Shown: one piece after another, positions 1 through 34,756 of the stretch
Layout: every line of letters starts with the position of its first letter
Position numbering within the stretch: position 1 is the stretch's first letter
Assembly (NCBI GenBank): GCA_964453715.1
Contig: CAYVQX010000002.1
Coordinates: 1-34,756, forward strand
Length of the DNA stretch: 34,756 bases
Direction: 5' to 3'
Origin: an uncultured Candidatus Saccharibacteria bacterium
Lineage (GTDB): Bacteria > Patescibacteriota > Minisyncoccia > Phycocordibacterales > XYD1-FULL-46-19
The notes under the pieces: generated by a model
Seen by the model: the letters and a program-made list of their open reading frames with translations, nothing else
Database searches by the model: none
Told to the model about the DNA's origin: nothing
Made by a program: the position numbers and the translations under genes

Positions 1-2
1 TG

Positions 3-833
3 CTACGGAAAAATGTGCCGTACCAAGTGTTAGGCACGCGCTTTTTTGACCGCAAAGAGGTTAAAGACTTAATTAGCTATTTAAAAGCCGCGCTAAACTC
101 GGAGGATTACGCGAGTTTAGCGCGCGCCATTGGCTCACCGGCGCGCGGCATTGGTAAAACCACTATTATGAAGTTGGCCCAAGGCGAGCGCGAGAGCTTG
201 CCCGCCGCCATGACTCGCAAGGTTAATGATTTTTATAAAATTTTGAGCGAGATTAAAACCGCGGTAGAAACTAAGCCCACATCAGAAGTAATTAAATTTA
301 CTCTCACCGCCTCTGGTTTAGAAACAAGTTTAAAAAAGGGGAGCGCCGAGGAACAAGAGCGCTTAGAGAACTTGCGCGAGTTGGTAACACTTGCCACCAA
401 GTATGATTACTTACCAGCGCCGGAGGGTATTATTGCTTTATTAGAAGAGGTGGCCCTCGCCAGCGAGCAAGACTCGTTAAATGAGAAGAAGGAGGGGGTT
501 AAACTTATGACCGTCCACGCCGCCAAGGGCTTGGAGTTTGATTACGTGTTTATTACCGGCTTAGAGCAAGACCTCTTCCCTCATGCGGGTTTTGGCGAGA
601 AGGATCGGGACGAAGAGGAGGAGCGGCGACTCTTTTATGTGGCTATTACTAGAGCGCGGAAAAAGGTTTATTTAACTTATGCTCAAACGCGGACCATCTT
701 CGGCTCCCGACAAGTAACTATCCCCTCGGAGTTTATCTTTGATATCTCCGATGATTTAATGGAGCTTAAAGAGCACCACCCTGTAGATTTACCGAATGGA
801 GGCAAGTCCTACCTCCCCGACATCTTTTTCTAA
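3..833 (+). CDS. UvrD/PcrA-family SF1 DNA helicase, C-terminal part (5' end outside the window)
   Basis: The frame is open from position 3 (LRKNVPYQVLG...), so the GTG at 15 in the ORF track is not a true start. SF1 C-terminal motifs are present: VHAAKGLEFDYVFITGLEQDLFPH and RRLFYVAITRARKKVYLTY (motif VI). Confidence 0.85.
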   Translation, partial: LRKNVPYQVLGTRFFDRKEVKDLISYLKAALNSEDYASLARAIGSPARGIGKTTIMKLAQGERESLPAAMTRKVNDFYKILSEIKTAVETKPTSEVIKFTLTASGLETSLKKGSAEEQERLENLRELVTLATKYDYLPAPEGIIALLEEVALASEQDSLNEKKEGVKLMTVHAAKGLEFDYVFITGLEQDLFPHAGFGEKDRDEEEERRLFYVAITRARKKVYLTYAQTRTIFGSRQVTIPSEFIFDISDDLMELKEHHPVDLPNGGKSYLPDIFF

Positions 834-1336
834 TTAGACTGATCGATTTTGTCTTGAATGTTTTTTTGGAAATATCCTTTGTATTTTTCTTGCAGCTCTG
901 GGATTTGCCAATCAGAACCCTGGATTAGTCCTCGGCAACTTTTTGTGCCACACTCACACTTCATGGCGTAGTTTCCTGAATCAGTCATAGCATAATCATA
1001 AGTTAATTCTTCACCCTCTTCGATATCTCTCATCGCCACGGTGGTAGAAAAATCTAATCCTGACCCGCAATTTGGCTCACAAGAATGATTAATTAAAAAT
1101 CCGGCTGGTGGATTATTAATATCTTTAGGACACACTTCTTCTCTATCGTTAATTTCATAACAAAGCTCACGCCAAATTTTTGGCATCTTAGCTAATTCAA
1201 CTTTAGTTAAAATTTGAATATCAGTTGTATTTTCAATAATCTCACCTTTATCAATCTTTTCTTTAGCAAAAAGGCCCCGGCCTTTATTGGCGGTTTCCCT
1301 TATAACAATCTTTGGATTTAAGTAATTTCCAACCAT
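830..1336 (-). CDS. Minimal SET-domain protein (putative protein-lysine methyltransferase), 168 aa
   Basis: GRGLFAKEKIDKGEII (AdoMet-binding GxG region), NHSCEPNC, ELTYDY, and a post-SET-like Cys cluster CECGTKSCRG. Its 3' end overlaps the helicase 3' end by 4 nt (convergent). Confidence 0.8.
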   Translation of the reverse strand: MVGNYLNPKIVIRETANKGRGLFAKEKIDKGEIIENTTDIQILTKVELAKMPKIWRELCYEINDREEVCPKDINNPPAGFLINHSCEPNCGSGLDFSTTVAMRDIEEGEELTYDYAMTDSGNYAMKCECGTKSCRGLIQGSDWQIPELQEKYKGYFQKNIQDKIDQSN

Positions 1337-1343
1337 TTTTTAA

Positions 1344-1352
1344 ATGCTAGCA
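1344..1352 (-). promoter_or_regulatory. Extended -10 (TGc-TAGCAT on the minus strand), 7 nt upstream of the SET gene ATG
   Basis: The minus strand reads cTGcTAGCATttaaaaaATG. There is no SD. Fits the leaderless pattern seen across the window. Confidence 0.35.
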
Positions 1353-1355
1353 GAG

Positions 1356-1385
1356 TTGGCAAAAATGAGCCAATAGTCGTATAGT
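1356..1385 (+). promoter_or_regulatory. rsmA promoter candidate: TTGGCA - 18 nt - TATAGT, then 6 nt to the ATG (leaderless)
   Basis: TTGGCA at 1356-1361, TATAGT at 1380-1385, ATG at 1392. No purine-rich SD in between (gcccat). Confidence 0.45.
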
Positions 1386-1391
1386 GCCCAT

Positions 1392-2147
1392 ATGGAGGTT
1401 AAAGCTAAAAAGTCGCTGGGGCAAAATTGGCTCAAAAATGAGCAAATTGTAAGGGAGATTGCCGCGGCCGCTAAAATTACCAAAAAAGATAAGGTCTTGG
1501 AGGTTGGCCCCGGTCAGGGAGTTTTAACTCGGGCCTTATTAGACTTAGGTGCCAATGTAGTGGCGGTGGAGAAGGATGATCGCTTAATTGATATTTTAAA
1601 ACAAAAATTTAGTTTAGAGATTATGAGTGATAAGTTAGAGATTATCCATCACGATATTTTAGACTTTGACCCAATTTTAATAAATCAAAAATATAAAGTG
1701 GTGGCCAACTTGCCTTACTATATTACCGGCGAGTTTATAAAAAAGTTTTTAACCACCCCCAATCAACCCGAGTTAATGGTGCTGATGCTACAAAAGGAGG
1801 TCGCCGAGCGCGTAGCTAAAGACAAAAAGGGGAGTGTGCTCGCTATGAGTGTTAAGGTTTATGGCGAGCCTAAATATTTACGCACAGTCTCGCGTGGCAA
1901 TTTTGAGCCAGCGCCTAAAGTAGATTCAGCTGTATTAGTGATAGAAAATATTTCTAAAAATTTATTCACTAAATATAAAATTAGTGAGAAGGAGTTTTTT
2001 AATACCTTAAAAAAAGGTTTTGGTAGTAAGCGTAAAAAGTTAAAAAATAATTTAAAACTAGCTGGTGAGTTATTGGCTAAGTATGGCGATAAACGACCAG
2101 AGGATTTACAATTAGAGGATTGGTTAAATATATGCGCGAACAATTAA
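1392..2147 (+). CDS. rsmA: 16S rRNA (adenine1518/1519-N6)-dimethyltransferase RsmA/KsgA
   Basis: KKSLGQNWL N-terminal motif, SAM motif VLEVGPGQGVLT, NLPYYIT motif. Size 251 aa. Confidence 0.9.
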   Translation: MEVKAKKSLGQNWLKNEQIVREIAAAAKITKKDKVLEVGPGQGVLTRALLDLGANVVAVEKDDRLIDILKQKFSLEIMSDKLEIIHHDILDFDPILINQKYKVVANLPYYITGEFIKKFLTTPNQPELMVLMLQKEVAERVAKDKKGSVLAMSVKVYGEPKYLRTVSRGNFEPAPKVDSAVLVIENISKNLFTKYKISEKEFFNTLKKGFGSKRKKLKNNLKLAGELLAKYGDKRPEDLQLEDWLNICANN

Positions 2148-2686
2148 AAACTTTATTTTTAGGTGTTTTAATCTTAGTTTTAGTCGGCTTTAGCGCCGCC
2201 TTTTATCAAGCCCTTAATAAAACCATCCCCGAGTTACGGCCTAAAGCCTTAATTGAGCCCCCATTAGAGCAGGTGGTAAGTGAGCCTAATGAGGCAACAA
2301 GTACCGAGCCAATCTTAAAAAGTAATCAAATTAGCGTTAGTGTAGGCACTACTACCTTAATTTTAGATCTAGCCACCACTAGCGCTGCGAGGACACAAGG
2401 CCTATCTGGTCGTAAAAGCTTGGCCGCCAACGCTGGCATGCTCTTTGTGTTTGAAAAAGCTGGTTTATACGGCTTTTGGATGAAGGAGATGAACTTCCCA
2501 TTAGATTTTATTTGGTTAGACAGTAACGGTAAGGTAATAGATATCACTAAAGGGGTGCCAGCCAACTCTTATCCTAAAGCTTTTTACCCCTCGGATCCGG
2601 CCAAATATGTTATTGAGGTCAATGCTGGCTGGGCCAATTTAAACAATCTAGAGATAGGTGACACCCTACAACCCCTTGATTTTTAA
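2132..2686 (+). CDS. DUF192-family protein with N-terminal signal/TM segment
   Basis: GLSGRKSL...GMLFVF...GFWMKEMNFPLDFIWLD matches the DUF192 signature. ATG 2132 is preferred over TTG 2120 (GAGGA at 2115-2119). Overlaps the rsmA 3' end. Confidence 0.75.
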   Translation: MREQLKTLFLGVLILVLVGFSAAFYQALNKTIPELRPKALIEPPLEQVVSEPNEATSTEPILKSNQISVSVGTTTLILDLATTSAARTQGLSGRKSLAANAGMLFVFEKAGLYGFWMKEMNFPLDFIWLDSNGKVIDITKGVPANSYPKAFYPSDPAKYVIEVNAGWANLNNLEIGDTLQPLDF

Positions 2687-2701
2687 GGCTTTTTTAAGCT
2701 T

Positions 2702-3070
2702 TTAGAGTCCCGACGAGCCAATCATCCTAATAATTCCACCTGGTACTGGCTCGGGGATCGCGCAGGGGATGAAACTAACCAATTTTTGGCAGGTAGCCAC
2801 TCCAAAAGCCGTGCCTAAAACCCACGGCCCAGGGGTAAAAATATTAAAATAAGGGTACAAAGTGGAGACTCCAGGCACATAGAGGAAAATGCCCGCCTTA
2901 GGTGGCCCAACGGTAATTTTGACCCCATTACAACAAATCTCACTTAATATAATCTTCCCACCAATTAAATTGGTAAGTCCAGGCACTTGGGCCCTAGCCG
3001 CAGTTGGGATTGAAAACAGTAATCCAAGGAGTAAAAATGGCGCTAAATATCTAGTAGTAATAGCCAACAT
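2702..3070 (-). CDS. Small secreted protein, 122 aa, 4 Cys in the mature part, no recognised family
   Basis: Signal peptide MLAITTRYLAPFLLLGLLFSIPTAARA/QV. Mature part is G/P-rich with CC...C...C. Has its own -10 box 6 nt upstream of the ATG. Divergent from the T4SS-like operon. Confidence 0.55.
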   Translation of the reverse strand: MLAITTRYLAPFLLLGLLFSIPTAARAQVPGLTNLIGGKIILSEICCNGVKITVGPPKAGIFLYVPGVSTLYPYFNIFTPGPWVLGTAFGVATCQKLVSFIPCAIPEPVPGGIIRMIGSSGL

Positions 3071-3076
3071 TTAATC

Positions 3077-3105
3077 AGTATAAACAATATTATTCTTATC
3101 CACAA
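3077..3105 (-). promoter_or_regulatory. Promoter candidate for 2702-3070: TTGTGG - 17 nt - TATACT - 6 nt - ATG (minus strand)
   Basis: The minus strand reads TTGTGGataagaataatattgtt TATACT gattaa ATG. The -35-like hexamer overlaps the TGTGGATAA 9-mer. Confidence 0.4.
3096..3104 (+). promoter_or_regulatory. Perfect DnaA-box consensus 9-mer TTATCCACA in the divergent intergenic region
   Basis: Exact match read directly from the sequence. It lies 26 nt from the ATG of 2702-3070 and 60 nt from the ATG of the T4SS-like operon. The function is not established. Confidence 0.35.
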
Positions 3106-3146
3106 AAAATAAAGTAATTTAAAGCTAAAAACTGGCCTAATTAAGG

Positions 3147-3152
3147 TATAAT
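3147..3152 (+). promoter_or_regulatory. -10 box TATAAT, 11 nt upstream of the first ATG of the T4SS-like operon
   Basis: ggTATAATaaagccataaaATG. No convincing -35 and no SD. Confidence 0.4.
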
Positions 3153-3163
3153 AAAGCCATAAA

Positions 3164-3910
3164 ATGGCCTTTAGTCTGCCTTTACCAACAAAAAAGTTTT
3201 GGCTTTTTGCCGGCCTTGCGGTCTTGGTAGTTTTAATCAGCCTTTGGTATGTAGGTAAGGGGTATCAAGACAATTTAGAAGCTACCAATTTGACTAATTT
3301 AAAATTATCGAAAGAAGAAGTTAGTTATTACAACAAAATAATAGCCCGCGCCATTGAGTTAAGGAGTATAACTAATCAAACTTTAACCCTTAAAGATAAG
3401 GCAAACTTAGACAACTTAACGTTAAAACCTGTTACCTCTGACTATAAATTATCAGATTTATCAATAGGGGTTAGTGAGGACGCCCCCTCATTAAAACTTT
3501 ACGGCCAAGCCTTAGGCCAAATTTTAAGCACCTTTAGTGCGGTTAGAACAAATGAGTTAAAGGTTATGCTTGATGCTCTAGATTCTCATGATCAAAGTCA
3601 ATTAGCTCAGTTAGTAAAAATAAAAAATGATTTAGATAATACTGTCTTAAAATTATTAAAACTCAAAACTCCCAAGAGTGCCGGATCAATACAATTACAA
3701 CTAATCAACAATTTAAATAATCAAAGCAAACTTATTAACAATATGGGCCAAGTTTTTGATCAGCCACTATTAGCTTTGGAAAGTGCCCAACTTGAATATA
3801 AAACTGTTGGTGAATTTTATCAGTTAACAGGGGAAATAAATAAATATTTTCGTACTCGAGGTGTTACCTTTAGCCCTAATGAAGCAGTTAAAATATACCA
3901 AACCATTTAA
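3164..3910 (+). CDS. Membrane-anchored protein, 248 aa (N-terminal TM, extracytoplasmic helical domain), first gene of the T4SS-like operon
   Basis: TM segment FWLFAGLAVLVVLISLWYV. The rest is L/N/K/Q-rich. The size and bitopic topology resemble VirB8-type scaffolds, but I see no motif for that. Confidence 0.6.
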   Translation: MAFSLPLPTKKFWLFAGLAVLVVLISLWYVGKGYQDNLEATNLTNLKLSKEEVSYYNKIIARAIELRSITNQTLTLKDKANLDNLTLKPVTSDYKLSDLSIGVSEDAPSLKLYGQALGQILSTFSAVRTNELKVMLDALDSHDQSQLAQLVKIKNDLDNTVLKLLKLKTPKSAGSIQLQLINNLNNQSKLINNMGQVFDQPLLALESAQLEYKTVGEFYQLTGEINKYFRTRGVTFSPNEAVKIYQTI

Positions 3911-3913
3911 CCT

Positions 3914-6904
3914 ATGAGCCCTATTATTAAAAAACTAACCTCCATCATTACCGCTATTGCTTTATGTATTGGGCCAATTAGCGTTTCAGCTCAAGCTCTT
4001 GCTGACCCTAATGCTTACCAACAAGTTATACAGAATAATAATTCTAGTGGTTCTATTTTTTCAAATTCCGACCCATTTGGTACTGGGAGTGTAATTGATG
4101 GCTACACTGGTGCTGGTGGGGGGAGCCAATTTTTACAACAAATTATGGGCGATCAAACTGCCTGTAAGGCTGACGCCCCACAAGCCCAAAATACCCAACA
4201 AACAGCCTTGGGTAAGGGTATTGGTCAGGGGGTATCTCAGGCCGCAATTCAAACTCTTCAAAAAGACTTTGGCAACCAATTACAACAAGCAGTTACTGCT
4301 GACTTACCACAAAGACTTCAAAACAATATTCAAACTCAATTGCCTCAAGTTTTTGCTACTAATTTACAGAAACATATTCAAGATTATGGTTTAGACCCAA
4401 ACAATATTTCCGATGAGGTTAAAACGGCTGTAATGCAAGAGAGTATCAACCAAATTGTAAAACAAAGTATGGGGGATAGTATTAAAAACTCTGTCCCAAC
4501 CGCCGTAAACAACTCGTTAAAACAGGGTCTAGCATCTAACCTCCCTAGCGCTTTAAGTAACTCACTACAAGGAACACTGGCCGGTCCACTCCAAAATGCT
4601 CTCTTAGGAGCAATTGCCGGTAATTCTAATATTGGCAGCAATTTAATTGATCAAGTCACTAGTAATATTGGCAGTAAAATTACCGCAGCAATTATGCCGC
4701 AATTAACTAGCTCAATTGATCAAATTACTTCCTCATTAACTGATGGTGTAGTTGGACAATTAGACCAATCTATTAATGGATTAATAAACAACTCAACAGG
4801 ATCAATAAATCAATCATTACAGCAAGTTACTAACTCTGTTACAAATTTAAGTCACACATTAACAACATCACTAACTAGCCCAATAAATGATCTAAGCACA
4901 GGATTAAATGGGTCAATTAGAGATTTAACAAATGCCTTCACTAACCCAGTAAACAACCTGTCCACTCAAATATCCCAGTCTGTTGGCAATTTAAGTCATC
5001 AATTAACAGGAGCCATTACTAACCCGATTAATGATATAAGTAAGCAAATTAGTAGCTCATTTGGTGGGATGGTTGATAATTTGGGTAAAACTATAACTAA
5101 TCCTATAAATCAAATTGCCGATCAGGTCTCTGGTGTGGCCAACAACGCAGTTCAACAAGTTGTTAAACCAGTAACAGATCTAGTTGGAAATACTGCTAGC
5201 GGTTTGGTTACTAACGTTTTAGGTGGTTCCGCAGGCGGATTACTAGGTGGTTTAGTTAGTGGTAGTGTACCCGTACATGAGGTGGGGGACTTATTAAGTG
5301 TGACCAAGGATATTAAGACTACAGAGGATGATTCTAAAAAGATTTTAATTGAGATTTGTGGGCACATTAAAGATGTACGCCGAATTGAACTAGCAATGGA
5401 GCAAAAGGAGTTTGTTCAAGACCCTCAAGCTCGTGACCAAGCTAATAAATTAACAGGTGATTACTCTAAACAATATTACGACTATTTAAATAGTGGCCAC
5501 ATTTCTAGTGCCAATGGTGAAAAAGATAGTTTTGTTATCCAAAACTATGGCGATTATCTACAAAGTAAGCGCGATGAAGCAGCAAGAATTACCCTTAATA
5601 ACGATCTTAAAAATTCTGGTGATATTTTTAAAGATACAACCAGAGAAATATTAACCAAACAAGAGGCTGCGAGCAAAAATTATCCAGCATCTACAATCTC
5701 TAAGTCTGATTACGATAAGCTCAAAAACCCTAGCCAACTTAGTAGTAATGATTTTACCGCTTTACTCACTAAGGTTTACGACCCAACCAAACCAAATAGT
5801 CCTTTAACCTCTTATATTATAAATAACGAGGTTTTACAACAAGCGAAAGATAGAGCTGAGCAATTAGCCATTGCTGAATCTCAATCATCCGGCTTTAAGC
5901 CAGTAGAGGAATGTGAGCAAAAATCTAGCGATGGACAAGATTGTTTAAAATGGAAGATTATTACTCCTAGCTCTATTGTAGAGCATAATACTGGAACAGT
6001 ATTAGATACTAAAGTTAATCAATTAGAACAAGTGCATGAAGTTAGTGATTTAAGTCAAAATACCCCAACCCCAAGCGTACAAGAGACCCAAACTCTCAAA
6101 CCTTCTGGCAGTACTGCTGGGGGCAGTTCTGGATTTAATATTGGTTTTCTTAGTAACGCCTTCTCTAATTTACTAAACCGACTAAGAGGGATTACTAGTG
6201 GAGGCTTAAATCTACCTGGAATTAGCGACGGCAACACTAGTGGCGGGAACACCGATAGCGGTGGTAGTTTAGATGTTAACTTTAATTTTACCTCGGCTAC
6301 AACTGATCAGATTTTATCTGGTGAAGCTAATAATGCCTTTTTAAACTGGCAGGCAACTGGAGCCTCCCAATGCGTGGCAAATAATGACTGGCTATCCTTA
6401 AAAGCCTCTGGTAATAAATTTGAAACTTTGGCTACCAAGGGGCAGGATGTTGGTACTAGTGGCAGCTTAACACTACATTTTCCTCTTACTTTTGAAGCCA
6501 AGTTAACCAGGTTACGCGATGGAGTTAACACTGATTGGGTGGCAGATAGTATAATTAATCCTAGTTTAACCCAACAAGTTAGCGCTTTAGCTATTAGCGC
6601 TAGTGATATTGCGGCCGGTGATCAATTTACCCTGACTGTTAAGAATGGTAACAGCTCAACCGCTCAAATCTCAACCACACTTACTACCGGATCAGCCAGC
6701 GAGCTTAATACAGGCTTAGAAAATGCTATTAATAACTTATCGGCCGGAAGTAATGAAGCTACACTATTTGGGCAATTCCTTATTACTACAGGGGTAAATC
6801 CAGAGGGAACTAGTTTTATCACTATGACCATTAACCCAATTTACCAAATTACCTGCACCAACGGATCAGACTCAATAGATAAAACTGTAAACATCATTAG
6901 ATAA
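3914..6904 (+). CDS. Large secreted Q/N/S/T-rich repeat protein, 996 aa (candidate surface fibre or adhesin)
   Basis: Signal peptide MSPIIKKLTSIITAIALCIGPISVSAQA. Long low-complexity helical-looking region with TNPIN-type repeats. The C-terminal ~250 aa looks beta-rich. Starts 3 nt after the previous stop. Confidence 0.75.
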   Translation: MSPIIKKLTSIITAIALCIGPISVSAQALADPNAYQQVIQNNNSSGSIFSNSDPFGTGSVIDGYTGAGGGSQFLQQIMGDQTACKADAPQAQNTQQTALGKGIGQGVSQAAIQTLQKDFGNQLQQAVTADLPQRLQNNIQTQLPQVFATNLQKHIQDYGLDPNNISDEVKTAVMQESINQIVKQSMGDSIKNSVPTAVNNSLKQGLASNLPSALSNSLQGTLAGPLQNALLGAIAGNSNIGSNLIDQVTSNIGSKITAAIMPQLTSSIDQITSSLTDGVVGQLDQSINGLINNSTGSINQSLQQVTNSVTNLSHTLTTSLTSPINDLSTGLNGSIRDLTNAFTNPVNNLSTQISQSVGNLSHQLTGAITNPINDISKQISSSFGGMVDNLGKTITNPINQIADQVSGVANNAVQQVVKPVTDLVGNTASGLVTNVLGGSAGGLLGGLVSGSVPVHEVGDLLSVTKDIKTTEDDSKKILIEICGHIKDVRRIELAMEQKEFVQDPQARDQANKLTGDYSKQYYDYLNSGHISSANGEKDSFVIQNYGDYLQSKRDEAARITLNNDLKNSGDIFKDTTREILTKQEAASKNYPASTISKSDYDKLKNPSQLSSNDFTALLTKVYDPTKPNSPLTSYIINNEVLQQAKDRAEQLAIAESQSSGFKPVEECEQKSSDGQDCLKWKIITPSSIVEHNTGTVLDTKVNQLEQVHEVSDLSQNTPTPSVQETQTLKPSGSTAGGSSGFNIGFLSNAFSNLLNRLRGITSGGLNLPGISDGNTSGGNTDSGGSLDVNFNFTSATTDQILSGEANNAFLNWQATGASQCVANNDWLSLKASGNKFETLATKGQDVGTSGSLTLHFPLTFEAKLTRLRDGVNTDWVADSIINPSLTQQVSALAISASDIAAGDQFTLTVKNGNSSTAQISTTLTTGSASELNTGLENAINNLSAGSNEATLFGQFLITTGVNPEGTSFITMTINPIYQITCTNGSDSIDKTVNIIR
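4871..5134 (+). repeat. Four degenerate 22-26 aa coding repeats (LTSPINDLS / TNPVNNLS / TNPINDIS / TNPINQIA) inside the 996-aa protein
   Basis: Repeat-initial Thr codons at 4874, 4940, 5018 and 5096, all in frame. The spacing is 22, 26 and 26 codons. Confidence 0.6.
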
Positions 6905-6905
6905 T

Positions 6906-9191
6906 ATGAATTTTAGTTGGAAAAAATTAATCCTATTCTTAATTATAATAACGACCCTATCTTATGCTGGCCCAATAAAAGCCCAATCTGGCCTTGGTAG
7001 TTATTCCGCCGGACAAACAGACTATTCTTCCATGTTTGATTCAGTAATTCAGGGTGTGGCCAATTTTATTGAGGGTATTGACCATAGTAATAATCAAACC
7101 ATAGACAAATACAATCAATATATAGACTCAATATCACAACAGATAGGGAATCTAGATAACTTAATAGAGTCTGGGCAAATGACGCCAGAAGAACTCCAAC
7201 AAGCAAACGATCAGTTAAGTAAACTGCACAATGAATTAAATTGGGCCACTTCAGCTAGGGATAACGTTGTCGCGAGTACACAACAGACAACAGGGCAAGC
7301 GAGGAAGGAGATAGCTGATGCTGCTAAATCAAATTATACTTGTAACTTTTTTAGTGGTGAATTTAGCGTAACTAACTGCGGTTTTGCCATAATGTCATGG
7401 GCCTTAACAATTGTTTTGTGGATAATATCTTGGATTTTATATTTAGCTTCTTGGATATTTAACGAATCGGTAAAATTTTCAATTTTAGATTTTTATACCT
7501 ATGCCCAATCATCAGGAGTTGCTGCCGCTTGGAAGATCGCGCGTGATTTAGCTAATATTTTCTTTATTTTTATTCTTCTCTACGTAGCAATAAAGACGGT
7601 TCTAGGGGAGGGTGGGGCACAAAAATTGGTCGCTAAAGTTATTATAATGGCACTTCTAGTCAACTTTAGCGCGGTTATACCTAGGGTCGTTATTGACGCT
7701 AGTAATATTTTGGCCCTGCAATTTTATAATAGTATTGGAGATGGTGAAAAACATGATATTAGCGCCACTATAATGAACTGGAATATTATTGGCGCACAAT
7801 CCTTAGGGGCAGAACCAACCTCACAAACTAGTAATATACCCGATTTACCTAGCTCTCTTATACAATCAGTTGGGATCGCTATTTTAATGATCACCTTGGC
7901 CTTTGTTTTAATTGTGGCCGCAGTGATGTTTTTATACAGAACTATAGCCCTACTTTTTATAATCATAGTCTCACCCGTAGCAGTTATGTCTTGGGCCTTA
8001 CCTAAATATAGTGGCCAAGGGGATAAGTGGTTAAGTAAGCTAATTAGTGAGTCTTTATATGCTCCGGCTTATTTGTTTTTACTCTATATGGTTGTGCAAA
8101 TATTTAAAAATACTGACCGATCCATAAATAGCGGCCTCTCGACTCAAATAATATTCTTTATCTTAATGAACTCAATGTTACTGGCCTGTGTGTCTGTAGC
8201 TAACTTCTTTGGAGCGGAGGGGTCCAAGAAGGCAGAGGGGATAGGAAAAAGTTTTAGAGGCTTCTTTACCGGCGCCGCTGCTGGTATAGCCGGGACAGCT
8301 GGTGTTTATACCCTTGGCCGAACGGCCCAAAAAATCGCAGAGAGTGATCGATTTAAAGATCTCGATAAAAAGTGGTATGGCCGCGCTATTAAAAACATAG
8401 GTCTAGATAAAGGCCTTAAAGCTGTTTCTAGTGGTAAATACGGTTCATCATCTAACTATAATGAGAGGGTAGAAAGAAATGCTGACCGCATTACCCAATG
8501 GAAAAACCCTGAAGACCAACTAAACTATTTAACTAGTTTAAATAGTACAGACCAGAAAGCCGCCTGGAAGAAATTAAGTGATAGACAAAAAACACTCTTA
8601 CAACAGAATGTAAATCACTTAGACGACAAAAATTCAAAAAAGAAAATCATTACCGACCTAATTAAAGGCATGTCCATTGAAGAACAAGAGAAAATGGATA
8701 AAGCTTTAGGTGACGCGGTAAAACAAAAATCTGAAGCAGTTGATAGATTTAATGCTGGTAGGGCGGTAGAGTTCTTTACTAAAGGTAAGGTTAGGGAGAT
8801 AAAAGAATTCCATAAAAATCCTGACGGTAGTGATGATGAGTCTAGGCCAATCTATAAAACCACTCCCGATGGTAAAGATATATATGAAGATTTTGACATC
8901 AATGTTCCCGGAGCCGATACTAAAGTCAAAAAGTACTTAGCTAAAGTTAAAGATAATCAATCTACACAATTATCGAAATCTCTTAAATTTAATACTAGTG
9001 ATGAAAAGAAGCTCAGTAACTTAATATTAAGGGAGCTAACACCAGGGCAAGTGATAAAATTATTAGGTGATGCTAATTTGGATAATTCCCAATACGCAAA
9101 TATAACTAGTTTCATCATCAATAACCCAGGAAGCACATTGAGTCGGGTGGTGAAAAAGGTTCCCGAGATTGGCGCTAAGTTTCTACCATAA
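6906..9191 (+). CDS. VirB6/TrbL-like polytopic membrane protein with a long hydrophilic C-terminal tail, 761 aa
   Basis: Signal/TM at the N-terminus, a ~120 aa coiled-coil-like segment, then a block of W/I/L/F-rich TM helices (AIMSWALTIVLWIISWILYLASWIF ... LANIFFIFILLYVAI ... AILMITLAFVLIVAAVMFLY ...). After that comes a ~290 aa K/D/E-rich tail. It sits next to PrgI and VirB4 homologues. Confidence 0.6.
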   Translation: MNFSWKKLILFLIIITTLSYAGPIKAQSGLGSYSAGQTDYSSMFDSVIQGVANFIEGIDHSNNQTIDKYNQYIDSISQQIGNLDNLIESGQMTPEELQQANDQLSKLHNELNWATSARDNVVASTQQTTGQARKEIADAAKSNYTCNFFSGEFSVTNCGFAIMSWALTIVLWIISWILYLASWIFNESVKFSILDFYTYAQSSGVAAAWKIARDLANIFFIFILLYVAIKTVLGEGGAQKLVAKVIIMALLVNFSAVIPRVVIDASNILALQFYNSIGDGEKHDISATIMNWNIIGAQSLGAEPTSQTSNIPDLPSSLIQSVGIAILMITLAFVLIVAAVMFLYRTIALLFIIIVSPVAVMSWALPKYSGQGDKWLSKLISESLYAPAYLFLLYMVVQIFKNTDRSINSGLSTQIIFFILMNSMLLACVSVANFFGAEGSKKAEGIGKSFRGFFTGAAAGIAGTAGVYTLGRTAQKIAESDRFKDLDKKWYGRAIKNIGLDKGLKAVSSGKYGSSSNYNERVERNADRITQWKNPEDQLNYLTSLNSTDQKAAWKKLSDRQKTLLQQNVNHLDDKNSKKKIITDLIKGMSIEEQEKMDKALGDAVKQKSEAVDRFNAGRAVEFFTKGKVREIKEFHKNPDGSDDESRPIYKTTPDGKDIYEDFDINVPGADTKVKKYLAKVKDNQSTQLSKSLKFNTSDEKKLSNLILRELTPGQVIKLLGDANLDNSQYANITSFIINNPGSTLSRVVKKVPEIGAKFLP

Positions 9192-9194
9192 ATT

Positions 9195-9686
9195 ATGAGA
9201 TTTACTCCACAACAAATAGAAGAGAGGAAAAAAATACTACCAGAAGATATTAGGGTGGCACTATCTTCTATGGATACTGGTGACAAGATTGAAGCTATCA
9301 GTACTAGACATAAGCTTCATATAGATCAGATGGGGGAGGTAAGCCGCCACACTGCCTATCTAATGTTAGGCTTATTAAAACCTTCTCAATTTATTCCTGA
9401 ATTAACCACAGCTCTTCACATCCCTCAAAAAGAAGCGGTTGAAATTGCCAAAGAGGTTAATGAGCAGATTTTTAAGCCGATTCGTGAGTCGCTTAAAAAA
9501 ATCCACCAACTAAATGATGCTGGGATGGGGGAAGTAGAGACCCCTAATCAAACTATTAAACCAGCCAAAACAGGTGATTTTGACGATCGTTTGGGTAAAT
9601 ACTTATCATCTACCCCAATTGAGCAAAACAAACCAAGCTCAATACCACCTTATACCCAAGATCCATATCGAGAGGCCATAAATTAA
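9195..9686 (+). CDS. Soluble 163-aa protein of unknown function within the T4SS-like operon
   Basis: No TM or signal peptide. Helical N-terminal ~110 aa, then a P/Q/T-rich tail. Starts 3 nt after the previous stop. Confidence 0.6.
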   Translation: MRFTPQQIEERKKILPEDIRVALSSMDTGDKIEAISTRHKLHIDQMGEVSRHTAYLMLGLLKPSQFIPELTTALHIPQKEAVEIAKEVNEQIFKPIRESLKKIHQLNDAGMGEVETPNQTIKPAKTGDFDDRLGKYLSSTPIEQNKPSSIPPYTQDPYREAIN

Positions 9687-9720
9687 GTTAATTTATATGA
9701 TATTATGTGGCTAAGAAAAT

Positions 9721-10137
9721 ATGAATTTTCAGGTGCCACAATTCATTGAGATTGAGGATAAAATCTTTGGTCCTTTAACTTTCAAGCAGTTTTTATATGT
9801 GGTTGGTGGGGTAGGGTTAGCCTTTATTCTGTATGTTTATTTACCTATTTATTTATCAATTATCCCAATAGTCGCCGTAGTGGGGACATCATTGATGTTG
9901 GCCTTTTTTAAGTATAATGAGCGGCCCTTTATCCAATTATTAGAATCTGCTTTTTATTACAGCTTAACCAATAAGTTATACGTGTGGAAAAAGGAGGGTA
10001 AACGTCAGCCAACCGTTGTGGCCACTAATACCCTAAACCAGTCTGAAGAGCAGTCTAAAATGAAGCTGCCTAAATTATCTAATAGTCGGCTCAAAGACTT
10101 ATCTTGGAGTTTAGATGTTAAAGATTTAATCCGTTAA
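9721..10137 (+). CDS. PrgI-family (VirB3-like) membrane protein, 138 aa
   Basis: N-terminus MNFQVPQFIEIEDKIFGPLTFKQFLYVVGGVGLAFILYVYLP followed by a second TM, which is the typical PrgI pattern. It lies just upstream of the VirB4-like ATPase, separated from it only by the 214-aa ORF. Confidence 0.65.
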   Translation: MNFQVPQFIEIEDKIFGPLTFKQFLYVVGGVGLAFILYVYLPIYLSIIPIVAVVGTSLMLAFFKYNERPFIQLLESAFYYSLTNKLYVWKKEGKRQPTVVATNTLNQSEEQSKMKLPKLSNSRLKDLSWSLDVKDLIR

Positions 10138-10139
10138 AT

Positions 10140-10784
10140 ATGGCCAACACTGCTAAAAATGCCAAGACCACTCAAGAGTTTCTCCCGATCCAAGAGATTA
10201 GGGATGGTGTAGTAGTACTTAAAAATGGTGGCTTAAGGTTAGTTTTAATTTGCTCTTCTCTTAATTTTTCTCTCAAATCACCAGATGAGCAACAAGCTCT
10301 TATCTTCCAATATCAAAACTTTTTAAACTCTTTGGACTTCCATGTTCAAATTTTTATCCAATCTCGCAAGCTTAATATTCAACCATACTTGATGGTTTTA
10401 GAAAAAAGATTAGCCGAGCAGAGTAATGACTTAATTAAAATCCAAACCAAGGAGTATATTGATTTTATTAAGAAATTTACTGAATCAGTAAACGTTATGG
10501 CTAAATCATTCTTTGTAATTATCCCTTTCGATCCACTTATTATTGACGTAGCCAAAGGAGGCTTTTTAAATCGTTTCCGCGGGGAGGGTAATAAATCTGC
10601 CGCCCAAACTAAAAAAGACAACTTTGAGGAGAGTAAGACCCAATTAGAGCAGCGCGCCTCGGTGGTAGAGCAAGGGTTAGCTCGGGTTGGTATCCGCACC
10701 GCCCCCTTAGGCACGGAGGAGTTAGTCGAGCTTTACTTTAAAATCTTTAACCCAGGGGAAAACGAGGTCCCAATTTTAGAATAA
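10140..10784 (+). CDS. 214-aa protein resembling a stand-alone VirB4 N-terminal domain
   Basis: QEFLPIQEIRDGVVVLKNGGLRLVLICSSLNFSLKSPDEQQALIFQYQNFLNSLDFHVQIFIQ resembles N-termini of Gram-positive VirB4-type ATPases. It also weakly resembles the N-terminus of the next ORF (TFFVISYPRF...INLDKVFDVSIFVH). No Walker motifs. Confidence 0.55.
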   Translation: MANTAKNAKTTQEFLPIQEIRDGVVVLKNGGLRLVLICSSLNFSLKSPDEQQALIFQYQNFLNSLDFHVQIFIQSRKLNIQPYLMVLEKRLAEQSNDLIKIQTKEYIDFIKKFTESVNVMAKSFFVIIPFDPLIIDVAKGGFLNRFRGEGNKSAAQTKKDNFEESKTQLEQRASVVEQGLARVGIRTAPLGTEELVELYFKIFNPGENEVPILE

Positions 10785-10785
10785 T

Positions 10786-12612
10786 ATGGCTATTTTAGAC
10801 TTCTTAACTGGCAAAAAAGCGGCTCCTGAGCCAACTTTAGTTACCCCTATTTTACCCCAAGACATCTACGAGATGGGGGTTTTAGAGCTTAAAGATATTA
10901 TTGCTCCATCGGCCTTAAGGATTACCTCTAAAGGGGTTAATTTGGGCGATAAATTAAGCCGGACCTTCTTTGTTATCTCTTATCCTAGATTTTTAACTGA
11001 GGGTTGGTTCTCGCCCGTAATTAACTTAGACAAGGTTTTTGATGTTTCAATCTTTGTCCATCCAATAGATACCAGTATTGCCCTCCGCCAACTCCAAAAA
11101 AAGGTGGCTGAGGTAGAGAGTCAGATTAGACTAAAAGAGGAGAGGGGATTAGTGCGAGACCCAGTTTTAGATGTTGCTTACCAAGATATTGAGTCGCTCC
11201 GTGACCAACTCCAACAAGCCCGGGAGAAAATTTTTGATGTTGGTGTATATATCACTATTTATGGTGACACTGATGAGGAGTTAGACAAAATTGAGACTGA
11301 GATTAAGTCTATTTTAGACTCTAAATTGGTTTATATTAAGCCAGCCCTCTTCCAACAAGAGGAGGGGTTTAAGAGTGTTGTGCCAACCGCCGATGACCTA
11401 CTTAAAGTTAACTCTAAGCTTAACTCCTCACCACTTTCCTCCCTGTTCCCGTTTGTGTCTTTTGACCTAACCTCAAACAAAGGTATTCTCTATGGTATCA
11501 ACCGCCAAAACTCCTCTCTAGTTCTTTTTGATCGCTTCTCGCTTGAAAATTATAACTCTGTTACCTTTGCTCAATCTGGTGCTGGTAAATCTTACGCCAC
11601 CAAATTAGAGATTTTACGCAGCTTAATGTTTGATGCAGATGTTATTGTTCTTGATCCAGAGCGAGAATATGAGTATTTAGCAGAGGCAGTTGGTGGTCGC
11701 TACTTTAACATCTCCTTAACCTCAGAGCACCACATTAACCCTTTTGACCTACCCTTCCCCCGAGAGGACGAGTCACCGGCTGACGTTTTACGCTCTAACA
11801 TTATTAACTTAGTTGGTTTATTTAGGATCATGTTGGGTGGCTTAACTCCAGAGGAGGACTCAATTATTGATAATGCTATCGCCGAGACTTATGCCTTAAA
11901 AGATATAACCGCCGATACCGACTACACCGGTAAGCCAGCTCCTCTCCTCTCTGACTTAGCTTTAGTTTTGGCTGGTATGGAGGGTGGTGAGTCATTGGCC
12001 CAACGCCTACTTAAATACACCCAAGGTACTTGGGCTGGTTTTATTAACAAACCAACTAACGTTGATATTAATAAAAACTTTGTTGTCTTCTCGGTCCGAG
12101 ATATGGAAGACGAGCTCAAGCCAGTGGTTATGTATATTGTGATGCACCATATTTGGAACTCGATTAGGCGCAACTTAAAAAAACGCCTCTTAGTTGTTGA
12201 CGAGGCTTGGTGGATGATGAAGGCCGAGGACACAGCCTCCTTCCTCTTCTCTTTGGTAAAACGAGGACGTAAATACTTTTTAGGTGTTTCTACTATTACT
12301 CAAGATGTTGAAGACTTCTTAAAATCTCCTTACGGTACACCAATTATTACCAACTCATCTATCCAATTACTACTTAAACAATCGCCGGCCTCTATTGATG
12401 TTGTGCAAAAAACTTTTAACTTAACTGATGAGGAAAAATTCTTGTTATTAGAGTCCCAAGTAGGGGAGGGTATCTTCTTTGCTGGTTTAAAACACGTGGC
12501 GATTAAAATTATTGCCTCTTATACAGAAGACCAGATTATTACATCTGATCCGTCGCAAATTTTAGCCATCCGCAAATCCCGAGAAGAACTTAAAGCTAGC
12601 CAAAACATCTAA
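10786..12612 (+). CDS. VirB4/TraE/PrgJ-type T4SS ATPase, 608 aa
   Basis: Walker A FAQSGAGKSYATK (GAGKS at 11578-11592). Walker B RLLVVDEAWWMM (DE at 12199-12204). GVSTITQDVEDF motif. N-terminal VirB4-type domain (RTFFVISYPRFLTEGWFSPV). Confidence 0.9.
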   Translation: MAILDFLTGKKAAPEPTLVTPILPQDIYEMGVLELKDIIAPSALRITSKGVNLGDKLSRTFFVISYPRFLTEGWFSPVINLDKVFDVSIFVHPIDTSIALRQLQKKVAEVESQIRLKEERGLVRDPVLDVAYQDIESLRDQLQQAREKIFDVGVYITIYGDTDEELDKIETEIKSILDSKLVYIKPALFQQEEGFKSVVPTADDLLKVNSKLNSSPLSSLFPFVSFDLTSNKGILYGINRQNSSLVLFDRFSLENYNSVTFAQSGAGKSYATKLEILRSLMFDADVIVLDPEREYEYLAEAVGGRYFNISLTSEHHINPFDLPFPREDESPADVLRSNIINLVGLFRIMLGGLTPEEDSIIDNAIAETYALKDITADTDYTGKPAPLLSDLALVLAGMEGGESLAQRLLKYTQGTWAGFINKPTNVDINKNFVVFSVRDMEDELKPVVMYIVMHHIWNSIRRNLKKRLLVVDEAWWMMKAEDTASFLFSLVKRGRKYFLGVSTITQDVEDFLKSPYGTPIITNSSIQLLLKQSPASIDVVQKTFNLTDEEKFLLLESQVGEGIFFAGLKHVAIKIIASYTEDQIITSDPSQILAIRKSREELKASQNI

Positions 12613-12614
12613 AC

Positions 12615-13085
12615 ATGGACGACATTAAAAAACCAAAAACAAAAGATGAAGACCGAGGCCCAAAAGATAAAGATGGTGATAAGGTAATTAATGGAAATGA
12701 CCCTAAGCAGGAGCCGCCACAACCTAAAAAATTAATTGGCACTAGTTTTTGGATAATGTTGTTTATTGTTATTATTAAAGATTTAATAGATGTAGTGGCT
12801 GATTTTTCAGTTGTTTTTTCAGTAATTGCTCCAATTACCGGCTTTATTGTAACGCTAATCTTATGGTTTTATTATTACTTAAGTGGAGTTAAAGCTTCAA
12901 CTAAAACTGTTTCGACTTTTGTTATTACCAGTATAATTGGATTAATCCCTTTTATTAATTTACTACCAGAGACAGCCTTAAACCTTATTTTAACTAGGAC
13001 GTTTGAGAATAATCAGAAACTTCAAAGAGTTGCTAAATTAGTTTCAGTTAAAAGTACTGCCAAATCAGCAATTGAAGCGGTATAA
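12615..13085 (+). CDS. Small polytopic membrane protein, 156 aa, with a K/D-rich N-terminus
   Basis: ~45 aa charged N-terminus, then 3-4 hydrophobic segments (FWIMLFIVIIKDLIDVVADFSVVFSVIAPITGFIVTLILWFYYYL..., FVITSIIGLIPFINLL). No family recognised. Confidence 0.6.
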   Translation: MDDIKKPKTKDEDRGPKDKDGDKVINGNDPKQEPPQPKKLIGTSFWIMLFIVIIKDLIDVVADFSVVFSVIAPITGFIVTLILWFYYYLSGVKASTKTVSTFVITSIIGLIPFINLLPETALNLILTRTFENNQKLQRVAKLVSVKSTAKSAIEAV

Positions 13086-13092
13086 TTAAATT

Positions 13093-14079
13093 ATGGTTAA
13101 ATTACTGAAGATTTTAATATTATTAACAATTATCTTAACCTCCTTTAGAATTTTTGCTTTTACTGAAAATACTGTGGGTGGGAATGTTTATAGCCAAGTT
13201 TTACCAAATGACCCATCACCAAACCAGGATGTATCTATTAACTTAACTAGTTATGATTTTAATCTTGATTTAAGTCAAATAGTTTGGACTATAAATAATC
13301 AAATCGTGGCAAGTGGTTTAGGTTTAAAAAAAATAAATTTTAAACTAGGGAATCAAAATTCACCATCTATAGTAAATGTTTCAATTGTTAGTCCATTAGG
13401 ACAAAGAGTCTTAAAAACTTTCAATTTTAATCCCGGAACAGTTGATTTATTATGGCAAGCAAACACTTATACTCCTAGTTTTTATCAAGGCAAATCTCTA
13501 CCATCATTAGGTAGTACTATAAAACTACTAGCTATACCAAATATTACTGATGGACAAAAAAATAAGATTCCAGATTCAAGGTTAGTTTTTAATTGGTATA
13601 AAAATGACAAATTATTAAGTGAATCATCTGGTATTGGCAAAAATACAACTGATATTAAATTAGATAACATTATTAGCCAAACAAATATTAAGGTCAATGT
13701 TTCATCCTTAACTGGTAATAGCGCCGTTGGCAGTACTACTATTAGGGTCGTTAATCCTCAAGTAATTTTCTACCCCAACAATTCCAGTTCGACTATTTAT
13801 AGCGCTCTAGGAAACGTTATAAGTGGTGGCTCTGTGGTTAATATAATTGCTGAACCATATTATTTTTCATTAGATGACTTAATCAACCAGTCAATAATAT
13901 TCCAGTGGCTAAGCGGTAATAAAATAATATCTAATACCCCCAACTTATACTTAGACAACAATAGGCCAAATTCACTACCCTTAACCCTTGTAGTTTCAAA
14001 CCAAAATTCAATTCTACAAAAGGTATCTAAAGATGTTACAATTCTATTAAATCCAAATGATAACAGCGCGGGATTTTAG
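13093..14079 (+). CDS. Secreted protein, 328 aa, with three internal beta-rich repeats
   Basis: Signal peptide MVKLLKILILLTIILTSFRIFA. A recurring module is marked by IVWTINNQIVASG / LVFNWYKNDKLLSES / IIFQWLSGNKIISNT, each followed by ...V(N/S)VS(I/S)... strands. Confidence 0.6.
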   Translation: MVKLLKILILLTIILTSFRIFAFTENTVGGNVYSQVLPNDPSPNQDVSINLTSYDFNLDLSQIVWTINNQIVASGLGLKKINFKLGNQNSPSIVNVSIVSPLGQRVLKTFNFNPGTVDLLWQANTYTPSFYQGKSLPSLGSTIKLLAIPNITDGQKNKIPDSRLVFNWYKNDKLLSESSGIGKNTTDIKLDNIISQTNIKVNVSSLTGNSAVGSTTIRVVNPQVIFYPNNSSSTIYSALGNVISGGSVVNIIAEPYYFSLDDLINQSIIFQWLSGNKIISNTPNLYLDNNRPNSLPLTLVVSNQNSILQKVSKDVTILLNPNDNSAGF

Positions 14080-14965
14080 ACTAATACTAACAAGTACCTT
14101 AGCCCTAGGTGCAGGTTTTATACTGTGGCCAAAGTTTATTTTAGCTGCCACCACCCAAGGATACACCTTCCTAGATCCATCTGTTTTTGGTTTAAACGGT
14201 GGGCAAGGTATTGATTTTATTGGTTATGCTAAATTAATTTATCAAACCATCTTAAGTGTGGTGGTTGTTATGTCAATTATTATGGTGGCAATGGGGGGGA
14301 TGGAGTATATTGCAAGTGGTGCTGGGGGAGCTAAGAGTGAGGGTAAGCAGAGGATTACAAATGCTTTAATTGGCTTACTTATTGCTTTAACTTCTTATTT
14401 AATTTTAAATACTATTGATCCTAGTTTTGTAAATTTTAAATTAAGTCTTTCTAAAATACAGACCGTAAGCACCCCGAGTATACCTAGTACTGGAAATAAT
14501 CCAAGTAATTCTACTGGGGGTGGGCCTAGTAGTGGGGGAGGGCCAACCCAATATCCTAGTGGCACATTATCTGAAGCAGATGCTAGGAATCAATTGGCCG
14601 CGGCTGGTATTTCTGTAAATAAAAATCCTTGCCCGGATGGCGTTCCATATACTAGTGTATCTGGTGGTTGCACTAACTTAGGTGGATTAAGCCAAGAAAG
14701 TATTAACCAAGTTATTAATCTTAAACAAAATTGTAATTGCCAAGTAATAGTAACTGGTGGGACAGAAGGAGGGCATTCACCTGGTGGTTTTTATGGAGCA
14801 CATACACCAGGCGGGACAGCTATTGATATTGGGCGTAATACGTCACTAGACAACTATATTCAAAACAATGGTGGTTCTCCAACAATGTCCCAAGGTAGGC
14901 CTATTTATCAAATAAATGGACGTAAATACTGGAGAGAAGATGATCTTCATTGGCACAGTTATTAA
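14057..14965 (+). CDS. T4SS pilin-like (VirB2/TrbC-type) N-terminal domain fused to a C-terminal putative LAS/M15-like peptidase domain, 302 aa
   Basis: The N-terminal ~125 aa has a signal/TM plus two hydrophobic helices around MGGMEYIASGAGGAKSEGKQRITNALIGLLIALTSYLILNTIDP, a pattern typical of CPR T4SS pilin-like proteins. A G/S/P linker follows. C-terminal motifs are HTPGGTAID (14801-14827) and terminal HWH (14948-14956). Overlaps the previous ORF by 23 nt. Confidence 0.6.
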   Translation: MITARDFRLILTSTLALGAGFILWPKFILAATTQGYTFLDPSVFGLNGGQGIDFIGYAKLIYQTILSVVVVMSIIMVAMGGMEYIASGAGGAKSEGKQRITNALIGLLIALTSYLILNTIDPSFVNFKLSLSKIQTVSTPSIPSTGNNPSNSTGGGPSSGGGPTQYPSGTLSEADARNQLAAAGISVNKNPCPDGVPYTSVSGGCTNLGGLSQESINQVINLKQNCNCQVIVTGGTEGGHSPGGFYGAHTPGGTAIDIGRNTSLDNYIQNNGGSPTMSQGRPIYQINGRKYWREDDLHWHSY

Positions 14966-14975
14966 ATAAAAGTTT

Positions 14976-16076
14976 ATGAAAATTACTAAAAACCAACTTA
15001 TTGCTGTCGTAATTGTTTTAATAGTAATTTTAGGTGGTTATTGGTTTTTAAGTCGCTCTAATCAAACCACAAACACAGTTCAAACGGCTCCATCTCCTGT
15101 TAATTCATTTTTTCCGACCACTGCAATTAAAAATATTGTTACCACAATTAGTAGTGTAATAACCTCAACCTCTACTAACAACCCTGGAGGAGATCCATCT
15201 TTTGATCAATCGCCAAAAAAAGATTTTGATATTTTAAAGGCTCACAAAATAGCTGACGGCCCTATTGATGATTTTATCTTTACCAATACCACCGGCTCTA
15301 CAACTATCGCTTATATTAATAAAAAATCTGGCTCAATAAATTTTTTACCAGCAGGCGCTTCTAGCACTAAGTTGTCTATATTAACTAGCACTAGTACTAA
15401 TATTTACTCTCCAGATGGTAAACAATTATTGACTATTAAAAACACTAGTGATGGTCTAATAGGGGAGGTAACTAATCTAAAAACTAAATTAACCACCAAA
15501 GTTACCTTATCTCCACTCACTGATTGGTTAGTTGCTTGGCCAGAATTAAATAACTTAAGTCTCCAAAGTAAACCATCTTCTGGGGTTAGTGGTTTTACTT
15601 TTACCTTCAACTTAAAAAATAAATCCACCTCTAAAGTTTTAGGACCACTTAATGGACTAAACAGCCTAATTAGCCCTGATGCTTCTAAAATTATTTACTC
15701 CACTAATGAAAATGGGCAAATTAATACTGGGTTAGCAATTATTAGTAAAAATACTAATGTCTTAGGGATAAAAACATTAGTAGATAAGTGTATTTGGAAA
15801 GATAAAAAATACGTTATTTGTGCTGTTACCAATAAATACCAAACAGCTAATTACCCTGACGCTTGGTACCAAGGATTAACCTTCTTCAATGATGATATTT
15901 GGCTCATAAACACAGATAACCTAGAGTCTTATTTAATCAGTATTTTTGGACAGCCCTTAGCTAGTGATCCAGTTGACGCAATAAATCTAAAAATTAGCCC
16001 GGATGGTAAAACTCTTTATTTTATAAACAAAAGAGATAGTAGCTTATGGAGTTTTGATATCAGACACGCCTTTTAA
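14976..16076 (+). CDS. Membrane-anchored protein with PD40/TolB-like beta-propeller repeats, 366 aa, last gene of the operon
   Basis: N-terminal TM LIAVVIVLIVILGGYWFL. Three SPDG-type motifs (SPDGKQLLT, SPDASKIIYS, SPDGKTLYF) are spaced ~90-105 aa apart. Confidence 0.55.
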   Translation: MKITKNQLIAVVIVLIVILGGYWFLSRSNQTTNTVQTAPSPVNSFFPTTAIKNIVTTISSVITSTSTNNPGGDPSFDQSPKKDFDILKAHKIADGPIDDFIFTNTTGSTTIAYINKKSGSINFLPAGASSTKLSILTSTSTNIYSPDGKQLLTIKNTSDGLIGEVTNLKTKLTTKVTLSPLTDWLVAWPELNNLSLQSKPSSGVSGFTFTFNLKNKSTSKVLGPLNGLNSLISPDASKIIYSTNENGQINTGLAIISKNTNVLGIKTLVDKCIWKDKKYVICAVTNKYQTANYPDAWYQGLTFFNDDIWLINTDNLESYLISIFGQPLASDPVDAINLKISPDGKTLYFINKRDSSLWSFDIRHAF

Positions 16077-16793
16077 TTCTAATGCTCTCCGTTTAACAAT
16101 AAGTTCGTGACCAATAGTAAACAAGTTACTAGTAATCCAATAAAGAGATAGGGCGGATGGTAGGGCAGAGGCAACAAACACAATCATTAATGGCATCACA
16201 TAACGCATTTGCATATTCATACTTCTATTTAAATCATCTTTAAATGACGGCACATCGTCAGTATTACGAGGTGGGAGAGGCGGTACAGCTAACTTCATTT
16301 GTAAAAATTGACTAAACCCAACCAATAAAGCTAGGGGTAAACTTTTTTTAGTCACATCCAATAAACCAAGGAAGAGGTGCTGGATTGATTCTGGGGCAGG
16401 AATAAAGCCATATAAAACATCTGGGTTTATTTGAATACTACCTCTAAAAACATAGAAGAGTGATAAAATTATTGGCAATTGAATTAAAACTACTACAAAG
16501 CTAGTAAGTGGATTAATACCATTTTCCCGATAAAGAGCGAGGACTTTTTTGGTTTGTGTCTCTTTATCATCTTTATGTAGCTCTTTAATTTTATTTAACT
16601 CAACTTCTATACCCTTCATCTTCTTTTGGGTAGTTAGAGATTTATGATAAAGAGGGTAGAGAAGTAGTCTAACAATAATAGTTAATAAAATTATCGCTAG
16701 CCCCAGATCTTGATGGGGTAAATTAACCGCCAAAAAAACTAAAGCGTTATAAAGTGGTTGATAAAAAATAGCCTTTAAAATACCAAGTATCAT
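16044..16793 (-). CDS. yidC: Membrane protein insertase YidC (short form, 249 aa)
   Basis: GLAIILLTIIVRLLLYPL...KMK...GINPLTSF..LIQLPIILSLF...MRYVMPLMIVF...LSLYWITSNLFTI. Conserved rpmH-rnpA-yidC order. Confidence 0.88.
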   Translation of the reverse strand: MILGILKAIFYQPLYNALVFLAVNLPHQDLGLAIILLTIIVRLLLYPLYHKSLTTQKKMKGIEVELNKIKELHKDDKETQTKKVLALYRENGINPLTSFVVVLIQLPIILSLFYVFRGSIQINPDVLYGFIPAPESIQHLFLGLLDVTKKSLPLALLVGFSQFLQMKLAVPPLPPRNTDDVPSFKDDLNRSMNMQMRYVMPLMIVFVASALPSALSLYWITSNLFTIGHELIVKRRALELKGVSDIKTP

Positions 16794-16798
16794 ACTAT

Positions 16799-17107
16799 TT
16801 ATTTAATTAATTGATTTAAATCTTCCTTTAAAGCCTTTAAAGTTGGGTTAGGTGGTGTTTTAACCCTTAATCCAATCAATAAGGCTTGGTTAGATTCTAA
16901 CACCCCCTTAAACATACCCAGAAGGCTTCTAACGCGCCGTTTAATCAAATTACGGTCGGCGGCCTTAGGAACCATTTTTTTGCTTATTTGGAAGTAAATT
17001 TTAGGGTCTGTAGCCTTAGATTTAAGGACTAAAGACACATAAAGATAACGGCCAGAAAACCGTTTTAAGACCTTTTTAGGCTTATTACGCCCCTGTGGGG
17101 GCAACAT
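16799..17107 (-). CDS. rnpA: RNase P protein component
   Basis: 102 aa, basic. KAADRNLIKRRVR matches the RNR motif region. Located 2 nt downstream of rpmH. Confidence 0.75.
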   Translation of the reverse strand: MLPPQGRNKPKKVLKRFSGRYLYVSLVLKSKATDPKIYFQISKKMVPKAADRNLIKRRVRSLLGMFKGVLESNQALLIGLRVKTPPNPTLKALKEDLNQLIK

Positions 17108-17109
17108 AG

Positions 17110-17244
17110 TTAAACAGCCAACTTAGCGCGCCCTTTTTGGCGACGCCGTTTTAGGACCCTTTGGCCGTTTTTACTCTTAGAACGGACCAAGAAACCGTGG
17201 GTTTTGGCGCGTTTACGCTTTTTAGGCTGGTAGGTTACAGACAT
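17110..17244 (-). CDS. rpmH: 50S ribosomal protein L34 (44 aa; absent from the supplied ORF track)
   Basis: Hand translation of the minus strand gives [44 protein letters not shown], the classical L34 sequence. ATG at 17244-17242, TAA at 17112-17110. Confidence 0.93.
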
Positions 17245-17251
17245 TGAGATG

Positions 17252-17279
17252 ATTATAGCCTTTATTGTAAAAACTGCAA
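17252..17279 (-). promoter_or_regulatory. rpmH promoter candidate: TTGCAG - 16 nt - TATAAT - 7 nt - ATG (leaderless)
   Basis: The minus strand reads TTGCAGtttttacaataaaggc TATAAT catctca ATG. Confidence 0.5.
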
Positions 17280-17334
17280 GTATTTAGTATTAATTGACAA
17301 GGTAATCCACTAGTTGTTCACAGTGTATAAAGGT

Positions 17335-17363
17335 TTGATAACCTACCCCCTAAAGCCTATAAT
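17335..17363 (+). promoter_or_regulatory. dnaA promoter candidate: TTGATA - 17 nt - TATAAT - 7 nt - ATG (leaderless)
   Basis: TTGATA at 17335-17340, TATAAT at 17358-17363, ATG at 17371. The promoter lies inside the ORF-track N-terminal extension, which argues for the 17371 start. Confidence 0.6.
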
Positions 17364-17370
17364 GAGGCCC

Positions 17371-18726
17371 ATGTTTGATACCAAACAACTTTGGGATAAG
17401 GTTTTGGCCGACGTTGAATTAACCATCTCTAAAGCTAATTTTGGTACTTGGTTTAGAAACACCTTCATTGCTAAACATGACGATGGGATCATTTATGTTA
17501 GTGTCCCTAACACCTTTGTTAGAGATTGGTTAGCTAATAAATACCATAAATTAATCCTTAAATCCTTACGGGAGGCTAATAATGAGATCCGAGGTGTTGA
17601 TTACACTATTACTAAGATTGATGCCACCCCAAAACCCCAAATAATTAAGAGTCCATCTTTAGATCTTAATACTTTAGGTTTAAATGATTTTTATATTAAT
17701 CGTGATAGTAATTTAAACCCTAAATACTCTTTAGATAATTTTATTGTTGGGACCTTTAATGAGGTGGCTTACGCCGCTTCACAAGCAGTAATTAAGAATC
17801 CAGGAATGACTTATAACCCTCTATTCATTTATGGCCCAACAGGTTTAGGTAAAACTCACTTAATCCAAGGTACAGGTAATGCTATTAAAAAGAATTTTGA
17901 GTCGAAGAAGATTTATTATGTCACTTCAGAAAATTTTGGTTTAGATTTTGTTAGTTCTCTCCATAACAATAAAATTAATCAATTTAAAGAAAAATATCGT
18001 AAATATGACATTTTAATAATGGACGATGTCCAATTCTTCTCTCGAAGGGAAAAATCTCAAGAAGAATTATTCCATTTATTTAATCATTTTTATGAGAATA
18101 ATAAGCAAATTATTTTCTCTTCAGATAAACCACCTAAGTATATCCCTGACATTGAGGACCGAGTTAGATCTAGGTTGGAGGGGGGAATGATTGCTGATAT
18201 CTCTAAACCAGATTATGAGTCTCGTTTAGCTATTTTACAGTCAAAAATAAAGGATTTAGAGTTTGAAATTAGTAACGAAATTATTGAGTATTTAGCCTCT
18301 ATTGTTCAAGATAGTATTAGAGAGTTAGAAGGCTCATTAAATTCAGTGGTTTGCCATATCCAACTTAAAAAACGGGGGATTAGTTTAGTGGAAGCTAAAA
18401 ATTTAGTTAAAAACAACCTAAAACCACAAAAATCAGTTTCTATTAAAGATGTCCTAAAAATTGTAGCTGAATTCTATAATATTGAAGAAAAATCACTTTA
18501 TGAGAAAACTAGGCGTAAAGAGGTTGTTAAACCTCGCCAAGTAGTCATGTACTTATTACGGGAAGATTTTAACACTTCTTATCCTTATATTGGCCAAAAA
18601 TTAGGTGGTCGTGACCACACTACAGTTATTCATGCTTATGAAAAAATTAAAAACGATATAAAAGTTGATCAATTACTTAATCAAGATGTGAATAAGATTA
18701 GAGAATTACTGTATAACTCTCAATAA
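17371..18726 (+). CDS. dnaA: Chromosomal replication initiator DnaA
   Basis: MFDTKQLWDKVL start, Walker A GPTGLGKTHL, IMDDVQF (Walker B), C-terminal DNA-binding signature GGRDHTTVIHAYEKI. The TTG at 17314 in the ORF track is rejected as the start. Confidence 0.95.
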   Translation: MFDTKQLWDKVLADVELTISKANFGTWFRNTFIAKHDDGIIYVSVPNTFVRDWLANKYHKLILKSLREANNEIRGVDYTITKIDATPKPQIIKSPSLDLNTLGLNDFYINRDSNLNPKYSLDNFIVGTFNEVAYAASQAVIKNPGMTYNPLFIYGPTGLGKTHLIQGTGNAIKKNFESKKIYYVTSENFGLDFVSSLHNNKINQFKEKYRKYDILIMDDVQFFSRREKSQEELFHLFNHFYENNKQIIFSSDKPPKYIPDIEDRVRSRLEGGMIADISKPDYESRLAILQSKIKDLEFEISNEIIEYLASIVQDSIRELEGSLNSVVCHIQLKKRGISLVEAKNLVKNNLKPQKSVSIKDVLKIVAEFYNIEEKSLYEKTRRKEVVKPRQVVMYLLREDFNTSYPYIGQKLGGRDHTTVIHAYEKIKNDIKVDQLLNQDVNKIRELLYNSQ

Positions 18727-18906
18727 ATAGTGGATAAAAATAAAAAATATTTTATGAACTACTACTTATTAACAAATAAAATTATAAATATCCCCAATTT
18801 AAATTTTAAAAAATCTTTTAATTATAAAGATATTATTAACTTATCCAGTTAATCACATACTATTATTCTTATTATTCTCTATTTATAAATAAATAATATA
18901 TACCTT
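18727..18906. other. Candidate oriC / DNA-unwinding region between dnaA and dnaN
   Basis: 180 nt with 26 G+C by hand count (~14%). DnaA-box-like AGTGGATAA at 18729-18737 (8/9) and TTATCCAGT at 18841-18849 (7/9). Tandem 9-mer TATTATTCT x2 at 18861-18878. Classical rpmH|dnaA-dnaN context. Confidence 0.5.
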
Positions 18907-20010
18907 ATGAAAATAGAATGTTTAATAAATAAAATAAAACCATTAGTGATTGCTGCAGAGAAGGTGACTGCTAAAAATCATTCATTACCAGTTTTAAGTT
19001 TAATTGTTTTAGAAGCTTCTAATAATAACTTAAAAATTAAATCAACTAACCTAGAGGTTGGTTTAGAAGCTTTTTTACCAGTAAAAGTTATATCTCCTGG
19101 TCATTTAGCTGTTAATGCACAAGTTTTTAGTCAATTCCTTAATTTAAGTACTAAAAATGATGATAAATTAGAAATGGAATTAGTTGATAATAATTTAATT
19201 CTAAAAACTAGCCAATCAACTTCAACGTTAAAAACTTACCCTATAGATGATTTCCCAATCATTCCTAAAATAAAAAATGAGGAAGATTTAATTATTCCAC
19301 TAATAGATTTTATTACTGGGGTTAAATCGGTTATTTATGCTTCAGCTACCTCTGATATAAAACCAGAGATAGCTAGCGTTTTTATTTATCAAAAACAAGA
19401 TTATTTAGTTTTTGTGTCAACTGATTCATTTAGGTTGGCTGAAAAGAGTATTAAATATAGCTCTAATATATCTTTTCCTTCTTTAATTATCCCAATTAAA
19501 AATATCTCAGAGATATTAAGAGTTCTTGAAGATGAGAGTGGTGAATTAAAGATAAAAGCATCTGAAAATCAAATATCATTTTTAACTAATAACTTCCACC
19601 TCACTTCTAGGGTTATTAATAGTAACTTCCCTGATTATCAACAAATTATACCTAAAGACTTTAAAACAGAAATTGAGTTAGTTAAAGATGATTTTATTAA
19701 TAGTTTAAAATTATCTAATATTTTTAGCGATAAATTTAATCAAATTACCATTAAAACCACGGAATCACGAGATGGTTGTGAAATATACTCACATAATCAA
19801 GAGGTAGGGGATAATAAAACAATAATAAAAGCGGTTATTATAGGTAATGATATATCAGTAAACTTTAATTCTCGTTTTATCACTGATTCTTTAGGGTGTT
19901 TTACTGATAATAAGGTAAAACTATGTTTTAGTGATAAAAATCGCGCTACGCTTATTTTAGGCCTTAATAATAGTAGTTTTAAATACTTAGTAATGCCTGT
20001 TAATAGGTAA
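18907..20010 (+). CDS. dnaN: DNA polymerase III beta sliding clamp
   Basis: 367 aa, directly downstream of dnaA, with a three-domain-compatible length. The N-terminus (MKIECLINKIKPLVIAAEKV) and C-terminus (YLVMPVNR) fit the DnaN pattern (..MP.r). Confidence 0.85.
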   Translation: MKIECLINKIKPLVIAAEKVTAKNHSLPVLSLIVLEASNNNLKIKSTNLEVGLEAFLPVKVISPGHLAVNAQVFSQFLNLSTKNDDKLEMELVDNNLILKTSQSTSTLKTYPIDDFPIIPKIKNEEDLIIPLIDFITGVKSVIYASATSDIKPEIASVFIYQKQDYLVFVSTDSFRLAEKSIKYSSNISFPSLIIPIKNISEILRVLEDESGELKIKASENQISFLTNNFHLTSRVINSNFPDYQQIIPKDFKTEIELVKDDFINSLKLSNIFSDKFNQITIKTTESRDGCEIYSHNQEVGDNKTIIKAVIIGNDISVNFNSRFITDSLGCFTDNKVKLCFSDKNRATLILGLNNSSFKYLVMPVNR

Positions 20011-20012
20011 TA

Positions 20013-20261
20013 ATGAAAAAAATAAGTGATTTTATAAAAGTTGATCAGTTATCTAAAAATTCTTTTTTTGAACTTGGTATTAAAGATAAGTTTAAAGAAT
20101 TAATTAATAGTGAGTATAAAATAAATTTAAATACTTCTGATATAAAAATTAAAGATAAGGTAATTTTAATTAAAGGTAATAGTAAATTAAAGACAAGAAT
20201 TTTATTAAATAAAAATAATATTCTAATTAAACTTAATGGTTTAATTAGAGATATTAAATAG
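20013..20261 (+). CDS. DUF721/DciA-like small protein, 82 aa (tentative)
   Basis: Position right after dnaN. The pattern ...FKELI...IKIKDKVILIKGNSKLKTRILLNKNNILIKLN resembles the DUF721 core (strand, strand, helix, ...il..ln). The 3' end overlaps the PBP gene by 21 nt. Confidence 0.4.
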   Translation: MKKISDFIKVDQLSKNSFFELGIKDKFKELINSEYKINLNTSDIKIKDKVILIKGNSKLKTRILLNKNNILIKLNGLIRDIK

Positions 20262-22727
20262 TTTTACCGTTTGATCACTATTATTTTTAATAGTATCTGA
20301 AATAACTACTCTAAAATCATTTTCACCAGGATTTATTGAATCTACAGGTAAATCTAAATTAATACTTGATGGTAAATTATTTAAACTTTTTATTAAGGTA
20401 TTATTTAAGTAAAAATCAGCCTTAGTAATAGGATTAACTGCTTTAGTTAAACTAAAACTTGCAGTTATTGGTTTTGTTAGGTCTAAAGTTTGTCCATCAG
20501 TAGGGTTAATAATTTTAAATTCTGGAGCTAAGCCAGGTAAGTGGATATTATCTGTTTCTTTAGGAATAATATCTGTAGTCTCGTTTTTGATATTATTATT
20601 GGCGGCCCACTGTAAAACTGGACCTTCCCATAATTTAAATTGAGGATCTGAACTTGGGTTTATTGGTACTGGACCAGTCGGGTTATTTTTGTTAATCCAG
20701 TATAAAATTGAGTGAACTTGCGTTACTACATGTTCCTCTTTTGTCTCATTAGGAGTGTAATCAGTTGCTAATTTTTTACTAATTGTGTCTATAAAGTAAT
20801 TTTGATTTCCCCTCCAAAAACCTCTTAAAACTGGTTTTAAATTAGGGTCGACTGGTGTTGGTTGGGGGAATGATTCTATTGGAGCATCTTTTAAATATTC
20901 CTTCATAAAAGCATTCCACATTGGGACGATAATAAATCCAGCAATTTGTTTATCCATTGGACTGTTGTCGTTATTTCCAGCCCAAGCGCCAACGGTAATA
21001 CTTGGTGTGTAACCCATTACCCAAGCGTCACGATAATCATTAGTAGTACCAGTTTTATCTGCTACATCTCTACCAGGGAAGTAAAGTGGAGAATTTAATC
21101 CAAAAGCTGGCGCCCTGGCATTATTATCACTTAAAACACTAGTGACCAAACGAGCAATATTACTATCTATTACAGGTTGAGGGTTAGCCTTCCATTCCTC
21201 TAAGGTTTGACCTTTAGAATCTTCAATCTTTAAAATACTACCGATATCATTTTTAACTCCATCATTAGCAAAAACAGAGTAAGCCCCAGTTAATTCTAAT
21301 GGCGTAACCTCACCACCACCTAATACTAAGGTTAACCCATAACGATTTTTATCAGTTAGAGTGGTAATACCAAAACGTTTAGCATTACTTAAAACATCAT
21401 TCAATCCGGCTAAGTATAAAATTTTAACAGCTGGGACGTTTCTAGATTGAGCTAAGGCGTTACGTAAACTAATTGGGCCTAAATATTTTCCGTCATAGTT
21501 TTCTGGTGTATAGCAATCTGGAGGACAATTGGTTGAGAATTGGGTTGGAACGTCAAAAAGGACAGTGTCAGGGGTGTATCCTTTTTGGAAGGCAGTAGCA
21601 TAAACAAATGGTTTAAAAGCAGAACCAGGCTGTCTTTTAGCTAGGGTAATATTAAAATTACCTTCATGATCTGTATCAAAATAATCTTTTGATCCAACCA
21701 TCACTAATATTTGGCCAGTTTTTGGATCAATTGCCACCATACCGGCATTTTTTGCATTATAGTTTTTAGCATTACTCTCAGCGTAAGTTTTTACAATTTC
21801 TTGAGCTTTTTCTTGTAATTTCCAATCTAAACTAGTTATAACTTTAAAACCTTGGGTCTCTACTGCCTCACGGCCATATTTGTTCTCTAAATATTGCAAG
21901 ACATAAAAAACAAAATGAGGCGCTTTGATACCGCTCTCGTCTAAAGGTTTAAACTCAACTTTCTCGGCTTTGGCTGAAGCTTCTTGATTGGCTGTAATAA
22001 AACCAAGTTCACGCATTCTTTTTAAAACTAGATTTTTACGATCATCTAATTTATCTTTATGGCTACCGTAAGGGGAATAGTAAGTTGGCGCTTGTGGTAA
22101 TGCAGCTAAATAAGCTGCTTCCGCCAAAGTTAGATCAGAAGCCTTTTTATTAAAAAAGGTTTGGGCGGCCTCTTGAATACCGTAAATACTTCCACCATAA
22201 GGTGTTTCATTTAAATAAAGAGCTAAGATGTCATCTTTCTTCATTGCTCGCTCTAATTTAATTGCCAACACCCACTCCTTAATCTTACGAGAAATAGTTT
22301 TATCCTTTGTAAGAAGTGTGTTTTTGATTACTTGTTGAGTGATAGTTGACCCACCTTGCTGTAATTCTCCAGTAATAATATTTATTAAAACTGCCCTTAA
22401 TGTGGCCAATGGCTCTACTCCATGATGTTGATAAAAGTTGGCATCTTCAATAGCAATAGACGCTTTTTTAGCATAATCAGAAATTTCATTTAAAGACACT
22501 ATAGTCCTTCTAACCTCACCGTGGACATCATAAAGTAAAACCTCACCAGTCCGATCGTAAATTTTAGTTGACTCGCTAATTGATTGCTCTTTAAAAAATG
22601 AGTCAAAATCAGGGATGTTTATAGTTGCCGCCCAAATAATTGAGAGACCAACAAAAAGGAAGCCAAGACCCCCTAAGATAAGGGTAGTTTTAATTAAGAA
22701 TAGGCGCCAAGGGCCGTTTTTACGCAT
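20241..22727 (-). CDS. Class A penicillin-binding protein (glycosyltransferase GT51 + transpeptidase) with a C-terminal extension, 828 aa
   Basis: N-terminal TM. GT51 motifs EDANFYQHHG, GGSTITQQ and RKIKE. Transpeptidase motifs SAFKP (SxxK), SRN (SxN) and KTGTT (KTG). Confidence 0.92.
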   Translation of the reverse strand: MRKNGPWRLFLIKTTLILGGLGFLFVGLSIIWAATINIPDFDSFFKEQSISESTKIYDRTGEVLLYDVHGEVRRTIVSLNEISDYAKKASIAIEDANFYQHHGVEPLATLRAVLINIITGELQQGGSTITQQVIKNTLLTKDKTISRKIKEWVLAIKLERAMKKDDILALYLNETPYGGSIYGIQEAAQTFFNKKASDLTLAEAAYLAALPQAPTYYSPYGSHKDKLDDRKNLVLKRMRELGFITANQEASAKAEKVEFKPLDESGIKAPHFVFYVLQYLENKYGREAVETQGFKVITSLDWKLQEKAQEIVKTYAESNAKNYNAKNAGMVAIDPKTGQILVMVGSKDYFDTDHEGNFNITLAKRQPGSAFKPFVYATAFQKGYTPDTVLFDVPTQFSTNCPPDCYTPENYDGKYLGPISLRNALAQSRNVPAVKILYLAGLNDVLSNAKRFGITTLTDKNRYGLTLVLGGGEVTPLELTGAYSVFANDGVKNDIGSILKIEDSKGQTLEEWKANPQPVIDSNIARLVTSVLSDNNARAPAFGLNSPLYFPGRDVADKTGTTNDYRDAWVMGYTPSITVGAWAGNNDNSPMDKQIAGFIIVPMWNAFMKEYLKDAPIESFPQPTPVDPNLKPVLRGFWRGNQNYFIDTISKKLATDYTPNETKEEHVVTQVHSILYWINKNNPTGPVPINPSSDPQFKLWEGPVLQWAANNNIKNETTDIIPKETDNIHLPGLAPEFKIINPTDGQTLDLTKPITASFSLTKAVNPITKADFYLNNTLIKSLNNLPSSINLDLPVDSINPGENDFRVVISDTIKNNSDQTVKLFNISN

Positions 22728-22738
22728 TAATGACCAAT

Positions 22739-22747
22739 ATTATATCA
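22739..22747 (-). promoter_or_regulatory. Extended -10 TGa-TATAAT (minus strand), 11 nt upstream of the PBP ATG
   Basis: The minus strand reads gaTGaTATAATattggtcattaATG. Confidence 0.5.
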
Positions 22748-22801
22748 TCTAGCTTACTTGGCAACTATGTGGTAAATTGCCGTTATCAACACTTTTATTT
22801 T

Positions 22802-23947
22802 ATGTCTAATATTTTAACTAGGGGGGTAGAAACAATTTTACCCAGTAAAGAGGCTTTATTGGAGCGATTAGATCAGGGTAAGATTAAACTTTATTTAGGT
22901 ATTGATGCAACAGGGCCGACTCTCCACTTAGGTCACTTAGTATCTTTGTTAAAATTGCGCGATTTTCAACAAGCTGGTCACGAGGTTGTTGTTTTGTGGG
23001 GGGATTTTACTAGCCGAATTGGTGATCCTACTGATAAATTAGCCGCCCGCCAAATTTTAACTCCTGATGAAGTAGAAAATAATTTAAAAGATTATCGCCG
23101 ACAGGTTTTATTAATTTTAGATGAGGACAAAACAACCTTCCGGCGTAATAGTGAGTGGTTTGATAGGATGTCAGCTCAAGACCTACTTACTTTAGCAACA
23201 GAGTTTACTGATAAGGATTTAACCGACCGAGATATGTTTGTAGAGAGAAAAAAGCAAGGTAAACCAGTTTATGCTAATGAGCTTTTCTACCCCTTGCTCC
23301 AAGGTTATGACAGTGTGGCCTTAGGTGTTGATTTAGAGGTTGGTGGTAATGACCAACTCTTTAATATGCTTTCTGGCCGTGATTTATTAGCTAAAAGAGG
23401 TAAGGAAAAATTTGTTTTAGCTAATAAATTACTAACCGATCCAACTGGTAAGAAGATGGGTAAAACTGAGGGCAATATGGCCAAATTAACTGACTCGGCT
23501 AATGATATTTTTGGCAAAATAATGAGTTGGCCAGATACCCTAACCCCCTTAGGTTTAGAGATCTTAACTAGGTTGCCAAAAGGGGAGTGTGAAGAACTTT
23601 TAGCCGGTCATCCTAAGGCGGCCAAATTAGCCTTAGCTCAAGCAGTGGTGAGTTTAATTTATGGCCCCGCGGCGGCCGGTGAGGCTAAGGATCAATTTGA
23701 GGCCACCTTCTCTAGTGGTGAAGCAACTATTGAACCAGTAGTTATAATTGCCGCCGCCGGGGCTAAATTAGCTGATGTTTTAGTGGTTGAGGGGCTAGTT
23801 AAATCTAAGTCTGAATTCCGCCGTTTAGTAGAGCAAAACGGGGTAGAAATTGAGGGGGAGAAATTGTCTGACCCAGACTACGAGATTTTAAGTGAGGTCA
23901 GTGGTCGTTTGGGGGCTCATCGATTTATTAAAATCAAATTACTATAA
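22802..23947 (+). CDS. tyrS: Tyrosyl-tRNA synthetase
   Basis: GIDATGPTLHLGHL (HIGH), GDFTSRIGDPT, KMGKT (KMSKS), C-terminal S4-like FRRLVEQNGVEIEGEKL. The start is set at MSNILTRG (22802) rather than 22730. Confidence 0.9.
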   Translation: MSNILTRGVETILPSKEALLERLDQGKIKLYLGIDATGPTLHLGHLVSLLKLRDFQQAGHEVVVLWGDFTSRIGDPTDKLAARQILTPDEVENNLKDYRRQVLLILDEDKTTFRRNSEWFDRMSAQDLLTLATEFTDKDLTDRDMFVERKKQGKPVYANELFYPLLQGYDSVALGVDLEVGGNDQLFNMLSGRDLLAKRGKEKFVLANKLLTDPTGKKMGKTEGNMAKLTDSANDIFGKIMSWPDTLTPLGLEILTRLPKGECEELLAGHPKAAKLALAQAVVSLIYGPAAAGEAKDQFEATFSSGEATIEPVVIIAAAGAKLADVLVVEGLVKSKSEFRRLVEQNGVEIEGEKLSDPDYEILSEVSGRLGAHRFIKIKLL

Positions 23948-23955
23948 AACAAATT

Positions 23956-23990
23956 AAAACCGCCCCAAGTTTTATCTTGGGGCGGTTTTT
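23956..23990. terminator. Bidirectional intrinsic terminator
   Basis: aaaa CCGCCCCAAG ttttat CTTGGGGCGG ttttt. A 10-bp GC-rich stem (23960-23969 / 23976-23985) is flanked by an A-run and a T-run. Confidence 0.7.
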
Positions 23991-23999
23991 AGATCTTAT

Positions 24000-24110
24000 T
24001 TATTCTTCATCACCCATCTCGTCATCATCGCCAGATTCTTCTTCATCTAACTCCTCATCCATTTCCTCCTCTAACCCAGTATCTTCATTGGACATCATCT
24101 CATCGTCCAT
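24000..24110 (-). CDS. Possible 36-aa hyper-acidic peptide (not in the ORF track)
   Basis: Hand translation gives MDDEMMSNEDTGLEEEMDEELDEEESGDDDEMGDEE (22 of 36 residues are D/E). The stop lies 10 nt from the bidirectional terminator. TTTAAT sits 7 nt upstream of the ATG. No homology known to me. Confidence 0.25.
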   Translation of the reverse strand: MDDEMMSNEDTGLEEEMDEELDEEESGDDDEMGDEE

Positions 24111-24224
24111 AAATTTAATTAAAAATTTATTTTGTTAATCCCCAAGTATTTACCCCAGGAATCGACCTTTATTTTAAGTCCTTCCTTTTTATCATAGCCT
24201 GATTTTTTTGCAAATTTTAGCCCC

Positions 24225-24701
24225 CTAAAGTGTGGATAAACGATTACCTAAGTGATTTAGGTGAGTTAGAGCTACTGCCACAGCGTCGTACTCATCATCA
24301 TATTTAGGCTCTTTAGGGAATTTAACTAAACGCTTAACCATGGTTGTTACTTGATTTTTATCGGCGTTACCGTAACCAGCCACTCCCATTTTAATAATTT
24401 GGGGCGAGTATTGATAAAGTTTAATTTTTTGCTCACCAGTTAAAAACATAATCATCCCTCTCACCTCCGCCACCTTAAGAGCGGTGGTTTGGTTTTTACT
24501 AAAAAAAATCTCTTCCATCGCTATTGAATCTGGTTGATAAGAGTTAAAAATATTTTTTAACTCTAAGCCTAAGGTGTGTAGTCTGGTGGGGAAGTCGTCT
24601 TTAGGTTTAGAACTTAAACAAGTAGAAAAACTTAAAACTCCATTTATAAATACTGCTACCCCCAAACGATCATAACCAGGATCTAATCCAATTATAGTCA
24701 T
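24225..24701 (-). CDS. ruvC: Holliday junction resolvase RuvC
   Basis: MTIIGLDPGYDRLGVAV (catalytic Asp), EEIFFSKNQTTALKVAEVRG, DDEYDAVAVAL. 158 aa. Confidence 0.9.
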   Translation of the reverse strand: MTIIGLDPGYDRLGVAVFINGVLSFSTCLSSKPKDDFPTRLHTLGLELKNIFNSYQPDSIAMEEIFFSKNQTTALKVAEVRGMIMFLTGEQKIKLYQYSPQIIKMGVAGYGNADKNQVTTMVKRLVKFPKEPKYDDEYDAVAVALTHLNHLGNRLSTL

Positions 24702-25228
24702 GAGGCATTAGTGTAAATATTTTTAATATCATCGTGATCATCTAAGGCAGTTATTAAGTCACTTAATTTTTGATTATCCTCTGGAGAGATAGGTAAGGTA
24801 GAGTTGGGTGAGTAGCCTTCAGTAGTTTTAGTAAAAGCCCAAGCCGCACTACCTTGACCACCTAAATTGGCACCAAAGTCTGACAGCAAGTGTTTAATCT
24901 CTGGAGTGGTCCGGTTTTTATTATCGGTAATACCCTCAATAATCATTGCTACACCACCTGGGCCATAAGCCTCGTATAAAACCGCTTCATAAGCGGCGCC
25001 GCCTACGCCGGCGCCTCGAGCAATAGCCCGATCAATATTGTCGTTAGGCATATTAGCAGCCCGAGCCCGATCAATAGCACTCCGTAGACCGGGGTCATTT
25101 TTATCGCCCCCACAACGCTTAGCCTCCACAGCAATAGACTTACCAAGCATGGAGAAGATTTTGCTCCGCTTAGCATCCACGGCGCCCTTTTTGTGTTTAA
25201 TTTGTGTCCATTTATTATGTCCCGCCAT
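24698..25228 (-). CDS. yebC: YebC/PmpR (TACO1) family protein, compact 176-aa version
   Basis: MAGHNKWTQIKHKKGAVDAKRSKIF..., YEAYGPGGVAMIIEGITDNKNRT. The start is set at MAGHNKW (25228). The ORF-track extension to 25318 would overlap ruvB. Confidence 0.85.
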   Translation of the reverse strand: MAGHNKWTQIKHKKGAVDAKRSKIFSMLGKSIAVEAKRCGGDKNDPGLRSAIDRARAANMPNDNIDRAIARGAGVGGAAYEAVLYEAYGPGGVAMIIEGITDNKNRTTPEIKHLLSDFGANLGGQGSAAWAFTKTTEGYSPNSTLPISPEDNQKLSDLITALDDHDDIKNIYTNAS

Positions 25229-25238
25229 AAAATATAAT

Positions 25239-26240
25239 CTACAATAATGAACCTTGTTTGTCTTTTGGCAACTCGCGACCAAGGTGGAAGTAAGCTTTAG
25301 GGGTAGCCACTCGGCCACGGGGTGTTCGTTCTAGGAATCCAAGTTGGATTAAATAGGGTTCATAAACTTCCTCCACTGTGGCCTCTTCCTCGTGGGTGGC
25401 AGTAGCTAGGGTAGAGAGGCCTACTGGTCCACCCGCAAATTTATCAATTAAAACCTCTAAGACGGCCCGATCACTCTTGGTTAGGCCTACTTCATCAATC
25501 CCGAGTAAATTAATAGCCTCCCGCACATTTTGAGGACTAATTGCTTCTTTTTTAACTTGAGCTAAGTCGCGACAACGTTTTAAAAGATGGTTAGCAATAC
25601 GAGGTGTAAAGCGACTGCGTTTAGCAATCTCCCTTAAACCATCAAGGGTTACCTCAATGTTTAAAATTTTGGCCGAGCGATCTAAGATTTTTATTAAATC
25701 CTCTTCAGTGTAAAAATCTAATTTAAAAGTTCCACCCGAGAAACGAGAGCGGAGCGGGGAGGAGAGGAGTGCTACTCTAGTGGTGGCGGCAATTAAGGTA
25801 AAAGGTGGTAAGGCTAATTCAATAACTCGAGCGCCGGGCCCTTTACCTAAAATAATATTTAAACTCCCAGCCTCCATGGCAGGGTAAAGAACCTCCTCCA
25901 CCGCTTTATTTAAACGATGAATCTCATCAATAAACAAAACATCGCCAGCTTGGAGGTTGGTAATAATTGAGGCAAGGTCGCCAACCTTCTCAATTGTTGG
26001 GCCAGAAGTATTTTTTAAATTAACCCCCATCTCTTTAGCAATTAAGTGGGCGAGAGTGGTCTTACCTAAGCCAGGCGGACCGTAAAATAAGAGGTGTTCT
26101 GGCGGGTGGTTGCGCTCCTTAGCGGCCTTTAGTAAGATGGACAGGTTGTTTTTTATCGCTGCTTGACCAACATACTCCTCCCACCCGCTCGGGCGGAGGG
26201 AAGAATCGAGGAAACTATCTTCAGGGCGATTGCTTGACAT
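25239..26240 (-). CDS. ruvB: Holliday junction branch migration ATPase RuvB
   Basis: LLFYGPPGLGKTTLA (Walker A), VLFIDEIHRL (Walker B), ATTRVALLSSPLRSRF (sensor region). 333 aa. Confidence 0.95.
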   Translation of the reverse strand: MSSNRPEDSFLDSSLRPSGWEEYVGQAAIKNNLSILLKAAKERNHPPEHLLFYGPPGLGKTTLAHLIAKEMGVNLKNTSGPTIEKVGDLASIITNLQAGDVLFIDEIHRLNKAVEEVLYPAMEAGSLNIILGKGPGARVIELALPPFTLIAATTRVALLSSPLRSRFSGGTFKLDFYTEEDLIKILDRSAKILNIEVTLDGLREIAKRSRFTPRIANHLLKRCRDLAQVKKEAISPQNVREAINLLGIDEVGLTKSDRAVLEVLIDKFAGGPVGLSTLATATHEEEATVEEVYEPYLIQLGFLERTPRGRVATPKAYFHLGRELPKDKQGSLL

Positions 26241-26247
26241 ATAATCT

Positions 26248-26275
26248 ATTTTATGCTAGTATCTGCAAAGATCAA
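26248..26275 (-). promoter_or_regulatory. ruvB promoter candidate: TTGATC - 16 nt - TAAAAT - 7 nt - ATG (leaderless)
   Basis: The minus strand reads TTGATCtttgcagatactagca TAAAAT agattat ATG. The -35 hexamer is the outermost 6 nt of the inverted-repeat element. Confidence 0.45.
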
Positions 26276-26439
26276 GCTCATAAACCTCCGAGCAATTTAA
26301 GCCGGAACGCTTAACGGGTTTTGGTGATAGGACGTGCTGGTTCCTCGCTTTGACGAGGGTGACTGTCACTATCCTTGAGCAATTACCTAACTTAAGTAGC
26401 ACTACTTAAGGGATTGCTCGGAGGTTTATGCCCTTGATC
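26270..26439. repeat. 170-nt element bounded by 27-nt inverted repeats (25/27 complementary); candidate structured RNA or MITE-like element
   Basis: Left arm GATCAAGCTCATAAACCTCCGAGCAAT (26270-26296). Right arm ATTGCTCGGAGGTTTATGCCCTTGATC (26413-26439). Internal hairpins are TTAAGC/GCTTAA (26297-26314), CCTCG/CGAGG (26343-26358) and CTTAAGTA/TACTTAAG (26391-26410). Confidence 0.6.
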
Positions 26440-26452
26440 AGGAGTTAAAGAT

Positions 26453-28144
26453 CTAAATTATCTCTTGGTTCAAATCAACTACGCGAGCGACTTCATCTAA
26501 ACTTGTTTCTCCTTGCAATACTTTAATTATACCATCCTGCCTCATGTCGAGGATATTTTGCGGTTTAGCCGCAATTTTTATTTCTCGCTCGCTAGGGTTA
26601 TTTATGGCTACATTAGCTACAGCCTCGTCCATTAAAATAGCCTCAAACAAACCCTCGCGCCCCTTGTAGCCGGTGTTATTGCACTTAGGGCAACCCACCG
26701 CCCGATAAATTTTGCCAGTTTGTGGTGGGACTAAGTCGGGGCGCTTAGTTTTAATACTGGCCACCACTGCTTTAATTAGTCTATCCTCATCAGGTTGCAA
26801 GGTATCCTCCTTTTTACAATAAACACAAAGTTTACGGACTAAGCGTTGAGCAATAGAGATATTAAGCGCCGAGCTCATAATTTTAGGATTTATACCTAAA
26901 TCAATTAAGCGGGGGATAGTACCGGCGGCATCATTGGTGTGGAGGGTAGAGAAAACCAAGTGGCCAGTTAAAGATGAGTTAATGGCAATCTTAGCCGTTT
27001 CCGAGTCGCGGATCTCGCCAACCATAATAATGTCTGGGTCTTGGCGTAAAGCGCTACGCAAACCAGAGAGGAAGGTGTAACCCTTACTAGGATTAGTTTG
27101 GGTTTGATTTATCCCGGCCAAGTGATACTCAATTGGATCCTCAATCGTGATAATTTTATTTTCTGACGTGCTAACCTCACGGAGGAAGGCGTAAAGAGTA
27201 GTTGTTTTACCCGAGCCAGTTGGACCAGTTAGTAAGATAACACCATTTGGCTTGCGGATCTCTTGGTCAAAAATCTTAAGCAATGAAGCTTCTACACCTA
27301 AGGTTTTAAAGGTGAGCTTAATTGTCTCAGGGTTTAAAACTCGGAGTACAATAGACTCGCCATAAGCGCCGGGTAAAATACTCGTTCTAATCTCCATCTC
27401 AATACCACCAACTTTAATCGAGAAGCGACCATCTTGCGCCGCTTGCTTAATGTTTAACTTTAAACCAGAGACTAATTTAATCCGTGAGAGGATCGGCTGA
27501 TAAACTCGTCGGTCTAAATTGGCTACATCCTCCAAAACGCCGTCTAAGCGATAACGTAAACGGATAACCTCCTCCTCTGGCTCGAGGTGAATATCTGAAG
27601 CATCGGTAACCAAGGCGCCAGCGAGGAAGGTCTCTACGATCCCAGTGATGCCACCACCTTTTAAAGTTAACTCCGCCTGCTTAGCGATCTCGTCTTGAAC
27701 ATCACTAAGCGTCTTCATGGTTTTTAACTGCTCGGTAATGGTCTCGTTGGAGATATCAATAACGCCAATATCGGTGGGCGCAGAGTTTATAATCTCGGCG
27801 TAACGCTCCCAAGCGTGCTTTAAGCTGGTAACCGAGCAAACATAGAGATTAACTTTAAAGTTTTTATTCTCTAAGTCGGCAATAATCTCTTTAACAGCGT
27901 CACTGGTGGGAGATAAAGCGGCTAAATATAACTCCTTACCCTTAACACGGAAGAGGGCAATGTTAGCAGCGCGCGCCTCAACCTCAGGGATTAAACGTAA
28001 AGCGTCGGTGTTGATAGGGGTTTTTGAAAGATCAAGATAGGGCCGGCCGTATTTGGCGGCTAAAATCTCCGCCAACTCCTCCGCCTCTTTTAAATGTAAA
28101 TCAGAGAGTTGTTTATCAGACTTATCTTCATTGAAGTTGATCAT
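26453..28144 (-). CDS. pilB: GspE/PilB-family secretion ATPase (type IV pilus assembly ATPase-like), 563 aa
   Basis: N-terminal GSPII_E-type domain, Walker A LLTGPTGSGKTTTLY, IITIEDPIE, DPDIIMVGEIRD, GHLVFSTLHTN, and a tetra-Cys motif CVYCKK...CPKCNNTGYKGREGLFE. Confidence 0.9.
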   Translation of the reverse strand: MINFNEDKSDKQLSDLHLKEAEELAEILAAKYGRPYLDLSKTPINTDALRLIPEVEARAANIALFRVKGKELYLAALSPTSDAVKEIIADLENKNFKVNLYVCSVTSLKHAWERYAEIINSAPTDIGVIDISNETITEQLKTMKTLSDVQDEIAKQAELTLKGGGITGIVETFLAGALVTDASDIHLEPEEEVIRLRYRLDGVLEDVANLDRRVYQPILSRIKLVSGLKLNIKQAAQDGRFSIKVGGIEMEIRTSILPGAYGESIVLRVLNPETIKLTFKTLGVEASLLKIFDQEIRKPNGVILLTGPTGSGKTTTLYAFLREVSTSENKIITIEDPIEYHLAGINQTQTNPSKGYTFLSGLRSALRQDPDIIMVGEIRDSETAKIAINSSLTGHLVFSTLHTNDAAGTIPRLIDLGINPKIMSSALNISIAQRLVRKLCVYCKKEDTLQPDEDRLIKAVVASIKTKRPDLVPPQTGKIYRAVGCPKCNNTGYKGREGLFEAILMDEAVANVAINNPSEREIKIAAKPQNILDMRQDGIIKVLQGETSLDEVARVVDLNQEII

Positions 28145-28151
28145 CCCTTAC

Positions 28152-28157
28152 AGTTTA
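28152..28157 (-). promoter_or_regulatory. -10-like TAAACT (minus strand), 7 nt upstream of the pilB ATG
   Basis: The minus strand reads cTAAACTgtaagggATG. A weak TTGTTT lies 17 nt upstream. Confidence 0.35.
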
Positions 28158-28219
28158 GTCTGGATTGACCGCAAAAACAATTTACGCGGCCATCTGATCT
28201 CATTCCTAGCACTCAAAGC

Positions 28220-28228
28220 TTATCCACA
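28220..28228 (+). promoter_or_regulatory. Perfect TTATCCACA 9-mer in the pilB / lipoprotein divergent intergenic region
   Basis: Exact match read from the sequence. The function is not established. Confidence 0.35.
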
Positions 28229-28280
28229 CAACCTTGTAAAACAGGGGATTTGTGCCATAAGCCACCTTACTTAAGGGTAT

Positions 28281-28309
28281 TTGACAAAATAACAGTTTAG
28301 GTGTATAAT
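28281..28309 (+). promoter_or_regulatory. Perfect sigma70 consensus promoter TTGACA - 17 nt - TATAAT
   Basis: TTGACA at 28281-28286, TATAAT at 28304-28309. Followed by a ~70-nt leader and the SD AAGGGAG (28368-28374), 7 nt before ATG 28382. Confidence 0.65.
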
Positions 28310-28381
28310 ATAAGTAGTAGAGTATAGATGGACCTTGGTAAAAATGGCCCAAATAGGGCTAAAAATAAGGGAGAATGTAGA

Positions 28382-28861
28382 ATGTTTAAGCATTTTTTGC
28401 TGGTGTTGGTAGTGGCTGGTTTGGTTCTCGCGCAGGGTTGTGCGACGACGACTGGGCCGGCGACGGTAATAAATCCGGCCACTGGTCAGGTGGTGGACGT
28501 GCCGTCCGGTAATCGCGTCATTGTGGTTACCCCGGGAGACCCGACCTTGCGCTCTGGTGCGTCGAGTGATGTGTACCGCCATGTGGAAACCATGGCGGAA
28601 ATCAATCAACGCGCCAACGCCGACCAGCTCCGCTACCAAGCGGAGAAAGATAGGAATCAATCCTATCTTCAGCAAAACATTGTCAGGGAGGCGAGCCAAA
28701 ACTTGCAAACTTGGCAGCGCGAGCGGACATACCGCTCGCAGAACTTGCAGCGGACAGTGAGTGATTTGACTCGGAGCTACTACAGCTCGCAGGGTCAGAA
28801 AACTTACTCGGCACCGCGGCAAACCGCACCGCGACCAATATTCTTCCCGCGCCCGCGCTAA
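28382..28861 (+). CDS. GC-rich putative lipoprotein, 159 aa, unknown function
   Basis: MFKHFLLVLVVAGLVLAQGC is a signal peptide plus lipobox-compatible LAQGC. The C-terminal half is Q/R-rich. Hand-counted GC is 63% (28441-28500) and 60% (28681-28740). Codons are G/C-ending (GCG, ACG, CCG, CGC). The start is set at 28382, not 28328. Confidence 0.7.
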   Translation: MFKHFLLVLVVAGLVLAQGCATTTGPATVINPATGQVVDVPSGNRVIVVTPGDPTLRSGASSDVYRHVETMAEINQRANADQLRYQAEKDRNQSYLQQNIVREASQNLQTWQRERTYRSQNLQRTVSDLTRSYYSSQGQKTYSAPRQTAPRPIFFPRPR

Positions 28862-28875
28862 GCGCGGGCGCCCTC

Positions 28876-28914
28876 AATCGCTAGCTTGGGTCTCCCAGGC
28901 TAGCGATTTTTTTT
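28876..28914 (+). terminator. Strong intrinsic terminator
   Basis: AATCGCTAGCTTGGG tct CCCAGGCTAGCGATT forms a 15-bp stem (one G-U pair) followed by a run of 8 T. A second 8-bp palindrome GCCCGCGC taa GCGCGGGC spans the stop codon (28851-28869). Confidence 0.8.
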
Positions 28915-28915
28915 A

Positions 28916-28924
28916 TGTTAAACT
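28916..28924 (+). promoter_or_regulatory. Extended -10 TGt-TAAACT, 7 nt upstream of the tsaE ATG
   Basis: aTGtTAAACTagccctaATG. Confidence 0.45.
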
Positions 28925-28931
28925 AGCCCTA

Positions 28932-29375
28932 ATGCAAGTAACCACCCATTCTCCTGAAGAGACGGCCGATTTGGCGGCGGAGGTACTCCGTCGCTTAGGG
29001 TGCGGTACACGAGCTAGAGTTTTAGGTCTCCGTGGCGATTTAGGTGCGGGTAAAACCACCTTCACTCAAAGTTTGGCCAAGTCTTTAGGTGTAACTGAAG
29101 TGGTTACCAGTCCAACTTTTATTATTGAGAAGGTTTATCAACTAGCCTCTAACGCTCCTTTTCATCATCTTGTTCATGTTGATGCTTATCGTTTAGAATC
29201 ACCGGCCGAGTTGGCCCATTTAGGTTTTGATGATTTGTTGGCCGATACTGGTAATTTAATTGTGGTGGAGTGGCCCGAGCGGGTAGAGGAGTTATTACCA
29301 CCAGAGACAATTTATTTTGACTTTGAGTTTATTGATGATCATACTCGCCAAATTACTTATGAAGAGCGCCACTAA
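28932..29375 (+). CDS. tsaE: tRNA t6A37 biosynthesis ATPase TsaE (YjeE)
   Basis: LRGDLGAGKTTFTQ (P-loop), SPTFII, HVDAYRL. 147 aa. Confidence 0.88.
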   Translation: MQVTTHSPEETADLAAEVLRRLGCGTRARVLGLRGDLGAGKTTFTQSLAKSLGVTEVVTSPTFIIEKVYQLASNAPFHHLVHVDAYRLESPAELAHLGFDDLLADTGNLIVVEWPERVEELLPPETIYFDFEFIDDHTRQITYEERH

Positions 29376-31704
29376 AAATAACCAAAATATTAAGACTCTG
29401 GTGTTGTTTGATGCTCACGCTATTTTACATCGGGCGTATCACGCTATGCCCGACTTTGCCACCAGCACCGGCCAGCCCTCGGGTGGTTTATATGGTTTGG
29501 CCACTATGTTGATGAAGATTATTAACGAGTTAAAACCAGATTACATGGCGGCTTGTTATGATCGCGCCGAAGAGACTTTTAGAAAGCAGGTTTATAAGGA
29601 GTATAAAGGCACGCGCGCTAAAACTGATGATGAGCTAGTGGCTCAAATGGAGCGCTCGCGAGAGATCTTTGCCGCCTTCCATATCCCAGTTTATGATCAC
29701 GCTGGTTTTGAGGCCGACGATATTATTGGCACAATTGTGGAGCAAACCAAAGATCAAACTAATTTAAGAGTGGTTATTGCTTCTGGCGATATGGACACCC
29801 TCCAATTAGTAGATGGCGACAGAGTGATTGTTTACACTTTAAAGAAGGGGATTAATGACACTATTTTATACAATGAGGGTGCGGTTAAAGAGCGTTTTGG
29901 TTTTAAACCGGCCTTACTCCCAGATTACAAGGGCTTACGCGGGGACCCGTCAGACAACATTATTGGCGTGCCAGGTATAGGTGACAAAACCGCTAGTGAG
30001 TTGGTGCAAAAGTTTGGCACTGTTGAGCAATTATATAAAAAAATAACTAAAAATGAGGCCGAGCTTAAAGCGGCGGGGATTAAGGTGCGGATGATCGATT
30101 TATTAAAACAAAATGAGGATGAAGCTATTTTTTCTAAAACTTTAGCCACCATTCGTCGCGATGCGCCAATTAAATTTGTTTTACCATCTCAAGTGTGGTT
30201 AGAGACTTATACGCCAGCCGCGGCTGAGAAAATTTTTACCGAGCTAGAGTTTAAGAGTTTAATTACTCGGGCTAAAAACTTATTAAATGAGGTTGCTGGC
30301 AAAAGCGCTGAAACAATTAAGGAGGAAGAAGAAAAAGTAGAGGAGGAAGTATCTAAGGAGTTGGCGTTGGCGGTGTGGTTGTTGGACTCTAGTTTAAATA
30401 ATGCCACCGCCGATGACGTTAAGCGTTTGGGCGGTGAGGCTAATATTTTAAAAAGACTAAAGGCAGAAAATTTACTTAAAGTTTATGAAGAGGTTGAATT
30501 GCCCTTGATCCCAATTATTGCCGCCGCCGAGGAGCGCGGGATTTTAATTAATATCCCATACCTACAAAGTTTGGCTAAAGAGTATCGCGATAAGGCTGAT
30601 GAGTTGGTTAAAAAAGTTTATAAATTGGCTGGCCGAGAATTTAATTTGAACTCACCTAAACAGTTGGGCGAGGTCTTGTTTGATGAGCTTAAATTAAATG
30701 TAAAAGGACTTAAAAAAACCGCTGGTGGTGCGAGGAGTACGCGCGAGTCGGAGTTGTTAAAATTAGCCGAGCAACATGAGGTGGTTAAATTTATTTTAGA
30801 TTATCGTGAGCTCCAAAAATTACTCTCCACTTATATTGAGGCGATCCCTAAATTGGTGGATCAGCGGCATCGTTTACATACTCACTTACATCAAGCTGGC
30901 ACAACCACCGGCAGGATGTCCTCAACTAATCCTAATTTACAAAATATCCCCGCTCGTGAGGGCTTAGGGATGAAGATCAGAGAGGCGTTTATGGCTACTC
31001 CGGGGTATGAGTTTGTGGCGGCTGACTACTCACAAATTGAGCTTAGGGTCTTAGCTATTTTAGCTAAAGAGGAGGCGCTGATTAAAATTTTTAAAGAGGG
31101 GAAGGATGTTCATGCGGCGGTAGCCTCGCTGGTTTTTGGCGTGCCGGAGGGAGAGGTAACTAAAGATATGCGTCGCCAAGCCAAAGTGATTAACTTTGGC
31201 ATTATTTATGGGATGGGCGTAAACGCTTTAAAAGTTAATTTGGGTAGTACGCGTGAGGAGGCGCAAAAGTTTTACGATAATTATTTTGCCACCTTCCCAC
31301 AAATTCAAAAATATTTTGATCAGGTAATTAGCGAGGCGGCGCGCAAGGGTTATACCGAGACTTATTTTGGGCGGCGACGCTACTTCCCGGAGCTTAAGTC
31401 TAAGTTGCCATTTATGCGCGCCGCCGCCGAGCGGATGGCGATGAACGCCCCTCTCCAAGGCACAGCGGCCGATTTGGTAAAGTTGGCAATGATAAAAGCC
31501 GACGCGGCGCTCCGCGCCGCTAATCTCATTGACCGAGCGCACTTTGTGCTCCAAATCCATGACGAGCTTATTTATGAGGTGGAGGAGGCAATGGTAAAGA
31601 GGGTAGAGCCCATTATTAAACAAGCAATGGAAAGTGTGTTGGAAGAGGTGGTGCCTATCGTAGCCAATGTCTCCACCGGCACCACCTGGGCCGAGCTAAA
31701 GTAA
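29359..31704 (+). CDS. polA: DNA polymerase I: 5' nuclease domain plus polymerase domain, with a very short intervening region (no recognisable 3'-5' exonuclease motifs), 781 aa
   Basis: 5' nuclease LVLFDAHAILHRAYHA and GVPGIGDKTASELV (H3TH). Polymerase motif A DYSQIELRVLA, motif B RRQAKVINFGIIYGM, motif C QIHDELIYE. The start is set at MKSATKNN (29359), overlapping tsaE by 17 nt. Confidence 0.93.
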   Translation: MKSATKNNQNIKTLVLFDAHAILHRAYHAMPDFATSTGQPSGGLYGLATMLMKIINELKPDYMAACYDRAEETFRKQVYKEYKGTRAKTDDELVAQMERSREIFAAFHIPVYDHAGFEADDIIGTIVEQTKDQTNLRVVIASGDMDTLQLVDGDRVIVYTLKKGINDTILYNEGAVKERFGFKPALLPDYKGLRGDPSDNIIGVPGIGDKTASELVQKFGTVEQLYKKITKNEAELKAAGIKVRMIDLLKQNEDEAIFSKTLATIRRDAPIKFVLPSQVWLETYTPAAAEKIFTELEFKSLITRAKNLLNEVAGKSAETIKEEEEKVEEEVSKELALAVWLLDSSLNNATADDVKRLGGEANILKRLKAENLLKVYEEVELPLIPIIAAAEERGILINIPYLQSLAKEYRDKADELVKKVYKLAGREFNLNSPKQLGEVLFDELKLNVKGLKKTAGGARSTRESELLKLAEQHEVVKFILDYRELQKLLSTYIEAIPKLVDQRHRLHTHLHQAGTTTGRMSSTNPNLQNIPAREGLGMKIREAFMATPGYEFVAADYSQIELRVLAILAKEEALIKIFKEGKDVHAAVASLVFGVPEGEVTKDMRRQAKVINFGIIYGMGVNALKVNLGSTREEAQKFYDNYFATFPQIQKYFDQVISEAARKGYTETYFGRRRYFPELKSKLPFMRAAAERMAMNAPLQGTAADLVKLAMIKADAALRAANLIDRAHFVLQIHDELIYEVEEAMVKRVEPIIKQAMESVLEEVVPIVANVSTGTTWAELK

Positions 31705-31708
31705 CCTG

Positions 31709-31717
31709 TGCTACAAT
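31709..31717 (+). promoter_or_regulatory. Extended -10 TGc-TACAAT, 9 nt upstream of the ATG at 31727
   Basis: cTGcTACAATaagcccactATG. Confidence 0.45.
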
Positions 31718-31726
31718 AAGCCCACT

Positions 31727-32518
31727 ATGGCATTTGTTAAATCGGGACCAGTGCGGAAGTCTAACCTTTTTGACCCAAAGTCTAAGGAGCCGTTTAAGCT
31801 CTCGCGGACCAAGTTGGAGGATTTTATGCGTTGTCCACGCTGTTTTTATATTGACCGGCGATTGGGTATTGGTAAACCCTCAACTCCACCCTTCTCGCTT
31901 AATGCGGCAGTGGATTTACTCTTAAAAAAGGAGTTTGATGTCCATCGCGCGGCTGGTACTCCACATCCGTTTATGGCTCATTATAAAATTGAGGCTATAC
32001 CGTTTAAACATAAAAACATGGATGTTTGGCGAGAGAACTTTGTGGGTGTGCAATATTTACATCCCGAGTCTAACTTTTTATTTTTTGGCGCCGTTGATGA
32101 TATTTGGGAAAATAAAAATGGTGAATTAATTGTGGTGGATTATAAAGCTACCGCTAAAGATGGGGGAGTTACTTTAGATGCTGAGTGGCAAGATAGTTAT
32201 AAACGCCAAATGGAGATTTATCAGTGGTTGTTAACTAAAAATGGTTTTAAAGTTTCTGACACTGGTTACTTTGTTTATGTTAATGGTAAGCGCGATGCTA
32301 AAGCTTTTGACGGTAAGCTAGAGTTTGAGATTAAACTAATTCCTTACACTGGTAAAAATGATTGGGTAGCAGAAAAATTAATTGAAGCTAAAAAATGTTT
32401 AATTAATGACGAGTTGCCGACCGCTGACTCGGCTTGTGAGTATTGTCAGTATCGTGCCGCCGCCCAACTTAAGGAGACACCACCAAAAAGCGCACATAGT
32501 CAGGCCACATTGTTTTAA
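31727..32518 (+). CDS. PD-(D/E)XK nuclease, Cas4/RecB-like, with N- and C-terminal Cys pairs
   Basis: CPRCFY near the N-terminus and CEYCQY near the C-terminus (Fe-S-type ligands). Core GAVDDIW...VVDYKAT (D...DxK) and QMEIYQWLL (QxxxY). Confidence 0.7.
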   Translation: MAFVKSGPVRKSNLFDPKSKEPFKLSRTKLEDFMRCPRCFYIDRRLGIGKPSTPPFSLNAAVDLLLKKEFDVHRAAGTPHPFMAHYKIEAIPFKHKNMDVWRENFVGVQYLHPESNFLFFGAVDDIWENKNGELIVVDYKATAKDGGVTLDAEWQDSYKRQMEIYQWLLTKNGFKVSDTGYFVYVNGKRDAKAFDGKLEFEIKLIPYTGKNDWVAEKLIEAKKCLINDELPTADSACEYCQYRAAAQLKETPPKSAHSQATLF

Positions 32519-32520
32519 TT

Positions 32521-32529
32521 TTATCCACA
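32521..32529 (+). promoter_or_regulatory. Perfect TTATCCACA 9-mer, 3 nt after the nuclease stop codon
   Basis: Exact match. It lies 12 nt upstream of a TTGATT (32541-32546) - 17 nt - TATGAT (32564-32569) promoter-like pair. Confidence 0.35.
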
Positions 32530-32628
32530 CGGCATTAAACTTGATTTTTTGGGCTTTGCCGGCTATGATTTAAGGGTAATTAGTTTTAGGCAAAGGTCGA
32601 GACTTAATTTTCCCATTCAATAAAGTTC

Positions 32629-32784
32629 ATGAAAAATACTATTATTGCGATCGTGGTCATTGTTGTGTTAGTTGCTGGCTACCTTTGGTGGTCTAAGAGC
32701 GCTAGCGCTCCTGCTGCGACCGACACTATGACCGGTACCGCTCCGGCTGGCGACACTATGCCGGCAACCGGCGCGACTAACTAA
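32629..32784 (+). CDS. Possible 51-aa membrane-anchored peptide (not in the ORF track)
   Basis: MKNTIIAIVVIVVLVAGYLWWSKSASAPAATDTMTGTAPAGDTMPATGATN has one TM helix and an A/T/P/G tail with a duplicated DTM(T/P) unit. It is followed by a terminator. No SD. Confidence 0.35.
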   Translation: MKNTIIAIVVIVVLVAGYLWWSKSASAPAATDTMTGTAPAGDTMPATGATN

Positions 32785-32808
32785 CTTTAAGTTTAGTCTC
32801 ACCAGCTA

Positions 32809-32838
32809 AAAACCCACCCGCTTAGGCCGGTGGGTTTT
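32809..32838 (+). terminator. Intrinsic terminator candidate
   Basis: aaAACCCACCCGC ttag GCCGGTGGGTTtt. A ~10-bp stem with one C:C mismatch, followed by TTTT. Confidence 0.6.
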
Positions 32839-32855
32839 GGCGTTTATGGGGAGGG

Positions 32856-32864
32856 TGTTAGAAT
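32856..32864 (+). promoter_or_regulatory. Extended -10 TGt-TAGAAT, 6 nt upstream of the mgtC ATG (leaderless)
   Basis: gTGtTAGAATaaagttATG. Confidence 0.5.
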
Positions 32865-32870
32865 AAAGTT

Positions 32871-33338
32871 ATGTCATTTTTAACTCTTATTTTTGGTCCG
32901 TTCTTACCTTACTCTGATGCTGTGATTCGTTTAGCGGTGGCTATGGTTTTGGGCGCAGTGGTAGGCACAGAGAGAACCTTAGCTCACCGTCGAGCAGGGA
33001 TGAGGACTTATGCACTTGTTTCTGTGGGGGCAGCCGCTTTTGTAGTAATTGGCGAGATTGTAAGACAAATTTACGGCGAGACGGGGATTGACCCACTCCG
33101 TATTGCCTCACAAATTGTGATGGGTATTGGTTTTTTGGGTGCGGGTTTAATTATTGTCCGTGGGACGCAAATTAATGGTTTAACCACGGCGGCTGGTTTA
33201 TGGGTGGCGGCTACTATTGGCACATCGGCCGGTTTTGGACTTTACCCCTTGGCAGCTATTATTGCGATGATTACTTTGTTTGTGTTTGTCGTTTTGCGGG
33301 GAGTGGAGCAGGAGGTCAAGGATCATCAGGTAGAGTAG
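32871..33338 (+). CDS. mgtC: MgtC/SapB-family membrane protein
   Basis: RLAVAMVLGAVVGTERTLAHRRAGMRTYALVSVGAAAF matches the MgtC N-terminal signature. Has 4-5 TM segments. 155 aa. Confidence 0.85.
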   Translation: MSFLTLIFGPFLPYSDAVIRLAVAMVLGAVVGTERTLAHRRAGMRTYALVSVGAAAFVVIGEIVRQIYGETGIDPLRIASQIVMGIGFLGAGLIIVRGTQINGLTTAAGLWVAATIGTSAGFGLYPLAAIIAMITLFVFVVLRGVEQEVKDHQVE

Positions 33339-33341
33339 TTT

Positions 33342-33935
33342 ATGGCTAAATCAAAGACTGAACAACTACGAGAGATTAAAGATGCCGTGGTTGGTTTAAC
33401 TACTTCACCCTTATACTCTTTTAGACAGCAAGAAAAAAATCTCCCCGTTATTGGCGAGGGGAGTCATGAGGCGGAAATAATGTTTATTGGTGAGGCACCT
33501 GGTAAAAATGAGGCTAAGACCGGCCGCCCCTTTTGTGGGGCGGCCGGTAAATTGTTGGATGAATTATTGGCCTCAATTAATTTACCGCGCGAGCAAGTTT
33601 ATATTACTAATATTGTAAAAGATCGGCCGCCCCAAAATCGCGACCCCCTGCCTGAAGAAATCGCTATTTACGGTCCATTTTTAGATCAGCAAATTGAAAT
33701 TATTAAACCCAAAATTATTGCCACCCTCGGTCGTTACTCTATGACTTATGTGTTAGATAAATTTAAACTTGGCCAACATGGCACAATTAGCGATCTCCAT
33801 GGACGAGTAATAGAAGCCGCCGCCCCTTATGGGCCGATTAAAATTGTCCCACTTTACCATCCGGCGGCGGCGATTTATAATCAACATCTCAAGGCCACCT
33901 TATTAGACGATATTAAAATCCTTAAAACCTTATGA
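33342..33935 (+). CDS. Uracil-DNA glycosylase, family 4
   Basis: GEAPGKNEAKTGRPFCGAAGKLLD (motif A, GEAPG) and LYHPAAAIY (motif B). Confidence 0.88.
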   Translation: MAKSKTEQLREIKDAVVGLTTSPLYSFRQQEKNLPVIGEGSHEAEIMFIGEAPGKNEAKTGRPFCGAAGKLLDELLASINLPREQVYITNIVKDRPPQNRDPLPEEIAIYGPFLDQQIEIIKPKIIATLGRYSMTYVLDKFKLGQHGTISDLHGRVIEAAAPYGPIKIVPLYHPAAAIYNQHLKATLLDDIKILKTL

Positions 33936-34708
33936 GCCTCACGCTAATCTCTTGGAACGTTAATGGTATCCGCGCCGCTGAGCGTAAAGGTTTGATTAAA
34001 TTTTTAGAGGCAGGTAAATACGATGTGGTTTGTCTTCAGGAGATTAAGGCTCACGATGAGGCATTACTCTCAAGTGATTTAAAAAATGTTAATGGTTATA
34101 CCTCTTATTTTAATTTAGCCACCGAGCGCAAGGGTTATAGTGGGGTCGCTATTTATTCTAAAGAAAAACCAAAAACTATTAAAAATAATTTTGGGAAAAA
34201 CCACCTCTCGACTGAAGGTCGGATGATAGAGTTAGAGTTTAATAAATTTACTCTCCTTAATATTTACTTTCCTAATGGTGGAGGAGAGGATCATCGCCTT
34301 AAATATAAACTAGAATTTTTTGATGAGTTTACTGCTTATATTAAAAAACTAACTAAGGCTGGTAAGAAGGTAATTTTTTGTGGTGATGTTAATGTGGCTC
34401 ACGAGCCAATTGACCTAGCTCGGCCTAAAGCTAATGAGAAGGAGATCGGCTTTTTACCAGAAGAGCGCGCCAAATTGGATAAATTTGAGCAGGCTAATTT
34501 TATTGATACTTTTAGACACTTCCATCCACAGAAGGTGGAGTACTCGTGGTGGGATCAAAAAACTCGTTCACGCGAGCGCAATGTGGGTTGGCGGATAGAT
34601 TATTTTTGGGTGAGTAAAAATCTTCTTGATCAAGTAGAGAGGGCTTTTATTTTAGGCGAGGTTGAGGGCTCAGACCATGCGCCAGTGGGAGTAACTTTAG
34701 ACCTTTAG
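33932..34708 (+). CDS. xth: Exodeoxyribonuclease III (AP endonuclease)
   Basis: SWNVNGIRA, VCLQEIK, GDVNVAH, WRIDYF, GSDHAPV. There is an ATGA start/stop overlap with the UDG gene. Confidence 0.92.
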   Translation: MSLTLISWNVNGIRAAERKGLIKFLEAGKYDVVCLQEIKAHDEALLSSDLKNVNGYTSYFNLATERKGYSGVAIYSKEKPKTIKNNFGKNHLSTEGRMIELEFNKFTLLNIYFPNGGGEDHRLKYKLEFFDEFTAYIKKLTKAGKKVIFCGDVNVAHEPIDLARPKANEKEIGFLPEERAKLDKFEQANFIDTFRHFHPQKVEYSWWDQKTRSRERNVGWRIDYFWVSKNLLDQVERAFILGEVEGSDHAPVGVTLDL

Positions 34709-34712
34709 TTTT

Positions 34713-34756
34713 ATGATTAAACTTTTTACCGGTAGTGATCACAACAAGGCTTTAAT
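34713..34756 (+). CDS. 5' end of an unidentified ORF running off the window (MIKLFTGSDHNKAL...)
   Basis: ATG 4 nt after the xth stop, with the frame open to the window end. Too short to assign. Confidence 0.3.
   Translation, partial: MIKLFTGSDHNKAL

Follow-up and report, generated by a model that had tools for sequence, protein, structure and literature searches.

In the stretch of DNA analyzed here (34,756 nt, referred to in its entirety as the window), hexamers of the -10 type stand a few nucleotides before many start codons and Shine-Dalgarno (SD) motifs are nearly absent, which raised the question of where the transcripts begin and how ribosomes find their starts. The original prediction held that most transcription units of the window were leaderless and SD-free. 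The DNA came from wastewater, from an uncultured, ultra-small bacterium, and the G+C content of the window was 27-47%.

The closest named relatives of the encoded DnaA were from 'Candidatus Paceibacterota' and 'Candidatus Vogelbacteria' MAGs (66-82% identity; NCBI lineage Patescibacteria group, Parcubacteria group), and a 94% match bore a generic 'Saccharibacteria' label. It was concluded that the source genome belongs to the Patescibacteria/Parcubacteria group, near 'Candidatus Vogelbacteria'. The lineage comparison set consisted of 30 related Parcubacteria loci (~600 kb) with crude gene calls, taken as the first ATG of long ORFs; non-CPR loci passed through the identical pipeline served as controls. 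The window contained 16 first-in-unit starts, and an automated gene call gave 14 first and 17 operon-internal genes. The pattern TANNNT-N6/7-ATG was scored, stricter -10 hexamers being used for the peak across the lineage, and SD 4-mers were counted at -18..-4 before start codons.

All 13 hexamer, spacer and ATG strings of the original prediction were found in the window where it had placed them, including the longer spacings of the nuclease (9 nt), the PBP (11 nt) and the T4SS operon (11 nt). The divergent units and the T4SS operon carried the following elements:

1334..1373, minus strand: SET-domain gene; TTGGCT (1373..1368), 18 nt, TGcTAGCAT (1352..1344), 7 nt, ATG (1336..1334)
1356..1394, plus strand: rsmA/ksgA; TTGGCA, 18 nt, TATAGT (1380-1385), 6 nt, ATG (1392)
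3068..3082, minus strand: orf2702-3070; TATACT, 6 nt, ATG
3147..3166, plus strand: first gene of the T4SS operon; TATAAT (3147-3152), 11 nt, ATG (3164)
13057..13095, plus strand: candidate promoter inside the T4SS operon; CTGCCA, 18 nt, TATAAT (13081-13086), 6 nt, ATG (13093)
17242..17257, minus strand: rpmH; TATAAT, 7 nt, ATG (17244..17242)
17335..17373, plus strand: dnaA; TTGATA, 17 nt, TATAAT (17358-17363), 7 nt, ATG (17371)
22725..22747, minus strand: PBP1 (class A penicillin-binding protein); TGaTATAAT (22747..22739), 11 nt, ATG (22727..22725)
22770..22804, plus strand: tyrS; TGgTAAATT (22770-22778), 23 nt, ATG (22802)

The 55-nt gap between the divergent SET and rsmA genes contained both promoters, and the gaps of orf2702/T4SS and rpmH/dnaA measured 93 and 126 nt. 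Between the SET ATG and the in-frame stop upstream of it there was no other possible start, the Pfam RrnaAD match of RsmA began at residue 4, and the 122-aa product of orf2702-3070 had no Pfam match. A leader of ~4 nt is predicted for the T4SS operon mRNA. The element at 13057..13095 is possibly an internal leaderless promoter of this operon, its status being uncertain because it lies only 7 nt beyond the stop of the upstream gene.

The dnaA promoter matched the consensus at 11 of 12 positions. The start at 17371 had been proposed from the promoter pattern, and the aligned ATGs of the orthologues (M-x-D-x-K-x-L-W) agreed with it; independent calls began the gene 9 nt too far upstream, within its -10 box. 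A start at ATG 17362 was rejected, this codon being absent from the related locus L007. The true tyrS start is probably 22802, with a predicted SD-free leader of ~16 nt. The N-terminus read from there (MSNILTRGVE) fits TyrS, the independent gene call on a same-species contig gave 381 aa, and independent calls put the start 72 nt too far upstream.

Other first-in-unit genes were preceded by these elements:

18894..18909, plus strand: dnaN; TAATAT, 7 nt, ATG (18907)
28142..28157, minus strand: pilB; TAAACT, 7 nt, ATG (28144..28142)
28281..28330, plus strand: orf28328; TTGACA-17-TATAAT (28281-28309), 18 nt, ATG (28328)
28876..28934, plus strand: tsaE; hairpin and T-tract (28876-28915), TGtTAAACT (28916-28924), 7 nt, ATG (28932)
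31709..31729, plus strand: PD-(D/E)XK nuclease; TGcTACAAT, 9 nt, ATG (31727)
32837..32873, plus strand: mgtC; TTGGCG, 16 nt (TGt included), TGtTAGAAT (32856-32864), 6 nt, ATG (32871)

The dnaN gene, absent from the earlier table, was the weakest of the ten cases at 6-7 nt because its upstream region is very AT-rich. The orf28328 promoter was perfect (12 of 12 consensus positions) and was followed by a leader of ~11 nt without SD. Upstream of tsaE, a terminator (28876-28908) had a 15-bp stem, and the -10 element directly adjoined its T-tract, so that neither an upstream promoter nor a leader could fit; the Pfam TsaE match began at residue 6.

The entries for yebC and ruvB had to be amended:

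25226..25241, minus strand: yebC; TAGATT, 7 nt, ATG (25228)
26238..26275, minus strand: ruvB; TTGATC (26275..26270), TAGCAT (26258..26253), TAAAAT (26253..26248), ATG (26240..26238)

The string TAGATT-7-ATG was present at yebC, and the orthologue N-termini (M-S/A-G-H-N-K-W) agreed with the proposed start at 25228. However, the gene was second in its unit rather than first, because the TAG opening the hexamer (25241-25239) was the ruvB stop and yebC followed ruvB after 10 nt. In many relatives yebC had its own -10 at 6-7 nt. TAAAAT was likewise found 7 nt before the ruvB ATG, but the hexamer conserved in relatives was TAGCAT (as TGtTAGCAT) at spacer 12; the ruvB mRNA would therefore be either leaderless or provided with a leader of ~5 nt.

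At a spacing of 6-7 nt, TANNNT preceded 10 of the 16 first-in-unit starts versus 52 of 798 window ATGs (6.5%; binomial p = 8e-9), and this spacing also stood out when other offsets upstream of those starts were taken as the reference (p = 7e-7). A further 3 of the 16 had a hexamer at 9-11 nt. By the automated gene call, the pattern was found at 8 of 14 first genes (57%) versus 2 of 17 internal genes (12%). Counted over the whole window, TANNNT-N6/7-ATG showed no excess, with 21 + 31 = 52 matches versus ~56 expected from shuffles. The non-random feature is the location of the pattern at first-in-unit starts, not its frequency. All leaderless candidates in the window started with ATG. These codons were the earliest possible starts of their ORFs and matched independent gene calls on same-species contigs, Pfam N-terminal coordinates and orthologue N-termini.

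The same spacing was observed across the lineage. Strict -10 hexamers in the 30 related loci numbered 19 at spacer 6 and 12 at spacer 7 over a background of 2.76 per offset (Poisson p = 1e-10); the figure for ATGs within gene bodies was 0.5%. A promoter-first scan, independent of gene starts, found 29 and 17 ATGs of long ORFs (at least 80 codons) at spacers 6 and 7 versus ~3 elsewhere; the offset profile was flat for ATGs opening no ORF, and the peak was absent from the non-CPR controls. The hexamers had the sigma-70 invariants T1, A2 and T6, and A was favoured at positions 4 and 5. An extended -10 (TGn) was recorded for 32 of 87 hexamers (37%) versus 5.7% in the background (p = 4e-18), and TTG occupied the -35 position in 17% versus 6.7%. 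These properties, with the specificity for first genes, mark the hexamers as genuine promoter elements of the sigma-70 type and not as a translation signal.

The 6-7 nt hexamer was found at ~25-28% of first genes in the relatives, and a per-locus tally gave a hexamer at spacer 6-8 in about a third of first genes. The predicted leaderless and SD-free character of most units was supported by every sequence-level test run, although in the relatives a minority of first genes had the 6-7 nt spacing. Some excess of TANNNT at 6-7 nt (15-19%) was also recorded at operon-internal genes, in part because TAA and TAG stop codons provide the 'TA'.

Of 27 related loci compared for rpmH, 18 had the best -10 element 6-8 nt before the start and 23 had it within 6-12 nt, many of them with TTGnCA-17-TGtAGACT; for pilB, 8 loci out of 10 showed TACAAT or TATACT separated from the start by 7-8 nt. 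The spacing of both genes was kept across genomes despite sequence divergence. Eleven of the 14 loci with PBP1 orthologues had the best -10 at a spacing of 6-12 nt. The dnaA spacer was not conserved (6 to 35 nt); the arrangement is evolutionarily labile, since this spacer was 15-35 nt in most relatives but of the leaderless kind in the window and L007. Judging from such spacers, a gene such as dnaA can give a leaderless mRNA in one genome and one with an SD-free leader of 10-30 nt in another. No RNA run containing the window was found, and three groundwater metatranscriptomes gave no match to one relative (L013).

The near-absence of SD motifs before native genes, also predicted, was borne out. 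SD 4-mers preceded none of the 14 first genes and 1 of the 17 internal genes of the window (1/31 in total) versus 41% of first and 69% of internal genes in the controls. The related loci had them at 0-7% of genes, and the overall figure for internal genes was 0-6%. The window and the 30 loci were below the ~10% taken as the limit for SD-scarce Parcubacteria. The upstream context common to first and internal genes was A-rich and G-poor, with only 5-10% G at -13..-1 and T at -1 in 54-59%. Same-strand intergenic gaps peaked at 1-10 nt. The mean folding energy was -1.9 kcal/mol at starts and -4.35 kcal/mol in gene bodies; a value of -3.0 kcal/mol was obtained for the first 40 nt of the leaderless candidates.

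In published SD-scarce lineages SD motifs precede 2-7% of genes (PMC9297842, PMC10783764). According to Tsurumaki et al. 2022 (PMC9297842), about half of Parcubacteria have no anti-SD, and for Campbellbacteria and Wolfebacteria both a scarcity of SD motifs and the absence of CCUCC have been described (PLoS One 2024, PMC10783764). Neither the window nor the related loci contained rRNA genes. A metagenome scan for 16S tails without the first C yielded two contigs, L057 (GGAUUAUCCCUUUU) and L125 (GGAUUAUCGCCUUUCU), which had Patescibacteria-like flanking genes and were not tied to the organism of the window. The wastewater contigs aligned to a 16S were a mixture that could not be separated.

Across 49 bacteria, transcription start sites are known to be centred 7 bp past the -10 element (PMC12641261), and bacterial leaderless genes are recognized by a -10 that precedes the start codon by 6-8 nt (PMC6028130). 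We proposed that the genome makes no use of SD pairing and that its sigma-70-type promoters often have an extended -10 (TGnTAnnnT) and weak -35 elements. With RNA polymerase starting ~7 nt past the hexamer, the first transcribed nucleotide would be the A of the ATG or lie only a few nucleotides from it, and this placement would make the first-cistron mRNAs leaderless in 10 of 16 units and near-leaderless, with leaders of ~2-5 nt, in 3 more. The 5'-terminal AUG would be recognized directly by ribosomes with initiator tRNA. The other units would have short leaders (~10-20 nt) that are G-poor, unstructured and devoid of SD. For downstream cistrons, located 1-10 nt past a stop or overlapping it, translation would presumably depend on termination-reinitiation, in surroundings that are A-rich, G-poor and weakly folded. 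The spacing and its first-gene specificity, the promoter nature of the hexamers, the lack of SD, the close packing of genes and the weak folding at starts were observed directly, and from them it is deduced where transcripts begin and how ribosomes are recruited. Leaderless or near-leaderless SD-free first cistrons are the best explanation of the window, and a probable one.

A broader proposal is that the lineage has fully given up SD/anti-SD pairing and retains only two routes, 5'-terminal AUG recognition on leaderless first cistrons and termination-reinitiation for all cistrons downstream. We regard it as possible, with the balance tilted slightly against it. The 5'-terminal AUGs would then arise from extended -10 promoters set against the start codon. 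Parts of CPR/Parcubacteria are reported to have lost the anti-SD, bS21 and uL1, and the two-route regime may be linked to the reduced CPR ribosome.

The genes could instead be served by read-through or by promoters farther upstream, the ATGs being internal SD-independent starts and the hexamers weak, secondary or unused. SD-free internal initiation does work in the lineage, as tight gene spacing and internal genes without SD indicate; convincing intrinsic terminators were few, terminator-like sites being no commoner than in shuffles, and dnaA was leadered in relatives. However, read-through cannot serve the divergent pairs SET/rsmA, orf2702/T4SS, rpmH/dnaA and PBP/tyrS, so their promoters must be in the short gaps. 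The tsaE gene stands immediately behind a strong terminator, and the TGn enrichment together with first-gene specificity points to selection on functional promoters, which leaves this explanation unlikely.

Still less probable is a non-SD ribosome-binding or enhancer motif, with the A/T-rich hexamer acting on a leadered mRNA in a Bacteroidetes-like manner (GeneMarkS-2 'group B'). It would suit the upstream context and the T at -1 shared by first and internal genes, as well as the mild TANNNT excess at the latter. Against it are the sigma-70 invariants, TGn and -35 TTG of the motif, its concentration at first-in-unit genes of the window, and intergenic gaps too short for a second promoter plus a leader; first and internal genes had only a diffuse A-rich, G-poor context in common. 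Chance in AT-rich DNA with start codons picked to fit, in line with the whole-window count and with the alternative starts of dnaA, yebC and tyrS, was already disfavoured and is hardly credible against the offset-specific enrichment in window and relatives, a promoter-first test unaffected by start choice, and starts backed by orthologues and independent gene calls.

Leaderless SD-free first cistrons were then compared with known systems. Mycobacterium, Streptomyces and Deinococcus have leaderless transcription (GeneMarkS-2 'group C'; PMC6028130, PMC3898074, PMC4633059) and resemble the window in having a Pribnow box 6-8 nt before first-in-operon starts, no SD at those genes, and a sizeable share of such units. 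However, in group C the leadered and operon-internal genes use SD, the anti-SD is intact, the genomes are GC-rich and GTG starts are common. In the window the SD sites that group C would require at leadered and operon-internal genes were lacking; no gene class had SD, leaderless candidates were ATG-only, extended -10 elements were frequent and the G+C content was 27-47%. The SD-scarce, anti-SD-lacking Parcubacteria/CPR share the broad lineage and the near-absence of SD with the window; their studies addressed only the rRNA tail and SD pairing, not promoter-to-start distance (PMC9297842, PMC10783764). The word 'leaderless' is absent from PMC9297842; where it occurs in PMC10783764 it refers to archaea and some other bacteria, never to CPR.

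Bacteroidetes/Flavobacteriia ('group B'; PMC3155529) are similar in that SD is scarce and upstream regions of all genes are A-rich, G-poor and weakly structured. Their mRNAs are leadered, however, and their upstream motif precedes first and internal genes alike, whereas in the window a sigma-70 -10 abuts the ATG specifically at first genes. In Haloferax and Sulfolobus ('group D') and in mammalian mitochondria most first cistrons are also leaderless and SD has little or no role. Unlike the window, the archaea rely on TATA/BRE promoters at about -26 and on initiation factors of archaeal or eukaryote-like type, and mitochondrial mRNAs come from processing, not from promoter placement.

No published description of leaderless organization in any CPR lineage was found. 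SD and anti-SD loss in some Parcubacteria has already been published. Should transcript mapping bear out the putative leaderless organization, Parcubacteria would be a further leaderless-rich group beside Actinobacteria, Deinococcus and archaea, and would offer the clearest bacterial case of leaderless first cistrons alongside a complete lack of SD. The two-route regime, if true, would make bacterial gene expression convergent with that of haloarchaea and mitochondria. In these genomes, annotation programs that look for an RBS will assign wrong starts, as for dnaA and tyrS, and for expression cassettes in the few culturable CPR bacteria a -10 abutting the ATG is advised over an RBS. The lineage is a natural system for the study of start-codon choice by a reduced ribosome without anti-SD.

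The original prediction held that most transcription units of the window were leaderless and free of Shine-Dalgarno (SD) motifs, with a -10 hexamer 6-7 nt before the ATG. All 13 listed combinations of hexamer, spacer (the nucleotides between hexamer and start codon) and ATG were found at the expected coordinates, and dnaN was found to fit as well (TAATAT-7-ATG). The window, of 27-47% G+C and with densely packed genes, contained the following.

Gene content of the window
uvrD 3' end, SET-domain gene, rsmA and DUF192 gene
3164-16076, type IV secretion (T4SS) operon of the monoderm type (PrgI; VirB4/TraG-like ATPase)
yidC-rnpA-rpmH, opposed to dnaA-dnaN
class A PBP gene, opposed to tyrS
ruvB-yebC-ruvC; pilB; 177-aa ORF; tsaE-polA
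PD-(D/E)XK nuclease; mgtC; uracil-DNA glycosylase; endo/exonuclease-phosphatase

A start was regarded as first-in-unit when it was divergent from its upstream neighbour, preceded by a gap of at least 22 nt, or located after a terminator (n = 16). The hexamer TANNNT was present at spacer 6 or 7 in ten such starts (SET, rsmA, orf2702, rpmH, dnaA, dnaN, ruvB, pilB, tsaE and mgtC) and at 9-11 nt in three (nuclease, PBP and the first T4SS gene), the other three being orf28328, tyrS and prgI. The pattern with spacer 6 or 7 preceded 62% of the unit starts versus 6.5% of all 798 ATGs (p = 8e-9), and at other offsets of the same upstream regions TANNNT occurred in 5.4% per position (p = 7e-7). When genes were called automatically from the first ATG of long ORFs, the pattern was recorded in 8/14 first genes versus 2/17 internal genes. 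Over the whole window, 52 matches to the bare pattern were counted versus ~56 expected, with no over-representation; this count was rejected as uninformative because it equalled the chance expectation, the signal being the placement of the matches. Generic promoter and terminator scans of the window gave sites no commoner than in shuffles. The T at -1 was also tried as a pyrimidine(-1)/purine(+1) transcription-start signature and was dropped, since internal genes shared it and the ten window cases were mixed.

The start codons were assessed in several ways. The chosen ATG was the first possible start codon of the ORF for SET, rsmA, orf2702, dnaN, ruvB, pilB, tsaE and mgtC. These eight starts agreed with independent calls on same-species contigs, except for tsaE, the called length of which was 134, 147 or 180 aa. 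Pfam matches began a few residues from the N-terminus in rsmA and tsaE, as well as in dnaA and yebC when counted from the chosen starts, and at residues 13-32 in dnaN, ruvB, SET and pilB. The predicted dnaA start at 17371 was confirmed, since 30 orthologues aligned from the same ATG (M-x-D-x-K-x-L-W) with unrelated sequences upstream, and the rival ATG at 17362, lying inside the TATAAT, was ATA in the 94%-identical related locus L007. The yebC start at 25228 was upheld by orthologues beginning with M-S/A-G-H-N-K-W at the aligned ATG. For tyrS, the true start was probably ATG 22802 (N-terminus MSNILTRGVE...; 381 aa in one independent call) rather than 22730. With this start, PBP and tyrS diverged across 74 nt, with TGaTATAAT and TGgTAAATT present on opposite strands of the gap. 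With the longer call (22730), the two start codons would lie 2 nt apart and each promoter inside the other gene (22725-22804).

Several individual promoters were inspected, and at SET/rsmA and tsaE the layout was consistent with a promoter role of the hexamers. Two -35/-10 pairs, arranged symmetrically, took up the 55 nt between SET and rsmA, and the -35 elements of the two, TTGGCA at 1356-1361 (+) and TTGGCT at 1373..1368 (-), formed an inverted repeat TTGGCAAAAATGAGCCAA within 1337-1391. A terminator with a stem of 15 bp led through its T-tract directly into the TGtTAAACT of tsaE. A perfect TTGACA-17-TATAAT (12/12 consensus) was found 18 nt before the ATG of orf28328, which is probably among the most strongly expressed genes of the window. 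This 177-aa ORF had no Pfam match, and the stretch from its promoter to the terminator stem that precedes tsaE covered 28281-28908. At 3156-3168, a 5-bp hairpin (GCCATAAAATGGC) that may be due to chance enclosed the ATG with which the T4SS operon begins.

The nearest named relatives of the window's DnaA among species-representative genomes were MAGs of 'Candidatus Paceibacterota' (82%) and 'Candidatus Vogelbacteria' (66-69%), with the NCBI lineage Patescibacteria group; Parcubacteria group. The closest match (94%) and several others were labelled 'Saccharibacteria'. The related loci L007, L012 and L015 and other TPA MAG records were titled 'uncultured Candidatus Saccharibacteria bacterium', and their DnaA grouped with Vogelbacteria/Paceibacterota; on such MAGs the title is probably a generic placeholder and no real classification. 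The organism was treated as a Parcubacteria-group CPR bacterium, and the same sequence was contained in wastewater and activated-sludge metagenomes.

The window was pooled with 29 related Parcubacteria-group loci (~600 kb in total), and a strict hexamer was defined as TA, TAA with at most one mismatch, and T. Spacers 6 and 7 accounted for 19 and 12 strict hexamers before first genes, respectively, over a background of 2.76 at each offset (Poisson p = 1e-10 and 3e-5); within genes, such hexamers preceded 0.5% of ATGs. The hexamers had the character of promoters: TG stood at the extended -10 position in 32/87 of those at spacers 6-8 versus 5.7% of all TANNNT (p = 4e-18), TTG occurred 16-18 nt upstream in 17% versus 6.7%, and positions 4 and 5 favoured A, as in TATAAT. 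A scan that began from TGnTAnnnT sites without annotation and considered ORFs of at least 80 codons gave 29 ATGs opening long ORFs at spacer 6 and 17 at spacer 7, with 7-12 at each spacer of 8-12 and ~3 elsewhere. The offset profile was flat for ATGs opening no ORF, and no peak appeared in four non-CPR loci processed identically. Transcription starts 7 bp after the -10 element across 49 bacteria (PMC12641261); therefore, a spacer of 6-7 nt places +1 at the A of the ATG or beside it.

The near absence of SD motifs was likewise borne out. GGAG, GAGG or AGGA within -18..-4 was recorded in 0/14 first and 1/17 internal genes of the window and before 0-7% of genes in relatives, versus 41% and 69% in non-CPR loci. 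In first and internal genes alike, G dropped to 5-10% at -13..-1; A was ~50% at -5..-3 and T 54-59% at -1. Same-strand neighbours were mostly 1-10 nt apart or overlapped by 1 or 4 nt. Folding of the 40 nt around starts was -1.9 kcal/mol, compared with -4.35 for gene bodies; in leaderless candidates, the first 40 nt gave -3.0. Such tight spacing and weak folding match what is expected for reinitiation and for initiation where the start region is unstructured.

Conservation in relatives differed between genes. The best -10 of rpmH was at spacer 6-8 in 18/27 loci and 6-12 in 23/27, often as TTGnCA-17-TGtAGACT, an arrangement retained despite deep divergence. TACAAT or TATACT preceded pilB at 7-8 nt in 8/10 loci, and the best -10 of PBP was at 6-12 nt in 11/14. 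For dnaA, TATAAT was nearly always present, at 6-35 nt; the leaderless type was confined to the window, L007 and a few further loci, with C/A/T-rich leaders without SD elsewhere. The predicted TAAAAT-7-ATG of ruvB was present; however, the element conserved in relatives, and present in the window too, was (TGt)TAGCAT at spacer 12. It would allow a leader of ~5 nt, which the ruvB mRNA may carry instead of being leaderless. TAGATT-7-ATG did precede yebC, but the ruvB stop codon supplies the first three letters of this hexamer, and yebC is therefore second in its unit, not first; in many relatives yebC had its own -10 at 6-7 nt. Among the related loci, hexamers at spacer 6-8 preceded 0 to ~70% of first genes by locus and about one third overall.

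The low-GC stretch at 18000-22000 (27-32% G+C) comprised dnaN together with the gap separating it from dnaA, an 82-aa ORF and the 3' portion of the gene for PBP. That gap, 180 nt long and extremely AT-rich, may hold the replication origin; its DnaA boxes all had one mismatch. Five exact DnaA-box 9-mers (TTATCCACA) were found in the window versus 0.37 expected (3096-3104, 7417-7425, 24231-24239, 28220-28228 and 32521-32529). Three were intergenic or in promoters (orf2702/T4SS, pilB/orf28328 and after the nuclease gene), with no cluster beside dnaA. DnaA may act as a transcription regulator in this regulator-poor genome.

An anti-SD sequence was sought in 16S rRNA. No rRNA, tRNA or Rfam matches occurred across the 34.8-kb window, and none of the 44 loci examined contained a 16S 3' end. 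In one metagenome scan, 16S tails without C after GGATNA were mostly eukaryotic 18S and CAUCUCC/UAUCUCC variants, and alignment of wastewater contigs on a 16S produced hundreds of mixed fragments. Two contigs had degenerate 16S tails beside Patescibacteria-like genes; both were rejected as 16S of the window organism, belonging to another lineage. One of them, the metagenome contig L057 (2436-3900, 4269-12067), carried Patescibacteria-like genes and a complete 16S with the tail GGAUUAUCCCUUUU, lacking CCUCC. Its genes were SD-free yet apparently had A/C-rich leaders (e.g. TATAAT 33 nt before ATG); therefore, SD-free CPR lineages differ in leaderlessness. The anti-SD core varied among the 16S 3' ends of L056, L057, L059, L080, L105, L112, L125, L130 and L135, and CUCC, CCC, CGCC and CUCU were accompanied by GGAG, GGG, GGC and AGAG, respectively, as the first downstream bases of the spacer. 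This complementary variation is suggestive of a conserved hairpin in which the 16S tail pairs with the ITS start.

The anti-SD motif occurs in only 48% of Parcubacteria, where SD helices were suggested not to form (Tsurumaki et al., PMC9297842), and a 2024 survey described Campbellbacteria and Wolfebacteria as SD-scarce and without CCUCC (PMC10783764); hence, the SD-free half of the reading was already published for the wider group. Leaderless initiation is likewise a known bacterial mode (GeneMarkS-2 group C, PMC6028130). The full-text literature, incompletely covered, gave no leaderless finding for Saccharibacteria, Patescibacteria, Parcubacteria, groups of related name or any CPR lineage, which is absence of evidence only. 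Searches for RNA runs that contain the window or a relative from the Rifle aquifer found none, and nothing was recovered from three groundwater metatranscriptomes compared with the related locus L013. Sequence statistics and comparative genomics supported the leaderless, SD-free reading with three gene-level corrections. We consider it likely that leaderless starts abutting the promoter would be the mechanism of initiation in this SD-free Parcubacteria lineage.

Follow-up and report, generated by a model that had tools for sequence, protein, structure and literature searches.

The eleven genes g01 to g11, which occupy positions 3164-16076 on the forward strand of the window (the whole 34,756-nt stretch of DNA analysed here; Table 1), very likely encode a core-genome type IV secretion system (T4SS) of the Patescibacteria type, residing in a Paceibacteria genome and derived from the Gram-positive (MPF-FATA) conjugation lineage, with a motor and pilin set, a -10 promoter and a role in the lifestyle of the cell. 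The system is real but already known, having been described since 2023-2025: such a T4SS was reported to be essential in Southlakia (Wang et al. 2023, Cell; PMC10633639), and a Patescibacteria clade with TrsD, without a relaxase and in proximity to dnaA was described by Quinonero-Coronel et al. (2025, Microb Genom; PMC12102498). The novelty claimed in the original prediction was thus overstated, since publications already cover the system, its lack of a relaxase, TrsD, the pilins and the proximity to dnaA, dnaN, rnpA, ksgA and rpmH, and experiments have shown the Saccharimonadia version to be essential.

Table 1. Features of the operon and its surroundings, with positions counted in the window.
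Feature	Position	Strand	Basis or remark
Perfect DnaA box TTATCCACA	3096-3104	+	candidate regulatory site; 42 nt upstream of the -10 box of the operon
-10 box TATAAT	3147-3152	+	sequence read directly; no good -35 box
g01, membrane-anchored extracellular all-helical bundle	3164-3910	+	hydropathy, AF2
g02, 996-aa secreted S/L/T/N-rich repetitive surface protein	3914-6904	+	N-terminal hydrophobic segment, composition
VirB6/TrbL-like polytopic membrane protein	6906-9191	+	weak match, topology, position
g04, small cytoplasmic protein, no TM	9195-9686	+	hydropathy, alignment
PrgI family protein (VirB3 equivalent), two TM helices	9721-10137	+	PF12666
TrsD-like protein, VirB4 N-terminal domain as its own gene	10140-10784	+	profile matches
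VirB4-type ATPase, C-terminal three quarters	10786-12612	+	profile match, Walker motifs
g08, small membrane protein, three predicted TM helices	12615-13085	+	hydropathy, alignment
g09, secreted or anchored beta-rich protein	13093-14079	+	N-terminal hydrophobic segment; 77 loci
g10, pilin domain, linker and C-terminal domain	14057-14965	+	T4SS_pilin, AF2 model, invariant residues
g11, N-terminally anchored extracellular protein	14976-16076	+	TM residues 8-26; 67 loci
yidC	16044-16793	-	context; transcribed away from dnaA
rnpA	16799-17107	-	context; transcribed away from dnaA
rpmH	17110-17244	-	context; transcribed away from dnaA
dnaA	17314-18726	+	context gene
dnaA-dnaN spacer, AT-rich, 180 nt, likely oriC	18727-18906		one imperfect DnaA box inside
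dnaN	18907-20010	+	context gene

Motor, channel and chromosomal setting

At the level of sequence, the motor and channel genes were shown to comprise an extended VirB6-like gene (a weak match), PrgI/VirB3, and TrsD together with the body of VirB4; the VirB4 and PrgI profiles pass their curated cut-offs, and the matches that point to a VirB6-like protein and a pilin are weak at the level of the window proteins. The VirB4-type ATPase reaches 364.6 bits against NF045971 (CD1110 family; cut-off 325) over profile positions 185-733 of 752, matches P-loop_TraG (5.8e-26) and AAA_10 of Pfam as well, and carries Walker A (GAGKS, 11578-11592) and Walker B (LLVVDE, 12199-12204) precisely where they had been predicted. 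Its sequence identity ranges from 73 to 96% across 80 species, and all 80 best genome matches are CPR/Paceibacteria MAGs, the best curated model being Gram-positive. Likewise, the PrgI/VirB3-like assignment is confirmed by a score of 39.8 bits (PF12666; cut-off 27), and the gene is found in 75 of 80 loci at a conserved position near virB4.

The TrsD-like gene immediately upstream of virB4 had been counted among seven products without a recognisable motif. Its product aligns to positions 98-232 of VirB4_plasma and to positions 2-119 of the CD1110 model, that is, to the N-termini of VirB4 models (E 8e-10, for VirB4_plasma, and 7.6e-8), it matches TrsD (NF041427) at E 2.8e-5, and a precomputed annotation assigns it to PF26593 (TraC-like); the TrsD-type matches all lie below whole-protein cut-offs, as is expected of a fragment. 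VirB4 is split into two genes here, as in all related loci shown, with the TrsD-like gene being a separate ORF in 13/13 loci mapped and present in 79 of 80. Hence, six of the seven products (g01, g02, g04, g08, g09 and g11) do remain unassigned, and the seventh is the N-terminal domain of VirB4.

For the VirB6/TrbL-like protein, polytopic topology and position fit the assignment; the TrbL score of 18.7 bits falls short of the Pfam cut-off of 25.9, and only two of 30 orthologues match TrbL, weakly. Hydropathy indicates six or seven hydrophobic segments, followed by a hydrophilic C-terminal extension of ~320 aa (hence ‘extended VirB6’), and a VirB6-like gene is found at the same position in 61 loci, a position to which VirB6 has also been assigned in the literature (PMC12102498).

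The eleven ORFs of the operon, whose coordinates are exactly those stated originally, are separated by 3, 1, 3, 34, 2, 1, 2, 7, -23 and 10 nt, and an independent gene caller recovers the same 11 genes on four public contigs, so that the predicted same-strand array with a spacing of -23 to +34 nt is borne out. The order ksgA - g01 to g11 - yidC-rnpA-rpmH-dnaA-dnaN recurs in 80 species-level genomes labelled Paceibacteria/Parcubacteria. The window contains no tRNA, and neither a relaxase nor a coupling protein, VirB11 or integrase was detected by Pfam among the 39 window ORFs scanned (all but a few at the ends), in agreement with the absences noted in the original prediction. The genome may contain a coupling-protein gene outside the window; distant T4CP homologues occur in many Patescibacteria genomes (PMC12102498).

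Since the gene order is kept in 80 Paceibacteria species and no mobile-element genes were found in the window, we consider the locus to be a vertically inherited part of the core genome. Together with the placement of VirB4 in the CD1110 family, these data uphold the earlier view of a chromosomally fixed, monoderm-type machine that does not serve conjugation. An alternative would be a conjugative element (ICE) that has decayed or been domesticated and has its DNA-processing genes beyond the ends of the window, considering that the window displays only about 35 kb of the genome and that its VirB4 is nested in the clade of Gram-positive (MPF-FATA) conjugation systems (CD1110 match; PMC12102498). 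However, (i) in 80 different species the locus occupies the interval from ksgA to yidC-rnpA-dnaA, flanked by housekeeping genes, (ii) the window is free of tRNA genes, and its scanned ORFs include no relaxase, T4CP or integrase, (iii) VirB4 diverges no faster than core genes (median identity 77% versus 58% for DnaA), and (iv) relaxases are present in only 103 of 3,035 Patescibacteria genomes, rarely near virB4 (PMC12102498). An ICE or other mobile element was thus rejected as an exceedingly improbable explanation.

The pilin fusion and the unassigned products

Protein g10 contains a VirB2-like T4SS pilin domain, shown as such at family level, which forms a helical hairpin comprising residues 54-120 in the AF2 model (nt 14057 to about 14431) and is connected by a disordered Gly/Pro/Ser linker to a C-terminal domain (nt 14540-14965; pLDDT about 90, compared with 80 for the entire model). 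The VirB2/TrbC-type assignment made earlier holds for the family, in which T4SS_pilin (PF18895) matches 26/26 homologues (best E 4.7e-11) and TrbC matches 8/26, but not for the single protein, for which 20.7 bits stay below the cut-off of 26.6.

The second, conserved domain of g10 had gone unflagged in the first reading of the sequence. It belongs to a family with 1079 cluster representatives, and residues E237, H240, D257 and H298 are invariant (with H249 being nearly so), the E/H/D/H invariance extending over sets of 33 and 50 diverse members. The order H249-x7-D257 followed by E294...H298, as read from g10, is that of the LAS/peptidase M15 motifs; E294 is taken from the sequences and the consensus and is absent from the list of conserved residues. 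We thus regard the domain as a candidate metallo-hydrolase and possibly a cell-wall hydrolase, with a LAS fold being suggested by motifs only. Relatives bear this pilin domain together with VanY, NlpC/P60, CHAP or SLT, and the g10-type domain and SLT occur together in two of 50 members. No description of this conserved domain was found in Wang 2023 (PMC10633639) or Quinonero-Coronel 2025 (PMC12102498).

Homology searches with the domain gave no significant match: a profile built from 11 sequences matched only Hedgehog N-domains (E 0.26), and these matches vanished when a broader 33-sequence profile was run against the PDB; hhalign comparison with VanY of the pilin-VanY fusions gave a non-significant probability of 0.2; and no Pfam family, accessory domains aside, covers the domain in 26 + 50 members. 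Foldseek searches of the PDB and BFVD with the full-length g10 model retrieved only hairpin look-alikes (histidine-kinase DHp and encapsulated ferritin), none of which was significant. The two-domain query probably masks the C-terminal domain.

The variety of fusion partners invites another reading, according to which the ‘pilin’ makes no pilus at all: the hairpin would be a membrane anchor that displays interchangeable wall enzymes at the secretion site, and the machine a filament-free device for wall remodelling and export. Relatives indeed combine the pilin domain with VanY, NlpC/P60, CHAP, an alpha/beta hydrolase, the E/H/D/H domain or even a solute-binding protein, VirB2-type filaments would not normally have a globular domain of 140 residues on every subunit, and the window holds one pilin gene where Southlakia has an array of six. 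Many relatives at the same position, however, are pilin-only proteins of 100-140 aa, and the pilins are essential in Southlakia (PMC10633639), so we consider a pure anchor role to be rather improbable.

The families of the six unassigned products recur in 51-77 of 80 loci; BLAST detects g02 in only five loci. Protein g01 (51/80 loci; >232 database relatives) has a transmembrane segment at about residues 12-30 according to hydropathy, and the core of its AF2 model (residues 95-235; pLDDT 84-97) consists of five helices without any beta-sheet. The original prediction had suggested a VirB8-like NTF2 fold for this protein. The bitopic topology would fit, but the confident model is all-helical, and VirB8, TraM and PrgL are absent from the Foldseek matches, the best of which (a four-helix-bundle chemoreceptor ligand-binding domain, E 0.47) is not significant and none of which is NTF2-like; the suggestion was thus discarded. 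The g01 core has no Pfam match, a scan of g01 relatives giving TSP3 repeats and nothing else, and a profile of g01 orthologues matches PDB sequences solely through Ca-binding repeats that the window protein does not possess.

The giant protein g02 is a candidate adhesin or fibre. It shows a small, weak Ig-like match (prealbumin-like fold) at residues 894-935; of its Pfam matches, that to SpaA_3 is weak, and those to DUF445 and apolipoprotein are compositional; it is encoded by the fastest-evolving gene of the operon, yet a large ORF is always present at its place. Protein g09 probably consists of tandem Ig-like domains, as judged from weak Ig_2, Ig_3 and BiPBP_C matches of its orthologues and a W..NG motif that is repeated in the consensus, and g11, with weak matches to PD40 and DPPIV_N and one to TolB at E 0.15, is possibly beta-propeller-like; the 3' end of its gene overlaps the convergent yidC by 33 nt. 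The two small proteins g04 and g08 are likewise conserved: g04 (69 loci) ends in an invariant D-P-Y-x-E motif (DPYRE in both the consensus and the window protein), and g08 (55 loci, usually immediately 3' of virB4) is invariant at an Asp of TM1 and conserved at two prolines near TM3 (‘IP’ and ‘LP’), the first of which is invariant. Neither g04 nor g08 has a relative in Pfam (window protein and orthologue set) or in the PDB, and profiles of g04, g08, g09 and g11 orthologues yielded nothing under E 0.03 against PDB sequences.

Probable promoter and replication origin

The predicted TATAAT box was read directly ahead of g01, with 11 nt left up to the ATG at 3164, so that the mRNA of g01 would be nearly leaderless; the operon would be transcribed from this single -10 promoter. 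In relatives, the same box lies 6-16 nt ahead of the start codon. Consensus scans for promoter-like sites (51 found, 45.2 expected) and terminator-like hairpins (11 found, 11.5 expected) yielded chance levels, which supports no claim about internal promoters or terminators. No such hairpin falls into any intergenic gap of the operon.

A search for composites of a DnaA box (≤1 mismatch) and a TATAAT-like element at a spacing of 39-43 nt retrieved such an arrangement directly ahead of the gene that opens the operon, both in the window and in 12 of 50 related loci, compared with ~0.3 expected by chance. DnaA may tune transcription of the operon through the box at 3096-3104. Under strict criteria, about a quarter only of the relatives have a DnaA box upstream of the operon. 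Neither this box nor a nearly leaderless first gene was found to be described in Wang 2023 (PMC10633639) or Quinonero-Coronel 2025 (PMC12102498).

Composites of this kind cluster upstream of dnaN in relatives, and it is this clustering, along with the gene order and the AT-rich dnaA-dnaN spacer, on which assignment of the origin is based; a second imperfect DnaA box is located just ahead of the dnaA stop codon, and GC skew is too noisy at the scale of the window to place the origin. Coordinates and strands agree with the original view that the operon lies next to dnaA and is transcribed towards it. We put forward, tentatively and with considerable doubt, that the T4SS operon is wired to DnaA (by a box 39-43 nt upstream, a nearly leaderless promoter devoid of a -35 box, and a conserved head-on orientation beside oriC) and that its pilin carries an unnamed, widespread enzyme domain of the E/H/D/H type which cuts the wall at the site of contact.

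Related systems and proposed role

The closest known counterparts are the Patescibacteria-clade T4SSs (PMC12102498) and the SEML1_0006-0019 locus of Southlakia epibionticum (PMC10633639), with which the window shares (i) a VirB4 of ~610 aa with genes for PrgI and a separate TrsD-like protein ahead of it, (ii) a putative VirB6-like protein and PF18895 pilin(s) inside the cluster, and (iii) a chromosomal location beside dnaA, dnaN, rnpA, rpmH and ksgA without a relaxase or coupling protein nearby. In contrast to the array of six short pilins in Southlakia, the window encodes a single pilin, which has an E/H/D/H domain at its C-terminus; an NTF2-like (VirB8-like) protein did not turn up in the window, whereas Southlakia possesses the non-essential SEML1_0012; and where the Patescibacteria clade has separate peptidase and lysozyme genes 3' of virB4 (PMC12102498), the window has g08, g09, the pilin-domain fusion and g11.

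The T4SSs of Gram-positive MPF-FATA elements (pCF10 Prg, pGO1/pSK41 Trs/Tra, CTn2 CD1110 and pIP501) likewise represent monoderm systems without VirB7, VirB9 and VirB10 that are built around a core of PrgI, VirB4 and, putatively in the window, a VirB6-like protein, and pGO1 also exhibits the split into TrsD and VirB4. Unlike these systems, which reside on a plasmid or an ICE, the locus in the window is chromosomal, vertically inherited and origin-proximal, shows no relaxase or coupling protein among the scanned ORFs and no oriT, PrgB-type adhesin or VirB8-like PrgL/TraM, and possesses a VirB2-like pilin that they do not have. The bifunctional hydrolases of the VirB1 type (PrgK, TcpG and pIP501 TraG) cut the wall and are encoded in the cluster just 3' of virB4, where the candidate domain of g10 is also placed; the g10 domain, however, is joined to a pilin hairpin, is not recognised by any Pfam hydrolase family, and has putative activity.

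VirB4 and TrsD, seated on PrgI and VirB6, would provide the power to build a surface structure from pilin, to move substrates through the VirB6 channel, or both. The E/H/D/H domain of g10 would cut the cell's own or the host's wall locally, in the role that VirB1 plays elsewhere. Four extracellular proteins (g01 with its helical bundle, the giant and repetitive g02, Ig-like g09 and propeller-like g11) would form the part that spans the wall and contacts the host. The machine as a whole would serve not conjugation but the host-dependent lifestyle, by attachment combined with protein export to the host cell or the uptake of molecules from it, given that no relaxase or coupling protein is linked to it and that it is inherited vertically beside the origin. 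This role would be an extrapolation to Paceibacteria from one Saccharimonadia species, Southlakia, in which Tn-seq showed the T4SS genes, those for pilins among them, to be essential for epibiotic growth and comEC to be dispensable (PMC10633639, PMC12857230). A survey of 3,035 genomes reported the same components, the lack of a relaxase and proximity to dnaA (PMC12102498), and in cultured Paceibacterales the T4SS pilins belong to those genes without a known function that are expressed most strongly (PMC10936435).

A machine devoted to uptake, that is, a T4SS working in reverse like archaeal Ced or Helicobacter ComB and importing host DNA, RNA, nucleotides or other molecules as food for a cell unable to make them, would also agree with the lack of a relaxase and coupling protein among the scanned ORFs. 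VirB4 partially matches the DNA-import protein CedB (4e-11, far under cut-off), 37 patescibacterial VirB4s cluster with archaeal homologues (PMC12102498), and uptake through the T4SS pilus has been proposed in a FEMS review (PMC12857230). Yet the window VirB4 fits the bacterial CD1110 family best and not CedB, a CedA-like or ComB-like partner was not detected, and the direction of transport cannot be read from the sequence. Moreover, loss of comEC in Southlakia abolishes competence and not viability, so that DNA uptake by transformation is not the reason why the T4SS is essential (PMC12857230). Import as the dedicated function thus appears improbable to us.

The window does not reveal a new kind of system but provides a clean Paceibacteria example in which every subunit is delimited, and two wrong leads are removed in that g01 is not VirB8-like and the product of 10140-10784 is TrsD and not an orphan. 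The conserved E/H/D/H domain fused to the pilin may supply the missing VirB1-like function, and the conserved DnaA-box promoter offers a second testable point: if the wiring to DnaA is true, assembly of the host-contact machine would be tied, through DnaA, to the state of the cell cycle or of nutrition. The T4SS of Patescibacteria is the first one reported to be essential for the survival of its owner (PMC12857230), and it probably underlies life on other cells in a bacterial radiation that is very large and for the most part uncultured.

Gene content and inheritance of the locus

The window carries a T4SS gene set of the monoderm type that centres on VirB4 and includes a pilin; it occupies a fixed chromosomal position beside the origin and has no linked DNA-processing genes. 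The eleven same-strand ORFs of the predicted operon, said to lie -23 to +34 nt apart, have exact coordinates and gaps (3, 1, 3, 34, 2, 1, 2, 7, -23 and 10 nt in succession), and the same genes appear in the gene calls of others on four public contigs with identical VirB4. The -10 box and both Walker motifs also lie where they had been placed. As predicted, the operon's intergenic gaps hold no terminator-like hairpin; in consensus scans such hairpins (11 seen, 11.5 expected) and promoter-like sites (51 seen, 45.2 expected) occur at chance rates, the latter scan neither favouring nor ruling out internal promoters.

Features of the operon and its surroundings
Feature	Position (nt)	Strand	Remark
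DnaA box	3096-3104		perfect
-10 box	3147-3152		TATAAT
g01	3164-3910	+	no family
g02	3914-6904	+	no family
VirB6-like	6906-9191	+	weak assignment
g04	9195-9686	+	no family
PrgI	9721-10137	+
TrsD	10140-10784	+
VirB4	10786-12612	+	ATPase
Walker A	11578-11592	+	GAGKS
Walker B	12199-12204	+	DE of LLVVDE
g08	12615-13085	+	no family
g09	13093-14079	+	no family
Pilin ORF (g10)	14057-14965	+
E/H/D/H domain	14540-14965	+	C-terminal in pilin ORF product
g11	14976-16076	+	no family
yidC		-	downstream of operon
rnpA		-	downstream of operon
rpmH	17110-17244	-	downstream of operon
PilB/GspE-type ATPase	26453-28144	-	T2SSE 1.5e-116, MshEN N-domain

Genes for a SET-domain protein, KsgA and a DUF192 protein precede the operon; beyond rpmH follow dnaA, a 180-nt AT-rich spacer, dnaN and the gene of a class A penicillin-binding protein (PBP). 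The remaining window is housekeeping (tyrS, ruvC, yebC, ruvB, a PilB-type ATPase, tsaE, polA and others); the PilB/GspE-type ATPase, a type IV pilus motor, is encoded ∼10 kb from the operon. G+C content is 0.27 at 18001-21000 (from the dnaA-dnaN spacer through dnaN into the PBP gene's 3' part) versus 0.33-0.50 elsewhere. In agreement with the reported absence of DNA-processing genes, VirB11, integrase and tRNA, a Pfam scan of 39 window ORFs yielded no relaxase, coupling protein, VirB11 or integrase, and a search of the window no tRNA gene.

Scanning one genome per species for VirB4 relatives yielded at least 579 loci, of which the best 80 (73-96% identical) were analysed. All 80 belong to CPR metagenome-assembled genomes, which, where the labels are informative, are assigned to Paceibacterota/Parcubacteria groups (e.g., Taylor-, Vogel-, Zambryski-, Campbell-, Nomura- and Kaiserbacteria). 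With minor variations the order ksgA, (DUF192), g01, g02, VirB6, g04, PrgI, TrsD, VirB4, g08, g09, pilin, g11, yidC(-), rnpA(-), dnaA, dnaN, pbp(-) recurs. Iterated profile searches detected g01 in 51 of the 80 loci, g04 in 69, g08 in 55, g09 in 77, g11 in 67 and the pilin in 70, many absences being contig ends. With the window as reference, VirB4 (median identity 77%; biased somewhat upwards, since loci were ranked by VirB4 similarity) is more conserved than DnaA (58%), DnaN (41%), YidC (43%) and KsgA (48%); DnaN, YidC, KsgA and PBP span 41-52%, and TrsD and PrgI have medians of 56% and 50%. These comparisons indicate a core locus that is inherited vertically under strong constraint. It is not an integrative conjugative element, the same order recurring beside ksgA, yidC and dnaA, and synteny bears out the original prediction of a chromosomally fixed, monoderm-type T4SS.

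Lying to the left of the rpmH/dnaA divergence point, the operon is transcribed towards it, so that its proposed head-on orientation to the leftward fork holds for any oriC position between 17.2 and 18.9 kb; the same orientation, with the last T4SS gene convergent with yidC, is found in 13 of 13 related loci mapped. In the window the 3' ends of g11 and yidC overlap by 33 nt (16044-16076), leaving no space for a terminator between the head-on operon and the housekeeping gene.

The reading of the locus is correct, yet already known. In Southlakia epibionticum (Saccharimonadia) a T4SS cluster including pilins (SEML1_0006-0019) is essential for epibiotic growth by Tn-seq and lacks relaxase and coupling protein (Wang et al. 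2023, PMC10633639); according to their supplementary table, the components include a VirB4 of 612 aa and an adjoining hypothetical gene (later named TrsD), together with PrgI, a pair of VirB6-like proteins, six PF18895 pilins and an NTF2-like protein that is not essential. A survey of 3,035 genomes by Quinonero-Coronel et al. (2025, PMC12102498) found VirB4 in 2,417 and described a monophyletic Patescibacteria clade nested in MPF-FATA, with TrsD as commonest partner; PrgI, VirB6 and VirB2-like pilins occur nearby, VirB8 and VirB1 are rare and relaxases almost absent, and in Paceibacteria and Microgenomatia the surroundings of virB4 are enriched in dnaA, dnaN, rnpA, ksgA and rpmH. Patescibacteria T4SSs are regarded in a 2025 FEMS review as the first to be essential for their owner's survival (PMC12857230), and in cultured Paceibacterales parasitising methanogens T4SS pilins are among the top-expressed genes of unknown function (PMC10936435).

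Motor, channel and unassigned subunits

Profile searches uphold PrgI (39.8 bits; Pfam cut-off 27) and the VirB4-type ATPase, a member of the NCBIfam CD1110 family of Gram-positive VirB4-like conjugal ATPases (364.6 versus 325 bits). The ATPase aligns only with positions 185-733 of the 752 in the CD1110 profile. The product of the preceding gene matches (i) CD1110 positions 2-119, (ii) positions 98-232 of a mycoplasma VirB4 model (8e-10) and (iii) the TrsD/TraD family (2.8e-5), and (iv) has a precomputed PF26593 ‘TraC-like’ match. These alignments indicate that the N-terminus absent from the ATPase is encoded by this preceding gene. TrsD was detected in 79 of 80 loci and is separate from VirB4 in 13 of 13 mapped, so the split is ancestral, as in plasmid pGO1, and no frameshift. 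One of seven products originally left unrecognised is thereby assigned, while the other six still have no family.

The VirB6/TrbL-like protein fell below the TrbL cut-off (18.7 versus 25.9 bits; a match in just 2 of 30 orthologues), but its topology (six or seven hydrophobic segments plus a long hydrophilic tail), its conserved position and the literature point weakly to a VirB6-like protein. The window's pilin also scores below its cut-off (20.7 versus 26.6 bits), yet the VirB2/TrbC-type family is secure: 26 of 26 homologues match PF18895 (best 4.7e-11), eight also match TrbC/VirB2, and residues 54-120 form the expected helical hairpin in the AlphaFold model. Some relatives (loci L010, L011, L023 and L041) have two pilin-family operon genes.

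For g01, a VirB8-like NTF2 fold had been proposed. The AlphaFold model (74-sequence alignment) has a confident core (residues 95-235, pLDDT 84-97) of five helices and no sheet, and Foldseek gave no VirB8-like match; the predicted all-helical architecture together with this result refutes the proposal. Among the Foldseek hits to g01, none significant, the four-helix-bundle sensor domains of chemoreceptors come closest; calcium-binding TSP3 repeats are inserted in many relatives and absent from the window's g01. The secreted, repetitive, S/L/T/N-rich g02 product (996 aa) is encoded by the operon's fastest-evolving gene, and its composition and fast evolution are consistent with a role in host contact. 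The small cytoplasmic g04 product ends, after a variable linker, in D-P-Y-x-E (invariant in 35 of 35 orthologues; DPYRE in most), a tail that looks like a docking site for a partner, perhaps the ATPase. Three membrane helices, the first with an invariant Asp, are predicted for g08; g09 is β-rich with weak Ig-like signals, and g11, anchored in the membrane, gives weak propeller/TolB signals. Profile searches found no significant Pfam or PDB-sequence relative of g04, g08, g09 or g11.

The pilin-fused E/H/D/H domain

In the pilin ORF product the hairpin is followed by a disordered Gly/Pro/Ser linker and a 140-residue domain (AlphaFold pLDDT ∼90). C-terminal extensions in the pilin family differ widely, giving proteins of 72 to 629 aa, and the portion behind the hairpin appears modular. 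HMMER retrieved 1079 cluster representatives of the domain at 50% clustering (1.84 billion representatives searched), which indicates a large unnamed family. Among 50 members scanned, 37 have PF18895 ahead of the domain; an SLT lytic transglycosylase occurs in 2 and MgtE_N in 3, and in one (P0157) the domain is fused to a solute-binding protein plus pilin. The domain also occurs in proteins of ∼1060-1090 aa.

Residues E237, H240, D257 and H298 are invariant, and H249 is almost so. Both the H-x7-D ... E-x3-H spacing and the succession of structural elements (helix, strand, loop, strand, helix, strands) recall LAS/M15 zinc peptidases and the N-domain of Hedgehog. A profile built from 11 sequences matched only Hedgehog N-domains in the PDB, spanning the motif (E 0.26); these matches vanished with a broader profile, hhalign detected no significant similarity to the VanY domains fused to pilins, and Foldseek of the two-domain model gave no informative match. 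A LAS/M15 fold is hence only putative. In relatives VanY, NlpC/P60 or CHAP replace the domain behind the same pilin, and in Southlakia essential peptidase and lysozyme genes are reported downstream of virB4 (PMC12102498). Based on the conserved residues, these swaps and the corresponding position, we consider the domain a candidate cell-wall hydrolase, with about even chances of being one.

DnaA-box promoter and proposed role

A perfect DnaA box precedes the -10 box by 42 nt; the -10 box has no reasonable -35 box and is followed after 11 nt by the ATG. In the window (11 nt) and relatives the -10 box ends 6-16 nt before the first start codon, with no Shine-Dalgarno sequence; this proximity suggests a probably leaderless or near-leaderless mRNA. 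A composite search (DnaA box with at most one mismatch, spacer of 36-46 nt allowed, TATAAT-like hexamer) found the arrangement, with 39-43 nt spacers, directly ahead of the operon's first gene, both in the window and in 12 of 50 related loci (L001, L005, L007, L008, L015, L020, L034, L040, L048, L059, L066 and L068), where flanks are otherwise unconserved. The background rate (2.85 Mb) predicts ∼0.3, although kinship of the loci inflates the observed 12; 23 of the 64 other occurrences lie in the dnaA-dnaN spacer (oriC). That the spacing is fixed speaks for a function. The 2025 survey (PMC12102498) proposes only a gene-dosage effect; it does not mention DnaA boxes, promoters or orientation of the T4SS locus, and a text search found no such mention. 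Direct control of operon transcription by DnaA is, judged from these sequence patterns, a tentative possibility, somewhat short of an even bet.

The window's 34.8 kb contain five perfect TTATCCACA boxes (3096, 7417, 24231, 28220 and 32521; a random 9-mer is estimated to occur well under once) and 19 with one mismatch allowed (9.6 expected). Four of the five, all away from the presumed oriC, are in or border intergenic regions, and the perfect boxes may mark a DnaA regulon.

The residual interest of the locus lies in the subunits without family, the pilin-fused domain and the DnaA-box promoter. We infer that VirB4/TrsD, docked on PrgI/VirB6, would power assembly of a pilin-based surface structure and/or transmembrane transport, while extracellular g01, g02, g09 and g11 and the pilin C-terminal domain would handle the cell wall and host surface. 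Signal exchange or uptake via a pilus has been speculated upon (PMC12857230). The machine would then serve host-dependent growth, through effector export or import of host molecules, rather than conjugation.
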